Shown here: piece after piece, positions 1 through 32,192 of the stretch | Layout of the letters: every line of letters starts with the position of its first letter | How positions within the stretch are numbered: position 1 is the first letter of the stretch | Source of the DNA: a virus | Lineage: Duplodnaviria > Heunggongvirae > Uroviricota > Caudoviricetes | DNA: 32,192 bases | IMG/VR virus record: IMGVR_UViG_3300025944_000008 | Reading direction: 5' to 3' (one strand) | Translations under genes and position numbers: made by a program | The notes under the pieces: model-generated | The model's database searches: none | The model's input: only the letters and a program-made list of their open reading frames with translations | What the model was told of the DNA's origin: nothing

Positions 1-462
1 AGTTTTAATTGGATGTTTCCTCGCGGTCGATGCGAGGTTGGCATTGAAGTCGGCGATATTGTTGGTGATCTTCCCGGCGAAGCCCTTCGGCTCTGGCCGA
101 CTTTCTCTTTCGTGTTTCGCGGTCTGAAGAGAGTGCTCGAGCTTGCTCTGCCCGCCCAGCTCCTTCTTGCCGCGAGAGCTCAGCCCCATTCCCAGCCCGA
201 ATGCCGCGGCGCCGGCGAGACCTGCGATCGCAGCAGGCTTCGACTCGGTGACGGCTCGGATGGTTCCTGTGGGCTCGAACCGGCGAGCTGCTTCCAGCGC
301 GCTGTGGCCCAGAGCTCGAAGGTCCATGGCTTCCTTCGTCTGCTCCTGCTGATGTTCCTTCGGCTGGCGAACGTCGATGAAGAAGCGAGCCGCATCGGCC
401 CACTCCTTCGCCTCGTCCTCCTTGTTCTTCATCCCATCGAGGAAGTCGTCATCTGAAGCCAC
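1..462 (-). CDS. Hypothetical virion-associated protein with a Gly/Ala-rich hydrophobic helix (partial, runs off the window start)
   Basis: Not in the ORF track. GTG at 462 with SD GAGGTG upstream; open to base 1: MASDDDFLDGMKNKEDEAKEWADAARFFIDVRQPKE...AAIAGLAGAAAFGLGMGLSS...ARKHPIKT. Codon usage matches neighbouring genes. Confidence 0.75.
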   Translation of the reverse strand, partial: MASDDDFLDGMKNKEDEAKEWADAARFFIDVRQPKEHQQEQTKEAMDLRALGHSALEAARRFEPTGTIRAVTESKPAAIAGLAGAAAFGLGMGLSSRGKKELGGQSKLEHSLQTAKHERESRPEPKGFAGKITNNIADFNANLASTARKHPIKT

Positions 463-472
463 GAGTCACCTC

Positions 473-610
473 TCAGGTGTAGAAGAGAATGAGCTGACCA
501 CTGTTGGTCGCAACGATCGCAATGACCGTCGTGACATTGGTGGTCAGGAACTTGGTCAGTGCGTTCGGATCGATGAAGATCTGGCACTTTGCGCCGGTGA
601 TGAAGGCCAT
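473..610 (-). CDS. Small hypothetical protein, 45 aa (MAFITGAKCQIFIDPNALTKFLTTNVTTVIAIVATNSGQLILFYT)
   Basis: ATG at 610 preceded by GAGAGGAG SD; TGA at 473-475; fills the gap between two minus-strand genes. Below the ORF-track length cutoff. Confidence 0.6.
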   Translation of the reverse strand: MAFITGAKCQIFIDPNALTKFLTTNVTTVIAIVATNSGQLILFYT

Positions 611-652
611 GCTGTGATTCTCCTCTCGGTCCCACTAAGTGGGAACCCGAGT

Positions 653-1168
653 CTACCAGCCCCCGTAGAAGCCGTTGGTCCAGAGATATTCCGAGTGCAT
701 GCCCTGACCCCAACCGAGCTCGATGTTGATCGCGATCTTGAGCTTCTGCTTCTTCTCCTCGTACCGGTTCCCGATGAGCTGCAGCCAGGATTGGATGAGC
801 GGCGTTTTGTCGCTCACCCCCACCTGAATACCACCATCCGAGAAGGTGAGGTGGTTTCTCGTCATCAGGAGACCGATCGACTCGAGAAGAGAAATGACGA
901 TGCCCCGAAGAAGAAGGCTCTTCGAAGGGAAGTTTTGCAGATCAACTCGAGGGATGAGCGGAGGCGTAGAGTTCCAATCGTCGATTGCATCGGCGACGGC
1001 CCACATGATCATCCGGTCCGAATGCTCTTGGCCACGAATGAGCCTGTTGAGCTCCGGGTAGTCCCGAAGGTACAGGCGTACCGTGTTGATGAGTTGTTGG
1101 AGTGGAACGGGGATACTGGGGACATTGTTGCCAACAATATCCCCGTCCACGTCGTCGAAGAACGGCAT
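653..1168 (-). CDS. Virion protein, 171 aa, possibly head-completion/neck adaptor type
   Basis: Globular, well-formed ORF with SD (GAGG), in the operon downstream of the capsid gene. The adaptor call rests on size and position only. Confidence 0.7.
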   Translation of the reverse strand: MPFFDDVDGDIVGNNVPSIPVPLQQLINTVRLYLRDYPELNRLIRGQEHSDRMIMWAVADAIDDWNSTPPLIPRVDLQNFPSKSLLLRGIVISLLESIGLLMTRNHLTFSDGGIQVGVSDKTPLIQSWLQLIGNRYEEKKQKLKIAINIELGWGQGMHSEYLWTNGFYGGW

Positions 1169-1176
1169 GGACTACC

Positions 1177-1599
1177 TCACTTCTTGTCGGTCTTCGGAAC
1201 GTCCAGCTCGTCGAGCTTGTAGGTCTTCTTCTTGGTGACCTCCATCGAGAACACGTCGACGGGGGCGGACTCCTCCTTGGGAGCCTCGGTGGGCGCTGCC
1301 TCGGCCTTGGGCTCTTCCTTCGCCTTCGGCTTGGTGGTGAGCCTCTGCTCGAGCTCTTCCTGCGTGAGCCGAGAGCGGCCAACCTTCCGCATCTTCGAGG
1401 CCTCGTACCACGAAGGGAGCTGGCCGATGACGACGAGCCCATCCTTCTCGAGCTTGCGAAGACGCGCATCCACCATCGATGCCGGGAGAGTGAGGGTCTC
1501 GCCGGGGTCGAGGAGAGCGGTGTAGATGGCAAGACGGGTCGGAGTCTGCTTGGACTCCGGCGCGTCGGTGATGTTCGTGATGCTGACGACCATGCCCAT
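1177..1599 (-). CDS. Hypothetical protein, 140 aa, with a charged low-complexity C-terminal tail
   Basis: SD GGGAGG 6 nt before the ATG; same operon orientation; typical codon bias. Confidence 0.8.
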   Translation of the reverse strand: MGMVVSITNITDAPESKQTPTRLAIYTALLDPGETLTLPASMVDARLRKLEKDGLVVIGQLPSWYEASKMRKVGRSRLTQEELEQRLTTKPKAKEEPKAEAAPTEAPKEESAPVDVFSMEVTKKKTYKLDELDVPKTDKK

Positions 1600-1611
1600 G
1601 TTCAGCCTCCC

Positions 1612-2382
1612 TTACTTCTTGCTCTTCGGGTTCTTGGGCTGCGCCTGCGGCTTGGTCTCGACGCGAGTCGTCTCCGCTTGCGACGGCTCTGAGAAGAGGC
1701 TCGAGGCATCCTCGGACGGCTTCGATTCCGGCGTCGGAGTGTAGTTCTCGGGCACGAGCGTCTCGGGGATCAGCGAGGGCTGCGGCGCTGTCCCGCTCTT
1801 CTGCACGCTGGCCTTGGCTCCGGCATCGACCAAGGACTGGGCGAGCTTGGTGGCCGCAGCTTCGTCGACACCTCCCAGCACGATCACAGGAGCCATGCCG
1901 AGAAGGTCGCTTGCCTCCTTGATTGAGAGCTGAGTGCTCTCACGAAGAGCCTTCACCACGCCGATCTGGTTGGTGCCCACTTCGCCCACCCAGACATCGA
2001 ACTCGCCCGGCTGCGGCGAGAGGAGCCCGCCTTCGGACAGAGTCTCCTTGGGAGCAGCAGCCTCTTCGGCGGCAAGCCGCTTCTCCCGCTCGATGATCGA
2101 CTCGGCGGCCTCTTCCGAGTAGCCAGCCGCCATGACTTCTTCCTTCGTCGGGACCCTCCGACCGCCTTCCCCACCGACCTTCTCCCAAGAGACCACACCC
2201 CACTTGTTCCACAGCTCGAGGTTGGCCCTGTTGTGCTCGAAGAGCTCGTCACTGATGACCATCGACTGGCGAATGCGCAGACGACGGCCGCCAATGACTG
2301 GCTCCATTTGCATCTTGGAAGCCTTGCGGTGAAGGAAGCGCTTGTCGTGGTCGAGTGCCGTGTTCTTCAGCTTGTACGACAT
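1612..2382 (-). CDS. Multidomain protein containing a ribosomal protein L7/L12 (bL12) C-terminal-like domain
   Basis: EFDVWVGEVGTNQIGVVKALRESTQLSIKEASDLLGMAPVIVLGGVDEAAATKLAQSLVDAGAKASVQ (nt 1801-2004) aligns end to end with the bL12 CTD consensus EFDVIL...NKVAVIKAVR..TGLGLKEAKDLVE.AP..LKEGV....AE.LK..LEEAGA.VEVK. Start moved to ATG 2382 (GAGAGG upstream). Confidence 0.85.
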   Translation of the reverse strand: MSYKLKNTALDHDKRFLHRKASKMQMEPVIGGRRLRIRQSMVISDELFEHNRANLELWNKWGVVSWEKVGGEGGRRVPTKEEVMAAGYSEEAAESIIEREKRLAAEEAAAPKETLSEGGLLSPQPGEFDVWVGEVGTNQIGVVKALRESTQLSIKEASDLLGMAPVIVLGGVDEAAATKLAQSLVDAGAKASVQKSGTAPQPSLIPETLVPENYTPTPESKPSEDASSLFSEPSQAETTRVETKPQAQPKNPKSKK

Positions 2383-2422
2383 CTCCAACCTCTCGCTTCC
2401 TACCTCCGATTGGAGGTGGCAG

Positions 2423-2468
2423 AAAAAAGCGCCCAGAGGCTGAAGGGATCCTCCCTCCTCTGGGCGCT
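2423..2468 (-). terminator. Rho-independent terminator after the major capsid gene
   Basis: 12-bp stem AGCGCCCAGAGG/CCTCTGGGCGCT (2428-2439, 2457-2468) followed on the minus strand by a T run. Confidence 0.85.
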
Positions 2469-2503
2469 GAACTACGATTGCGCGGCGCCCCGCGCCGTCT
2501 CGA

Positions 2504-3622
2504 TTAGAACTGCGAGACGTTCGGGAACTTCAGACCGGAGTCCACCTTGTTGTTGACCGCACCGAGCTGGTCCTCGTCGACCGGCAGCAGGGCCGCGAAG
2601 CCCGTGTCGGTGGAGGTCGGGGTCACCGACCCGCCGTACAGCTCGAGCTTGGCCATCGACGCGATGTTGATGACCGCCACGGCGACGTCCATCCAGGACT
2701 GCCAGGTGATCATGTTCGCGATCTTGTCGATGTAGAACTTCGTGTTGTTGAGCACGTAGTTCTTGCCGAGGAACTCCGGCGCCGTGAAGCAGTACACGTT
2801 ACCGACGCGGAGGATGTCGGTCTTCACCGTGCGGATCAGCTTGCGACCCAGCAGGGTGTTGTACTTGTAGCCGTCGACCGCGGTCTCCGACTGCATCTTG
2901 TCGCCGAAGTCCTGCAGCGTCCACGACAGGATGTCGTCGTAGTCGGGCTCCGTCATCAGGAGCCGCTCCGCACGCAGGCGGTTGCCGTCGATCAGCTTGA
3001 ACAGGTTCACCAGGTCCGGGCGGAGGATCGGGTGGATGATGAAGTCGTTCGCACCCGCCGCGATGGCGCCCTGGCCCTTCACGACGCGGATCTGCTTCGT
3101 CGTGCCCGCCACCACACTGGTGACGTTCATCGGCTGCACGCCGCCGTTGCCGTCGGTCTGCATCGCCTGGATGCCGGCCTCGACGAACAGCAGCCACGTC
3201 CGATCCTTGACCTCCTGGAGGTCCTTCACCGAGTTGTCCTCGATGATCTTGGTGATCGGCATCTCGTAGGCGAGGAGCTCCTGCTCGGTCTTCTCGAACT
3301 TCTCCGAGGAGATCGTGAAGAAGGGGACCTCGGCACGAGGCGCGCGGATGAAGCGCGCGGTCGGCTGGCCGCGGAAGGTGATCGACAGCGCGCGAGACTG
3401 CGGCTCGATGTCGACGATCTTCACCAGGGTGTCGTGGTTGACCGAGCGCTGGCAGTCGGTGCGAGTCACCGGCTCCGGCGGCTGGATCTTGTCCACGAAG
3501 CACACTTCACGGAGACGGTCACGGATGTAGACCGACCCGACTTCGGCGATCTTCTCCTTGCCCTCCGACGAGTTCAGCTTACCGCTGAACATCTCATTCA
3601 GAACCTGCGCTGGAACGCTCAT
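2504..3622 (-). CDS. Major capsid protein (probable HK97 fold), 372 aa
   Basis: Strongest C/G-ending codon bias in the window, strong SD, followed by a terminator. Order protease - scaffold-like genes - decoration - this gene, and typical size. The fold is inferred from context. Confidence 0.8.
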   Translation of the reverse strand: MSVPAQVLNEMFSGKLNSSEGKEKIAEVGSVYIRDRLREVCFVDKIQPPEPVTRTDCQRSVNHDTLVKIVDIEPQSRALSITFRGQPTARFIRAPRAEVPFFTISSEKFEKTEQELLAYEMPITKIIEDNSVKDLQEVKDRTWLLFVEAGIQAMQTDGNGGVQPMNVTSVVAGTTKQIRVVKGQGAIAAGANDFIIHPILRPDLVNLFKLIDGNRLRAERLLMTEPDYDDILSWTLQDFGDKMQSETAVDGYKYNTLLGRKLIRTVKTDILRVGNVYCFTAPEFLGKNYVLNNTKFYIDKIANMITWQSWMDVAVAVINIASMAKLELYGGSVTPTSTDTGFAALLPVDEDQLGAVNNKVDSGLKFPNVSQF

Positions 3623-3667
3623 GCTATCTCTCCCTTCCGTTCTACGGGTTCGCTTTCGCGTCCCAGT

Positions 3668-4144
3668 TCAGATGGTGATCTGGAAGAAGCCCTGGTGGAG
3701 GAACCGGATCTTTCCGGTCGCCGTCAGGCGCGTGACGATGCCGACCACCATGTGCTGACCGGTGCCGGCGGCCTTGATGACGCCGCGCTTCGTCAGACCG
3801 CCGATGGTGCAGTCGGCGACCACCAGGAAGTTGCCCACCGCGAGACCCGCCGTGTTGACGATCGTCGTGTCCGCTTCGTAGGCACCGGCCCACAGCAAGG
3901 TCGACTTGCTGATGGCCTGCGTGTCGTACTGGCCGCGGAGCGAGAACACCTGCCAGGAGGCCGAAGCCGCCTCACCGGTGCCGCGCTTGACGGTGTACGT
4001 CGTGGTATCCATCTCGAGCCACTCGCCATCGACGAGCGGATTGGTGGCGTTCGGGTTGAGGATCGTCGGGTCCGTCAGCGTGAAGTCGCGGCGCTGGACC
4101 GGAAGAACCTCGGAGATCAGGGTCAGGTTTGGAGCCAGGCTCAT
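3668..4144 (-). CDS. Putative capsid decoration/cement protein, 158 aa
   Basis: Beta-rich, Gly/Thr/Val-rich small protein immediately upstream of the capsid gene; SD AAGGAG. Confidence 0.6.
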   Translation of the reverse strand: MSLAPNLTLISEVLPVQRRDFTLTDPTILNPNATNPLVDGEWLEMDTTTYTVKRGTGEAASASWQVFSLRGQYDTQAISKSTLLWAGAYEADTTIVNTAGLAVGNFLVVADCTIGGLTKRGVIKAAGTGQHMVVGIVTRLTATGKIRFLHQGFFQITI

Positions 4145-4171
4145 CTTCGTTCTCCTTGCGTGTCGATCGGG

Positions 4172-4546
4172 TTAGTCGCCGAGGATCGCTGCCTCGAGGG
4201 CGCTCTTCGCGTCCGAGGGATTCCCCGGGTTGTCGGAGAGCGAAGCCAGCTTGATCTGCGGTGCGGACATGTCGACGGCCTTCTCGATGACGTCGAGGTC
4301 TTGGGCGGGGTCCATCAGACCATCCACCTTCTGCTGGAAGTTGGTCTCGGGGTCGAGCCCCTTGGCCTCCAGACGCATGGCGATCTTCTCCGCCCTTTCG
4401 CGGCGCTGATAGAAAGCCAGCTTCTCCTGCTGCTCTCCGATCGTCGCCTCTTGGGACTGGATCTTCTGCTGCTGAGCGCGGAGGGTCGGACCGACCTGCC
4501 CCAGGATCTGGGCCGCCTGCTCGCTGGAAATCTTCTGCATGCTCAT
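4172..4546 (-). CDS. Coiled-coil scaffold-like head protein, 124 aa
   Basis: Start moved to ATG 4546 (SD AGGAG). Q/E/K-rich helical run (LRAQQQKIQSQEATIGEQQEKLAF); carries EKIA and KLAS motifs. Confidence 0.7.
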   Translation of the reverse strand: MSMQKISSEQAAQILGQVGPTLRAQQQKIQSQEATIGEQQEKLAFYQRRERAEKIAMRLEAKGLDPETNFQQKVDGLMDPAQDLDVIEKAVDMSAPQIKLASLSDNPGNPSDAKSALEAAILGD

Positions 4547-4568
4547 GGTCGTCTCCTGATCCGTCGTC

Positions 4569-6122
4569 TCAGTAGCAGCCTGCGTTGCCTTCCTTGACCT
4601 CACCCGGGTGCTTGCCCTTGGCGTCGCTAATAGCTGCGCCGAGCTTGCACACTCGGCATTCACCCGTGTGGCCGCAGGTGCAGCCGTCGTGGCCTTCCCC
4701 TGCTCCAGCCATCGGGTTCATGCCGCCACCCGTGCCGCCCATCCCGCCCATGTTGGCCAACTTCGCCTTCATGGTGCAGAACTGGCATTCGCCCTTCGAG
4801 TTGCAGGTGCAGCCACCGCTCGCGATCTTCTGGAGCTGAGACTGCACTGCGGCACCCGCGATCTTCACACCGGCCTTGCCAGTATTCCGCAGGTTCTCTT
4901 GGAGCTTGTTGTCGTGCTTCTCCGAGAATGCCGGCTGGTCGAGGACCTCCTTGAGAGGATTGACCACCAGCTTCTTGGCATCACGCTTCGTGTAGTCGAT
5001 GGCCGCCTTGTTCGAGTCCACGAGCTTGGTGCCCGAGTTCCCGTCCTGGCTGTTGGCCGCCGTGCCGCCCTGCGTGGGCGACTCCTCGCCGGCCTTCATC
5101 GTCTTGAGCTGGCCCTTGCCAGCCAGAGGCGATGTCGTGCCGCCGCCATCGATGTTTGCCTTCATCACGTCCTCGCCGGCGAGCTTCATGAGGATGTGCT
5201 GACGCGCGATTTCCTGCGCTGAAGCGGCCTTCGCCATGTTGCCCAGGTGCTTGTGCATGGCACCACCGCCCATTGCACCGCCCATGGCGGCGCCGGCGAG
5301 GCCACCCTTCAGAGCGCCCGAGGCGCGGTGACCTTCGCCACCGGCCGCGGCGCCGCCGACTGCACCAGGGATGGCGCCGAGCAGAGCTCCACCAGCCGCC
5401 GCGGTCGCACGAGGATGCTGTGCCGCATGGTGAGCGACGAACTCCGTCGCCTTGCCAGCGAAGCTGGCGGTCTTCAGGGACGCGGCGTTGGTGCCCTTGT
5501 TGTGAGCGCCCGACGGACCGGCCACCAGAGGACCCTTGGCGGGGTACTCGTGGTGCGGAACCGAACCGTGGTTGTTGCCTGGCGCCTCATGGTAGTTGGT
5601 CTCGAGGTGCGTCTTGGCGCCGTGCGGATTGCCTTCGTTCCGCTCGAGCCCCTTGTTGTGCTCGTCCTCGGCCTGCTCGCCCTTCGCCTTGTTCTTGGTG
5701 TACTTCTGCGAGCCGCCGATCGCTTGCGTGGTCTCGAGAGCTCCAGCAGCCGAAGCCGGATTCGGCACCGACTTGCCGCCGGCGGTACCACCGCCTGCAC
5801 CCGGCTTCATAGCGGTCTTGGCCAGCGCCTGAGCGATCGGGCCCGGAGCGGCAATGTCGCCGAGGTGGGTCGCGAGGAAGTCGACTGCCGACGCCAGCTT
5901 CTCGACGTGGTCGTCAGAGATGAGAGCAGCGTAGGCCATCTTCTCCTTCGACTCGCACTCGACTTCTTCCTCGTGCGGGGAGGGGATGTGCCCGTGCTCC
6001 TTCTTCTCGTACGCCAGGAGCTTCTTGACCTTCTCGGGCTCCTTGTGGGCCTCGGAGGCGATCTTGGCGCTCGCCGTCTTGATGGCGCCCGCGATCATGT
6101 CCTGGAGTGGCAGAACGCTCAT
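4569..6122 (-). CDS. Low-complexity head core/scaffold-like protein, 517 aa
   Basis: Gly/Ala/Lys/His-rich; many K-x-A motifs; Gly-zipper segment; two CxCxxxGECxxC motifs near the C-terminus. Confidence 0.8.
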   Translation of the reverse strand: MSVLPLQDMIAGAIKTASAKIASEAHKEPEKVKKLLAYEKKEHGHIPSPHEEEVECESKEKMAYAALISDDHVEKLASAVDFLATHLGDIAAPGPIAQALAKTAMKPGAGGGTAGGKSVPNPASAAGALETTQAIGGSQKYTKNKAKGEQAEDEHNKGLERNEGNPHGAKTHLETNYHEAPGNNHGSVPHHEYPAKGPLVAGPSGAHNKGTNAASLKTASFAGKATEFVAHHAAQHPRATAAAGGALLGAIPGAVGGAAAGGEGHRASGALKGGLAGAAMGGAMGGGAMHKHLGNMAKAASAQEIARQHILMKLAGEDVMKANIDGGGTTSPLAGKGQLKTMKAGEESPTQGGTAANSQDGNSGTKLVDSNKAAIDYTKRDAKKLVVNPLKEVLDQPAFSEKHDNKLQENLRNTGKAGVKIAGAAVQSQLQKIASGGCTCNSKGECQFCTMKAKLANMGGMGGTGGGMNPMAGAGEGHDGCTCGHTGECRVCKLGAAISDAKGKHPGEVKEGNAGCY

Positions 6123-6135
6123 TCTCTTGCTCCTG

Positions 6136-6606
6136 TCAGGTTCTGACCTGGGGCGCGCCCGCGGTCGGTTGAGTTCCCTGCGACGGCGAAGTCGAGGGGA
6201 GATTCTTCGGCTGCGAGTACGCCGCGATGTTCTTCTTCGCGCCCATGGTCGGCTTCGGGCTCGTCAGCTTCATCTGTGTGAGACCGTTCTCCGGCATGGG
6301 CAGGAGACCGGCTGTCTTCTCACGGAAGATCGAAGACAGTTCCTCACAGAAGCCGCTTACCAAATCCGAGCTGAAGGGCACCGAAATGCCAGCCGTCTTG
6401 GATTTGGGACTCGCCTTCTGTTCGTCATCACCGGGCGTCGGATACTTCTGATGAGCCTCGTGCCGCCCCTTCGCCGTTCCGTACCCCTTTGGAGAGTGTC
6501 CCGTCGCATGGGACTGCTGAGTGGCGATCGCCCACGACTCACTCTCAGGCATGGAGGGGTTCTCCGCCCTGATGTGTGCCGCACGATCGTGGATCCACTT
6601 CGGCAT
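6136..6606 (-). CDS. Hypothetical head-associated protein, 156 aa
   Basis: SD AGGAG; contains SKTAG and GFCEELSSIFREKTAG motifs; lies in the head operon. Confidence 0.75.
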   Translation of the reverse strand: MPKWIHDRAAHIRAENPSMPESESWAIATQQSHATGHSPKGYGTAKGRHEAHQKYPTPGDDEQKASPKSKTAGISVPFSSDLVSGFCEELSSIFREKTAGLLPMPENGLTQMKLTSPKPTMGAKKNIAAYSQPKNLPSTSPSQGTQPTAGAPQVRT

Positions 6607-6624
6607 CTTCTCTCCTGAGAGGAA

Positions 6625-6658
6625 CCGAGGCGGGAAGGACCATCCCCTCCCGCCTCGG
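6625..6658 (-). promoter_or_regulatory. Stable intergenic hairpin (weak terminator or mRNA stabiliser)
   Basis: Perfect 11-bp inverted repeat CCGAGGCGGGA/TCCCGCCTCGG with a 12-nt loop; only a poor U-tract follows. Confidence 0.5.
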
Positions 6659-6671
6659 GCACCCTGAGACC

Positions 6672-7664
6672 TCAGATGTTGTAGCCGAGCCCCCGCAGGA
6701 TCTGATGAGCGCGCTTCTCCACGAGCTCACCGAGCGCCTGCTGCGAGTTCTGCTGGGGAGCCGGGACCGCGCCCGCCGGAGCGATCTGCGGAGCGGCCTG
6801 CTGGGCCGGCTGACCAGTCGCCGGGTCGATGCCGTTGGCCTGCAGGATGTTGGCGGCCTGCTGCATCGCCGCCTTCTCGATCGCGGCGACGGTGGCTTCC
6901 TTGTTCATCATGTGATGAGCGCCGTGCATGGCCGCCGCACCACCGACCGCGCCGGCGGCAGCAGCATGACCCGGGTGCTTGGCGAAGTGACCGCCCGCGG
7001 CTCCCATCGCCTTGCCAGCGTGGTGCTTGGCGGCGCCGGCGGCAGCGCCCATGTGGTGAGCAGCCTGCTGGCCGAGGTGCTTCAGGTGGCCACCTGCGGC
7101 GCCCATCATGTTCGCCTGCTTGGAGGCGGCGATCTTCTCCGACTCCTGATTGAAGGCGTGCGCCATGACGCGACCGAGGAAGTCGGCCTCCTCGAACTTG
7201 GCCTGGGCCTCGGCGACCTTGGCCATCTCGGGACCTGGCTGACCGGCTTGCTGAGCCTGCATCTGCTCGACGACCTGCATGATCGCCTGGGCTTCCTGGA
7301 CGATCGCCGGGTCGTAGGCCTGCGGGTTGGCCAGCACCTGCTGGGCTTCCTGCACGTGCTCTTCGGTCAGCTCACCACCGCCCTCGGCACCAGGAGCCTG
7401 CGGCTGCTGGGGCTGCATTCCCTGCTGGGGAACGCCGGGCTGCTGAGGAGCGCCCGGAGCGGCACCCTGCGGCTGCTGTCCCTGGCCCTGCGGCCCGAGA
7501 ACTTCCTGGCCAAGAGCCTCGATCTGCTCGGGCGAGAGGTTCGACAGATCCAGGCCCTCCTGCTGGGCCATGTTCTGCGCCATCTCGGCCTGAGCGATCT
7601 TCTCGAGGTCCTCGCTCGCGCCGTTGGTGTTGTACGCCTGGGCCAGCCACGTATCCATGCTCAT
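6672..7664 (-). CDS. Gln/Ala/Gly-rich scaffold/core-like head protein, 330 aa
   Basis: Start moved to ATG 7664 (SD AAGGAG). Located directly after the protease gene; Q/P-rich linker, His/Ala-rich segment, multiple EKIA/KVA/KQA motifs. Confidence 0.8.
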   Translation of the reverse strand: MSMDTWLAQAYNTNGASEDLEKIAQAEMAQNMAQQEGLDLSNLSPEQIEALGQEVLGPQGQGQQPQGAAPGAPQQPGVPQQGMQPQQPQAPGAEGGGELTEEHVQEAQQVLANPQAYDPAIVQEAQAIMQVVEQMQAQQAGQPGPEMAKVAEAQAKFEEADFLGRVMAHAFNQESEKIAASKQANMMGAAGGHLKHLGQQAAHHMGAAAGAAKHHAGKAMGAAGGHFAKHPGHAAAAGAVGGAAAMHGAHHMMNKEATVAAIEKAAMQQAANILQANGIDPATGQPAQQAAPQIAPAGAVPAPQQNSQQALGELVEKRAHQILRGLGYNI

Positions 7665-7679
7665 GTAATTTCTCCTTCT

Positions 7680-7717
7680 CGACAAAAGCGTGTCGTCTCC
7701 GAGATGGACTCCATCTC
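7680..7717. promoter_or_regulatory. Two small intergenic hairpins between the protease and scaffold-like genes
   Basis: CGACA-N6-TGTCG (7680-7695) and GAGATGG-ACT-CCATCTC (7701-7717). Function unknown. Confidence 0.35.
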
Positions 7718-10122
7718 TAGTACAGCGCCTCTGCGAGTGCGCCCGTCTGGGCGAGGGACACCCGAACGCCTTGATCGGCGATATGGATGGCCCGGTCCGT
7801 GTGGTGCGCCCCGGTCAGGTATGCGAGCGAGTCGGGGCTGAACACGCTCGAGCTGGCCGTCTTGTCGACCCCACCGGCGAAGGCCTGCACCATGCTGCTA
7901 CCGAATGACTCGGGAGCGAGCTGGGGGTCGGAGACGAGGAACTTCTGGATGGCGGTGGCCTTCTTCACGATGCTGCGCCGGTAGCCGTTGTAGGCGGCTG
8001 ACAGCTTCTTCATGAGGGGATCGGCGGAGGCGGTCTTCTCGACGCTCTTCCGCGGATCGGCACGGCGTGCTTCAAGACGCTCCATTCGACGAGCAAGAGG
8101 AGTGGCGGCTACTGACCGCTCACCCACCATGCCCAGAGCCTGAAGGAGGTCTTTGAGAGCACGATCGATGCGATCGGGATTCACCTGCAGGGACTCGTCG
8201 ACGTCCGAAGAAGGCCCGAAGACCTCCCCCTTCCTGTCGAGTTCATCCGCCAGCGGCTTCTCTCCGATTCGCACCAGCATCACCCTCTGAAACTCATGGG
8301 GCTTAAGAACGATGCCCATCATAGCGGGGGTTGAGAGGGCTTCGGTAAGATCCATTTTGCCCATCTCGTCCAGCGCCTTGTTTGGGATCGAGCTCTCCCC
8401 TTTCTCCAGTCTTGGCAATGTCTCTTTCGAAAAAGGACCTGCCGGTATTGTTTTTATGATCTCACTCAGCTTCCTATGGGAAGCGGATTTTTCAGAATTA
8501 CGCGTACCTGGAAAGACGGCGTGCGCGACTTTCTCAGCCGTACCGCCGCAATCATCTCCAAGTCCGTGGCATCCGCACGTCGCTGACGCGATCTTCACTG
8601 CCTCGGCATCGCGGGTCTTGCGTGCCTTTCGAGCACTGACAAGGTGGGTCTTCTTGAACTCACCCATTGTCGTCCTCGACACCTGCCCAAGACGCCTTTC
8701 AGGCATATGGTCGAGATAGCTCTTCTTTGCCGCCGCCTCATCGCGATAGCCGATCATGACCTTTCGCTCATCGAACGAGCCGTCGTCCTTGAGCTGATTG
8801 ATCATGAAGACGAACTCTGAATCGCGGCTCGGCCCCACATAGACATCGAGCTGCTCGCCATCGGCATCTACGGTCGCTGGGATGTAGCCGTAATCGGCCT
8901 TCATCAGCTTCTGGTAGGTCACCTTTGAAGGATCGGCCTTTGAGTAGTACTTACGCGTCTGACCCTTCAACCACTCCAGCATGATCGGGATGCCTTGGAC
9001 GTGGATGAACTTCTGAATTGGGTCATTGGCCGTCTTGACTGAAGCTGTCTTCTCACGAGCAGCGTCGAGGTTGACGAGCGCGTCATACGACTCATTTGCC
9101 TCGAGCTGAGCCGGAGGATAGAGCCGCGCCTCGAATGCCGGCTTGGCAGCTTTCGTCTCTTGAATGATCTGAGTACGAGACTTGTTGCCGATGAAGTCGT
9201 TGAAGGTCGGGTCGTACATCCCGTCCTGGTGATTGCCGAGCCAGGTAGGATGCTCCTCACGAAGCGGGGCCGTAGGGTCTTGCTCACCGGCGAACTTCGA
9301 GAACTGCTCACCAACATCGACGCTGAGTCGAGGAATGGTGCAGTACTCACCCATGCAGACCTGATTGCCCTTTGACGCAAGCTTGGCCATGACCTTGGCC
9401 GTCTTGTCGGCTCCGATGAAGACGAAGGAGATGTCGAAGAAGCGAGGGCGAGGGTTGTAGACGAACACCTTCCTGCCATCTGGCAGGATGACATTCATCA
9501 TGCTCTTCGCGTGGTGGCAGTAGTCCTTCGGAGTCTTCGACCGGTGCTGACAGATCGAGCAGACGTCGTAGGGCACCTTGCAGCCCATTGAGACGTCCGG
9601 GAACTCTCCCCGCTCGATCTTCTCGATCACATCCTGAGCGTCGAAACGCTTGCAGAGCTCGCGGTCAAGATAGACCACCAGCTCCACGCGATGCATCTTT
9701 GGGTTCCACGCGGCGAGCTCGACCGAGCCGAATGCCCGCGACGAGTCCTTGTTGACGTGGTGCTTGTACGGATGCGCCCCCATGAAGGTGGGGAAGCCGT
9801 ACTCCCAGCTCTTGCCGATCTCCTTCATCCGCGTGGCGGGAAGCTTCTCCCAGTCCTTCGGAGAGTGGATCAGCTCCTTCTCAGGGAAGTGGTCGCCATT
9901 GATGTTGGAGCCCCAGATCTCGCCGGCGCCCATGGCGTTCACCAGGACGTAGATGCCGTGCTTGCTGGGGCGAACAGTCCTGACGAAGTCGGCGATCTGA
10001 GGATGCAGGTTCGCTCGCGATGAGGCAGAGGCAGTCTTTACCAAGCCGTCATCGAGCAAGGGCTGGCAGAAGATCTGCCCCTCATCGTTCTTGCCGAAGA
10101 ACTGAACCTGCTTGACGAGCAT
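7717..10122 (-). CDS. Prohead (capsid maturation) protease with an inserted inorganic pyrophosphatase-like domain, 801 aa
   Basis: The N-terminal ~250 aa show HK97/herpes-type maturation protease patterns: HPYKHHVN (His), DVSMGC (Ser, nt 9589-9591), FFDISFVFIGADKTA. Nt ~8641-9006 encode IPIMLEW...DYGYIPATVDADGEQLDVYVGP...FDERKVMIG, a family-I PPase-like (InPase) pattern. Confidence 0.75.
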   Translation of the reverse strand: MLVKQVQFFGKNDEGQIFCQPLLDDGLVKTASASSRANLHPQIADFVRTVRPSKHGIYVLVNAMGAGEIWGSNINGDHFPEKELIHSPKDWEKLPATRMKEIGKSWEYGFPTFMGAHPYKHHVNKDSSRAFGSVELAAWNPKMHRVELVVYLDRELCKRFDAQDVIEKIERGEFPDVSMGCKVPYDVCSICQHRSKTPKDYCHHAKSMMNVILPDGRKVFVYNPRPRFFDISFVFIGADKTAKVMAKLASKGNQVCMGEYCTIPRLSVDVGEQFSKFAGEQDPTAPLREEHPTWLGNHQDGMYDPTFNDFIGNKSRTQIIQETKAAKPAFEARLYPPAQLEANESYDALVNLDAAREKTASVKTANDPIQKFIHVQGIPIMLEWLKGQTRKYYSKADPSKVTYQKLMKADYGYIPATVDADGEQLDVYVGPSRDSEFVFMINQLKDDGSFDERKVMIGYRDEAAAKKSYLDHMPERRLGQVSRTTMGEFKKTHLVSARKARKTRDAEAVKIASATCGCHGLGDDCGGTAEKVAHAVFPGTRNSEKSASHRKLSEIIKTIPAGPFSKETLPRLEKGESSIPNKALDEMGKMDLTEALSTPAMMGIVLKPHEFQRVMLVRIGEKPLADELDRKGEVFGPSSDVDESLQVNPDRIDRALKDLLQALGMVGERSVAATPLARRMERLEARRADPRKSVEKTASADPLMKKLSAAYNGYRRSIVKKATAIQKFLVSDPQLAPESFGSSMVQAFAGGVDKTASSSVFSPDSLAYLTGAHHTDRAIHIADQGVRVSLAQTGALAEALY

Positions 10123-10125
10123 CGC

Positions 10126-10755
10126 TTACTTCTTGGCGCCCAGGTCGTGGCGAAGCTTGGACTTCTGGAGCATCTCCATCTCGCGATCGGGCATCCTGAG
10201 CATCTCCGGCTTGGGCAACCGGCGGCTCTCATTGATACCCTTGCGCCCTTCGACGATGGCCTTCATGGCGTCGAGACCGACCGCACCCACACCTTCTTCG
10301 CTCTGGGCCATGTCGACATGCTGACGGACGAAGCTTCCAGAGACGACCGGGTCTCCCGAGAAGTCCGGGTTGAAGCGGTGAAGGGTGGAGAAGATTGCCT
10401 GGACCTGGTGCGCCGGCTTGTCCTTCAGATCTGGGTTCGACGCCATCATCCGCTTGTAGTTGCGGGTCTTGGTGATGGCTCGACGAGTGGCATCATAGGC
10501 GTCACCAGCGAGCGCCAGGCCGATGCCGCCGAGTGCCGTGGCACCCAGACCCTTGGCCATGGCAAGACCTCCTTGCCCGACAGACGAGCCGATCGACTTC
10601 CAGTCCATGGCAGCCTTCTTCAGGATGCCGTCGAACTCCTCGAGGAACTCGTCCTTCCACGGGCTCTCGCTGATCTCGCCGCGGGTCTGCATGATGAAGT
10701 CGTACGTCTCGGGCGCGACTTCCGCGACCTTCTCCATGAGCTGCGTGCTGTTCAT
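10126..10755 (-). CDS. Head-associated protein with a Gly-rich hydrophobic helix, 209 aa
   Basis: EKVAE, EFLEEFDGILKKAAM, then GGLAMAKGLGATALGGIGLALAG; SD AGGAG. Confidence 0.8.
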   Translation of the reverse strand: MNSTQLMEKVAEVAPETYDFIMQTRGEISESPWKDEFLEEFDGILKKAAMDWKSIGSSVGQGGLAMAKGLGATALGGIGLALAGDAYDATRRAITKTRNYKRMMASNPDLKDKPAHQVQAIFSTLHRFNPDFSGDPVVSGSFVRQHVDMAQSEEGVGAVGLDAMKAIVEGRKGINESRRLPKPEMLRMPDREMEMLQKSKLRHDLGAKK

Positions 10756-10764
10756 CTTGAGCTC

Positions 10765-11058
10765 CTAGTAGGGCGACTGGCGGGTGTAGGCCTGAACCTC
10801 GGGATTGAATCCCTGGTACGCAGCCTGAGTCTGATTGACTGCTCTCTTGCCGAGAGCGTAGAGACCGGCGGCACCCAGACCAAGACCGATCGTGCCCATC
10901 ACCGGGCCGTTCTGCTTCATCGACTTCTGCCAGGCCCAATTGGCACCACGGCCGATCCCCTTCGCTGCTCCTCCCACTACGCCGAGCACACCCGCGACCT
11001 TCTCGCCGGCGAGCCCGCGGAGGACAGCACGGGAATATGCAGCTTGGCGGAAGGTCAC
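10765..11058 (-). CDS. Small Gly-rich membrane-like virion protein, 97 aa
   Basis: GTG start overlapping the upstream stop; EKVAG motif; hydrophobic GTIGLGLGAAGLYALG. Confidence 0.75.
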   Translation of the reverse strand: MTFRQAAYSRAVLRGLAGEKVAGVLGVVGGAAKGIGRGANWAWQKSMKQNGPVMGTIGLGLGAAGLYALGKRAVNQTQAAYQGFNPEVQAYTRQSPY

Positions 11059-12032
11059 TTCCGTGCCGCCGTCTTGAGGAACTGAGTCGTCTGATCGAGA
11101 CCCTTCTTTACATCGAGAAGTGCCTCATGTGCGATCGAACGCTCATGGGCGCACTTCATCATCGCCGACGCCGAAGCGACGAGTGGGTGATTGGGGTTGA
11201 CCAGCTTGCCGGCAGTCTTCGTGCGGCTCTTGAGCTGCTCTTCCGAGACGCCGGCTCGCAGGAGACTCTCTGCCAGCTTCGTGATGTCTTCACGGCCGAG
11301 AGCGGCAACGACCGAGACAGCCTCCACCACACCACGGAAGCCAGCGCCCTCCGGGTTGAGCACCTCTTCCCGAGCGGCTTTGTAGAAGTCGGCCGAGGCC
11401 TGCTTGTACATCAGGTCCGCACCTTCGTGGGCCGCAGCGAGCTCATCGTAGGAGCGCTTGAGCTTGAGGTGCTCGGCATAGACGTCGTTGACCGGATTGG
11501 CCGAGCCCTCCCAAGACGGATCGAGCCCGGCAGCACTCGCGACCTTCTCGACAGGCTCTCCCTGGCCGAACTGCCCAGAAGAGTTGTTGCGGTTGAAGAG
11601 GTCGGCGAGACCAGATTCGGGATCACCAGCCCCCGACCCGTCCATCCCCATTGAGCCGTCCTTCTCTTCCCGGATCGGCGCTCGATGGTAGTCGGCCTTG
11701 TTGTGCAAGACCTTGCCGCTGTGAGCCGGAGATCCGCCATCCCGGAGATCCCGAATCACCACTCCCGGATCTGCAATCGGGAAGTGGACGTTCTTGTCCT
11801 TGTTCTTCTCGAAGAGATGTTGGAAGGTGGAGTTGTTGGCGAATTCGACGATGCGGTGGATGTGCTCGTTGTTGAGCTCTGGATGCTGGGAGGCGAGCTT
11901 CACGATCGACTCGTTCAGCGGCGTCTTCTTGTCCAGGAACTCAGCCGAGGCCTTCTGACCGATGTATTCCAACGTCTCGGGGCTGACGCCCTTGCTGGAT
12001 CCCGACGTCAGAAGTTGCTCGAAAACGTCCAT
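11055..12032 (-). CDS. Head-associated protein, 325 aa (first gene of the head operon)
   Basis: Start moved to ATG 12032 (GGAG SD); the track's upstream extension overlaps the divergent HTH gene. Contains KLAS, KVAS, KQAS and KTA motifs. Confidence 0.8.
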   Translation of the reverse strand: MDVFEQLLTSGSSKGVSPETLEYIGQKASAEFLDKKTPLNESIVKLASQHPELNNEHIHRIVEFANNSTFQHLFEKNKDKNVHFPIADPGVVIRDLRDGGSPAHSGKVLHNKADYHRAPIREEKDGSMGMDGSGAGDPESGLADLFNRNNSSGQFGQGEPVEKVASAAGLDPSWEGSANPVNDVYAEHLKLKRSYDELAAAHEGADLMYKQASADFYKAAREEVLNPEGAGFRGVVEAVSVVAALGREDITKLAESLLRAGVSEEQLKSRTKTAGKLVNPNHPLVASASAMMKCAHERSIAHEALLDVKKGLDQTTQFLKTAARK

Positions 12033-12079
12033 GAGTTCTCCGGCTTCTGAGTTAGCATCATATTCATAGGAGGAAGACC

Positions 12080-12781
12080 TTGGTGGGAAGCCGATTCTTG
12101 ACAAAGAAGGAGGCGGCAAAGGTACTTGGCTGCAGCGAGCGAACCATCTTCTACAAGGTTCAGCGAGGGGAGTTGCGCACGGTGAAGAACGGCCACCGGG
12201 TAGACATCCTCGAGGAGGACGTCATCGCTCTCCGTGATTCTCAACGGAAGAGCGACGGAGAGAAAGCTCTTCCATTCGCTATCAACCGCCAGACGCTGAT
12301 GCGACTTCACACCGAGAATAGCATCCTCCGGCGTGACGTCGATCAGATCCTCCGAGTACTCAACATCCGAAAGGACCCGCTGAGGTTCACGGACTTGGAG
12401 ATTACCTCGTTGTACCAGATGGCCAATACATACGCCAGTGATGGTTGGCCGCCTCATGTCGAGGAGACTTGGGCCGGGTACCTCCAACGCATCGATGCGC
12501 AGCACTTCGGTCAGATCGAGAGGATGACCAAGGACTCACATCCCTGGCGCCCCTTCCTTCGACTTGCCTCGACAATGGCACTGCGCCCTTACAACACTGA
12601 GCTCTCTATCCAACTCTCGTCTGCCAGAGAGCACATGCAGATGATGACGAGTGTGTGGTTCGAGATAAAGCAAATCTCTCCTCGTCAGCTCGACGCAATG
12701 CTCAATCGAGAAGCCCGCCCCAGCAAGCGTTTGCTCAATAAGCTCGAGAGAAGGCAGAAAGAATACGCTGCAAAAAACTGA
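12080..12781 (+). CDS. Excisionase/MerR-like helix-turn-helix DNA-binding protein, 233 aa
   Basis: N-terminal FLTKKEAAKVLGCSERTIFYKVQRGELRTVKNGHRVDILEEDV matches the HTH_17-type pattern; SD AGGAGG before TTG/GTG. Confidence 0.8.
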   Translation: MVGSRFLTKKEAAKVLGCSERTIFYKVQRGELRTVKNGHRVDILEEDVIALRDSQRKSDGEKALPFAINRQTLMRLHTENSILRRDVDQILRVLNIRKDPLRFTDLEITSLYQMANTYASDGWPPHVEETWAGYLQRIDAQHFGQIERMTKDSHPWRPFLRLASTMALRPYNTELSIQLSSAREHMQMMTSVWFEIKQISPRQLDAMLNREARPSKRLLNKLERRQKEYAAKN

Positions 12782-12799
12782 AACGTCTCGGGATAAGAG
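12771..12799 (+). promoter_or_regulatory. Candidate phage promoter, site 1 (CAAAA-N16-GATAAG)
   Basis: CAAAA at 12771, GATAAG at 12792; identical spacing at 15867 and 31137. Confidence 0.6.
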
Positions 12800-12810
12800 G
12801 TGTGACGTGA

Positions 12811-12830
12811 ACGAACGTTTTTTCGTTCGT
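12811..12830 (+). promoter_or_regulatory. 5'-UTR hairpin ACGAACG-TTTTTT-CGTTCGT
   Basis: Perfect 7-bp inverted repeat between promoter site 1 and the ATG at 12853. Confidence 0.4.
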
Positions 12831-12852
12831 ACCCCTCACATGGAGACGACAG

Positions 12853-13224
12853 ATGGGAAACCAGCAGCAAGAGATGTCCTCGCTTCCGCAGCCACCCCGC
12901 CACGGCCTCAACAAGCAGGACATGGAGACTCTCCAGAACTTCTGCAAGGAGCACATCGACGAGATGGTGGAAGGCGCTCTGGACACCATCCCGGAGGCCA
13001 TCCGACAGTTCTCCATCAAGCCGGTACTCACGACTCGGCAGCGGGTGGCAGTCATCGGCAGCTATGCTGCGGTGGCCGTCGTGGGAGGCATCGTGGGTGG
13101 CCTGGCCTACAAGCGGCTGACGGACCGCAAGCAGCGCAAGGACACCGCGAAGGTCAACGAGGAGATGGAGAAGGAGTTCTCGGGTTCGACGAAGCTGCGG
13201 GCTGTGGGGGCACGCGTTTCGTAG
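12853..13224 (+). CDS. Single-pass membrane protein, 123 aa
   Basis: Hydrophobic VAVIGSYAAVAVVGGIVGGLAY followed by basic KRLTDRKQRK; SD GGAG; own promoter candidate and terminator. Confidence 0.8.
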   Translation: MGNQQQEMSSLPQPPRHGLNKQDMETLQNFCKEHIDEMVEGALDTIPEAIRQFSIKPVLTTRQRVAVIGSYAAVAVVGGIVGGLAYKRLTDRKQRKDTAKVNEEMEKEFSGSTKLRAVGARVS

Positions 13225-13240
13225 TTTCAAGGGGCAGCAC

Positions 13241-13269
13241 AGAACCAGGCAATTGCGCCTGGTTCTTTT
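13241..13269 (+). terminator. Rho-independent terminator at the convergent junction with terL
   Basis: 10-bp stem AGAACCAGGC/GCCTGGTTCT, 6-nt loop, short T run. Confidence 0.7.
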
Positions 13270-15109
13270 AGCTATTCGCCCTGGGAGTGATAGCCGGCGC
13301 CACGATATCTGGACGAGGGAAGTCCAGCATCGAGACGATGAAGCACAAGAGGGTGGAGTGGAACGAGTCGTCGCTGGCGTTGGGCGACTTCTTGTACTCG
13401 ATCATGCGCCGCTGCTCGTTGTACTCAGCGAAGATGTTCAGGAAGTCGCCGCCGAATGGCGCTTTGAACTGGTCCCACTGCGGGAAGCGGAAGACGTTGC
13501 GCCGCTTGATGGCGTTGAAGATGTCGCTCATCACTTCGCTACGGTTGACGAGGAATCGCTTGAGTCCGTCCTCCCAGCGAATCTTCTCGCCCGGATTCGA
13601 GTACTGGTACTTAACGATGCGGTTGAGGCCGAAGCGGTTGGTGAGCTTGTCGTTCGGCCAGAAGCCGCCGCCGTAGTCGACCCCGATCCTACGCACGTTC
13701 CACTTGAGGATGGTCTCGATGATCTCATCCATCTGCGTCTGAGGCTCAGCCTCGCGCCCCTCAAATCGACGGTAGTAGAAGACCTGGAACTTGCCGTCCA
13801 GATAGGCGCCCATCGTGAAGACGGTGAAGGAGTGCTCACCGCCACCCATCCAGTCGATGCCGCCGTAGATGGGTGTCGAACCGCCAAAGTGGTTCCTGTA
13901 CTTCTCGAGAGAGGCTGGATCAAGTGAGAGGTACTGCGAGCAGTTGTCGATCAAGTCCTGCTGAGTGAGGGGTCGAGTGCCCGAATCGTACGAGAGGCCG
14001 AGCACCTCATTGTAGAAACGATCGCGCGGGTAGGTCTTGAGGTTCTGGATGATGTCGTCGTGCGAAATCCACGGCACCATGAGCTGCGGGATGCGGAAGC
14101 CCTCATAGGGCTTGGGGATCTGATTGATGATGTCTGGGTTCAGAGACGCCCACTGCGCCATCGGATCCTTGGCGTCGATGGGGCCGCCGCACTTGTCGCA
14201 GATGAGGCTCTTTGCCCCGATGTGGTCCTCGGTGAGGATGTTCCAGTGGACCTTGGTGATCTTGCCGTCGCCCGTAAACATAGAGTGGGCGTGGCAGGGG
14301 ACCACCCATTCGTTCTGGGTGGAGTACTGCTGCCAATAGGCCTCGATTGTGTTGTCGAGGCTCTTGGGGGTGCCAGAGAAGATGAAGACACCGCCCTTGT
14401 GCGACTCACCGCCGATATTGATGACGGAGTGCGAAGCACACTGCTCGATAACGGGGATGTTGTCGGTGAGGATGTCCTGGAGCTCGTCGATGCAGATGAT
14501 GTCCGCCGGGATGCCGCGGCAGCGGTCGGCGTTCATGAAGGCGTAGCGGAGAGTGATCTGGGAGCGGTTGATGAACTTCTTGAGGAAGACGTTGTCCGAG
14601 AGCTTGGTGGTCGTCCAGCTCTTCAAGAATGGACTGGTCTCGATCGGCTCCTTCAGACGGTCCTGCGAGAAAACCTTCGATTGTTGGTTGGTCGGCGAGA
14701 CGTAGAGGCTGTTGAGGGCAGTGACGATGCAGGAGTAGGAAAGGAGCTTGTTGCCGAGCATGGTCGACTTCTCGACCTGTCGACCGCACTTCAGCAGGGT
14801 CCGCTTCGATGAGGTGTCGTAGATCTGGCGGAGGTACTCGCGCTCGGCAAAGGAGTAGTTCTTGTAGGTCTGATGCTCTTTGTCCGGCATCATGATCGCG
14901 AATTCGGTGAACTCCGAAGGGAGCACCGAGACGAGATCCTGGAGGTCCTTGAAGTCCTGTGCTCCGTACTCGTTGCCAGGATCCGGCTCGTAATCCCACT
15001 CTTCCGGGAACTCGGGACCAGAGTAGAGACCCTCATGATCCAGCAGCATTACGCGACGCTCTCGGTCGCGTTGGTAGGAGTGGAGATCCTCCACGATCTC
15101 GTAAGCCAT
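13268..15109 (-). CDS. terL: Terminase large subunit, 613 aa
   Basis: Walker A GRQVEKST, Walker B ICIDELQD, motif III FSGTP, Cys/His Zn-type insert (VVPCHAH...ICDKCGG), RNase H-like nuclease motifs YGGIDW, IGVDYGGG and DDSFHS. Confidence 0.93.
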   Translation of the reverse strand: MAYEIVEDLHSYQRDRERRVMLLDHEGLYSGPEFPEEWDYEPDPGNEYGAQDFKDLQDLVSVLPSEFTEFAIMMPDKEHQTYKNYSFAEREYLRQIYDTSSKRTLLKCGRQVEKSTMLGNKLLSYSCIVTALNSLYVSPTNQQSKVFSQDRLKEPIETSPFLKSWTTTKLSDNVFLKKFINRSQITLRYAFMNADRCRGIPADIICIDELQDILTDNIPVIEQCASHSVINIGGESHKGGVFIFSGTPKSLDNTIEAYWQQYSTQNEWVVPCHAHSMFTGDGKITKVHWNILTEDHIGAKSLICDKCGGPIDAKDPMAQWASLNPDIINQIPKPYEGFRIPQLMVPWISHDDIIQNLKTYPRDRFYNEVLGLSYDSGTRPLTQQDLIDNCSQYLSLDPASLEKYRNHFGGSTPIYGGIDWMGGGEHSFTVFTMGAYLDGKFQVFYYRRFEGREAEPQTQMDEIIETILKWNVRRIGVDYGGGFWPNDKLTNRFGLNRIVKYQYSNPGEKIRWEDGLKRFLVNRSEVMSDIFNAIKRRNVFRFPQWDQFKAPFGGDFLNIFAEYNEQRRMIEYKKSPNASDDSFHSTLLCFIVSMLDFPRPDIVAPAITPRANS

Positions 15110-15543
15110 TACATCCTCTCGAGGTAGTCGGCAGCAGACCGCAGCCGGGAAGGGTTATCCCTCAGGCAGCCGATTCCAGTGTTGCACCCGAAGCAAAGCA
15201 GCCCCCGGACTTTCTTCGTCTTGTGGTCGTGGTCCACGTTGAATCCCTGAAGTTTGCTCTTCACGGCCTTTGGGGCCTCTCCGCAGATGGCGCATTTGCC
15301 GTTCTGCTGTAGGACTAGTGCATCAAACTCTTCTATGGAGAGGCCGTAGCGTCTCTTGAATCGAGTATCCGTTTGTCGACGATGATTGGTCTTTCCCCAC
15401 TCAGTCGCTCGGTCGGCCGAGCAGCGCCTGCACCAGCAAATATAGCCTCGCTTGTCTGGACAGAAGAACTTAGCCGTAGCCGGCTTGTCTTTCTTGCACC
15501 GTGGACAAGTCTTAGTTCTTCGTGGGTAGCGGATCTTGTTCAC
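15109..15543 (-). CDS. Endonuclease VII-family HNH nuclease, 144 aa
   Basis: RYGLSIEEFDALVLQQNGKCAICG...VDHDHKTKKVRGLLCFGCNTGIG; N-terminal CxxC/CxxC; stop overlaps the terL ATG. Confidence 0.9.
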   Translation of the reverse strand: MNKIRYPRRTKTCPRCKKDKPATAKFFCPDKRGYICWCRRCSADRATEWGKTNHRRQTDTRFKRRYGLSIEEFDALVLQQNGKCAICGEAPKAVKSKLQGFNVDHDHKTKKVRGLLCFGCNTGIGCLRDNPSRLRSAADYLERM

Positions 15544-15587
15544 CGATTCCTCTACCAGGATCCTAACAAAGTCACTAGGATTTTGCC

Positions 15588-15920
15588 ATGCAACCCTCCC
15601 TCGCCTGGGTCCGAGAGTTCCATGCGTCGTTCAACAGAGCGGCTGACATCTCCTCGACGTACACCATCGAAGATACTGTCAACCCACTCATCAAGAACGT
15701 CATCTTCCATCTCAGAGAGCCACTCACTGGCGAGAACTACCGCCCCTTCCAGAATCTGGCGCACGGCTTCGCCAACGCGAATGACTGCGTCTTGCAGCGC
15801 ATATACAACCAGCCAGACAAACTAATCCTCGTCGTTGGAACGAAACGGCGCCTCGGACCTGTTCAGCAAAAGAATCCGCTGCTGAGCGATAAGCGAGGAC
15901 CGTTCACCAACAGAGGTTAG
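15588..15920 (+). CDS. Hypothetical protein, 110 aa
   Basis: Intact ORF divergent from the endonuclease gene, with typical codon use. Confidence 0.7.
   Translation: MQPSLAWVREFHASFNRAADISSTYTIEDTVNPLIKNVIFHLREPLTGENYRPFQNLAHGFANANDCVLQRIYNQPDKLILVVGTKRRLGPVQQKNPLLSDKRGPFTNRG
15867..15895 (+). promoter_or_regulatory. Candidate phage promoter, site 2 (CAAAA-N16-GATAAG)
   Basis: CAAAA at 15867, GATAAG at 15888, about 30 nt upstream of the ATG at 15924 (inside the end of the previous ORF). Confidence 0.55.
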
Positions 15921-15923
15921 CCA

Positions 15924-16160
15924 ATGCAAGTTCGAACAGTTTGGTCCAATGAGGGCTGCGAAGATGGCGATGTGCCGTGGTTGAAAGCTGCCGTCGATGA
16001 GTACACCGTCGACACACTAGGCGGCGAGCTACCCGAAGACTACCAGAAGGCTCTTGCGAACACCGCCAATCGCGAGCTGATCATCAACATCCCGGAGAAG
16101 GCCGTCCGAGATCTCTTCATTCCTCCTCACGTCGTCGGAAAGATCACCGAGGTGAAGTGA
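15924..16160 (+). CDS. Hypothetical acidic protein, 78 aa
   Basis: SD GAGG; its stop overlaps the rnhB start (TGATG). Confidence 0.7.
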   Translation: MQVRTVWSNEGCEDGDVPWLKAAVDEYTVDTLGGELPEDYQKALANTANRELIINIPEKAVRDLFIPPHVVGKITEVK

Positions 16161-16762
16161 TGCTGATCGCAGGTGTGGATGAAGTGGGTCGTGGTGCTCT
16201 TGCCGGTCCTCTGGTGGCCGCGTGCGCTCTCTTCAAGTTCGACGGTCAGGTGACGATGTCCAACCCTCCCATCGAGGGCCTGGCCGACTCGAAGTCATTC
16301 GCGACCGAGAGGAAACGAGAGGAGGTGTGGAAGCGCATCCTCACGTCGCCGTTCCTCCTCGATTTCGGGTTGGGCGAGTGCTCGGTGGAAGAGATCAACG
16401 AGAAGGGCATCAACTGGTGCAACGACGTTGTCTTCCAGAGGGCCATCGCCTGCCTCAAGCAGCCTCCCGACCTGATCTATGTGGACGGCGAGTACTCTAT
16501 CAGGGGCTGGCCAATCGACCGTCAGAGAGTGGAGCCCAAGGCAGATTCGAAGTACTGGCCCGTCTCAGCAGCCAGCATCCTCGCCAAGGTCATTCGCGAT
16601 CGGCTCATGAACGAGCTCGACAAGGAGTTCCCGAACTACGTGTGGGGGACGAACAAGGGCTACGGCTCGACGCTACACCAGGCCAGACTCAAGATGAATG
16701 GGGCGACTCCGCACCACCGCACTCAGTTCATCTCGAAGATCATCTCCCAAAAAGCTGGCTGA
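16160..16762 (+). CDS. rnhB: Ribonuclease HII
   Basis: AGVDEVGRGALAGP, DSK, YVDG, KADSKYWPVSAASILAKVIRD, NKGYG: the RNase HII signature motifs. ATG 16160 chosen (SD GAGGTG). Confidence 0.95.
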   Translation: MLIAGVDEVGRGALAGPLVAACALFKFDGQVTMSNPPIEGLADSKSFATERKREEVWKRILTSPFLLDFGLGECSVEEINEKGINWCNDVVFQRAIACLKQPPDLIYVDGEYSIRGWPIDRQRVEPKADSKYWPVSAASILAKVIRDRLMNELDKEFPNYVWGTNKGYGSTLHQARLKMNGATPHHRTQFISKIISQKAG

Positions 16763-17288
16763 CCCTCTGCCGGCTGCGGCCTGCCATCTTCGCCATCTCA
16801 TCGGCGTCGGAGATGTTGGGCGAGCCGAACCCCTCGGCCTCTTTTGTGTAGCCCATCGCCTTGCCCTTCGCATGGATGGCCTTCAGGGCGCCAGAATCGT
16901 GGTGCATCTTCGCGAAGCCCAGGGCGATCCCGTAGTGCTTCTTGTCGGGAATGGGGTACTTGCCCTTGTGACCCTCTTCTTCTTTCTTGGGCTGAGCGAA
17001 GTCGGTGCGCTCGCTCTGGGTGAGCTCGTGCGCCATCTTTGCGAGTGCTGACCCTCCCAAAGACAGACCAGTACCGATAGCGCCTCCGACGAGTGCTCGT
17101 TTCCCCGCACGGAGTGCATAGCTCTTCTCGTCGGTCTTTTTTCCAAATGGAGTACTCAGGGCACCGGTAAGAGCTCCAGCCCCTCCAATAAGAGGAGCGA
17201 TATCCCGAAACAGCCGCTTATTCGAATAAGCTGAGATCTTCTCAAACTCGTCGTAGAACCCATCCATGCGCGGCTCGAGGTAGCTCAT
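16740..17288 (-). CDS. Head-associated protein with Gly-zipper helices, 182 aa
   Basis: N-terminal GFYDEFEKIS motif, two Gly-rich hydrophobic segments, and a FAQP...KYPIPDKKH motif recalled from phage head proteins (unverified). Confidence 0.75.
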   Translation of the reverse strand: MSYLEPRMDGFYDEFEKISAYSNKRLFRDIAPLIGGAGALTGALSTPFGKKTDEKSYALRAGKRALVGGAIGTGLSLGGSALAKMAHELTQSERTDFAQPKKEEEGHKGKYPIPDKKHYGIALGFAKMHHDSGALKAIHAKGKAMGYTKEAEGFGSPNISDADEMAKMAGRSRQRVSQLFGR

Positions 17289-17842
17289 GGGGTCTCCAGA
17301 AGTCGGTCTAGGGTGTCGAAGACGCTGGCGGCGAGATCGTCAGCGAGCGGGTTGTCTGCATAGCCCGTCACGCGGACTGCCCAGGAGCTCATCGAGACTC
17401 CCACGTTGCCGCTGCCGCACTCTGGGCACTGCCCTGATGCGAAGTCCCCAGCCTCCCCCCAGTAGCGGCACAGGGGCTGAGTCGAAGCTGTCGTTGTGCC
17501 TACGTCGCCTTGGAAGCAGCGCCACACCTCATCGTGCTTCGCGGCTATCCGCTCCGGGTACTTGAAGCTGGCGAGCATCGCATCGCCCAGCTTGTCGCCG
17601 AAGGTCGGCAAGAGATCAGTCGTTCGGGGCCAGAAATGGTAGATGTAGCACCCATCTCTCTTGCCGACTTCGGCGACGTACTTTGGTCGCTCAACGCGGG
17701 TGTACTCGATCGCCTGCTCATATCCGCCGCCGACAAATTCGGCGAGTGGTTGAACTCCGGGCTTACCGAGCCCCTTCTTGAGGAGGGCGTCCATGGAAGC
17801 CATGGCGTCCTTTGCCTCGTCGAACGCCGCACGAGTCGTCAT
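17285..17842 (-). CDS. Hypothetical protein with a Zn-ribbon-like insert, 185 aa
   Basis: ATGA overlaps on both sides; C...C...CPECG. Confidence 0.75.
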   Translation of the reverse strand: MTTRAAFDEAKDAMASMDALLKKGLGKPGVQPLAEFVGGGYEQAIEYTRVERPKYVAEVGKRDGCYIYHFWPRTTDLLPTFGDKLGDAMLASFKYPERIAAKHDEVWRCFQGDVGTTTASTQPLCRYWGEAGDFASGQCPECGSGNVGVSMSSWAVRVTGYADNPLADDLAASVFDTLDRLLETP

Positions 17843-18726
17843 TTGTTCCCCTTCTTCTCAACCTTCTCTTCATCCGGTGCTTCGAGCAGCTTCGCCCCTG
17901 ACCCTGTGAAGTTACCATCTGGAGCCAGAGACCGCATATCCAGAACCTTCTTGCGAGCATGCTCCATGCGGAACTTCTCGAAGTTCTTGAGTGAATCCTT
18001 GACCAACGAGGTACCTTCTTGCATGCGCTCGTCGAGGAGGGCGGTAGCCTTGACGATGGTCGCCATCATCTTGGTCCGCGCCTCCGACTGCGGCTTGGCC
18101 TTCCACTCGAGGAAGTCGAAGTAGCTGGCCTCGAGCATCTCCTGCATGATGGCCTTCGCCTCGATCTCCTGTGAGAAGCCGGCTTGATGCATCGCCATCG
18201 CCGGGCCCACCTGCAGAATGGCCATCGTCTTGGAGCGCTGCGCATCTCTGTTCTGCAGGAGGATGGCCCACTCGTCGACTCGGAGAAGATCCACGTTCCA
18301 GTAGTAGTGACGATAGGCCTCGATCCCATCAGCAGTGAAGTGCTCCTCGAGGCGGGCATTCACTTTTTTAGCTATCGTGACGGAGTGGTGGTGGCCGAGG
18401 AGCAGCTCTTCGACCAGTGGCCTGGCGCGAAGGTGGACGGTGATCTTGCTCGCCTCATGGCTGGCTTCGTCGGGGTTGTGGAGGCCGTAGATCCCCTCCT
18501 GTCGCATGAAGCGAACACTGGGGCGGTGGAACCGATTGTGCGGTGTGAACTGAGCCGGGAGCTTCTGGTTGACTTCGTTCCTGAGCCACTGAAGGTAGTT
18601 CGGCTGCGTCTCAGGGAACCCAAGCATGGTCACCCACATGTTGACCATGGCGTCATCCTGCATTCGCGGGTCAGTCGTCGTGATGAGGAACTTGATGAAG
18701 TTCTCTGAAGGATGACGGATCGGCAT
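17839..18726 (-). CDS. Hypothetical protein, 295 aa
   Basis: Globular ORF coupled to its neighbours; no family recognised. Confidence 0.8.
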   Translation of the reverse strand: MPIRHPSENFIKFLITTTDPRMQDDAMVNMWVTMLGFPETQPNYLQWLRNEVNQKLPAQFTPHNRFHRPSVRFMRQEGIYGLHNPDEASHEASKITVHLRARPLVEELLLGHHHSVTIAKKVNARLEEHFTADGIEAYRHYYWNVDLLRVDEWAILLQNRDAQRSKTMAILQVGPAMAMHQAGFSQEIEAKAIMQEMLEASYFDFLEWKAKPQSEARTKMMATIVKATALLDERMQEGTSLVKDSLKNFEKFRMEHARKKVLDMRSLAPDGNFTGSGAKLLEAPDEEKVEKKGNK

Positions 18727-18731
18727 GGAGC

Positions 18732-20189
18732 CTATTGTGCTGCAGGCTGCTGCTGTTGTTCAAGTAGGGCCCGGAATTGTTGGATCAAGTTTTCCTTTTC
18801 CTGGGCCCTGGCGGCAAGGTACTCGTCGACCGATCCACCTGGCTTCTTGAGGCGCAGCTTCTCGAGAACGCCGGTTGGACGGCGAGTCGCCAAGAACCGC
18901 TGGACCTTCACATTCCGCTCTTCTGGGGGAAGCATCGCGTGGCTCTTGTAACGGATGCCACGACCCTCAACCTGCTTCAACTTCTCATCATTCCAGTGAG
19001 GCTCTAGCATCTGGATGAGTCGAGTGCCCTGCAGATCGAGACCTTCTCCACCGGCCGAAGAGAGCAAGAGGGCGCGAATTTTGTTCTCGTTGTACTGCCT
19101 GACGAGCTCGTCCCTCTTCGACTTCGGCATCTCACCGGTGAACTCGCCGTAGGGGATGCCAGCTTCTTGAAGCCTCTGGGCGTAGGGATTGATGCCTGCG
19201 CCGAGGTAGTTGGAGTAGACGACAGCCTTTGCCCTCTCGTTCGCGGCAAGCTCTTGCTGCAACCGAGAGAAGGCTTCGTCCAGCTTGGGCTCATAGACCT
19301 TCTTCACGTCCTCCTGAAAGGGAGCAGTGGAGTTGGCGATTTGCCGACTGGCCCCCAAGAAGGCGTTGAGCTGCTGGGATTCCCGCTTGCTGGGAGGCAG
19401 ACGAGAGCGGATCTTGGCCGACACCCAAGGTGGCGCCTTCTTCAGGATGGTGTCGTAGACCTCGAGCTGCTTCGGGTCCATCGGCACCTTGACGTCCTCA
19501 CGATTGACCTCGGGGAAGTCTTCCTTCGCAGACGGGTGATAGTCGACCCACTTGTCGAAGATGCCTTGAAGCTCTTCCTGGCGCTTGGGGTTCAGCTCTT
19601 CAACGACACCCGGCTTGAGGCCGCGGAGTCGATTGATGATGCCAGGGCTAATCTTCTTCTGACGAATGAACCTCTGATTGAACCGCTCCGGGTCCGTCGG
19701 AAGCAACGGCGCTCCAGAGGCGAGGTCTACGAGTGGCGCAATGTCAGACGGGCGGTTGTAGAATGGACTGCCGGTCAGAAGCAGGCGCTTCTCGGCCTCG
19801 TTCTTCGCCAGCGTCTTGTAGGTCTGCGTCTGAGGCTCACGAGCACGGTGAGCCTCGTCGACGATCATCAGGGGCTGCGTCGGAGCCTGACGCTTCCTCG
19901 TGATGTTCTGCATCGACTGGACATGAGCCTTCTGCTTGGCTCCGCCCAACCACTTCTTCTGCTCCTTGCGGTAATTCGCCTGGAGTGCTGCCGGAACGAT
20001 GACGTCCGACGGCATCTTGAGAGCCTTCTGAGCCTCGATCGCAGTTCTCGTCTTTCCAGAACCGAGACCGTGCGCCACCACCAAGCCCGGCTGGTCAGGC
20101 TGCTGGATACGATCGACAACACGCTGCTGATGGGGCTGTAGCCCTGCCACGCCCGCGATCTTCCCGAGGTTGGTAGCGAGACGACTCAT
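18732..20189 (-). CDS. SNF2-like superfamily 2 helicase/ATPase, 485 aa
   Basis: Q motif LQPHQ, Walker A HGLGSGKT, DEAH box, LLTGSP, SSAGGEGLDL, EPHWN, motif VI QVEGRGIRYKSH. Confidence 0.92.
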   Translation of the reverse strand: MSRLATNLGKIAGVAGLQPHQQRVVDRIQQPDQPGLVVAHGLGSGKTRTAIEAQKALKMPSDVIVPAALQANYRKEQKKWLGGAKQKAHVQSMQNITRKRQAPTQPLMIVDEAHRAREPQTQTYKTLAKNEAEKRLLLTGSPFYNRPSDIAPLVDLASGAPLLPTDPERFNQRFIRQKKISPGIINRLRGLKPGVVEELNPKRQEELQGIFDKWVDYHPSAKEDFPEVNREDVKVPMDPKQLEVYDTILKKAPPWVSAKIRSRLPPSKRESQQLNAFLGASRQIANSTAPFQEDVKKVYEPKLDEAFSRLQQELAANERAKAVVYSNYLGAGINPYAQRLQEAGIPYGEFTGEMPKSKRDELVRQYNENKIRALLLSSAGGEGLDLQGTRLIQMLEPHWNDEKLKQVEGRGIRYKSHAMLPPEERNVKVQRFLATRRPTGVLEKLRLKKPGGSVDEYLAARAQEKENLIQQFRALLEQQQQPAAQ

Positions 20190-20662
20190 CGATTGAGGAT
20201 GTGGAGCATCTCGTCCACAAAGGCCACCATGGCCGTCTTCGGGAACTTGGGATGCTTCTTGAACGCGTTGTAGGCGTCGATGAACTCTCGATACTTCTTG
20301 GCATCACCGCCGCGATCTGGATGGTGCTTGAGCGAGAACTCGCGGACGAGCTTCTTCACGTCCTTCTGCGACTTTACGCCTTTGAAGGCCGACGGGACTG
20401 CTTTGGGGAGTGCTGAGGCCGGCACTGTATGAACGGGAGTTGTGTACCCGACGAGACCGCCAGCGATTCCGCCAGCGAGCCCCATCTTCCACGCGTTTTT
20501 CTTTCTCTGCTCGGCATCATAGTGGTGCGTTACATCTCGCCACTGGTCATGCCAGGACTTCATCGTCAATCCACGGACGGCTCCGCCAGCACCGCCAGCA
20601 ACTGCCCCAACGCCGGTGAGGAAGGCACGTGGGTTAGTCTTGATGAAGTCACCGAGTCCCAT
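20186..20662 (-). CDS. Membrane-anchored-type J-domain (DnaJ-like) protein, 158 aa
   Basis: KKLVREFSLKHHPDRGGDAKKYREFIDAY (HPD at nt 20315-20323), preceded by two Gly-rich hydrophobic helices; ATG 20662 with SD AAGGAG. Confidence 0.85.
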   Translation of the reverse strand: MGLGDFIKTNPRAFLTGVGAVAGGAGGAVRGLTMKSWHDQWRDVTHHYDAEQRKKNAWKMGLAGGIAGGLVGYTTPVHTVPASALPKAVPSAFKGVKSQKDVKKLVREFSLKHHPDRGGDAKKYREFIDAYNAFKKHPKFPKTAMVAFVDEMLHILNR

Positions 20663-21482
20663 CGCCACTCCTTGGGGTGACCACCACTCCCCACTTCACC
20701 ATCAGGTTGTGTGGCGGGGCCATGGTCTTGTCCCACCACCGCTGCTCACACTCAGCGCGTGTAATAACACGCTGGTTGCCATCGGTGTTGGGGTCCATCA
20801 GATGGACCACATTGTCGTCGATCTGAGTGATGACGACGTAGTGCCCCTTGCCAGGGTTGTTGAAGCTTTGGAAGTCGGCAATGATCGGGATGCCCTGATC
20901 GGTGATTGCCTTCGCCTCATCGAGGGACGAGAAGCACTTGTCGTACGCGTCGAAGCCGAGCTTCTGAGCTCCACGGGTGATCTCGTCCACCTCCGCACCG
21001 CCGCGATCGCGCACGCCGATGGCGTACATGATCTCGTGCTCGGCAAAGCGATCGGCTCCCCAGTGCTCGAGCACGGCCTTCAGACACGCCGCTGAGCATG
21101 AGTATTGTGTCTTCTGTTGGTAGGGCTCGACCTGTGCGAGCTTCAAGAACTCGCTGGTTTGATCGATGAGGGGGATGATCGTCTTCGCCGGCTTAGAGCT
21201 AAGAAGGCGCTTGGCTCCCTCGATGACCGGCCCCGGTGGCTTCTTTGGGGTCGGCAGCTTGTTGGCGAGGAAGTTGGTGATCGTTCCGACGATCGGTGGA
21301 GCGGGCTGACCAAGCATCGGGCTGAAGGACTGGTGTCCTTGGGATGCCTGGGCCGCGGCGTTGCCGAGCTGTGCGTACTGCCCCTTCAACCACGACTTTG
21401 CGACACCAAGCGGACTCGCGAGCTTCAGTCGCTGGATCTGCTGGAACTCGTCGGAGAAGGCGGTGAAGAGAGGTGTCGTCAC
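20649..21482 (-). CDS. Peptidase C39-like cysteine protease with an N-terminal extension, 277 aa
   Basis: YQQKTQYSCSAACLKAVL (Cys), GHYVVI (His), HLMDPN (Asp). Confidence 0.88.
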   Translation of the reverse strand: MTTPLFTAFSDEFQQIQRLKLASPLGVAKSWLKGQYAQLGNAAAQASQGHQSFSPMLGQPAPPIVGTITNFLANKLPTPKKPPGPVIEGAKRLLSSKPAKTIIPLIDQTSEFLKLAQVEPYQQKTQYSCSAACLKAVLEHWGADRFAEHEIMYAIGVRDRGGAEVDEITRGAQKLGFDAYDKCFSSLDEAKAITDQGIPIIADFQSFNNPGKGHYVVITQIDDNVVHLMDPNTDGNQRVITRAECEQRWWDKTMAPPHNLMVKWGVVVTPRSGDGTR

Positions 21483-21592
21483 GGCTCCTTGGTCTTCTTC
21501 TTCGATGAAGCGTCGATGCGCTCGACGACCTTTCGGATCTCTGCTTGGATGTCGTCCATTTCCTTCGTACGATCGGCATCCGGCTTACTCAT
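21479..21592 (-). CDS. Small charged helical protein, 37 aa (MSKPDADRTKEMDDIQAEIRKVVERIDASSKKKTKEP)
   Basis: SD GGAGG; its TGA overlaps the GTG of the C39 gene; fills the operon gap. Not in the track. Confidence 0.65.
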   Translation of the reverse strand: MSKPDADRTKEMDDIQAEIRKVVERIDASSKKKTKEP

Positions 21593-21607
21593 GAGAGACC
21601 TCCTGGG

Positions 21608-23626
21608 TTAGACGAGCTCCTTCTGCTGGAGCGAGCGAAGGCCGCCGATCACCTCTTCCATGTTCTTCATGGCACGCTCGGCGGCACCAGTCGGGACCTG
21701 GTTGAGGCCGAGACGTGAGGCGATCAGCATCTCGGCGAGCTTGGTCGATGTCGTGTCGAGGTCGGGGAGGTAGCTGGCGAAGATGGAGATGTTCTCCGGG
21801 TTGATGAAGTTCATGGCGAGAATCTTGTCGGCCGTCTCGGTGTCCTCGAGCGCAGCCGCCTCCTTCACCAAGTCCCGGCGCCAGAAGCTGTAATCGAATT
21901 GCTCGAGCAGCGCCGCAGCCTTCTTCTCTGCATTCGCGTGGATGTCGCCGAGCGGCACGATGGGGTTCAGGCCTGCAAGCTTCACCAGCTTATTGGGGCG
22001 ACGCTCCGCTTCCTTGATAACCTCCTGCGCTTCGTCCTGGGTAAGGCCCATGGCGCAGAGCAGGAACGTTGCCTCCGCCGTCTTCAAGAACCAGCGGTTG
22101 TCTCGGGCAACCTTCATGACCGGCATGCCCTCGAGAGACGTCTCTCCTGGGCCCGTCGACTTGACGGCCACTTCGTTCGGCAAGCTCTTGGCATCGGCCG
22201 CCGAGTCCGGGGTGTCACCCTTGGCCAGGTGAACCGGCTCTCCGCTCAGGGGCACCCACTGCATGTCGTCCGGGATGGCGAACATATCGCCCTCTCCCAT
22301 CGGCTCGAATGCAGAGATACCAGGAGTGGGGACGAGGGTCATCTGCGCCCCGAAGACGTCGCTGACCATGTACTGCAGCATCCCGTCCGGGCCCTGCGAG
22401 GTCGATTCGATGGTGAGAGGAAGAGTCGAGAATGGCTTGGCACCACCCTGTGGGTGGTAGACGAAAATGCCGTCGCCCTGCGGCTGCTGTCCTTGAGCCG
22501 CCTCGAGAGCCATGCCGCCAGGTCCCTCCTGACGCACACCGATGATCTCGTCCTGAGCACCATAGGCGCCGTGGCCATCAGTGAAGACGAAGAACTCAAG
22601 TGGCTGCATCTGGAAGTCGACCACAGGCAGCACGGTGCCCATCAGAGTCTCGCCACTGTCCGCGTTCTTCACAGCGTAATCACCGAACTCAGTGATGAGC
22701 GCCCCATCCGGCTCGTCCAGGCCCTGCTTCTGAGCACGCTGGGTGGTGACCGTCATGGTCTGACCTGGCTGCATTTTCGACATGTCCTGCCCAGCCATGG
22801 CGGCAGCCTGGTCCGGCGAGGCCTGCATCTCCTGCGGAGCGAAGGCGCCGGCGTTGGCCCACTTCACCTTGAAGTTGCCCGAGGCGAGCTTGGTGATCTG
22901 CACGACCGTCGGCTTGATGCTGTGGATCAGCGCCGAAGCCGTCTTCTCGACGCTCATGTGCTGAACCATCGCCATCCGGTTCGAGATCTTCCGAACCGAC
23001 GCGTTCTTCAGGAAGAGAAGACGGGTCTCCTCGTCGGAGGCGATCTTCTCGAGGAAGGCTTCGTACTGTTGATCAGAGATGGTCGAGGCAATCACCTCGC
23101 ACAGGGGCTTCTTCGCTGACGCCTGCTTGCCGAAGCCGCCAACACCAACGCCAGTCGCCACGGCATTGCCGTAGCCGTAATTGGTACGCATCGGCGGATA
23201 GAGCTGGTCGACCATGCCCTGATCGGTGGGCTTGCGGGTTGACGTCTCGACGGCGGCCGTGCGGAAGAGCTTCTCCCGCAGGCGGCGTTCGTTGAGAGGA
23301 AGAGCCTCGTTGCCATCGAGCATCACGTCCAGTGGCTGCATGAGCCGGTCCTTGACGATGATGGGGATCTTGACCGAGTTCTCCGGCTGATCAGGCAGAG
23401 GAGAATCCGTCTGATTGGTGACTTCGGCAGCTCCGAAGGCGTAGCCCCGCTGGGCATCCACGCGATCGAGCATCACGTTGACCGAGTAGTCCGCCAGGTA
23501 GGGGAGCTGCTTGTAGATCTCCGATGCGATCTCCCGCTGCCAGTTCTCGGTGTTGTCACCGAGCTTCACCGGCATGGCCACCTTCTCGAAGGTCGGCTTG
23601 AAGTCCTGATCGAGGAAGAGATTCAT
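21608..23626 (-). CDS. Large head-associated structural protein, 672 aa
   Basis: Long ORF coupled to the spike gene; about ten K-x-A motifs (EKVA, KQAS, EKIAS, EKTAS, KLAS...). No enzyme motif recognised. Confidence 0.8.
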   Translation of the reverse strand: MNLFLDQDFKPTFEKVAMPVKLGDNTENWQREIASEIYKQLPYLADYSVNVMLDRVDAQRGYAFGAAEVTNQTDSPLPDQPENSVKIPIIVKDRLMQPLDVMLDGNEALPLNERRLREKLFRTAAVETSTRKPTDQGMVDQLYPPMRTNYGYGNAVATGVGVGGFGKQASAKKPLCEVIASTISDQQYEAFLEKIASDEETRLLFLKNASVRKISNRMAMVQHMSVEKTASALIHSIKPTVVQITKLASGNFKVKWANAGAFAPQEMQASPDQAAAMAGQDMSKMQPGQTMTVTTQRAQKQGLDEPDGALITEFGDYAVKNADSGETLMGTVLPVVDFQMQPLEFFVFTDGHGAYGAQDEIIGVRQEGPGGMALEAAQGQQPQGDGIFVYHPQGGAKPFSTLPLTIESTSQGPDGMLQYMVSDVFGAQMTLVPTPGISAFEPMGEGDMFAIPDDMQWVPLSGEPVHLAKGDTPDSAADAKSLPNEVAVKSTGPGETSLEGMPVMKVARDNRWFLKTAEATFLLCAMGLTQDEAQEVIKEAERRPNKLVKLAGLNPIVPLGDIHANAEKKAAALLEQFDYSFWRRDLVKEAAALEDTETADKILAMNFINPENISIFASYLPDLDTTSTKLAEMLIASRLGLNQVPTGAAERAMKNMEEVIGGLRSLQQKELV

Positions 23627-23627
23627 G

Positions 23628-24776
23628 TTAGACCTTCACCTTCGGGTTCTGGTGGTTTTTGGGAATCATCGAGAGGATGCCAGGGTTCGCAGCGACGAGA
23701 GTGCCGAAGGGCGTCGTCACTGGAGTTCCAAGCTGAGCAGCGACTGCAGCGATGAACTGGATGAAGTCAGGAGAGTTGCGCAAGACGGGCCATTGCGCCA
23801 AGTCGATATCGATCCCCGCTGTGCCCTTGAGCACCAGCTTCTGCATGGCCTGGATCGTCATCGCGTCGTCCGTCTTGATTCCCATCGCCTTTGTGCTGTG
23901 GAGATCCATCGAGTCTTGGCTATCGAGCGACATCGCCTTGTTCGACGAGACCGAGACTTTGCCCTGCTTCGCTTGGAGCGTCAGGTCACCTGAGTTGAGC
24001 ACCAAGGAGTAGTTCTTTTCCATGGTCCAGTTGACGTTGCCGTCCTTGTCGAAGGTGAGCCCTATCTTGACGTCTCCTCCACCTTTATCGCGGGTTTGCA
24101 GCGTCAGGATAGTCTTGTCACCGTCGCCATGGGAACCGATTTTGAGGAGGGCGACCGTCTTGTCATTGGAGTCGTCCGCGAACTCTTTGGCGGCGATTTG
24201 GTACAGACACTTCTGGTGCCCGTCGGAATCTTCATCCTTCCTCTGCACCTGCCATGTGAGGTCACCAGCCGGGGTGTGGAGCTCGTAGTTCTCGGCGAAG
24301 TCCTGCATCACGTTTCGAATGGGTAGGAAGATGCGCTGGCAGATGGGAGTAGAGCCGATCTGAACGATCCCTCCTCGACGGAGAGTGACGAAGTTCAGGT
24401 CTCTTGTCTTGAGCTCGATGTCTCCAGGATTGAGAAGAGAGCGCCCACCACGATAGCTGCCGCCCTCATCCACCACAGACCAGCCAAGAACGAAGCTCTC
24501 TCGTCCGTCTTCTGAAGGCTCACAGACCCAGCAAACCGACCCGACTTCCGGCATCCAGTTGATGCCCTCTCCCTGGTTCTGATTCACGTAGGGAGAGATG
24601 AAGGGGATGTCGAACTTCACCGTATAGGGCGCAGCCTCCATTCGGGTGTCCACCGTGTAGTCCCGAATGTTGACGTTGACGACACGGCCCCGATAAACGG
24701 AAACGTCGCGAAGATCCGTCGTCGCCGTGGAGGACGAGCGCTTCTTGGGGAAGGCGTCTACAGCGCGTCTGCTCAT
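23628..24776 (-). CDS. Putative baseplate central spike/hub protein (gp5/gpV-like OB fold plus beta-helix), 382 aa
   Basis: N-terminal GRVVNVN...IPFISPY...GINWMPEVGSVCWV resembles the gpV/gp5 OB-fold pattern; the C-terminal region has short beta-strand repeats (SLDSQDSMDLHSTKAMGIKTDDAMTIQA). Confidence 0.65.
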   Translation of the reverse strand: MSRRAVDAFPKKRSSSTATTDLRDVSVYRGRVVNVNIRDYTVDTRMEAAPYTVKFDIPFISPYVNQNQGEGINWMPEVGSVCWVCEPSEDGRESFVLGWSVVDEGGSYRGGRSLLNPGDIELKTRDLNFVTLRRGGIVQIGSTPICQRIFLPIRNVMQDFAENYELHTPAGDLTWQVQRKDEDSDGHQKCLYQIAAKEFADDSNDKTVALLKIGSHGDGDKTILTLQTRDKGGGDVKIGLTFDKDGNVNWTMEKNYSLVLNSGDLTLQAKQGKVSVSSNKAMSLDSQDSMDLHSTKAMGIKTDDAMTIQAMQKLVLKGTAGIDIDLAQWPVLRNSPDFIQFIAAVAAQLGTPVTTPFGTLVAANPGILSMIPKNHQNPKVKV

Positions 24777-24778
24777 GA

Positions 24779-27700
24779 TTAGTAGTGGTGCGGATTCTCT
24801 TTGGTGCCCTTGCCGAACTCCGCACCGAAGACATAGGCGGGAACGGGGTTGGGCCCGTGGATGTTGCTCTTCCAGCCTCGAGACGCACCCTCGAGAATGG
24901 TCTGCCGCAAACGCTCGAAGTTGAGACGCGCCATCCAGTCTTCGTGCTGGTCGAGGGCGACCTGCTCCGCCGAGCGAATAACTGGCTTTGCGATGATCGG
25001 CTTCTCATCGGGCTTCAGGCTGCGGTTGTGCTCATCCACCACAGTGCGAAGGACGAGGTCTCCGTGCAGGTGTGCCGAATCGCCCGGATCCTCGACGCGA
25101 GCGAGGTTGGTCAGAGAGCGCACTACTGTCTCGATGTTGCGGCGCTTGACGTGCTCGTCCTTGTACACATCGTTGTGTAGGCTGTTCGTGACGTAGTTCT
25201 GCACATTGTGGATGTCGGTCAGCGGCAAGAGCTCGCGGGGATTGATGGGGCCGTCCGACAGCGCGTGGCCCGGGAAGACTTTGTCGCCCACAGCGACGGT
25301 GACCTTGTTGACGGCCGGGACGTAGTGCCGTTCCCCGCCGATGTGGATGTAGTGACCGTTCGTCGCCTTGTCGTGCTCGATCCGAGACACGGTCCCTTCC
25401 ATGGTGGATAGGGTAGCAGAGTGCGACAGGATCTTGGGGACATTGAGAAGCTGGTTCAGTCGAGTGAACTTGTCGACCGCACCGGCGCCTCGAGACGCCG
25501 CGACGCCACCGGTGTGGAACGAGTCCATGGCGAGCTGCGTCGCTGGCTCACCAAGAGCGTGTCCGGCGATCACGCCGATGTTGGTGCCGACTTCGTGGAA
25601 GTGTCCGTTCTCACTGAGTCCGTAGCACTTGGCGCACAGGCCCTGCCCGTGGGCGCACTTCAGAGGAGACCGCACGATGATCTTGTCGACGCCGTGCTTC
25701 TGCAGAGTTGCCGTCACCTCTGGAGTGATGATCGTGCCAGGAGCGAGCGTGTGCTTACCCACTTTCGCTTCCTTGGCCAGAACTCGATCCTGGATCTCCA
25801 CGTCGGCCACATTCATCGTGATGCCGTTCTTGGTACCGCAATCGTTCGAGACGATCAGCGTCGGCATCATGACGTTAGCAACGTCTTTGGTGAGAGCTCC
25901 AGGCTCAGAGGTACCTTCGACCTTCTGCAGGGTACCCATGCGGGCGCCGTGGAGAGACGTCCAGTAGTCACCGACGTCGAGACCCTCCGCATAGCTCTTC
26001 TTGACCGGAGTGGGGATGGTGCCGCCAGCGCCGTCCTTCATGAGCATCGGAGCCATGGTGATCTGGCGGAACTGCGGCGTCGAGCCGCGAGCACCGGAGT
26101 ACACCATCGTGTAGATCTTGTTGTCCGTCTTCTCGAAGTGCGGCAGGAGCTCCTTCTCGAGCTCATCGGTCGCCATCGAGTAGATCTTCACCAGCTTGGC
26201 GTCCTTCTCTTCCTTCGAGAGCTTGCTGGACCTGATCTTTCCCGCCTCGACATCGTAGGGGTGGAGGATGTGATCACGCAGCCCCTTCTGAACATCAAGG
26301 TCCTTCAGACCGAAGGAGAACCCCGCTTCGTAGGAGTAGTTGTTACCCAAGTCCTTCAGCTTGTCGACGGTGAGGGCGAAGCTCTTCGGGTCCTGGCGGG
26401 CCAGGTTACCCAGGAGCTGCTTCACGTTCTTCTTCTTGAGCGTGAACTTCGAGTCGTGCAGAAGTTCCTCGTTGGCCTTGAAGCCGTCTGGGAAGTAGCT
26501 ATTGATTGTCATGCGGCCGAGCGTCGTCTTCTTGCCACCGATGGTGAAGACGTCGTTCATGCCAAGAGCACCTCTGTCCTTCGCCTTCTGTGCTTCGAGG
26601 AAGTTGGGAAATGTCTTACCAGTCTCCTTGCCCCACTTCGTCAGAAGGTGAAGACCGAGCAGTGACTCCTGCGTCGGCTGGTACATGATGTCGCCGCTGG
26701 TCGAGCTGAAGAGGTTGTTCGACGGGAACATCTTGTGGGACTCCTTGACTGCCTCGTCCGTGAGCGGGACGAAGACGGACATGGTGTCGCCGTCGAAGTC
26801 AGCGTTGTAGCCAGCGGTGACCAGCGGGTGGATCTGGATGGCCTTGCCCTCGACCATCTTCGGCTTGAAGGCCATGATCGAGAACTTGTGCAGAGCCGGG
26901 TCTCGCTTGAGGAGGACCGGGCGCTTGTCCATCGCCTTCTCGAGCGCCTTCCAGGCGATGTCCCTATTCTCCTTCACCGCCTTCAGCGCATTGACCGGGT
27001 TGAGGCCGACCTGACCCAGCTCTCGCACGACGAAAGGCTTGTAGAGCTCCATCGCCGCTTCCTTCGGTAGGCCCACGTAGTCGAGGTGCATGGCCGGCTC
27101 CGGGATGATGGTGGAGCGCATGGAGAGCTCCTGCCGGCGCTTCATGAGCCGCTTCTGGAAGTAGCCTTGCTTCGGCTGATCGCCAGCAACGACGTCGAGG
27201 ATGCCCTTCATCGGGCGGTTCGACTCGTAGACCGGACGCCCACCGAGGCCAGCGTAGGCCCTCATGGCGTCGTAGAGCTGCTCGCGGACGTTCCTCTCCG
27301 AGGCACCGCCGAGCTCCTTGACCGGGTTCTTCAGACGATCGTTGAGGAGACCGATGGCGTGGTAGTACTGGTTGATGTCGTCGTAGCGCAGTGAACCATC
27401 CGGCATCGGAACAATGGGCCGGAACGCCGGCGGCAGCACCGGCAGGTAGTTCATCATGTACGCTTCGTGCGGCTTCATGTTGAGCTTGTCGAGAGCGATG
27501 AGGTAGCGCGCCTTCTTGTTGGCCTTGTTGAGCGCGTCCTTCTTCAGCTTCGGGAGCTCAGCGAGCGTCTTCTTCAGCTCGGCCTTGACGTCGATCTTCT
27601 TGAGAAGATTGTTGATTGCGATACCACCTGTCTCGCCGTTGGGCAGGGCCTTCTTGCCCTTCGCAACCGCTTCGAAGTCTTCATACCGAAGACCGGATAG

Positions 27701-30700
27701 GATGACGGCCGGGCCGAGCTGCGACTTGCTCGAGCCGACGAACACCGGATTGGGAACCGGCTCGGCCATCTTGATGTGAGACCAGAAGAGTCCCTTGCCC
27801 TTGTCATCCGGCAGGCCGCCGGTGATCTTCGGGTCGAAGAGGCCCTTCTCCAGCTCCTTGGCATCTTTGCCACGGAGCATGCGACCAGCGTCTTTGATCT
27901 CGCCGTGCGAGAGAGCGAGCACGCCCTTGTCAGTCAACGGCATGAGCTGGAGCTCGTTGCCTTGCTTCTGGATGTTGACGCCGAGGCCGGTGAGCAGGTT
28001 CTCGAACTTCTTGTACGCGAACGTCGGGCGAGGAGCCGGCAGCGGCTGGCCCGTGCGGACGCGATCCCAGAAGTCGGTGTGATTCATGTCGTCGAGATTG
28101 TCCCCGAGGTGCTGGTCGGCCTTGTAGGTGGCCATCTCGCGAAGGTTGTGGCGCGCTCCGTGAGCGAGCAGAGCGTAGAACTCGAGCTGCCCCAGGCCCT
28201 GGCCGGGGTGCTCCGCACCTGTGCCCTTGGGAGCGTGGTCGACGGTGTAGGAACCACCGCCCTGTCGACCTCCGCTTCGGACGGCGAGCTTCTTCTCGAC
28301 CTGGTGCTTGAGCTTGAAGATGTACTGATTGCCCGTCAGTACGTCTCCGAGCTTCTTGCCGTTGGTCGGATCGAAGAGCGTTTCTTGATCGCTGATGCCA
28401 TTCTTCGCCAAGTCTTCTTTCACCTTGCTGGTGTAGTCGACGTGCGGCCCGGCGAAGTTGGTGACGACATAGGGCTTGCCCGTCTTCTCGGCGACCTTCG
28501 AGGCGGCTGTCTCGAGCATCTGACCGAGGTTGATGCGGGTCGGGACGCCGGATGGGTTCATGAGGACCTGGACGTGCTGGCCATCTGCGCCACCGATGCG
28601 AGGCATCTCGTGGTCGGGCAGGATGCGGGTGATGATGGCCTTGTTGCCGTGTCGGCCGACGATCTTGTCACCGACCTCGGCGGACTCGAGCGTCTTGACG
28701 TGAACGACGGCTCCCTTGTTGTTCGGGAGCTTGACGACCTTCACCACCTCACCCGGGTGGTCGGAATCCCAGACCACGCTTCGGTCTTGGAGATTGAAGG
28801 CCTTCTTCGACAGACGACTCATCAACCGACCAGTCTCGCCGGCGTAGTCCTTCTTGCCCACTGCTGCAACGAGGATGTCTCCCGGCTCGACCCGCTGACC
28901 GACTCGAATCAGACCGTCCGTCCCGATCTTGGACATCTGGTCCTTCGTCAGCTTCTTTGACATCGTGCTGGCGAAGGCGATGAACCTCGACTTCGAGATC
29001 TCGTCCCTCTCGGGATCTGTCTCGAGCGTCCGACGGTGCAAGTGCTCCGACGTCAGCTTCTTTGCTGCTGAGTCGGAGATGACGATGCCGTCCTCGAAGT
29101 TGTACCCCTTGTACGGTAAATACGCGACGCGAAGGTTCGTTCCAAGGGACAGAGAGCCCTGCCGTGTGAAGTTGGTGTCGGCGAGGGTCTGCCCCTTCTT
29201 CACCGAATCGCCGACCTTCACAAGCGGCGTCGAGTGGATGAAGGTCTTCGAGTCGTTGAGCGGGAAGTGGTTGTAGATCTGCTCCTCGTGTCGCTTGCCG
29301 GCCGCGTCCTGAATGACGATAGCCTCAGCGTGGCCGTTCTCCTTGCTGGTCTTGATCTCCACCACCTTGCCGTCGTGATGAGCATTGTGGGACCAGTCGA
29401 GACCGGTGAGCTTCTCCCAGGTCTGAGACCCGCCTGCCAAAACCTGAACGAGAGGCTGCTCGCGATTGTGCAGAGAGACGGCCTGCGTGCCCTGGCGGGA
29501 CGCGGTCATCGTGCGGTTGCCCTGGTTGTTCTGCAGGAACGGGATGAGGTTGGTCGCCTCATCGTAGAGCTGCGAGGGCTGAACAACGAGGTAGCGAGCC
29601 TCGGAGAAAGGCTTCTCCAGCATCTCGTGTGTTATCGGGTCCTTCATCTTCACGAGGTCCGCAATCGGATGCGGGCGCCCGTCCCTGATGACGACCTGAT
29701 CTGGCAGCAGCACGTTCTCTCGGTGTAGCTCGGCCGGCGTGACCTTGGCGAACTGCTTCGCCTTCAGATCATAGACCTGCATGATGGGGTCGTTGCCCCT
29801 CTTCTTGACGCCGATGGGCAAGTGCAGAGTGATACCGGTGCGCTCCGACTCCGGCGTGTGGATCGGATCGAGATAGCCGAAGTGCGAGGGGTTGATGAGC
29901 TTCATGTCGGGCGTAACCGACTGCTCCTTCTTGATACCGCCCTCCTCGGCCATGATCGTCGTCGCTCGATGATTCGAGATCATCTCGAGCGGGTTCACCT
30001 GCTCCGGGTTCTTCGAGAGCATGGAGCTCGTGAAGAACTCCTTGATGGGGCGATTGAAGAGGTCGCCGGAGATGATGTCGCGAACCTTATCCTGCCGGTC
30101 GATGTTGTTGCCGACTTTTCCAGCAAGGGTCCGCTTCATCTTGGACTTGGTGAGCTGCTCGTGCAGGAAGTCGTCCGTTCCGTGCAGTGTCTTGAAGACG
30201 AGTGAGTTGCGATCGTCCTGTGGGATATCGCCCTTGGTCACTCCAAGAATCCGCTGCGAGCCCAGCAGCAAAGCTTCCCCGTTGACGTGGTCGAACGGCT
30301 TGCCGAAGACGAGCTTCGTCATCTCTGGCAACAAACCCGTCTTGTGGAACTCGGCAACAACGGCAGAGGCCTTCTGGTCGTAGGTTAGGCCTTGCAGTTG
30401 CTGCTTCGAGTTCTTGGTGATCTTCGCGTAGAGCTCTTCAATGTCCTTCTCCGGGTGCTTCGGGACATTGGCCTTGTAGATGTCCTCGCCCCACGCCTTC
30501 TTCATATCCTCGTCTTGAACGCCGAGAACCTTGAGAACGGAGTAGAGCGGAGGGTGATAGGTGCCCCACTGGAACTGAAACTTGCGAGACTCTGGATCGA
30601 ACGGGATCTTGATACGAGGCTTACCCGCGAACGGCTTGGCGAGGTTGAACTCGGTCTCCATTTCGCCGTTCTGCTTGATGTGGGCGTAGACGCCCGAACG

Positions 30701-31048
30701 CAGGCGCCAGAGGCTATCCACCTGCCACTCGGATCCGTCGACGATGTAGCTGTAGCGGTTGGTGGGCTTGGGGAGAGTCATGACCTTGATCTTGGTTCGA
30801 TCGAGCTCATGTCCCGTGGCTTTGTCGATCAGGCTCACGTCGGCGAAGACGTTCGCGCCCCAGGTCTTCTTCTGATCCTTCGCTTGCTCCTGAGAGCGGA
30901 TGTCATCTCTCGGTGCGCCACTATCATCGAAGGAGAGATTGTGAAGAACCAACTTCTTCGCTCTTCCTTCGAAGGGGAAGTAGCTCTTCACTGCTGACTC
31001 GACACGCTCTTGGAGGGACTTCCAGGTCTCTGCTGGGGTACCGGCCAC
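24779..31048 (-). CDS. rpoBC: DNA-directed RNA polymerase, fused beta-beta' single polypeptide (~2089 aa)
   Basis: Beta motifs in order: HFGYLDPIHTPES, LIPFLQNNQGNR, GYNFEDGIVIS, GDKIVGRHGNK, NPSGVPTRINLGQ, YIFKLKH, GQGLGQLEFYAL. Beta' motifs in order: GLFDPKITG, LPVLPPAFRP, VLLKRDPALH, YNADFDGD (nt 26786-26806), SGARGS, C...CAKCYG, GEPATQLAMDSFHTGG. No stop between the halves. Start moved to GTG 31048 (SD AAGGAG). Confidence 0.95.
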   Translation of the reverse strand: MAGTPAETWKSLQERVESAVKSYFPFEGRAKKLVLHNLSFDDSGAPRDDIRSQEQAKDQKKTWGANVFADVSLIDKATGHELDRTKIKVMTLPKPTNRYSYIVDGSEWQVDSLWRLRSGVYAHIKQNGEMETEFNLAKPFAGKPRIKIPFDPESRKFQFQWGTYHPPLYSVLKVLGVQDEDMKKAWGEDIYKANVPKHPEKDIEELYAKITKNSKQQLQGLTYDQKASAVVAEFHKTGLLPEMTKLVFGKPFDHVNGEALLLGSQRILGVTKGDIPQDDRNSLVFKTLHGTDDFLHEQLTKSKMKRTLAGKVGNNIDRQDKVRDIISGDLFNRPIKEFFTSSMLSKNPEQVNPLEMISNHRATTIMAEEGGIKKEQSVTPDMKLINPSHFGYLDPIHTPESERTGITLHLPIGVKKRGNDPIMQVYDLKAKQFAKVTPAELHRENVLLPDQVVIRDGRPHPIADLVKMKDPITHEMLEKPFSEARYLVVQPSQLYDEATNLIPFLQNNQGNRTMTASRQGTQAVSLHNREQPLVQVLAGGSQTWEKLTGLDWSHNAHHDGKVVEIKTSKENGHAEAIVIQDAAGKRHEEQIYNHFPLNDSKTFIHSTPLVKVGDSVKKGQTLADTNFTRQGSLSLGTNLRVAYLPYKGYNFEDGIVISDSAAKKLTSEHLHRRTLETDPERDEISKSRFIAFASTMSKKLTKDQMSKIGTDGLIRVGQRVEPGDILVAAVGKKDYAGETGRLMSRLSKKAFNLQDRSVVWDSDHPGEVVKVVKLPNNKGAVVHVKTLESAEVGDKIVGRHGNKAIITRILPDHEMPRIGGADGQHVQVLMNPSGVPTRINLGQMLETAASKVAEKTGKPYVVTNFAGPHVDYTSKVKEDLAKNGISDQETLFDPTNGKKLGDVLTGNQYIFKLKHQVEKKLAVRSGGRQGGGSYTVDHAPKGTGAEHPGQGLGQLEFYALLAHGARHNLREMATYKADQHLGDNLDDMNHTDFWDRVRTGQPLPAPRPTFAYKKFENLLTGLGVNIQKQGNELQLMPLTDKGVLALSHGEIKDAGRMLRGKDAKELEKGLFDPKITGGLPDDKGKGLFWSHIKMAEPVPNPVFVGSSKSQLGPAVILSGLRYEDFEAVAKGKKALPNGETGGIAINNLLKKIDVKAELKKTLAELPKLKKDALNKANKKARYLIALDKLNMKPHEAYMMNYLPVLPPAFRPIVPMPDGSLRYDDINQYYHAIGLLNDRLKNPVKELGGASERNVREQLYDAMRAYAGLGGRPVYESNRPMKGILDVVAGDQPKQGYFQKRLMKRRQELSMRSTIIPEPAMHLDYVGLPKEAAMELYKPFVVRELGQVGLNPVNALKAVKENRDIAWKALEKAMDKRPVLLKRDPALHKFSIMAFKPKMVEGKAIQIHPLVTAGYNADFDGDTMSVFVPLTDEAVKESHKMFPSNNLFSSTSGDIMYQPTQESLLGLHLLTKWGKETGKTFPNFLEAQKAKDRGALGMNDVFTIGGKKTTLGRMTINSYFPDGFKANEELLHDSKFTLKKKNVKQLLGNLARQDPKSFALTVDKLKDLGNNYSYEAGFSFGLKDLDVQKGLRDHILHPYDVEAGKIRSSKLSKEEKDAKLVKIYSMATDELEKELLPHFEKTDNKIYTMVYSGARGSTPQFRQITMAPMLMKDGAGGTIPTPVKKSYAEGLDVGDYWTSLHGARMGTLQKVEGTSEPGALTKDVANVMMPTLIVSNDCGTKNGITMNVADVEIQDRVLAKEAKVGKHTLAPGTIITPEVTATLQKHGVDKIIVRSPLKCAHGQGLCAKCYGLSENGHFHEVGTNIGVIAGHALGEPATQLAMDSFHTGGVAASRGAGAVDKFTRLNQLLNVPKILSHSATLSTMEGTVSRIEHDKATNGHYIHIGGERHYVPAVNKVTVAVGDKVFPGHALSDGPINPRELLPLTDIHNVQNYVTNSLHNDVYKDEHVKRRNIETVVRSLTNLARVEDPGDSAHLHGDLVLRTVVDEHNRSLKPDEKPIIAKPVIRSAEQVALDQHEDWMARLNFERLRQTILEGASRGWKSNIHGPNPVPAYVFGAEFGKGTKENPHHY

Positions 31049-31106
31049 GATAATCTCCTTGCAGCCCTCTGCCTGACGGCAATCTCCGGGCCGACCAAGT
31101 GCCTCC

Positions 31107-31135
31107 AGCGTAGGCAGAAGACGATCCGACGTCAA
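31107..31135 (-). promoter_or_regulatory. Sigma70-like promoter upstream of the RNAP gene
   Basis: TTGACG (31135-31130), 17-nt spacer, TACGCT (31112-31107), with an AT-rich tract upstream. Confidence 0.55.
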
Positions 31136-31136
31136 A

Positions 31137-31165
31137 TAAAACCTAGAGATTGCCGGAGATAAGAG
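31137..31165 (+). promoter_or_regulatory. Candidate phage promoter, site 3 (TAAAA-N16-GATAAG)
   Basis: TAAAA at 31137, GATAAG at 31158, upstream of the small-gene cluster that starts at 31204. Confidence 0.6.
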
Positions 31166-31203
31166 TTTCGTAGGCAGGCTTTATTTTCGCAGAGAGGGAA
31201 GCC

Positions 31204-31329
31204 ATGGGCCGAGAGAGTTTCGAACCAGGTGACAACGACTCGAACCAACCGGAGGACGAGAACAACGATTACGAGGAGGCTGTCGACGACCTAATCTCGG
31301 GGGTAATCACACCGGAAGGCGACGAGTGA
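31204..31329 (+). CDS. Very acidic small protein, 41 aa (MGRESFEPGDNDSNQPEDENNDYEEAVDDLISGVITPEGDE)
   Basis: SD GAGAGGGA; first ORF after promoter site 3. Not in the track. Confidence 0.6.
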   Translation: MGRESFEPGDNDSNQPEDENNDYEEAVDDLISGVITPEGDE

Positions 31330-31330
31330 C

Positions 31331-31417
31331 ATGCTCACCGCCGTCCGCCTCGCATTCTGTCTGTTCTTTCTGATCCGCGTGCAGTGGATGCTTTGGCTGT
31401 TGTATGGCATGGGGTGA
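31331..31417 (+). CDS. Possible 28-aa hydrophobic peptide (MLTAVRLAFCLFFLIRVQWMLWLLYGMG)
   Basis: Packs between two plus-strand ORFs with 1-nt and 3-nt gaps; weak SD. Confidence 0.45.
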   Translation: MLTAVRLAFCLFFLIRVQWMLWLLYGMG

Positions 31418-31420
31418 CTC

Positions 31421-31807
31421 ATGGATGGCGATGGAGTGCCGCAGGCTTTCTGTCCGTTGCTGTGGAGGGCGAACGGAGGCACATTCACCGCCGACGGATC
31501 ACCCCGCTTCAACGTTCTCGGGAATGATCATGTTCGCGGGAACTGCACCAGAGCGTACGACTGCGACACCTGCAGTCTCATGCAGCACGAGCTCTCGTAC
31601 CACCCTGCAGGAACAGTGTGGTGGTGTTGTACGAGCTGCGTCGCAAGGCTGAAGAGCCGATCCAAAGGGGTGGGTCGGCATCTACGCCTTCCTGGGTACT
31701 ACACCGACGGATACTGTCAAAACCCTGCCTGCCGTCGAGATGAGGAGGATCGCCCAGCGAGCCACCTCCAACTCGTACTCGGTGACATCACGCTGGAGGG
31801 CGGTTGA
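31421..31807 (+). CDS. Cys-rich putative Zn-binding protein, 128 aa
   Basis: CDTC, CCTSC and CQNPAC motifs; its stop overlaps the next ATG. Confidence 0.7.
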   Translation: MDGDGVPQAFCPLLWRANGGTFTADGSPRFNVLGNDHVRGNCTRAYDCDTCSLMQHELSYHPAGTVWWCCTSCVARLKSRSKGVGRHLRLPGYYTDGYCQNPACRRDEEDRPASHLQLVLGDITLEGG

Positions 31808-32192
31808 TGCTTTGCGACTACTGCAGATTCCCCATCTACATCGACCAGCCAACCTTTCAGGGGTCGACAGGAACATCCAAGATGGGTCAAAAGTCAGGTC
31901 AGATGTACCACAGCTCCGACATGGAAAAGCCGGAGACGATCCACCTTTCATGCCTTCCATCGTGGGTCTATAAGAACCAGGAACTCAGAGACGTCATCAG
32001 GAACGAAGTGCTCCTGGAGGTTCGACGTGATGAGATCGACGACCTGAAGCAGATCGCACTATCAGAGGCTGCGGAAGAGCTCCAGTACCTGTGTGCGGCG
32101 TGCGCGAAACATAAGATGCGGCCCGACGACCCGCCTGCAGAGTACGAGTGCTCGAACCTCAAGTGCAGAAGTGGGGCAATGCCAGTCTGCCC
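31807..32192 (+). CDS. Cys-rich putative Zn-binding protein (partial, runs off the window end)
   Basis: Not in the track. TGATG coupling and SD GGAGG; MLCDYCRFPIY...HLSC...CAACAKH...CSNLKC, open to the end of the window. Confidence 0.7.
   Translation, partial: MLCDYCRFPIYIDQPTFQGSTGTSKMGQKSGQMYHSSDMEKPETIHLSCLPSWVYKNQELRDVIRNEVLLEVRRDEIDDLKQIALSEAAEELQYLCAACAKHKMRPDDPPAEYECSNLKCRSGAMPVC

Follow-up and report, generated by a model that had tools for sequence, protein, structure and literature searches.

A C-terminal domain (CTD) of ribosomal protein bL12 is built into a protein encoded directly behind the major capsid gene of a large phage, where the sequence-only reading of this DNA had placed it. 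By sequence comparison, the CTD has lost two of the four residues of the basic patch of bL12, and the loss is shared across the whole gene family. Our preferred reading, held tentatively, is that this protein (gene A) is a head-assembly accessory protein, the linker of which would bear the CTD as an optional, weak docking module acting outside the ribosome.

The window, meaning the whole stretch of 32,192 nucleotides analysed, belongs to a phage record that is complete at 210,330 bp (59.6% GC, terminal repeats). A 158-aa gene (3668-4144) on its minus strand is followed by the major capsid gene, gene A, gene B and a 171-aa gene (Table 1); family searches gave no match for the last of these. The capsid gene matches PHROG 2522 (major head protein; E 6e-9) and the phage G capsid 6WKK (E 7e-6), and its closest annotated relatives, at 26-28% identity, come from Salmonella phage Arash and three Vibrio phages. 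The head region also encodes an 801-aa protein (window:7717-10122) that combines a protease-like N-terminal part (PHROG 18299) with a PF18823 domain (inorganic pyrophosphatase, E 3e-30).

Table 1 Features of the post-capsid region, with positions in the window.
Feature	Positions	Strand	Basis
Major capsid protein, 372 aa, HK97-type by its hits	2504..3622	-	PHROG/PDB matches
Terminator-like hairpin, 12-bp stem and inner stem, then U-run, in the capsid-gene A gap	2423..2468	-	Fold z -4.7 (region)
Second small hairpin, just upstream of the gene A ribosome-binding site	2399..2419	-	Compensatory changes
Gene A, 256-aa post-capsid protein (whole ORF including stop, ATG at 2382)	1612..2382	-	Gene call
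Conserved N-domain, residues 1-70, small alpha/beta fold, putatively YqbF/gpFI-like	2173..2382	-	Homologues and predicted fold
Optional two-helix module, residues 77-110 (PTKEEVMAAGY...)	2053..2154	-	Homologues and predicted fold
bL12 (L7/L12) CTD, residues 127-194	1801..2004	-	Pfam profile and predicted structure
Disordered P/T/E/S tail with conserved basic tip (PKSKK-type)	1615..1800	-	pLDDT < 50 for 205-251
Gene B, gene A paralogue: same kind of N-domain and low-complexity tail, without bL12 domain	1177..1599	-	HHalign
Conserved 171-aa gene, putative head-tail connector by position	653..1168	-	Downstream in most loci

Residues 128-193 of the gene A protein align with positions 1-66 of the 67 in PF00542 (E 2e-12, 47.7 bits against a curated cut-off of 25.9), and the segment is 41% identical to the E. 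coli bL12 CTD. The predicted structure (pLDDT about 90) displays the three-helix, three-strand CTD fold and superposes on E. coli 1CTF with a TM score of 0.94 and an rmsd of 0.9 Å, and all 14 PDB sequence matches of gene A are bL12. Profile and model together confirm that residues 127-194 are a genuine, complete bL12 CTD, a single-copy domain in the phage genome, and the 68-aa segment had been delimited correctly by the sequence-only reading. That reading had made its case depend on a bL12- or ClpS-like fold being predicted here; such a fold is predicted, with bL12 as the better fit. The ClpS adaptor belongs to the same fold family but was rejected as an identity: its TM score is about 0.6-0.7 and its identity to the CTD 14-21%, no Pfam ClpS match was obtained, and the NDD pocket motif is absent from gene A.

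A profile search of the gene A protein gave no match to the bL12 N-terminal dimerisation/uL10-binding domain (PF16320). The two-helix module looked like a remnant of that domain by eye and was discarded as one, its score against the N-terminal profile being no better than those of its own shuffles. Without the L10-binding domain the CTD cannot join the ribosomal stalk in the normal way, so the earlier claims that the bL12 N-terminal domain is missing and that the protein would not be part of the stalk are both supported. Compared with rplL-encoded bL12, gene A is not located beside rplJ, and its CTD retains K70, R73, K81, E82 and P91 (E. coli numbering) whereas K65, G77, G79 and K84 are replaced.

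Mutagenesis places K65, K70, R73 and K84 in the basic patch that recruits translational GTPases. These factors dock at a positively charged site on bL12 helices 4 and 5 (PMC6753160). K65, K70, K81 and K84 are highly conserved among bacteria; with a K65Q substitution, EF-Tu binding becomes weaker (1.52 uM against 0.74 uM) and in vivo translation efficiency falls by half (PMC10602876). The CTD in the window has Q65, I66, V69, K70, R73, I80, K81, E82 and S84 at the relevant positions; K70 and R73 correspond to K144 and R147 of the gene A protein, while K65 has become Gln139 and K84 Ser158. Among the 11 distinct copies found in the gene A family, position 70 is K/R and R73 is present in every one, K/R81 and E82 are each kept in 9, K65 survives in a single copy and K84 in none. 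That search also gave 404 bL12-type domains outside the family, mostly repeats in non-ribosomal proteins, and these retain K65 in 80% and K84 in 84% of cases.

The sequence-only reading had considered the factor-binding surface to be kept, and named its loss in homologues as an argument against itself. What we find lies between the two: K70, R73, K81 and E82 stand, K65 and K84 are gone throughout the family, and equating IKEA with the LKEAK of bL12 had concealed the change at Ser158, as the change at Gln139 had also gone unseen. Loss of both lysines leads us to expect weaker, though not necessarily absent, factor binding. Judged from these residues, the CTD probably binds translation factors only weakly and tight sequestration of translational GTPases is unlikely; weak docking, decoy and passenger roles may all be compatible with such a surface.

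The N-terminal 125 aa of the protein can be divided into a conserved domain of 70 aa and a helical module that is optional, occurring in P0001-4 and P0009 independently of the CTD. Of 99 related loci, 93 have a gene for the N-domain at most 2.6 kb downstream of the capsid gene, mostly as the first gene, and gene A itself is called with the same neighbours on 22 contigs. Far from being a random partner for the CTD, the N-domain represents a core gene of the post-capsid region, and the link to capsid assembly proposed earlier gains weight from this, with contact to the head itself being presumed. The N-domains of genes A and B are paralogous (HHalign probability 93.7, E 1.9e-7), and no Pfam or PHROG family was found for the two genes (window:1177-2382; loci L001-L099), which form an unnamed tandem paralogue pair behind the capsid gene and point to a very widespread arrangement in a large uncultured phage group. 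Genes of zinc-finger/HNH-like endonuclease type, recognized by sequence motifs only, recur in two places, the junction of the capsid gene with gene A and the gap that separates gene A from gene B. Such a gene is the first after the capsid gene in L018, L050, L062, L063, L070, L075, L079 and L080, and another is found at L006:1946-2320; the junction and the A-B gap are an apparent homing hotspot for them.

Two known proteins offer a comparison. Like gene A, Bacillus subtilis YqbF (PDB 2HJQ) and the lambda packaging chaperone gpFI are encoded directly after the major capsid gene and combine a small alpha/beta domain, in gene A a predicted one, with a flexible charged linker; the HeH-like helical domain that completes this layout has candidate counterparts in relatives of gene A. 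The basic N-domain, for which the closest solved folds are uL30, aligns as a model over all 49 YqbF residues at 2.4 Å, and profile comparisons gave no sequence match of gene A to PF14553 (YqbF) or PF14000 (Packaging_FI). In relatives there are HHH_5 and sub-threshold Rho_N/YqbF_HeH matches, where gene A itself has its basic tip, and this basic end is kept among homologues. The resemblance of the N-domain to head-assembly proteins of the YqbF/lambda-gpFI type in fold, position and architecture is suggestive rather than proven.

In the mechanism that we tentatively prefer, the small N-domain would contact the head or prohead and a flexible linker would join it to a nucleic-acid-binding end, presumably the basic tip here and helix-hairpin-helix or Rho_N/HeH-like domains in relatives. 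Inserted modules are tolerated in the linker, the bL12 CTD among them; this phage group probably acquired it a single time, with later loss or movement among lineages. Tethered in this way the CTD would stay outside the ribosomal stalk. Lacking K65 and K84 but retaining the helix-4 residues and K81/E82, it would provide weak, optional docking and not a tight GTPase trap.

The distribution of the CTD is patchy. Most gene A homologues lack it; on the capsid tree it is present in the clade of the window (L001, L002, L092, L093, L098) and also, far from there, in a second clade (L055/L056; a further protein of this clade, P0187, carries it too), requiring at least four state changes. In the second clade it sits between the N-domain and the HeH-like end, and was thus added without replacing the nucleic-acid-binding end. 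A tree of ten of these CTDs with 73 other bL12-type domains places the ten, the L055 copy on a long branch among them, on one side of a branch (90/85, unstarred), which suggests a single capture in the phage group followed by losses or by transfer between lineages. The CTD diverges much faster than the N-domain, with 45-55% identity between phages whose N-domains share 77-99%. Its dN/dS is about 0.2-0.6, with synonymous sites near saturation, and pN is below pS: the domain is under purifying but relaxed selection.

The same data could describe a passenger, a stable, compact domain that entered a linker able to accommodate it and now persists only as a folded spacer, with a decaying surface and no binding of consequence. 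We consider this somewhat unlikely, and were it so, the finding would be an ordinary one. It would account for the rapid divergence, the long branch of the L055 copy (2.15) and the absence of the CTD from so many homologues, including 6 of the 11 loci in the closest clade (5 carry it; the tree does not resolve their branching order). Other optional modules also occur in the linker, and the bL12 CTD is very promiscuous, with 420 copies in 165 proteins in one search. A decaying surface, however, fits poorly with residues 70, 73, 81 and 82 staying while their neighbours vary, with the excess of pS over pN, and with the two clades having lost the same pair of lysines, as if an altered surface had been retained.

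Expression of gene A bears on the remaining readings. The sequence-only reading had proposed a terminator between the capsid gene and gene A, and the gap does contain a hairpin with a U-run (Table 1), kept in 10 relatives and matched by an analogous hairpin and U-run in distant loci; a simple terminator scan missed it because of its long loop. At the second hairpin, three pairs have both sides changed among 10 relatives. Since a conserved hairpin and U-run precede gene A, its expression at a lower level by terminator read-through is plausible, and GC3 is 0.94 in the capsid gene against 0.75-0.89 in gene A.

Tethering or sequestration of EF-Tu, EF-G or IF2 by the CTD, as first proposed, which would concentrate these factors near capsid assembly or the capsid mRNA, is in our view unlikely. 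The CTD fold is intact in the predicted model and the equivalents of V66, I69, K70, R73, L80, K81 and E82 are retained; 43 tRNA genes (G000:C1:184547-193890) and a tmRNA (G000:C1:7787-8147) in the same genome as the window show that the phage invests in translation; and the basic N-domain, with its uL30-like nearest folds, or the tail could hold RNA. Yet EF-Tu is very abundant, and a protein encoded behind a terminator, with a codon bias (GC3) weaker than that of the capsid gene, cannot titrate it. The CTD is moreover a single copy without a dimerisation domain, a search of the phage genome found no translational GTPase of its own, and half of the GTPase-recruiting patch on helices 4-5 (PMC6753160) is gone. 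With the scarcity of the CTD among homologues and its fast divergence added to these losses, the sequestration part of the proposal is weakened.

Similarly improbable is that the CTD serves as a decoy for stalk-docking defence proteins, among them the CRISPR type III mRNA interferase Cami1, named as an L12-mediated interaction (PMC12179292). The bL12 CTD chain in the Cami1-70S structure (8PHJ_W) matches the CTD model with a TM score of 0.87, and the patchy, fast-changing distribution is typical of counter-defence. The loss is selective for two GTPase-facing lysines, and would spare the host translation factors while keeping the bait. Against this, no host is known to which a defence system could be linked, and a head gene expressed late and at low level would be an odd site for a counter-defence protein. 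Also improbable is a capsid-binding assembly protein that displays a re-tuned CTD, one that has shed its affinity for host GTPases yet continues to capture defence toxins docking on the stalk, or brings translation factors together at the head during assembly; if true, this would be a new capsid-linked phage use of a ribosomal domain.

Phage proteins with a bL12 domain have been known since 2019, and gene A is the same phenomenon. Mizuno et al. described such domains at variable places in larger phage proteins, with homologues often lacking them and repeated acquisition, and found that one of these proteins sedimented together with ribosomes yet failed to pull them down (Mizuno et al. 2019, Nat Commun 10:752, PMC6375957). 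As in gene A, the domain in those proteins, for example the 418-aa one of Salmonella phage FSL SP-076, is a PF00542 match at 30-40% identity within a larger protein, and homologues of the flanking sequence exist without it. Their seven phages were podoviruses under 80 kb, whereas this one is a tRNA-rich phage of 210 kb, and their factor-binding residues were reported as conserved, whereas the gene A family has lost K65 and K84. The carrier differs as well: new here are its nature as a head gene, conserved as part of the core behind the capsid gene in a large group of uncultured phages, and the lysine loss throughout the family. The repeated insertion of the bL12 CTD into phage proteins has called for an explanation since 2019, and the gene A family is a clean test case, with near-identical carriers with and without the CTD and a lysine loss common to the 11 copies, save that one keeps K65.

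Other arrangements of the domain were seen in passing. Many proteins of 130-1300 aa (P0016-P0164) contain bL12 CTDs in tandem, 2-7 per protein and in some cases next to LRV repeats, and P0055 and P0104 are bL12 with its N-terminal domain and two CTDs. Full-length bL12, N-terminal domain included, is encoded on the IMG/VR contigs L103 (363 kb), L106 (529 kb), L104 and L105, which could be huge phages or host DNA. A 6.5-kb contig with a 79%-identical capsid gene and gene A (L108, JAJRBU010000229.1) lies inside a Methanoregulaceae MAG, a placement that is probably a binning artefact. On a further viral contig, a bL12 CTD (L107:2596-2772) ends a frame of roughly 440 aa that is AAA/MoxR-like ATPase by its Walker motifs only.

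Follow-up and report, generated by a model that had tools for sequence, protein, structure and literature searches.

Comparison with described head proteases

The consensus of herpesvirus assemblin sites is a hydrophobic residue, any residue and Ala, followed by Ser. Assemblin (pUL26N/VP24; PDB 1VZV, 4V07, 1AT3; R- and M-sites) is made as the N-terminal portion of a longer assembly protein; that of PrV releases itself at an R-site located C-terminally of its protease domain and ends at Ala225 in vivo (PMC4498786). In T4, a single head protease, gp21 (PDB 5JBL), acts on itself, on the scaffold or core and on packaged internal proteins at a recurring short P3-x-P1 motif, which removes N-terminal propeptides or targeting segments, and its code is L/I-x-E (PMC9026906). 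The jumbo phages phiKZ and SPN3US cut many head and ejection proteins, as well as the protease itself (gp175 and gp245, respectively), at the short motif A/S/G-x-E. In SPN3US, the gp245 cleavage sites of many head proteins follow A-x-E (PMC10052503), and several copies of the motif can lie within propeptides (PMC10052503, PMC5694885).

We analyzed a window (the whole stretch of DNA, 32,192 nucleotides) from the 210 kb genome of an uncultivated soil phage, itself a jumbo phage. An initial annotation had proposed that the recurring K[TLIVQ]AS motif of its head proteins represents a Lys-x-Ala cleavage code analogous to those of T4 and phiKZ. The analogy is supported by the enrichment of the motif, its recurrence in relatives, its location at domain edges and the fold of the protease; its definition proved too narrow, and we infer rather than observe that cleavage happens, which enzyme performs it and which bond is cut. 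We consider it likely (probability of about 0.75) that K-x-A followed by S, A or G, and less often by E or Q, constitutes the cleavage sites of the phage's own prohead protease. Because the motif can be placed in register with those of T4 (L/I-x-E), phiKZ/SPN3US (A-x-E) and herpesvirus assemblin, Lys would occupy P3, x P2 and Ala P1, and cleavage would probably occur after Ala. Our literature search found no paper describing a K-x-A code. If this reading is correct, capsid contents would be predictable from sequence, both for this phage and for a large clade of its relatives.

In this register, the motif would share with that of assemblin an Ala at P1 followed by a small P1' residue (usually Ser), whereas P3 is Lys instead of Val, Leu or Ile, and this phage, whose host is bacterial, has far more candidate substrates and sites. 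The motif also differs from the T4 code (P1 Ala and P3 Lys instead of P1 Glu and P3 Leu/Ile) and from the phiKZ/SPN3US code, which ends in Glu instead of Ala. In SPN3US the sites were shown by mass spectrometry, whereas those described here are predicted from sequence.

Motif enrichment in the head module

Translation of the minus-strand ORFs yielded 20 strict K[TLIVQ]AS sites (seven KTAS, six KLAS, four KIAS, two KQAS and one KVAS) in six ORFs, which reproduces exactly the earlier tally and its split by tetrapeptide:

4172-4663, minus strand: small head-module ORF; one strict site, KLAS at 4241-4252
4569-6122, minus strand: 517-aa Ala/Gly/Lys-rich head-module protein; five strict sites, K15 (6069-6080), K20 (6054-6065), K75 (5889-5900), K217 (5463-5474) and K432 (4818-4829)
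7717-10122, minus strand: 801-aa protease-cargo polyprotein (P0001); six strict sites, K29, K247, K358, K510, K696 and K754, and broader conserved sites K363 and K545
11055-12119, minus strand: 354-aa head-module protein; three strict sites, K74 (11889-11900), K192 (11535-11546) and K239 (11394-11405), and broader site KTAG301 (11208-11219)
20649-21482, minus strand: Peptidase_C39-like protein (PF03412, E 2.6e-14, aa 121-251) extended N-terminally by about 116 aa; one strict site, KLAS20 (21414-21425), and KLAQ114 (21132-21143) at the C39 domain edge
21608-23626, minus strand: 672-aa conserved protein; four strict sites, K167 (23117-23128), K194 (23036-23047), K228 (22934-22945) and K246 (22880-22891)

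The motif remained enriched after correction for composition: 0.40 sites were expected in these six ORFs and the maximum in 5000 shuffles was five. A chance origin of the 20-site count is excluded. The looser motif K[TLIV]A, estimated at about 45 copies by the initial annotation, was found 45 times in the 12 ORFs of the head set against 7.1 expected, with six copies of the reverse control A[TLIV]K, and five times in the remaining ORFs of the window against 7.8 expected. No strict site was detected in the RNAP (24779-31135, 2118 aa), the terminase (13268-15109), the endonuclease VII (15109-15543) or any other called ORF of the window outside the six. These three proteins had indeed been listed as motif-free, together with an RNase HII that was not identifiable by Pfam.

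Across the whole genome, we counted 31 strict sites against 5.4 expected. A block defined a priori from the capsid gene through the ORF preceding the terminase (2504-12119) contained 15 sites in 3164 aa, relative to 16 in the 59,121 aa encoded elsewhere in the genome (odds ratio 17.6, p 5e-12), and the reversed motif did not occur in this block. The 20 sites are encoded with three different codons for Ala and six for Ser; because the latter span both codon boxes (TCN and AGY), this indicates selection on the protein rather than a DNA repeat.

Recurrence and definition of the motif in relatives

Head proteases of Salmonella phage Arash (gp222), Vibrio phages D69, D181 and D148 and Bacillus phage G (gp19) are true homologues of this protease (32-42% identity). 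They occupy the same position in the head module and their neighboring head proteins carry K-x-A-(S/A/G); mass spectrometry identified those of Arash as virion components (PMC10585845). Relative to this phage, P2 is freer (also E, Q, S, A and R) and the C-terminal cargo domains are different. The accessible papers on these proteases report no cleavage specificity.

Across 75 related loci, among them those of phages Arash, Vibrio D69 and Bacillus G, whose head modules are strongly marked by the motif, K.AS was found 593 times versus 92 for SA.K, and in 150 proteins of the protease family 358 times versus 36. Each locus extends no more than about 10 kb to either side. The ratio of observed to expected K.A[SAG] ranged from 3.5 to 6.9 for the families of the protease polyprotein, the 354-aa (6.9), 672-aa and 517-aa (3.5) proteins and a scaffold-like protein (4.1), versus 0.5 to 0.8 for terminase, capsid protein and RNAP. 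The contrast between head-module and non-virion proteins that the initial annotation had anticipated across related genomes was therefore recovered, and all of its proposed computational tests came out favorably.

The core of the motif is K-x-A, usually preceded by a hydrophobic residue at -2 and Glu at -1 with a bias towards acidic residues at -3 to -6, and followed by S, A, G, E or Q at P1'. The K-x-A core of the initial definition stands, while its restriction at P1' and at P2, which is nearly free in relatives, was too narrow, so that the conserved KSAS545, KTAG301 and KLAQ114 and all scaffold-like sites were missed. As is typical of short linear motifs, its positions are conserved within otherwise hypervariable linkers. 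Pfam domains contain none of the 74 sites in nine polyproteins, with 15.3 expected under a uniform distribution (P 1e-8).

The head proteins are rich in Ala and Lys, and the single-tetrapeptide p-values of this genome alone (KTAS 1.3e-6, KLAS 3.6e-5) fail correction over all tetrapeptides, as would be expected if the motif had no specific function and simply arose from the Lys/Ala/Glu-rich composition, helical or low-complexity, of scaffold-like proteins. This is extremely improbable and we rejected it: the composition of each protein predicts 0.4 sites instead of 20, reversed motifs of identical composition gave 6-10 times fewer matches, the Lys-rich RNAP lacks any site, and the motif is aligned and conserved where its flanks are not.

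The protease polyprotein

The ORF at 7717-10122 encodes the candidate enzyme and eight of the sites:

10027-10038, minus strand: KTAS, aa 29-32, end of the N-terminal propeptide
9376-10035, minus strand: prohead protease domain, aa 30-249, between KTAS29 and KLAS247
9757-9759, minus strand: His122, putative catalytic, invariant in 49 homologues (H98 of the segment)
9589-9591, minus strand: Ser178, putative catalytic, motif S-M-G-C, invariant in homologues
9373-9384, minus strand: KLAS, aa 247-250, C-terminal edge of the protease domain
9040-9051, minus strand: KTAS, aa 358-361
9025-9036, minus strand: KTAN, aa 363-366, broader motif, immediately before the InPase domain
8647-9012, minus strand: InPase (PF18823) cargo domain, aa 371-492, Pfam E 2.8e-30, bracketed by KTAS358/KTAN363 and KIAS510
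8584-8595, minus strand: KIAS, aa 510-513
8479-8490, minus strand: KSAS, aa 545-548, broader motif, overlooked by the strict definition
8026-8037, minus strand: KTAS, aa 696-699, lineage-specific
7852-7863, minus strand: KTAS, aa 754-757

The AF2 model of the protease domain (pLDDT 89.8) bears out the serine protease that the initial annotation had placed in this ORF. Its best structural match with VIA-align was T4 gp21 (5jbl, Z 10.3, rmsd 2.5 A over 129 residues), and herpesvirus proteases gave Z 7-8.8 (VZV 8.8, PRV 8.7). Pfam and PDB sequence searches with the domain found nothing, no sequence similarity to gp21 or assemblin was detectable, and the phiKZ gp175/SPN3US gp245 family was absent from sequence searches. 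The relationship to known proteases is thus suggested by the predicted fold and one weak PHROG match (phrog_18299, head maturation protease, E 2.4e-6). The family comprises 3112 cluster representatives; many homologues carry inteins 2-3 residues downstream of Ser178.

Among orthologues, K-x-A is kept at K29 (10/10), K247 (8/10), K363 (9/10), K510 (7/10), K545 (10/10) and K754 (9/10) amid indels, with gap-rich flanks around KTAN363; K696 was found in this phage only. K.A[SAGT] occurs within the first 70 residues of 119 of the 150 family members, mostly at aa 28-33, compared with 10 for the reversed pattern. Sites flank the InPase domain at distances of up to about 20 residues, and such bracketing recurs in seven other polyproteins.

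We propose that the polyprotein, consisting of a 31-residue propeptide, the protease, linkers, the InPase domain and C-terminal domains, would be built into the prohead. There, the assemblin/T4-gp21-fold serine protease (residues 30-249 of the 801-aa product), with His122 and Ser178 as its putative catalytic residues, would excise itself at K29 and K247, KLAS247 acting as a C-terminal self-release site as in assemblin. The placement of the protease at the N-terminus of a long, InPase-containing polyprotein is a further difference from T4. The freed protease would then cut other head proteins, breaking up scaffold-like proteins and releasing folded domains (InPase, C39 peptidase and others) from targeting or linker segments.

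Other motif-bearing proteins

The initial annotation called the six products head proteins; we infer their virion location from the homology of some of them to Arash virion proteins. The 672-aa protein is distantly homologous to Arash gp218, and the 354-aa protein is weakly similar to Arash gp220, a virion protein with seven sites. Among 53 homologues of the 672-aa protein, K167-x-A-S is kept in 47 with a flank conservation of 0.12, K228 in 52 and K246 in 49; K167 lies at the end of a disordered stretch (aa 142-171). In the 354-aa protein, K192 is conserved in 9/9 orthologues (27-47% identity), and so is K301. In the L006 orthologue of the 517-aa protein, K-x-A is mostly kept with S, E, G or A at P1'. 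Orthologues of the ORF at 4172-4663 keep K-L-A-(E/G) near its KLAS and begin at Met40 (nt 4546), which is probably the true start.

The C39-like cysteine peptidase at 20649-21482 is encoded in the same region and members of the C39 family cleave behind small residues (Gly-Gly or Gly-Ala), so this enzyme, or else a host protease, might cut the motif. Either is very unlikely, as P2 is bulky here (T, L, I, V, Q) instead of Gly, and a C39 orthologue was found in only one related locus (the coverage of about 10 kb on each side limits this argument), while every one of the related loci has both the motif and the assemblin-fold protease. The C39 protein is moreover tagged at its own domain edge, like cargo (the L008 orthologue lacks the extension and keeps KLAQ just before the domain), and the hosts of the relatives span Salmonella, Vibrio and a Bacillus-group bacterium, which speaks against a host protease common to them.

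Two further genes of the block bear on the motif:

6672-7685, minus strand: 337-aa Ala-rich scaffold-like protein, between the protease and capsid genes; broader sites KIAQ29 (7590-7601), KVAE156 (7209-7220) and KIAA184 (7125-7136)
2504-3622, minus strand: major capsid protein (phrog_2522, E 6.3e-9; tblastn match to the Arash major capsid protein)

The position and composition of the 337-aa protein point to a scaffold role, and its three sites were top-scoring under a matrix derived solely from relatives. In the capsid protein no strict site occurs, which we counted against the cleavage-site reading of the motif; a comparison of N-termini places its KIAE24 (3542-3553) opposite KEAG27 in the capsid proteins of Arash and D69.

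Several conserved K-x-A lie in predicted helices or strands (K194, K228, K588 and K629 of the 672-aa protein), as does that of the protease's conserved GADKTAKVMAKLA tail, so some occurrences may be structural rather than cleaved. The helical positions, together with an upstream bias that would suit an amphipathic binding helix and the targeting sequence used by T4 cargo, could also reflect an uncleaved docking or capsid-targeting peptide that binds scaffold, shell interior or protease and recruits proteins into the prohead. We regard this as unlikely: one targeting tag would suffice for each protein, whereas up to 8-10 sites are found here, between domains and avoiding folded ones, and the protease domain itself is bracketed at fixed positions like the autoprocessing sites of T4, phiKZ and herpesviruses. 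The T4 targeting sequence also ends in a cleavage site, which makes targeting and cleavage mutually compatible. The paper on the Arash virion proteome makes no mention of processing, and the orthologues have very high coverage in its list (PMC10585845); this coverage is not decisive because the sample also contained many non-virion proteins (PMC10585845).

Outside the window, at 83287-84705 of the genome, we observed a motif-rich 472-aa protein with seven broad sites against 0.78 expected.

Gene layout of the head region

The window covers positions 91787-123978, reverse strand, of a genome represented by a single 210,330-bp contig (59.6% GC), and nearly all of its genes are carried by the minus strand. 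The recognisable genes are listed below in their reading order.

Recognisable genes of the window
24779-31135, minus strand: fused beta-beta' RNA polymerase, one 2118-aa ORF with Rpb2 (beta) and then Rpb1 (beta') domains
21608-23626, minus strand: 672-aa protein, fold unassigned
20649-21482, minus strand: Peptidase_C39-like protein
18732-20189, minus strand: SNF2-family helicase
minus strand, between the SNF2 helicase and the large terminase: endonuclease VII
13268-15109, minus strand: large terminase
11055-12119, minus strand: 354-aa protein
7717-10122, minus strand: 801-aa polyprotein with the predicted protease domain
6672-7685, minus strand: Ala-rich 337-aa protein (scaffold-like)
4569-6122, minus strand: 517-aa protein
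2504-3622, minus strand: major capsid protein (phrog_2522; tblastn match to the capsid protein of Salmonella phage Arash)

The predicted protease gene lies within a head module composed of the terminase, small ORFs, the polyprotein, the Ala-rich 337-aa ORF, further small ORFs and the capsid protein. Megablast of this module against phage genomes returned no match. Using tblastn, we identified homologues of the protease region and of the capsid protein in Arash and in Vibrio phages D69, D181 and D148. For Bacillus phage G, the search returned a protease-region homologue, gp19. The gene order of the head module in Arash, D69 and phage G is the same as the one observed here.

A Lys-x-Ala motif is enriched in head proteins

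The initial annotation had counted 20 occurrences of K[TLIVQ]AS in six ORFs (4172-4663, 4569-6122, 7717-10122, 11055-12119, 20649-21482 and 21608-23626) and had found none in the RNA polymerase, terminase, RNase HII or endonuclease. Its count was exact: we found the same 20 sites (seven KTAS, six KLAS, four KIAS, two KQAS and one KVAS), and all other ORFs of the window lacked the motif. Only 0.40 sites were expected from the composition of the six ORFs, and the maximum reached in 5000 shuffles was five. The shorter pattern K[TLIV]A, estimated at about 45 occurrences in the putative head proteins, was indeed found 45 times relative to 7.1 expected and six occurrences of the reverse motif; the remaining ORFs of the window contained five (7.8 expected). 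Because the six ORFs had been chosen for carrying the motif, we also used a motif-independent block composed of all ORFs from the capsid gene through the ORF preceding the terminase. This block contained 15 strict sites in 3164 aa and no reversed motif, versus 16 strict sites in the 59,121 aa of the rest of the genome (odds ratio 17.6, p = 5e-12). Composition alone as the source of the motif is excluded by these reversed-motif and shuffle controls. In addition, Ala is encoded by three different codons at the 20 strict sites and Ser by six, drawn from both codon boxes, which indicates selection on the peptide rather than a DNA repeat. When all tetrapeptides of the genome were scanned, KTAS and KLAS ranked directly below the low-complexity repeat PQQP. 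Their single-genome p-values fail full correction on their own, so that replication in other genomes matters.

We scanned IMG/VR and obtained 72 further loci with protease identities of 33-69%, for a total of 75 loci. Across these loci, we counted 593 K.AS, compared to 92 of the composition-matched reverse SA.K. Similarly, the best 150 of the 3112 cluster representatives of the protease family contained 358 K.AS and 36 SA.K. The contrast between head and non-virion proteins held across relatives: five head families presented 3.5-6.9 times the expected number of K.A[SAG] motifs, compared to 0.5-0.6 for the RNA polymerase and terminase and 0.8 for the capsid protein.

Observed/expected K.A[SAG] per protein family
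354-aa family: 6.9
672-aa family: 5.2
Scaffold-like protein family: 4.1
Protease polyprotein family: 3.9
517-aa family: 3.5
Capsid protein family: 0.8
Terminase family: 0.6
RNA polymerase family: 0.5

The broader motif K-x-A-(S/A/G) is abundant in the head-module proteins of Arash, the Vibrio D69 group and phage G, where it is often preceded by Glu, with seven sites in Arash gp220 and ten in one D69 protein. K.A was not clearly enriched in the cluster C mycobacteriophage Cali, which is among the most distant protease relatives (14 versus 7 expected in gp93; 4 versus 3.8 in gp92), suggesting that the code is clade-specific.

A two-component EM matrix trained on the relatives, which over-absorbed sites (mixing weight 0.67), placed the polyprotein, the scaffold-like protein, the 354-aa protein and a 472-aa protein at the top ranks of this genome. 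The latter is encoded about 7 kb past the end of the window (genome positions 83287-84705; L076:3288-4706) and contains three strict and seven broad sites versus 0.78 expected. It had no match in Pfam or PHROG and is probably a further substrate whose gene lies away from the head block.

A candidate protease of the assemblin fold

The initial annotation had placed a protease domain in the product of 7717-10122, and both sequence and predicted structure now support it. Residues 73-219 of the polyprotein match phrog_18299 (head maturation protease; E = 2.4e-6), which is the sole sequence link to known head proteases: residues 25-260 matched no Pfam family, even at E-values up to 5, and the protease region matched no PDB sequence, whether searched as a single sequence or as a profile. 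An AlphaFold (AF2) model of the protease region, built with 49 homologues, reached a pLDDT of 89.8. Its best match by VIA-align was T4 gp21 (5jbl; Z = 10.3, rmsd 2.5 Å over 129 aligned residues), and the herpesvirus proteases of VZV (1vzv, Z = 8.8) and PRV (4v08, Z = 8.7) were also matched. Approximately 35 herpesvirus protease entries (Z = 8.8 down to 4.7) ranked above the first unrelated fold (Z = 4.5). The modelled domain thus has the assemblin/prohead-protease fold shared by herpesvirus S21 proteases and T4 gp21-type proteases. His122 and Ser178 are invariant in the 49 homologues, occur in the order His then Ser, and form the putative catalytic pair.

This protease family is very large (3112 clusters at 50% identity). 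Among its best 150 representatives, the domain usually starts near residue 25-40 and is followed by very different tails. In our polyprotein, the tail includes an InPase domain (residues 371-492; PF18823, E = 2.8e-30). Many homologues (e.g., P0002, P0007 and P0012) carry a Hint/LAGLIDADG intein two to three residues after Ser178, within S-M-G-C (approximately nucleotides 9580-9591 of the window), and many of the best 150 family members match in two to five separate stretches, as would fit intein insertions. Such a placement is typical of inteins in active-site motifs.

The motif lies at domain edges

The Lys-x-Ala core of the motif stood up to comparison with relatives, but K[TLIVQ]AS as originally defined is too narrow, since the family logo is broader: a hydrophobic residue (M/L/F/I) at -2, Glu at -1, then Lys, T/I/V, Ala and S/E/A. 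Several conserved sites fall outside the strict definition, such as KSAS545 of the polyprotein (10/10 orthologues), KTAG301 of the 354-aa protein (9/9), KLAQ114 at the edge of the C39 domain and all sites of the scaffold-like protein. The 354-aa family has two sites present in all nine orthologues at identities of 27-47%, and K29, K363, K510, K545 and K754 of the polyprotein are conserved despite surrounding indels. In the 672-aa family, K167-x-A-S is found in 47 of 53 homologues, with flanking columns only 12% conserved and F, Q, C, E or I at P2; this site terminates a segment (residues 142-171) predicted to be disordered by AlphaFold. The 672-aa protein is itself a distant relative of Arash gp218; we rejected its identification as a portal, as it presented no PDB fold match and no similarity to the portal of phage G.

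None of the 74 sites in nine polyproteins fell within a Pfam domain (intein, InPase, cupin or DUFs), where 15.3 were expected under a uniform distribution (P ~ 1e-8), and sites were found within approximately 20 residues of the InPase edges. Moreover, a site occurs within the first 70 residues of 119 of the best 150 family members, in most cases at residues 28-33 just before the protease domain, compared to 10 of 150 for the reversed pattern. The motif thus behaves like a short linear motif located at domain edges. Some conserved K-x-A positions fall in predicted secondary structure, and these may have a structural role. The motif would have to be read differently if it were a docking tag that is not cleaved, which we consider improbable: such a tag leaves unexplained both the many sites per protein and the bracketing of protease and cargo domains. 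The two roles, targeting and cleavage, may well be combined, as they are in the targeting sequence of T4.

The C39-like protein (20649-21482, minus strand) has an N-terminal extension of about 116 residues that is absent from its sole orthologue (in locus L008), and both proteins have K-L-A-Q exactly where the C39 domain begins. It looks like a packaged cargo enzyme. Cleavage of the head proteins by this peptidase is unlikely: the double-glycine substrates of Peptidase C39 have Gly-Gly or Gly-Ala at P2-P1, whereas P2 is bulky here (T, L, I, V or Q in this genome; T, I or V family-wide), an orthologue is found in only one of the related loci, which span about 10 kb on each side, and the protein bears the motif itself, as cargo would.

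A proposed cleavage code

We estimate at about 60% the probability that Lys-x-Ala plus a small residue serves as the general cleavage code throughout a very large clade of big phages, most of them uncultivated, in which the assemblin-fold protease is fused to cargo. The clade as considered here comprises the 3112 protease clusters, with Arash, phage G and the Vibrio D69 group among its members. Under this code, the polyprotein would go into the prohead and the protease would release itself at K29 and K247; scaffold-like proteins would then be cut into fragments and cargo domains released from their linkers.

Proteases of this fold with known sites read P3 and P1 and leave P2 free: the T4 code is L/I-x-E, and herpesvirus assemblin recognizes hydrophobic-x-A followed by S. 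The code of SPN3US is A-x-E (PMC10052503), and the assemblin of PrV ends in vivo at Ala225 (PMC4498786). Following the register of T4, SPN3US and assemblin, Lys would be P3 and Ala would be P1. By this analogy we lean slightly towards a scissile bond directly after Ala, the main alternative being a cut after Lys. The frequency of K-x-A at fixed distances from the N- or C-termini of 1297 related proteins was not enriched and is uninformative on the bond. A Glu-ending code of the T4/phiKZ type was rejected: the recurring invariant residues are Lys and Ala, with no Glu at a fixed P1. Glu is enriched one position before Lys and is sometimes found after Ala.

The 2020 paper on the phage G capsid reportedly mentions processing of gp27. 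The PDB entry of the phage G capsid protein (6WKK) lists residues 1-280 of 282 and hence provides no mature N-terminus. Homology to Arash virion proteins suggests a virion location for window proteins; this homology is clear for Arash gp222, weak for gp220 and at 84% probability by profile comparison for gp218. The Arash proteome paper, whose high coverage comes from a sample with many non-virion proteins, does not discuss processing (PMC10585845), and its supplement contained no peptide-level data.

The SNF2 helicase (18732-20189, minus strand) presents G-K-I-A-G at residue 10. Mass spectrometry of Arash virions found its orthologue gp217 (38% identity) in abundance (PMC10585845), and the helicase may therefore be packaged too. 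K[TLIVQ]AS does not occur in the RNA polymerase (24779-31135). In Arash, where beta and beta' are split into separate subunits, no other proteins are as abundant by virion mass spectrometry as these two (PMC10585845).

Implications of a Lys-x-Ala code

Head proteases that cut at a short recurring motif are a well-known kind of system. To our knowledge, only a few phages have a known code of this type: L/I-x-E in T4, A-x-E in phiKZ and SPN3US, and the code of HK97. Each of them allowed the prediction of proteins packed in the capsid and injected. We found no description of the Lys-x-Ala specificity or of its protease-InPase polyprotein in the searchable full-text literature, including the papers on Arash, the phage G genome and SPN3US. 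If correct, the code would permit the same prediction for a metagenome-abundant clade of 3112 clusters with cultured members: capsid-packed, host-delivered proteins and enzymes could be read from sequence together with their mature boundaries, which would define the domains of hundreds of cargo proteins lacking assigned function. In this genome, the InPase and the C39 peptidase would be candidate cargo, possibly joined by the SNF2 helicase and a J-domain protein. The code would also explain the protease-InPase architecture, and, with an Ala/Ser scissile bond in common, it would bring the prohead proteases of phages closer to herpesvirus assemblin. This specificity would then occur in phage as well as herpesvirus proteases of the fold and might be an ancestral trait.

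Additional observations

The gene adjoining the capsid gene (1612-2388, minus strand) encodes a product with a ribosomal L7/L12 C-terminal domain (residues 130-195; PF00542, E = 2.1e-12). The listed GTG start of 4172-4663 (minus strand) creates a 95-nt overlap with the upstream gene. Three orthologues begin at, or within two residues of, the equivalent of Met40 (nucleotide 4546), and a start at this position removes the overlap. Three invariant cysteines (C188, C191 and C202) lie inside the protease domain, in the stretch encoding residues 170-322 of the polyprotein (9157-9615, minus strand), and more Cys-x-Cys clusters follow several of the predicted cut sites, such as CGCHG after K510, which suggests metal-binding modules. 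Finally, Cali gp93 (L077:8788-12648), recorded as a tape measure, is encoded just upstream of the major head protein and has a distant homologue of the head protease at its N-terminus; it resembles a polyprotein of protease and cargo more than a tape measure.

Follow-up and report, generated by a model that had tools for sequence, protein, structure and literature searches.

The 32,192-nucleotide stretch of phage DNA analysed here (the window) contains three plus-strand sites at which an A-rich box is followed, always after 16 bases, by GATAAG. The question raised by this arrangement is whether the sites are promoters and, if they are, which polymerase and which specificity factor read them. 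The original prediction described them as a YAAAA-N16-GATAAG promoter of -35/-10-like architecture and assigned them to the phage-encoded RNA polymerase (RNAP) with an unknown specificity factor, or to a phage or alternative sigma factor. The reading favoured here, at a probability of roughly 0.6, sees in the three sites copies of a jumbo phage's main phage-specific promoter, of the sigma-70-family type, which would be read by a sigma factor of the phage, probably on the phage RNAP.

The three sites and their consensus across the genome

Direct inspection of the sequence places both parts of each site where the original prediction had put them: CAAAA at 12771 and GATAAGAG at 12792 (site 1), CAAAA at 15867 and GATAAGCG at 15888 (site 2), and TAAAA at 31137 and GATAAGAG at 31158 (site 3). 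A G is located two bases 5' of GATAAG in all three, and the next plus-strand start codon follows at a distance of 55 nt (ATG 12853), 30 nt (ATG 15924) and 40 nt (ATG 31204), respectively. The window contains three matches to the exact pattern, each on the plus strand, whereas 100 dinucleotide shuffles contain none. A scan of the whole 210-kb genome finds four exact copies, all on one strand, and none with the reversed control.

The original prediction depended on further intergenic, strand-oriented copies elsewhere in the genome, and these are abundant. GATAAG ranks first among all hexamers for intergenic enrichment, with 46 of its 63 copies intergenic, and GAGATAAG is intergenic in all 21 of its copies in the genome. 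The core of the motif can be written c-g-G-r-[G/T]ATAAG-a. Forty of the 48 copies of G-N-[G/T]ATAAG fall in the 12.6% of the DNA that is intergenic (binomial p ~1e-28), a count that is approximate, as the gene calls come from a simple ORF caller, and 40 of 41 intergenic copies face the adjacent gene (p ~4e-11). The sites are positioned 15–100 nt before start codons, and in every short-leader site read by eye the Shine-Dalgarno sequence is at least 5 nt from the hexamer. The last base of the hexamer is G in all copies; the variants GATAAT and GATAAA are never intergenic. A T and then a purine are found 5–7 nt after the hexamer.

The upstream box has to be redefined. YAAAA is an accident of the three sites; the informative part is G-C-A-A at positions -22 to -19 from the hexamer start, with the consensus G(C/A)AA(A). 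GCAA starts at offset -22 in 12 sites and in at most two at any other offset; an unbiased search for intergenic dyads ranks GCAA-N19-ATAAG first; and GCAA-N17-19-[G/T]ATAAG is observed 14 times against 0.4 expected. Roughly one site in three has the box, which is commoner with TATAAG variants (4/6) than with GATAAG sites (6/33; p = 0.03), and the remaining copies in the genome, about two-thirds, may rely on the extended GnGATAAG element.

Two boxes separated by a near-fixed spacer of 16–19 bp, in the same register in the related genomes G003 and G006 and in the TerL loci of other relatives, and placed 5' of genes in the same orientation, are what is expected of a sigma-70-family promoter. Position, orientation, phylogenetic footprinting and spacing lend good support to the -35/-10-like interpretation. 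The motif does not match the sigma-70 consensus: it has neither the final T of the housekeeping -10 nor a TTGACA-like -35, and scanning the surroundings of sites 1 and 2 for a strict sigma-70 consensus gave no hits. In the proposed architecture, c-g-G-r-[G/T]ATAAG-a would be the -10-like element, its upstream G taking the place of the G in the extended -10 'TGn'; G-(C/A)-A-A-(A), with 16–18 bp between the boxes, would be an optional -35-like element; and transcription is predicted to start 6–7 nt after the last G of the hexamer.

At site 1, the -35-like box GCAAAA (12770–12775, -22 to -17 from the hexamer start) overlaps the last codons and the stop codon of an HTH gene (12083–12781). The extended -10-like element G-G-GATAAG-A occupies 12790–12798, which gives a predicted start at ~12803–12804, and is followed by a 123-aa gene without a family match (12853–13224, plus strand). 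Site 2, in a correction to the original prediction, is not intergenic but falls within the closing codons of a 110-aa gene (15588–15920, plus strand) that is conserved, with tblastn homologues in 26 loci. Its box GCAAAA is at 15866–15871 and its element G-C-GATAAG-C at 15886–15894, with a predicted start at ~15899–15900. The genes that site 2 may drive are a 78-aa ORF (15924–16160) and RNase HII (16160–16762; Pfam RNase_HII, 7e-32), both on the plus strand. Site 3 has a weak A-rich upstream box, ATAAAA (31136–31141), and an element, G-A-GATAAG-A (31156–31164), which matches the genome-wide extended core perfectly. The plus-strand transcription unit 3' of it (31204–31807) consists of a 41-aa ORF without a homologue and a 128-aa ORF (31421–31807) conserved in the related loci L007 and L009.

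The genes behind the motif include those for PARP, ThyX, DnaB, a helicase, a ligase, RNR, RNase HII and an MVP homologue. The motif marks genes of replication, nucleotide metabolism and takeover, and virion genes are without it. Taken as a promoter, the GATAAG motif has two parts (GCAAA, ~17 bases, GATAAG) and precedes ~40 non-structural genes in the 210-kb genome of this soil phage.

Conservation in related phages

Relatives with 57–81% TerL identity retain both boxes at the positions orthologous to sites 1 and 2. The site-1 orthologue is found in 9 of 18 TerL loci and the site-2 orthologue in 18 of 21, with unconserved spacers. Among the nine site-1 orthologues, G is present at -22 in eight and A at -20 and -19 in all, T-G-A is conserved 6–8 nt after the hexamer, and the coordinates place the upstream box in intergenic DNA. 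Site 2 in the relatives is located directly 5' of RNase HII. In some of these phages its hexamer encodes Asp-Lys, in others it supplies a stop codon (GA-TAA-G), and in others again it follows the stop; a coding constraint on the hexamer was rejected because it is kept across these three reading-frame contexts. The upstream box of site 2 is a different case: it lies inside conserved K-N-P codons, so its conservation is inseparable from constraint on the protein. The hexamer of site 3 is kept in L007 and L009 and is CATAAG in G003. A conserved CGTCAA 5' of site 3 was considered as the -35 of the GATAAG promoter and rejected, as it is the reverse complement of TTGACG in the divergent promoter of the RNAP gene, which the weak upstream box of site 3 abuts. 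A comparison of positions 12000–17000 of the window with GenBank phages gave no match by DNA similarity.

A function other than initiation might also produce conserved, oriented copies. The motif could be the site of an oriented regulator, such as the conserved HTH_17 protein encoded at 12083–12781, whose gene is found beside site 1 in 18 loci, or an RNA processing or translation signal preceding ribosome-binding sites, as the many copies located between co-directional genes, 5–8 nt before a Shine-Dalgarno sequence, might suggest. Such a function is quite improbable. The motif is present in 13 of 19 divergent regions, where promoters must exist, often in both directions, and in none of 15 convergent regions; its second box at a fixed distance of ~17 bp has the geometry of the sigma-70 family; and many copies directly follow terminator-like hairpins. 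An RNA element in particular was rejected, as no Rfam match was found in the window and no consensus structure among the site-1 orthologues, and shuffled sequences fold as stably as the hairpin that follows site 1 (z = -0.3).

Sigma factor, polymerase and the second promoter class

For the specificity factor, which the original prediction had left without a name, a concrete candidate can now be added. The phage encodes, ~58 kb past the end of the window, a 272-aa group-3-like sigma factor of the sigma-70 family with regions 2, 3 and 4. It aligns with RpoS over residues 64–270 (1e-7). Against the FliA/WhiG and SigB/F/G models it scores weakly; with no NCBIfam cut-off approached, it is not a FliA orthologue. 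More than 160 homologues of it were found, several on contigs of 160–211 kb; in IMG/VR, homologues were retrieved with an alignment and none with the single sequence. The motif occurs in all four other phage records that carry a sigma homologue, down to 34% sigma identity, with forward/reverse counts of 14/0, 4/0, 0/3 and 2/5 against 0–1 in the control. In G006, which has 41% GC and the sigma of 34% identity, the motif is kept and the region-4.2 stretch IHPSKVSRI is identical. Neither Arash nor Vibrio D181, whose RNAPs are distant, shows enrichment of the GCAA-N17-19-KATAAG pattern. The sigma was not found in two RNAP-bearing fragments, G001 (15% complete) and G002 (32% complete), which are too incomplete for its absence to carry weight.

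The phage sigma is most likely the factor that reads the GATAAG promoter, its region 2/3 presumably contacting GnGATAAG and its region 4.2 GCAA. Motif, sigma and RNAP could also occur together in a single clade because they were inherited jointly, and their association does not by itself identify the reader.

The candidate core enzyme is encoded in the window. The gene at 24779–31048 on the minus strand specifies a single-chain fused beta-beta' RNAP of 2089 aa, with Pfam Rpb2_6 (2e-61) followed by Rpb1 domains 1–5 and with NADFDGD at residues 1415–1421; its orthologues are 61–63% identical. A fused RNAP is also present in three of the four records with motif and sigma (72–95% complete), the fourth being a 65%-complete fragment without RNAP. 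No homologue of the alpha subunit (PF01000) was found in the phage. The fused RNAP is a probable core for the motif, less certain than the sigma is as its reader, and it might be delivered in the virion like the RNAP and sigma of Salmonella phage Arash.

The main alternative for the core is that the phage sigma reads the motif on the core RNAP of the host, as T4 gp55 and SPO1 gp28/gp34 do, and that the fused RNAP serves another signal or stage. Characterised phage sigmas redirect the host core (PMC7824862, PMC13282480), the sigma aligns over regions 2–4 with bacterial RpoS, and a phage-only enzyme would have no alpha homologue that we could find. This arrangement nevertheless seems unlikely, since the fused RNAP accompanies the motif in three of the four sigma-bearing relatives, the motif is unchanged across phages of 41–64% GC that probably have different hosts, and sigma accompanies beta and beta' in Arash virions.

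A host alternative sigma factor of the sigma-28 type is scarcely credible as the reader. Promoters of sigma-28 (FliA/SigD/WhiG) have the consensus TAAA-N15-GCCGATAA, and resemble the phage motif in being bipartite, with an A-rich upstream box and GATAA downstream at nearly the same distance. The GATAA core is all that is shared with this consensus, however. The phage box reads G(C/A)AA where sigma-28 has TAAA, the motif lacks the GCC of GCCGATAA, the final G of GnGATAAG is invariant, and the spacing differs by ~1 base. The motif stands before phage non-structural genes, and dependence of ~40 such genes, including replication genes, on a flagellar sigma would be odd. It is also conserved in phages of 41–64% GC, where it tracks the phage-encoded sigma.

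The gene for the RNAP itself is preceded by a promoter of another kind. A divergent sigma-70-like sequence, TTGACG-N17-TACGCT (31107–31135, minus strand), lies 5' of it, and its boxes are kept in four phages as TTGAC(G/T) and TACnCT. It belongs to a second class, TTGACN-N16-18-TAnnnT, which is found on the other strand and precedes some virion operons. The long virion operons, including the genes for RNAP and sigma, are without the GATAAG motif, and the RNAP and sigma genes stand behind sigma-70-like promoters. These would fit expression by the host enzyme, and need not mean that infection begins with phage RNAP already in the cell. In the proposed scheme the GATAAG promoter would drive the non-structural genes, and some virion operons would instead use TTGACN-N17-TAnnnT.

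Comparison with known phage transcription systems

Several phage sigma factors have promoter codes of their own, among them T4 gp55 (TATAAATA), SPO1 gp28 and gp33/34 (late -10 GATATT) and phiEco32 gp36. To our knowledge, every phage sigma that has been characterised acts by redirecting the host core. The motif described here resembles their targets in being a private consensus, distinct from TTGACA/TATAAT, that would mark one temporal class of genes. It differs in that those factors use the host core, whereas this phage encodes a full single-chain beta-beta' RNAP, and in that its consensus, a different one, precedes non-structural rather than late genes. The context of the SPO1 sigmas is described elsewhere (PMC13401047).

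Like phiKZ and AR9, the phage is a jumbo phage that encodes an RNAP of cellular type and has short promoter motifs of its own. The RNAPs of phiKZ and AR9 consist of 4–5 polypeptides without a sigma-70-family subunit, and their promoters are a single short element without -35/-10 geometry, AACA-N6-TW on the template strand in AR9 (PMC5449584, PMC7598289). The one-chain RNAP with ordinary Rpb2/Rpb1 Pfam domains, the sigma gene and the bipartite motif set the present system apart from this type. Arash and the Vibrio phages D181/D148/D69 encode a bacterial-type beta/beta' enzyme (~30% identical to the phage RNAP) and a sigma among their virion genes. Mass spectrometry found beta, beta' and sigma in Arash virions (PMC10585845); beta and beta' of Arash are separate genes, in contrast to the fused chain here.

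Phages with a bacterial-type RNAP and a sigma have been recognised only recently (Arash, 2023), and reviews up to 2026 still describe jumbo-phage RNAPs as lacking a sigma and present phage sigmas as hijackers of the host core (PMC7824862, PMC13282480). In the literature searched we found no promoter described for phages of this kind (Arash, Vibrio D181/D148/D69), no paper linking YerA41 to promoters and no relevant phage paper mentioning GATAAG. Now that a consensus has been defined from ~40 natural variants, together with candidates for the sigma and for a one-chain core and with a second class of promoter that is sigma-70-like, promoter recognition by a fused RNAP and the division of transcription between enzymes become a direct in vitro question for a large clade of uncultured phages. 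As an aid to annotation, the consensus separates non-structural from virion transcription units, and the promoter and sigma might find use as an orthogonal pair.

Coliphage N4 has a three-stage programme with single-subunit T7-like RNAPs and hairpin promoters, and offers a possible parallel, drawn here from sequence motifs, with phage polymerase acting early and middle and host sigma-70 transcribing the virion operons, including the packaged polymerase. By analogy, and tentatively, the clade of uncultured 130–210-kb phages might follow an inverted programme like that of N4, assembled from parts of cellular type. A virion-packaged, alpha-less beta-beta' RNAP with its sigma would read early/middle GCAA-N18-GATAAG promoters, and the host sigma-70 holoenzyme would read the virion operons, RNAP and sigma genes included, from TTGACN-N17-TAnnnT.

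The GATAAG motif in the window and across the genome

The three plus-strand occurrences of YAAAA-N16-GATAAG that the original prediction proposed as a promoter for the phage RNA polymerase (RNAP) are confirmed (site 1, 12771/12792; site 2, 15867/15888; site 3, 31137/31158). They are the only matches in the window, and the pattern is absent from 100 dinucleotide-preserving shuffles of it. The virus record containing the window (210,330 bp, direct terminal repeats, 59.6% GC) holds four exact copies, all on one strand, and none of a reversed control pattern. The fourth copy (C1:16663-16689, minus strand of the genome record) lies 75 kb past the window's end. It has a GCAAAA box, yet carries T instead of G at position -2 relative to the hexamer. 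It begins at the ATG of a minus-strand gene and faces a 158-nt gap separating two minus-strand genes, where its product would be the transcript of a small ORF missed by the gene caller, or else a non-coding or antisense RNA.

A simple caller based on codon bias and ribosome-binding sites assigned 87.6% of the genome to 259 genes, after which all k-mers were ranked by intergenic enrichment. GATAAG is the top intergenic-enriched hexamer (46 of 63 copies intergenic), and all 21 copies of GAGATAAG are intergenic. The first base of the hexamer may be T and sometimes C, G-N-TATAAG being found six times between genes and never within them, while no copy altered at the last base is intergenic. The broader form G-N-[G/T]ATAAG places 40 of its 48 copies in the intergenic 12.6% of the genome (p about 1e-28). 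The enrichment upstream of genes that the promoter proposal called for is found as well, with 40 of 41 intergenic copies facing the neighbouring gene (p about 4e-11). One or more productive copies occur in 13 of 19 divergent regions versus none of 15 convergent regions. Between window-plus-strand genes the figure is 22 of 40 regions, and between minus-strand genes only 2 of 39. The position matrix reads c(-4) g(-3) G(-2, 34/38) r(-1) GATAAG a(+6) r(+7), with T followed by a purine 5-6 nt past the hexamer and an A-rich patch at -20 to -18. In short-leader copies, inspected by eye, the Shine-Dalgarno sequence starts at least 5 nt after the hexamer, as would be expected if transcripts began 6-7 nt downstream.

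An upstream box was recovered by an unbiased scan of all dyads of a 4-mer and a 5-mer separated by N16-19, in which GCAA-N19-ATAAG is the top intergenic dyad. GCAA starts exactly 22 nt ahead of the hexamer at 12 sites and at no more than two for every other offset, and GCAA-N17-19-[G/T]ATAAG has 14 occurrences where Markov simulations predict 0.4 (simulated maximum 3). Sites 1 and 2 belong to a GCAAAA subclass; site 3 has only ATAAAA at that place. In about two-thirds of the copies in this genome the full extended core takes the place of the upstream box; this holds above all for the dense cluster 13-33 kb before the window. Since GCAA is also commoner with TATAAG variants (4 of 6) than with GATAAG sites (6 of 33; p = 0.03), the data suggest that the two boxes compensate for each other. 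Many GATAAG copies in this stretch, among them those 25451 and 23787 letters ahead of window position 1, come after a GC-rich hairpin and then TTCTTAGCT or CTCTTTAGC; the hairpin and the sequence trailing it may form a termination signal peculiar to these phages. Intergenic TCTTAGCT occurs 11 times on the strand of the hairpin-preceded copies and twice on the opposite one; in a relative, G003, TAGCT directly precedes the GCAA boxes.

Conservation at the three sites

The sites were footprinted in 27 metagenome loci carrying relatives of TerL (13268-15109, minus strand, between sites 1 and 2) with 57-100% identity. Nine of 18 loci have an orthologue of site 1. When these are aligned without gaps, conservation is limited to ctG(C/A)AAA, G-GATAAG and T-G-A 6-8 nt further on, and does not extend to the spacer. 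The gene right upstream of this promoter (12083-12781, plus strand), itself conserved there in 18 relatives, encodes a protein of 232 aa whose N-terminal domain is HTH_17/excisionase-like and which weakly matches sigma region 4_2; it is possibly a transcription regulator.

Of the 21 loci with sufficient sequence, 18 retain the site-2 orthologue, G-N-KATAAG (K, G or T) on the strand opposite TerL; it mostly lies about 340-430 nt ahead of the TerL start, and in many of them immediately before RNase HII. Site 2 is contained in a conserved 110-aa gene, at its 3' end, and coding constraint was considered as the cause of its conservation. Among the relatives the hexamer is read as Asp-Lys codons, with the stop codon inside it (GA-TAA-G) or past the stop, and these differing contexts reject that explanation for the hexamer. 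The upstream box of site 2 overlaps conserved K-N-P codons and hence provides no independent evidence. In L061, L059, L071, L068 and L076, GATAAG gives the 110-aa gene its stop (GA-TAA-G or TGA-TAAG), so that one hexamer is both stop and promoter element. TerL and the 110-aa gene are separated by an inserted 144-aa ORF (15109-15543, minus strand), which is shared with just one locus, the near-identical L053. Its CxxC and DHDH...GCNxG motifs are, by eye, endonuclease VII/HNH-like, and the ORF has the look of a mobile homing endonuclease. In TerL loci lacking it the site-2 orthologue is about 340 nt from TerL, versus 779 here.

The site-3 hexamer is retained in L007 and L009 and is CATAAG in G003, in the divergent region ahead of the RNAP gene. 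In the stretch after site 3 (31204-31420, plus strand) lies a 41-aa ORF that has no homologues. A conserved 128-aa ORF (31421-31807, plus strand) begins about 90 nt past it and 257 nt from the site-3 hexamer; the comparable gap in L007 is about 310 nt. The interval is either an extended leader or a small gene that has gone unrecognised.

Phage RNAP, sigma factor and a second promoter class

The window encodes beta and beta' as a single-chain fusion of 2089 aa (24779-31048, minus strand), whose beta' clamp helices lie at about residues 1215-1270 and which has orthologues of 61-63% identity in IMG/VR; a genome-wide search for an alpha subunit (PF01000) gave no homologue. A sigma-70-family protein of about 272 aa is encoded as well, in one open frame at 32560-33378 of the genome record. 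It matches Pfam regions 2 and 4 weakly, exceeds the Pfam cut-off for region 3, and matches the NCBIfam SigB/F/G, RpoD-C-terminal and FliA/WhiG models far under their cut-offs; residues 64-270 align to RpoS structures (E = 1e-7). More than 160 homologues share 50-85% identity with it, several on contigs of 160-211 kb.

Four IMG/VR records carry a sigma homologue, and GCAA-N17-19-KATAAG is present in all four: G003 (199 kb, 56% GC; sigma 60% identical; 14 forward and 0 reverse copies), G004 (191 kb; 60%; 4 and 0), G005 (137 kb; 56%; 0 and 3) and G006 (134 kb, 41% GC; 34%; 2 and 5). The reversed control pattern occurs 0-1 times in each. The fused RNAP is also found in G003, G004 and G006, G005 being a 65%-complete fragment. 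De novo analysis further supports the motif in sigma-bearing relatives, yielding the intergenic consensus gcAaaa-N16-cgGagATAAGaa in G003 and GTGATA and TGATAA as the leading intergenic hexamers in G006. The region-4.2 stretch GQIAK...IHPSKVSRI is identical in the sigmas of this phage and G006. In Salmonella phage Arash and Vibrio phage D181, whose RNAPs are about 30% identical, GCAA-N17-19-KATAAG is not enriched.

A second, sigma-70-like promoter, TTGACG-N17-TACGCT (31107-31135, minus strand), faces the fused RNAP gene, and both of its boxes are conserved in four phages. The conserved CGTCAA just upstream of site 3, considered as part of the site-3 promoter, is instead the reverse complement of this divergent TTGACG. 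The pattern TTGACN-N16-18-TAnnnT, to which this promoter belongs, occurs only five times in the genome, four of them intergenic (0.6 expected), and all four precede window-minus-strand genes or operons. By eye, TTGCTC-N18-TAGAAT heads the sigma-containing operon.

Genes served by the two proposed promoter classes

Behind GATAAG copies lie genes for an MVP homologue, WGR-PARP, ThyX, AAA/vWA proteins, a ResIII helicase, DnaB, DNA ligase, class II RNR, a DnaJ-kinase and RNase HII. The motif is absent from the virion operons encoding the major head protein, TerL, an InPase-domain virion protein, RNAP and sigma. The motif has the geometry, placement and conservation expected of a sigma-70-family promoter with a specificity of the phage's own, and the phage sigma is the obvious candidate reader. 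Virions of Arash contain abundant beta, beta' and sigma (PMC10585845). The RNAP and sigma genes of the present phage have virion genes as neighbours and host-type promoters ahead of them. These observations jointly suggest a division of labour in which a phage holoenzyme delivered in the virion would transcribe genes of the early and middle stages, and the virion operons would be left to the host holoenzyme. Reviews of jumbo-phage transcription describe split, sigma-less RNAPs, or sigma factors in phages without an RNAP, whereas this phage encodes a fused RNAP together with a sigma factor. A literature search found no paper describing the consensus of the GATAAG promoter. A 165-kb river phage has an analogous system but with another consensus, TAAA-N15-GGTCATAA. 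The RNAP orthologue in L009 (5946-13829) is 2627 aa long, which implies about 540 inserted residues, conceivably an intein or a homing element.

Follow-up and report, generated by a model that had tools for sequence, protein, structure and literature searches.

The window analyzed here is a stretch of 32,192 nucleotides from an uncultured phage with a complete genome of 210 kb. In this window, the genes for an SNF2-family ATPase, a C39 cysteine peptidase, and a J-domain protein are arranged end to end with head genes on the minus strand, forming one tightly packed block. A preliminary description of the sequence had proposed that these enzymes are co-operonic with an RNA polymerase. This was borne out, as a fused beta-beta′ multisubunit RNA polymerase (positions 24779 to 31135, minus strand), the only one in the complete genome, is encoded in the same minus-strand block. 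A further protein of 672 amino acids (aa) (21608 to 23626, minus strand) has F-E-K-V-A near its N terminus, contains nine K-[TLIVMQ]-A sites, and is a homologue of virion protein gp218 of Salmonella phage Arash, a cultured relative from the same clade; an assignment of this protein as the portal was rejected because it bears no likeness to the Arash portal and matches gp218 instead. A near-identity DNA search of phage records with the window returned no match.

The ATPase gene (18732 to 20189, minus strand) encodes 485 aa with an intact Walker A motif (GSGKT), DEAH box, and motif VI. Both Pfam matches were above the cutoffs (SNF2-rel_dom, 1.6e-13, 50.8 bits; Helicase_C, 5e-15, 56.1 bits), and GSGKT, DEAH, and Q-x-x-G-R-x-x-R were invariant in the alignment. 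With these RecA-like lobe motifs, the protein belongs to the SNF2/SWI2 ATPases. Its matches among PDB sequences were Rad54-like proteins and, as the second best, vaccinia NPH-I. The first 12 residues form a peptide that ends in K10-I-A12 (20154 to 20189, minus strand; K-I-A at 20154 to 20162). This peptide is a degenerate form of a family tag, since most orthologues carry x-[A/G]-F-x-D-E-L-x-K-[I/L]-A at its place.

The peptidase gene (20649 to 21482, minus strand) encodes 277 aa, comprising a helical N-terminal part (residues 1 to 116) and a C39 domain (residues 117 to 270). The Pfam Peptidase_C39 match (2.6e-14; 53.7 bits versus a cutoff of 22) starts at residue 117 to 121, and Q123, C129, H214, and D230 were invariant in 113 C39 sequences. 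With the oxyanion Gln and the Cys-His-Asp triad of this papain-like family, and with an AlphaFold2 model of high confidence (pLDDT of >90 for the domain), the protein belongs to the C39 family. The N-terminal tag helix (residues 7 to 22; 21417 to 21464, minus strand) ends in K20-L-A22 and has the form A-F-x-D-E-L-x-x-I-x-x-x-K-x-A in close orthologues. A second site, K114-L-A116 (21135 to 21143, minus strand), lies directly before the C39 domain, as seen in the homologue junctions and in the AlphaFold2 model, in which K-L-A stands at a helix end and is followed by coil, approximately 5 residues ahead of the confidently folded domain. Double-glycine leader peptidases cut after Gly-Gly in a leader and are usually tied to an ABC exporter. 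The Pfam scan of the C39 protein detected no exporter domain, and the conserved joints contain no Gly-Gly. A reading of the tag itself as a double-glycine leader was rejected: despite a similar spacing of hydrophobic residues, the tag is in another register and has no Gly-Gly.

The third gene (20186 to 20668, minus strand) encodes a protein of 160 aa from a GTG start, with two glycine-zipper hydrophobic segments followed by a short putative J domain with HPD. The database copy of this protein begins at Met3. Regarding Pfam, DnaJ (0.0037) and glycine zipper (0.0021) were both below the cutoffs, and the DnaJ match was weak and partial (positions 13 to 52 of 63; 17.8 bits versus a cutoff of 27.8), with HPD present and conserved in the family, in which 67 relatives carry the J domain C-terminally. 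K144-T-A146 (20231 to 20239, minus strand) immediately follows the J domain of the window protein; at the corresponding place, nearly all of the relatives have F-x-K-x-[A/S/G] approximately 25 to 30 residues past HPD. The protein ends in a 14-residue tag helix (20189 to 20230, minus strand) of the type A-F-x-D-E-[L/M]-x-x-I, and the same helix forms the C terminus of 34 of the 38 J relatives that match the pattern of K-x-[A/S/G] plus helix.

The preliminary description had singled out three K-x-A strings in these enzymes, and all three are found at the places it gave. Within the window alone, K-x-A was not enriched in the three enzymes (observed/expected, 2/3.7, 2/2.1, and 3/1.7), a count that, taken by itself, is compatible with chance matches to a loose tripeptide. 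Their position is conserved in relatives, however, which shows that they are not. K-x-A stands at a fixed distance before the P-H-Q motif in 50 of 71 distinct SNF2 orthologue junctions (background, 0.0017 per residue), with approximately 12 further junctions carrying K-x-S/G or a shifted K-x-A, and the N-terminal pieces ahead of the joint range from 2 to approximately 800 residues in length. For C39, K-x-A-x-V-x-P-Y-Q-Q was present in 111 of 113 distinct homologue junctions, regardless of the upstream sequence. The check proposed earlier (i.e., a conserved tag position with divergent flanks in orthologues) thus gave a strong result for all three enzymes. This position-specific conservation in >100 homologues with unrelated flanks refutes the chance reading, whose probability we consider negligible, and K-x-A is almost certainly a functional joint. 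More than 100 relatives of this phage share it.

The tags had been described as K-x-A itself. The location at domain edges holds, but K-x-A by itself does not make up the tag, which is a helix of approximately 10 residues adjoined by K-x-A as the joint. The profile common to the SNF2 and C39 joints is F at P9, E at P6, L at P5, K at P3, I/L/T at P2, A at P1, and V/I/L at P2′. In SNF2 and C39, the helix lies at the N terminus and is followed by K-x-A; in the J family, it lies at the C terminus and K-x-A precedes it. K-x-A is nearly invariant where cargo follows the helix, whereas K-x-[A/S/G] is present at the helix end in only 7 of 35 cases where the helix ends the protein. Fusions in relatives have K-x-A at every joint: SNF2 and C39 occur together in one 895-aa protein, and C39 and J in three proteins. 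The domains found ahead of C39 were DUF5661, GNAT, or a C92-type papain-like amidase (PF05708), and a 99%-identical variant has a 42-residue Cys-rich insert between K-L-A and K-T-A. The module linking SNF2 and C39 in the 895-aa fusion appears ParB-like by eye; Pfam assigns nothing to it, and we make no claim regarding its identity. In addition to SNF2 and C39, approximately 10 other proteins of this genome begin with a tag-type helix followed by K-x-A, and Pfam and PHROG scans assigned no function to them. The sigma factor of the genome also has an N-terminal K-T-A. Several SNF2 orthologues are missing K-x-A, which counts against the tag model. The helicase of Pseudanabaena phage PA-SR01 (39% identity), considered as a further example, was set aside, as its N-terminal extension is of another kind and K-x-A is missing ahead of the helicase core.

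The same motif is found in the head module. An 801-aa protein (7717 to 10122, minus strand) consists of a predicted head maturation protease (approximately residues 1 to 250) fused to an inorganic pyrophosphatase-like (InPase) domain (residues 371 to 492; Pfam, 2.8e-30). Its K-T-A or K-I-A sites, at residues 29, 240, 247, 358, 363, 510, 696, and 754, are conserved in orthologues. The bracketing of the InPase domain noted in the preliminary description was confirmed (K-T-A at 358 and 363; K-I-A at 510), and the conserved sites of the protease lie at approximately residue 30 and at the end of the protease domain. The assignment as a head protease is based on homology to PHROG 18299 (E values of 2.5e-7 and 4e-15 for the window protein and an orthologue, respectively) and on conserved Ser and His residues (H117, H121, H122, and S178, invariant in an alignment of only four sequences), which together point to a protease of this class. 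The protease domain had no match among PDB sequences or in Pfam, and an AlphaFold2 model from the four-sequence alignment was unusable (mean pLDDT, 48). A complex prediction for the protease domain and the tagged C39 N terminus scored 0.00 without controls and counts neither way.

In the major capsid protein, K24-I-A26 (3545 to 3553, minus strand) belongs to a conserved K-phi-A followed by [E/Q]-phi. Five close orthologues have E-G-K-x-K-phi-A-[E/Q]-phi at approximately residue 25, and two distant ones keep K-E-A at residues 27 to 32; the site is a probable maturation site. K-x-A is thus common to the capsid protein, the head protease, and scaffold-like proteins, in which it is repeated many times in low-complexity linkers, and four head-module proteins were enriched in it (P values of 1e-5 to 6e-9). 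The P1′ residue is Ser in the scaffold-like proteins and Gln, Lys, Glu, or Asp in the enzymes; because of this difference, the two classes of sites may be cut by different proteases. Herpesvirus assemblin cleaves its release and maturation sites at [V/L/I]-x-A, with Ser as the next residue. The phage sites resemble these in having Ala at P1 and often Ser at P1′ and in the putative self-release of a head protease at the end of its own domain, but Lys at P3 is the hallmark here.

These observations make it likely that the K-x-A joint is a proteolytic site, and we judge it fairly likely that the enzyme cutting the joints is the head protease. Alternatively, the helix and K-x-A may act as an uncut docking or interaction peptide that tethers each protein to a hub (scaffold, portal, polymerase, or a membrane site), with K-x-A contributing to the binding surface. 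The start of a few C39 proteins is M-x-K-x-A-Q, with only two residues ahead of the site, so a removable tag makes little sense there, and the motif is kept with nothing to remove. Residues past the site are also conserved (V at P2′), and 100% coverage was reported for the Arash helicase, but that protein is tagless and the coverage figures look unreliable. Against such a tether, K-x-[A/S/G] is relaxed at the extreme C terminus and kept whenever polypeptide follows; the motif repeats in the scaffold-like linkers and brackets inserted modules; and the capsid protein and the protease have it where prohead proteases usually cut. We therefore regard an uncut peptide as rather unlikely.

Cleavage at K-x-A by the phage's own C39 enzyme, before packaging or after entry, would make these proteins polyproteins matured by C39 and not by the head protease. 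K-x-A does abut the C39 domain in nearly all homologues, the catalytic Q/C/H/D residues are invariant, and C39 peptidases normally act on amphipathic leader helices, with cleavage following a small residue. Built-in peptidases have also been proposed for such processing of polyvalent proteins (PMC5512222). Yet Arash, in which the C39 gene is absent, has K-x-A-rich head proteins and retains the K-x-A pattern in its capsid protein; C39 was seen only in loci with the SNF2 proteins closest to that of the window (at least 59% identity), whereas K-x-A on SNF2 reaches much further; and known C39 enzymes cut after Gly-Gly, which these joints do not have. Self-processing by C39 is accordingly improbable, and cleavage by the head protease is the reading followed below.

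Regarding packaging, Arash virions contained RNA polymerase beta, beta′, and the SNF2 orthologue at approximately 2 spectra per residue, compared with 1.5 for the portal (PMC10585845); the supplementary tables are gene and protein lists, at the protein level only. Since the list from this preparation runs to 116 "virion" proteins, it probably includes some contaminants. The Arash SNF2 orthologue (38% identity) starts directly at the helicase core and has no tag, and the polymerases, including that of the window, whose N terminus has no K-x-A tag, are likewise untagged, yet Arash virions contain both its helicase and its polymerase. The tag is thus not needed there, and it is not the only route into the head and perhaps not a route at all. 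Because its SNF2 protein is untagged and it has no C39, Arash can test only the cleavage motif and the virion content.

Taken together, the most likely role of the terminal helix and K-x-A is that of an address label for head loading that is then cut off. A short terminal peptide is shared by unrelated proteins and ends in a motif that is also found on the capsid and scaffold proteins, which matches the pattern of a T4-type system. A short amphipathic helix, [A/G]-F-x-D-E-L-x-K-I, would dock each protein into the assembling prohead. The head maturation protease would cut the Lys-hydrophobic-Ala joint between helix and enzyme and would use the same motif to process the capsid protein, the scaffold-like proteins, and its own chain. 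The freed enzymes would remain beside the fused beta-beta′ RNA polymerase inside the head and exit with the DNA. On balance, we favor the interpretation that all three proteins (SNF2, C39, and the glycine-zipper J protein) are capsid cargo, handled by a "target and cleave" system that resembles that of T4 but in which both the motif and the cargo set are new. That the enzymes are packaged appears somewhat more probable than that they are not; the chances that they are also ejected are about even.

The suggestion of an undescribed system did not hold up: it matches the targeting peptides of T4, the propeptides of phiKZ and SPN3US, the signal of P1 DarB, and the concept of "polyvalent proteins." The capsid-targeting sequence of T4 IPI to IPIII and Alt is removed by the prohead protease gp21 (PMC9026906, PMC3012670). 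As in the system proposed here, a 10- to 25-residue N-terminal amphipathic peptide on unrelated proteins ends in a head-protease motif (a putative one in the present phage), and the cargo is enzymes, which here too would be delivered with the DNA. The two differ in that the motif is [L/I]-x-E in T4 and K-phi-A here, the tag here may also be C-terminal or between modules, and the cargo set is different. In phiKZ, 201phi2-1, and SPN3US, the protease gp175/gp245 cuts after A-x-E, and the virions carry ejection proteins and a packaged multisubunit RNA polymerase; most SPN3US head proteins, including the virion polymerase subunits, were reported to be uncleaved (PMC10052503, PMC5694885). The proposed likeness lies in a large phage with a virion polymerase, many internal proteins, a self-cleaving protease, and N-terminal propeptides of 20 to 250 residues; the cleavage motif is different, and one fused beta-beta′ polymerase replaces split subunits. 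In P1, DarB is a 250-kDa methylase plus SNF2-type helicase whose N-terminal 30 residues load it into the head (PMC9024508). No methylase is found here, the signals have no sequence likeness, and DarB requires other Dar proteins for its loading. Shuffled SNF2, InPase, GNAT, and peptidase modules likewise make up the polyvalent proteins (Iyer et al. 2017, PMC5512222), multidomain proteins that are predicted to accompany the DNA and undergo processing, whereas the modules here are mostly separate genes; the text of that report mentions neither C39 nor DnaJ. In the other papers that were searched, we found no description of a joint motif. An SNF2 ATPase encoded beside a viral multisubunit polymerase, and copackaged with it in Arash, also recalls RapA/HepA and the jumbo-phage RNA polymerase-linked SNF2 helicase (Iyer et al. 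2021, PMC7824862), as well as vaccinia NPH-I in the virion polymerase complex, although the NPH-I match spans only the generic C-terminal helicase lobe and the link to the polymerase here is one of gene neighborhood and, in Arash, of copackaging.

A more speculative proposal, and one that we consider a long shot, concerns the J protein. Ejected with the DNA, it would insert into the host inner membrane at the entry site, where its J domain would recruit host DnaK to pull through and refold the coejected polymerase, SNF2 ATPase, and C39 peptidase, as a phage counterpart of the mitochondrial import motor of membrane-anchored J protein and Hsp70. If so, the C39-J and SNF2-C39 gene fusions in relatives would represent one delivery-and-activation unit.

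If the helix and the joint work as proposed, they would provide a readable rule for the proteins that uncultured huge phages of a large clade bring into their hosts, including the tagged proteins of this genome, most of which have no assigned function. The rule predicts exact mature termini. It would also link a transcription set (the polymerase, SNF2 ATPase, and sigma factor) with a protease and a chaperone recruiter as effectors of the first minutes of infection, and a short, transplantable loading tag could be used to fill phage heads with foreign proteins, a use already made of the T4 and P1 signals.

The window comes from an uncultured jumbo phage of soil, whose genome is complete at 210 kb and bears terminal repeats. 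Nearly all real genes of the window are arranged end to end on the minus strand. The gene order starts with a fused beta-beta' RNA polymerase (RNAP; 2118 aa; 24779-31135), the only RNAP of the genome, which shows strong matches to cellular RNAP domains and is located in the structural gene block (its counterpart in the cultured Salmonella phage Arash is split into two genes). Directly after it, in a conserved position, is the gene for a 382-aa protein (23628-24776) that weakly matches VgrG-type spike repeats (DUF2345) and lacks K-x-A entirely. The gene for a 672-aa protein precedes three consecutive genes encoding a C39 peptidase (277 aa; 20649-21482), a J-domain protein (160 aa; 20186-20668), and an SNF2 ATPase (485 aa; 18732-20189), with start and stop codons overlapping in both the C39/J and J/SNF2 pairs. 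These are followed by genes for three unknown proteins, endonuclease VII, the large terminase, a 354-aa K-x-A-rich protein, a 209-aa protein, an 801-aa head protease fused to an InPase domain, and, last, scaffold-like proteins and the major capsid protein.

The preliminary description had placed K-x-A strings at the domain edges of the three enzymes. All three strings were found at exactly the nucleotides reported, the domain calls were correct, and the InPase domain of the 801-aa protein is bracketed by K-x-A as described. Regarding motif frequency, K-[TLIVMQ]-A was strongly enriched in four head-module proteins (p from 1e-5 to 6e-9). The three enzymes had no excess of K-x-A (2, 2, and 3 observed versus 3.7, 2.1, and 1.7 expected); thus, the window alone leaves the three sites explicable by chance.

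Pattern scans of IMG/VR and metagenomes yielded approximately 120 loci from relatives, and protein searches gave 119 C39 homologs and 91 J-protein matches. The string K-x-A-x-V-x-P-Y-Q-Q was present at 111 of 113 distinct C39 junctions. The proteins differ in what precedes this string: some have a few residues or an unrelated helical region there, and others a DUF5661, GNAT acetyltransferase, or C92-type papain-like amidase (PF05708) domain or an entire SNF2 ATPase. A recurrent module of approximately 130 residues ahead of many C39 domains (P0031, P0048, P0061, P0143, and relatives) begins E-K-x-A-G-G-[E/D]-I-L-G-R-L-A, includes P-I-P-G-T-P-R-L, and has no family assignment. Among 71 distinct SNF2 junctions, 50 had a K-x-A whose Ala precedes the Pro of P-H-Q by 6 to 8 residues (exactly 8 in 46 cases), and approximately 12 more had K-x-S/G or K-x-A in a shifted position; the K-x-A background in the helicase body was 0.0017 per residue. 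The SNF2 N-terminal piece ahead of the joint ranged from 2 to approximately 800 residues. C39 and SNF2 have a common profile around the joint (P9 Phe, P7 Asp/Ser, P6 Glu, P5 Leu, P4 Glu, P3 Lys, P2 Ile/Leu/Thr, P1 Ala, and P2' Val/Ile/Leu), of which the N-terminal peptide of the window's SNF2 is a worn-down form. The K-x-A observation holds, and the relatives lend it much additional strength.

The peptide [A/G]-F-x-D-E-L-x-K-I-A forms the N-terminal start of approximately ten proteins in the window's genome. The J family has the reversed order, in which the J domain is followed by F-x-K-x-[A/S/G], two to six residues, and an A-F-x-D-E-L-x-x-I helix that is the extreme protein end in 34 of 38 pattern-matching relatives. 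At the end of a helix that is terminal, K-x-[A/S/G] is retained in only 7 of 35 cases; it is retained where more protein follows the helix. Given this retention and the placement in SNF2 and C39 versus the J family, K-x-A always lies between helix and cargo, whichever side the cargo occupies. A removable tag predicts this layout, and taking K-x-A as structural to each domain accounts for it poorly. In an AlphaFold2 model of the C39 protein, both K-L-A sites are at the C-terminal ends of helices, and the confident domain begins approximately five residues past the second.

Relatives also contain fusions of C39 with a glycine-zipper J protein (three proteins) and of SNF2 with C39 (one 895-aa protein), and every joint of these proteins bears K-x-A. 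The three enzymes are thus linked through gene fusion as well as gene order. In a variant with 99% identity to the C39 gene of the window (L040:1985-2944), 42 Cys-rich residues resembling a zinc ribbon are inserted between K-L-A and a new K-T-A that stands just ahead of the C39 domain, a module acquired very recently. A few C39 genes begin M-x-K-x-A-Q directly past the stop of the preceding gene. In a subclade without J and SNF2 genes, the C39 products begin in this way and the start lies at or one base past the stop of a 672-aa-type gene (L122:5990-6010; L123:3370-3385), which may reflect translational coupling or an unrecognized fusion product.

The M-x-K-x-A-Q starts, together with a P1' residue that is Ser at scaffold-like sites versus different residues at the enzyme joints, keep two alternatives to a removable tag alive. 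The helix and K-x-A could be a docking motif that is never cleaved, which we consider unlikely, or the joints could be processed by C39, to which we give somewhat less credence still. With regard to the latter, Arash, the closest relative in culture (38% identity in SNF2 and 28% in the capsid protein), has no C39 gene, yet its head proteins gp220, gp222, gp223, and gp225 are rich in K-[TVIQ]-A, which argues for the head protease, not C39, as the probable user of the motif. In five close orthologs of the capsid protein, E-G-K-x-K-phi-A-[E/Q]-phi (phi, hydrophobic residue) occurs near residue 25, and two distant orthologs have K-E-A at residues 27-32; the capsid site and the enzyme joints follow the same extended pattern. 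The head protease, which matches a head-protease PHROG family, has conserved K-x-A sites near residue 30 and at the domain end. The protease genes of two relatives (L127 in G003; L129 in G004) contain an insert of several hundred residues (approximately 440 aa in G003) directly past the invariant V-S-M-G motif, at the probable catalytic serine; it begins with Cys and looks like an intein.

Spectra reported from purified Arash particles numbered 3516 for RNAP beta (gp206), 1210 for beta' (gp216), 1148 for the helicase (gp217), 1149 for gp218, 1333 for the capsid protein, and 877 for the portal (PMC10585845). gp218 is the homolog of the window's 672-aa protein. These counts correspond to approximately 2 spectra per residue for the polymerase parts, helicase, and gp218 and 1.5 for the portal. 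The former are among the top signals in a virion list of 116 proteins (PMC10585845), a number suggesting that the preparation was probably not clean. The polymerases have no tag, and gp217 begins directly at the helicase core, also without one; because gp217 is nonetheless in virions, the tag is not needed for helicase packaging in Arash. The proposal that removable tags load the enzymes into the prohead is partly supported: it gains from the joint position kept across relatives and from the same motif on the capsid protein and protease, and it loses from the packaging of this untagged helicase. The Arash sigma factor has been reported in virions too. The 273-aa sigma factor of the window's genome (G000 32557-33375, outside the window; L142:382-1200; Sigma70_r3 over the cutoff, with r2 and r4 in order) is encoded just past two small proteins with the canonical tag, and its N terminus has a hydrophobic stretch and K-T-A approximately 28 residues in.

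The T4 capsid-targeting sequence and gp21 have the same logic as the proposed helix/K-x-A system. Further counterparts are the propeptides and ejection proteins of phiKZ/SPN3US and the N-terminal signal of P1 DarB, an SNF2-type protein. The shuffling of modules accords with the concept of polyvalent proteins; the paper on these covers SNF2 and InPase and mentions neither C39 nor DnaJ in its text (PMC5512222). Iyer et al. (2021) linked an SNF2 helicase to jumbo-phage polymerases and proposed a RapA-like role (PMC7824862). We found no description of this helix, the K-x-A rule, or the cargo set in the papers searched. The helicase of Pseudanabaena phage PA-SR01 (L121:8575-9000), an SNF2 relative encoded among the head genes, is extended at its N terminus by 140 residues; these contain two twin-arginine-like R-R-x-F-L-K motifs and stand in place of a K-x-A tag. 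The tags themselves call for a tagged relative; for the cleavage motif and virion content, Arash is a practical test bed.

Follow-up and report, generated by a model that had tools for sequence, protein, structure and literature searches.

A single-chain RNA polymerase core of bacterial type, with fused beta and beta' modules, in a large soil phage

The stretch of DNA analysed here (the window; 32,192 nucleotides of IMGVR_UViG_3300025944_000008) is part of a complete ~210-kb soil phage genome that carries one RNA polymerase core only. The polymerase, whose gene is flanked by those for the portal and a gp5-like spike, is encoded by an open reading frame that runs over 24779-31135 on the minus strand in a single frame, as found in both the ORF list and the translation. 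The likely start is the GTG at 31048, because AAGGAG lies 6 nt upstream and homologues start at the same position. The polymerase gene and its neighbours in the window are as follows.

13268-15109, minus strand: large terminase subunit (phrog_675, 1.4e-60; Pfam GpA_ATPase), orthologue of gp1 of phage Arash
18732-20189, minus strand: SNF2-type helicase (Pfam SNF2-rel_dom and Helicase_C), orthologue of Arash Gp217 at 38% identity
21608-23626, minus strand: conserved 672-aa protein, next in the operon
23628-24776, minus strand: gp5/VgrG-like spike or baseplate-hub protein of 382 aa, starting 2 nt past the polymerase stop
24779-31048, minus strand: single-chain RNA polymerase gene, likely GTG start, 2089 aa plus stop, Pfam beta domains followed by beta' domains
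31055-31060, minus strand: Shine-Dalgarno sequence AAGGAG of the polymerase gene, read directly in the sequence

Of 46 related loci, 35 have the portal gene upstream of the polymerase gene, 30 have the gp5-like gene downstream in the same orientation, 34 have the 672-aa protein downstream and 22 have TerL. The 382-aa gp5-like gene has weak Pfam matches to DUF2345/DUF3540 and Atlas feature matches to Phage_base_V and Gp5_OB clusters (0.93-0.96), and the 672-aa protein had no match in Pfam, PHROG or Atlas. The capsid candidate (2504-3622) is assigned by a weak PHROG match only and has no Pfam family.

Within the polymerase gene, the following modules and sites were located.

27968-31048, minus strand: beta module, residues 1-1027 (Pfam Rpb2_3/6/7, blastp, model, Foldseek)
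29933-30037, minus strand: counterpart of rifampicin cluster I, residues 338-372, aligned by eye to E. coli beta
27953-27967, minus strand: junction turn KQGNE, residues 1028-1032, from the last beta strand to the first beta' strand
24782-27952, minus strand: beta' module, residues 1033-2089 (Pfam Rpb1_1 to Rpb1_5, blastp, model, Foldseek, phmmer)
27740-27844, minus strand: place of the beta' N-terminal zinc ribbon, residues 1069-1103, occupied by a short cysteine-free loop
27239-27415, minus strand: clamp helices, near residues 1212-1270, seen in the beta' model as helices 204-220 and 224-246
26786-26806, minus strand: catalytic NADFDGD, residues 1415-1421, by motif position, D-D-G-D being invariant in 60 relatives

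A preliminary description had reported beta and then beta' motifs in a single ORF of ~2089 aa, and the frame, the Pfam order and the motif positions all agree with this. The Pfam domains follow the canonical order, with Rpb2_3, Rpb2_6 and Rpb2_7 (beta) preceding Rpb1_1 to Rpb1_5 (beta'); Rpb2_7 and Rpb1_1 score below the Pfam cut-off, and both parts are covered by the fold search. By blastp, the beta module aligns with residues 490-931 and 1026-1338 of E. coli beta and the beta' module with residues 51-939 and 1190-1346 of E. coli beta'; in addition, phmmer against the PDB matched bacterial beta' at 2.8e-127. The beta half contains the active-site lysine motifs; RHGNK lies at 798-816, NPSGVPTR at 830-846 and the beta C-terminal pattern at 1010-1027. 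The beta' half contains the N-terminal pattern (1033-1051), the bridge helix (1695-1723) and the trigger loop (1833-1848). The second zinc site of beta' is retained (four Cys at 1737 and 1798-1808), and the four-Cys N-terminal zinc ribbon is absent, since residues 68-86 of E. coli beta' align to a gap and the region lacks Cys. In the cluster I region, the residues corresponding to E. coli Q513, D516 and H526, which we take to be rifampicin resistance positions, are substituted, and the polymerase is predicted from this alignment to be insensitive to rifampicin.

Structure models of the beta and beta' modules reached pLDDT values of 87.5 and 90.2, respectively, and both halves are modelled as complete bacterial beta and beta' folds. 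Using Foldseek, the best matches of the beta module were bacterial beta chains over the whole length (TMq 0.76), and the beta' module matched Bacillota beta' at TMq 0.86-0.88; the earlier characterization of the enzyme as clearly bacterial-like is thus borne out, with TM values to solved bacterial enzymes of 0.76 for beta and up to 0.88 for beta'. The figure of about 2750 aa given for E. coli beta plus beta' is also accurate (1342 + 1407 = 2749 aa), and the phage chain is indeed ~650 aa shorter than these two. Nevertheless, the term "minimal" is overstated, since the 652 missing residues are E. coli segments: lineage-specific inserts for the most part, with the ends of the chains and the zinc ribbon of beta' making up the remainder. 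Of the 652 residues, 469 belong to four large segments, among them the named inserts SI1, SI2 and SI3, and only ~233 residues are missing relative to a Staphylococcus enzyme.

The direct run from beta into beta' that had been placed at nt ~27955-27970 was located at nt 27953-27967 and comprises only a 5-residue turn. Strands 1024-1029 and 1032-1037 are paired as a hairpin at this junction in both structure models, the alignment of 68 full-length relatives is gapless and conserved across it, and the E. coli chain ends at the junction are ~17 residues longer in total. Furthermore, an independent contig (L006) has the same frame at 99.16% nucleotide identity without gaps, and its 41 codon differences from the phage gene are all synonymous. 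The fusion is therefore not an assembly error, because L006 shares the frame and the junction is gapless in the 68 relatives. Taken together, these results demonstrate that the product of the ORF is the catalytic core of an RNA polymerase of bacterial type, intact and in one chain, in which a complete beta and a complete beta' are fused via a 5-residue hairpin turn and their terminal strands form one hairpin.

Among cultured phages, Gp206 and Gp216 of Arash, with the sigma factor Gp10 (Yousefi et al. 2023, PMC10585845), and the polymerases of Vibrio phages D69, D148 and D181 belong to the same family (~30% identity over 98% of the protein) and fall in the same clade as the phage protein in both trees. 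Arash has the same beta-beta' junction, an orthologous portal gene upstream, and orthologous SNF2 helicase and Gp10-type sigma genes. However, a break at around residue 1500-1540 divides the Arash-type chain into a 1525-aa beta plus beta' N-terminal piece and a 606-aa beta' C-terminal piece, whereas a single chain is found here, and the polymerase pieces of D69, D148 and D181 are separated by homing-endonuclease or small ORFs. The pieces were annotated "beta" and "beta prime" in the Arash paper, which leaves the fusion unremarked and contains no biochemistry (PMC10585845). In the literature searched, we found no description of this single-chain layout.

The window had been described as free of alpha, omega and sigma genes; this stands for the window, although a sigma70-family gene is encoded elsewhere in the genome. 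The alpha and omega families PF01000, PF01193 and PF01192 had zero matches in the complete genome, where 14 of 14 controls matched, and no alpha family scored above the cut-off in 16 related records, 14 of which are at least 90% complete. An alpha dimer is generally regarded as necessary for joining beta to beta' in bacterial RNA polymerase, and alpha is still used by the natural beta-beta' fusions of Helicobacter and Wolbachia as well as by an E. coli fusion made by engineering. Since the search for alpha and omega in the phage detected neither, the covalent link may take over the part of alpha in assembly, and the enzyme would then be alpha-independent, although an absent alpha gene alone is no proof and host alpha could be recruited. 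We consider it possible but doubtful that the fused chain is instead a catalytic core that needs a host alpha dimer, and perhaps omega, for assembly or function. The known fusions work with alpha, and the complete bacterial fold of both halves means that the alpha-binding surfaces may persist. Against such host assistance, no alpha gene was detected in any of the 17 family records (the complete genome and the 16 relatives), injection from the capsid would require host alpha to be carried along, and the E. coli-type C-terminal tail of beta', which contacts omega in E. coli, is absent from the phage chain. In addition, the phiKZ and AR9 polymerases function without alpha (PMC7598289, PMC13282480).

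The sigma gene and the promoter-like elements are as follows.

32392-33378 of G000:C1, outside the window: sigma70-family gene, ~273 aa, orthologue of Arash Gp10
31156-31165, plus strand: promoter-like element GAGATAAGAG, directed away from the polymerase gene and 39 nt ahead of a small ORF
31204-31329, plus strand: 41-codon acidic ORF downstream of GAGATAAGAG, below the length filters, from translation
12790-12797, plus strand: second copy of the promoter-like element within the window, 56 nt ahead of the gene at 12853-13224 (plus strand)

The sigma protein scores 29.8 bits against Pfam Sigma70_r3, above the cut-off of 25.3, matches r2 and r4 weakly, and is 29% identical to Arash Gp10 (E 6e-23). 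It is the only sigma gene detected in the genome, and homologues were found in 15 of 16 related long records. A model of the polymerase-sigma complex scored 0.76 (best control 0.02); of 80 solved complexes 58 attained that mark, as did 2 of 110 mismatched pairs. The pass may reflect likeness to solved holoenzymes, since this is a textbook pair, and the model does not separate the phage sigma from other sigmas. The predicted interface covers residues 191-241 of chain 1, the runs share at least 52% of contacts, and the partner pLDDT is at least 67. From the co-occurrence and the model, the phage sigma is predicted to bind the polymerase at its clamp helices, in the bacterial manner.

The motif G[AG]GATAAG occurs 33 times in the genome versus 6.4 expected, and 26 of these 33 occurrences lie in non-coding DNA (14% of the genome), oriented with the downstream gene. 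G.AA is found exactly at -22 in 13 of 46 motif sites and at any other offset in at most 4. The motif of the GAGATAAGAG site is present at the same place and in the same orientation in five relatives (L028, L032, L034, L071 and L047). Promoters are most likely recognized by the phage's own sigma70-family protein, which would guide the enzyme to the conserved two-part motif of GCAA, 18 nt and G/T-ATAAG-A; the motif has sigma70 architecture, and host holoenzyme could read it. One sigma and one motif do not account for all transcription, because the motif is rare on the strand bearing the structural genes. A promoter of the polymerase gene itself was looked for and not found.

Mass spectrometry of Arash virions listed Gp206, Gp216, Gp10 and Gp217, with Gp206 as the most detected protein and Gp10 at 100% coverage, and the authors themselves allow for carry-over of abundant proteins (PMC10585845). 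By analogy with this one proteomic study of a relative at ~30% identity, the polymerase is probably carried in the virus particle. Packaging and injection, with transcription of early genes without host polymerase, would be the likeliest course, because the gene lies in the portal-spike-terminase block and the Arash core, sigma and helicase are found in virions. Rather unlikely, in our assessment, is a non-virion polymerase that is made after infection from host-polymerase transcripts and serves middle or late transcription. Such an enzyme would fit the single core and single detected sigma, given that phiKZ-type phages have separate virion and non-virion sets (PMC7598289), and the packaging evidence comes only from Arash, where contamination is allowed for. 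But across the family the polymerase gene shares its orientation with the genes for portal, spike, head and terminase and lies closely packed among them; such genes are usually expressed late, too late for an enzyme needed for their expression, and the Arash core and sigma stand out among the virion proteins. As a whole, a single-chain core with its own sigma and its own motif that is packaged and injected seems to us the best explanation, and a reasonably probable one. The stricter version, a two-polypeptide holoenzyme of beta-beta' and a small sigma that lacks alpha, omega and zinc ribbon and is packaged, injected and directed to its own GCAA-N18-GATAAGA promoters, is put forward tentatively, as plausible but somewhat short of probable.

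The polymerase belongs to a very large, phage-only family whose members are mostly uncultured. The best 120 word-index matches were nearly all ~2100 aa, or longer with inteins, and the beta half retrieved representatives of 1942 clusters (E<=1e-30); the top 150 of these are all members of the same family, most with at least 2000 aa. Relatives are encoded at no fewer than 517 IMG/VR loci, and the frame spans at least 1990 codons in 52 of the best 80. The closest matches among 185,579 species genomes were rpoBC at 28-39% identity, and the one Anaplasmataceae locus included (L109) has separate rpoB and rpoC genes. In both trees, which are unrooted and sample nine bacterial phyla (Campylobacterota not included), the phage family is separated from the bacteria by a branch of 1.92 + 0.68 with SH-aLRT 100. 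The phage protein thus lies outside all nine phyla and does not nest in a bacterial fused-rpoBC clade there; of the proposed "deep phage lineage", separation from bacteria is upheld, and without an outgroup deep and fast-evolving are indistinguishable. A host rpoBC operon captured recently, a chimaeric assembly or a gene in decay would share the domain order of the bacterial rpoB-rpoC operon, but is extremely improbable and was rejected, as far as the data go, by the identity of at most 39% to any species genome, the separate long branch in both trees, the more than 150 clusters at 50% identity, the gapless conserved junction and the purely synonymous changes in L006.

In the Helicobacter, Wolbachia and engineered E. 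coli fusions the beta C-terminus is joined to the beta' N-terminus, as in the phage. The bacterial rpoB-rpoC fusions are normal cellular polymerases that have alpha, omega and the full set of lineage inserts, whereas the phage protein is not nested among the sampled bacteria. The crAss-like enzyme also has both barrels in one polypeptide and is virion-associated, but it is described as having no detectable sequence similarity to COG0085/COG0086 (PMC7481178), in contrast to the strong bacterial beta' match obtained here. The two-barrel phiKZ/AR9 polymerases lack alpha and omega, with one set carried in the virion and delivered into the cell for early transcription (PMC7598289; PMC13282480). They differ in consisting of 4-5 polypeptides, in being far more diverged and in forming two sets, compared with one chain and one set here, and they use gp68 or gp226 instead of a canonical sigma, whereas the present sigma has r2, r3 and r4 matches. 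The mReC phages (Weinheimer and Aylward 2020, PMC7481178) resemble this phage in being uncultured tailed phages, some above 200 kb, whose beta and beta' are recognisably bacterial-like and fall on branches separate from those of the cellular enzymes. However, the mReC entries consulted list two different proteins each (beta of ~1000 or 1365 aa, beta' of ~900 or 1005 aa), and their markers are a Gp23-type capsid (PF07068) and TerL PF03237 (PMC7481178), compared with TerL PF05876 and a capsid candidate without a Pfam family here. Judged by gene layout and markers, the phage does not appear to match mReC and would be set apart by the mReC description.

A near-bacterial single-chain enzyme for which neither an alpha nor an omega gene was detected offers a simple system for the roles of alpha, omega and the zinc ribbon, and the cultured relatives (Arash in Salmonella, D69-type phages in Vibrio) make the alpha/omega question testable. 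The separate long branch, in an unrooted tree, bears on the debate over the age of phage polymerases. If the polymerase is indeed carried in the virion, an injected bacterial-type polymerase and host-independent transcription would be common among large environmental phages, and the trait would extend beyond phiKZ-like and N4-like phages. If the packaged two-polypeptide holoenzyme is also correct, a very large uncultured lineage would do without the host polymerase from the very first minute of infection.

The 2089-residue ORF reported in the preliminary description, with beta motifs followed by those of beta', was confirmed by its frame, start, Pfam matches and motif positions. The parent record (210,330 bp, GC 0.596) has direct terminal repeats and is rated 100% complete; the window corresponds to its bases 91787-123978 on the reverse strand, and coordinates refer to the window unless the complete parent genome (G000:C1) is named. 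On the minus strand, the polymerase frame stays open as a single ORF between 31135 and 24779, and its start is best placed at the GTG at 31048, which has AAGGAG six bases upstream, is the start point shared by 60 homologues and thus yields 2089 residues. Pfam matches ran in the order Rpb2_3, Rpb2_6, Rpb2_7 (beta) and then Rpb1_1 to Rpb1_5 (beta'), and the full set of catalytic and structural motifs was found, each where expected. The join lies where it had been placed, and every testable detail held:

27953-27967, minus strand: junction KQGNE, between the beta C-terminal pattern (to residue 1027) and the beta' N-terminal pattern (from residue 1033)

An independent 40-kb IMG/VR contig (L006) aligned over 15.6 kb of the window with 99.16% identity, no gap and in the same frame, and all 41 codon differences in the polymerase gene were synonymous. 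Furthermore, 68 full-length relatives (47-85% identity in the region) showed no gap at the join, and the flanking residues were strongly conserved. In both structure models, residues 1024-1029 and 1032-1037 formed two strands of one hairpin; relative to E. coli, the two chain ends are together about 17 residues shorter in the phage protein. The halves meet in a tight turn rather than through a linker, and the beta-beta' fusion is real and selected.

To compare the enzyme with E. coli beta plus beta' (2749 residues), we made a local-pair alignment that also included bacterial and family sequences and scored as missing any E. coli stretch of at least 12 residues opposite a phage gap:

E. coli beta segments facing gaps: 2-21, 27-43, 225-343 (SI1), 399-414, 938-1047 (SI2), 1125-1178
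E. coli beta' segments facing gaps: 9-33, 68-86 (zinc ribbon), 156-176, 553-569, 706-719, 949-1134 (SI3), 1372-1405 (C-terminal tail)

The deficit of about 650 residues noted earlier (2089 vs 2749) was borne out, but the label 'minimal' was not, since the 652 residues summed here are E. coli segments and mostly inserts. Four segments account for 469 residues, the bulk of the deficit; SI1, SI2 and SI3, all lineage-specific inserts, make up three of them. Compared to a Staphylococcus enzyme, the phage polymerase is short by only about 233 residues. The structure models were confident (beta half, pLDDT 87.5 and pTM 0.82; beta' half, pLDDT 90.2 and pTM 0.87) and superposed, respectively, on complete bacterial beta chains (TMq 0.76) and on Bacillota beta' chains free of inserts (TMq 0.86-0.88). 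The second zinc site is retained in the beta' half. Because the missing segments are mostly inserts and the models superpose over whole chains, the polymerase is a complete bacterial-type core without lineage inserts, zinc ribbon and chain ends, not a radically reduced enzyme. A by-eye alignment of the counterpart of rifampicin cluster I showed different residues in place of E. coli Q513, D516 and H526, sites of rifampicin-resistance mutations; these substitutions suggest that the polymerase would be insensitive to rifampicin.

The fused form proved widespread. A word-index search with polymerase residues 700-1400 returned 1879 proteins, and nearly all of the best 120 were about 2100 residues long, or 2400-3500 residues where intein domains were present, on contigs of up to ~220 kb. 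When the beta half was searched exhaustively, 1942 cluster representatives were returned at E<=1e-30, of which the best 150 (36-61% identity) all belonged to the polymerase family and mostly had at least 2000 residues. In IMG/VR, a single-protein query retrieved 3 loci; the alignment query, used for the family count, retrieved at least 517 loci encoding relatives. A frame of at least 1990 codons bearing NADFDG was present in 52 of the best 80 IMG/VR loci, and some of the others had a frame of ~1450-1480 codons, corresponding to a form that is interrupted within beta'. The nearest cultured phages, at ~30% identity, were Vibrio phages D69, D148 and D181 and Salmonella phage Arash; in contrast to the single chain, these four join beta to the front of beta' and encode the rest of beta' as a second protein. 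In phages and loci with a split polymerase (Arash, D69 and, for example, L065, L066 and L080), the cut falls within beta' at about E. coli 550-610, or about polymerase residue 1500-1540 (loci L005 and L002), presumably near the point where cyanobacterial beta' divides into gamma and beta'. In other phage lineages the layout is different: the YerA41 genes for beta'N, beta'C and beta are separate and differently ordered, and beta' is separate in a Rhizobium phage. One to several inteins (PF14528, PF05204, PF14890) extend many polymerases of the family to 2400-3700 aa (e.g. proteins P0006, P0013, P0021, P0026 and P0052), and homing-endonuclease ORFs lie between the polymerase pieces of the Vibrio phages.

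In a search of 185,579 prokaryote species, each represented by one genome, the 80 best matches were ordinary rpoB-rpoC loci (28-39% identity, best segment), with no prophage copy of the polymerase among them. Unrooted trees were built with FastTree (48 concatenated sequences) and IQ-TREE (LG+C20 by PMSF, short search; 28 sequences), covering the phage family and nine bacterial phyla other than Campylobacterota. In both trees, a branch of 1.92+0.68 changes per site (SH-aLRT 100) divided all the bacteria, from the nine phyla, from the phage family, to which Arash and D69 belonged; diversity within the phage clade exceeded that among the sampled bacterial phyla. The proposed deep phage lineage thus stood as a separate long branch outside the nine phyla but not as to its depth, since in trees without an archaeal or eukaryotic outgroup such a branch fits an old origin or fast evolution alike. 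The nearest published concept is that of the multisubunit-RNAP-encoding Caudovirales (mReC; Weinheimer and Aylward 2020; PMC7481178), whose marker families, PF07068 capsid and PF03237 terminase, were unmatched in this phage; in the examined rows of their Supplementary Data 2, every mReC entry consists of two different proteins (PMC7481178). The Arash paper names the polymerase pieces and is silent on fusion (PMC10585845), and our search of open papers found no description of a single-chain beta-beta' phage RNAP. Taken together, the observation stands and its earlier interpretation is supported in part: the polymerase is a variant of the phage multisubunit polymerases that is widespread and, as far as we searched, undescribed as such.

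Alpha families had no match in the parent genome or in 16 related long records, while all control genomes were positive; omega was not detected in the parent genome, which holds one polymerase core. The T7-type RNAP family PF00940 had no match in the genome, and the control genomes were likewise silent, so that negative means little. The absence of alpha noted in the window therefore extended to the whole genome, but that of sigma did not, as one sigma70-family gene is present:

G000:C1:32392-33378: sigma-like gene, the only one detected in the genome; Sigma70_r3 above cut-off, r2 and r4 matches weak

Judged from the alignment, its true start is probably Met codon 56, which would give ~273 residues. 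Homologues occurred in 15 of the 16 related long records, and the protein is orthologous to Arash Gp10 (29% identity, E 6e-23), not to Gp196. When sigma was modelled in complex with residues 1-480 of the beta' half, the score was 0.76 (best control, 0.02). Of 80 solved complexes, 58 attained that mark, as did 2 of 110 mismatched pairs. Runs shared at least 52% of their contacts, partner pLDDT was at least 67, and the predicted interface set the clamp helices against sigma region 2. Since sigma and clamp are a textbook pair, this modelled score speaks for a resemblance to solved holoenzymes rather than for specific binding.

A promoter-like motif, G[AG]GATAAG, occurred 33 times in the genome (6.4 expected under a first-order model). 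Twenty-six copies lie within the non-coding 14% of the genome, nearly all facing the next gene, and many precede small genes at 140-160 kb, behind terminator-like hairpins. In this small-gene array (G000:C1 ~140,000-160,000, minus strand), a GC-rich hairpin, next TCTTAGCT or TTTTAG, and finally GATAAGA stand ahead of each gene; the array resembles a cassette made up of early transcription units whose terminator tail is unusual. Across 46 non-coding [GT]ATAAG sites, G stood at -22 in 27, A was favoured at -20 and -19, and G.AA fell exactly at -22 in 13, with at most 4 at any other offset. GCAA, 18 nt and GATAAGA also lie directly upstream of the polymerase gene, on the opposite strand, in 5 relatives (39-48% identity, junction region), and the window contains the corresponding features:

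31156-31165, plus strand: -10-like part, 39 nt before a 41-codon ORF
31204-31329, plus strand: very acidic 41-codon ORF, first gene past the conserved divergent motif, below length filters

The window alone holds two motif copies, no excess over chance, the enrichment being genome-wide; counts over all related loci retrieved were mostly uninformative because those loci cover structural regions, and the motif is rare upstream of structural operons. This architecture is of the sigma70 promoter type, with G in place of the first and last T that are conserved in the bacterial consensus. Judged from sequence, the motif is likely the target of the phage sigma, although the host holoenzyme could also read it. 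For the polymerase gene's own promoter, a sigma70-consensus scan nearby gave nothing above chance, and a by-eye check of 78 upstream regions without the motif revealed no convincing second promoter class, only TATAAG variants.

Several other window genes were annotated. A 258-aa protein beside the capsid candidate (1612-2388, minus strand) has a ribosomal L7/L12 C-terminal domain (PF00542, 2.1e-12). An 801-aa protein with an InPase domain (PF18823; 7717-10122, minus strand), with weak PHROG matches to head protein or head protease, is conserved in Vibrio phage D69. A C39-family peptidase (PF03412, 2.6e-14; 20649-21482, minus strand) lies within the head-gene block and is a possible maturation protease; among 46 related loci, a single one contained it. 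An RNase HII (PF01351, 7e-32; 16157-16762) and an HTH_17 protein (12080-12781), whose Sigma70_r4_2 match is faint, lie on the plus strand, opposite to the structural block that contains them.

Neighbourhoods were counted in the 46 related loci whose flanks were complete. In 35 of them, the portal gene, orthologous to that of Arash Gp204, was upstream of the polymerase on the same strand. Downstream were a 382-aa gene starting 2 nt past the polymerase stop (30 loci), a 672-aa gene next after it (34 loci; no family assigned by Pfam, PHROG or Atlas searches) and terminase (22 loci). The 382-aa protein looks, from its sequence, like gp5/VgrG spike proteins, and its candidacy as a polymerase subunit was dropped on that likeness. 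A helicase is more loosely linked to the polymerase than the portal or spike genes, lying within 10 kb downstream in only 6 of the 46 loci (L009-L088), while in Arash it is next to the beta'C gene:

18732-20189, minus strand: SNF2 helicase, orthologue of Arash Gp217

In Arash virions, proteomics detected Gp206 most, with Gp216, Gp10 (100% coverage) and Gp217 also present; its authors propose early transcription and concede possible carry-over (PMC10585845). Given the late-type gene position and, by analogy, the Arash proteomics, we somewhat favour, as the best reading for this phage, a polymerase that would be packaged in the virion and injected into the host.
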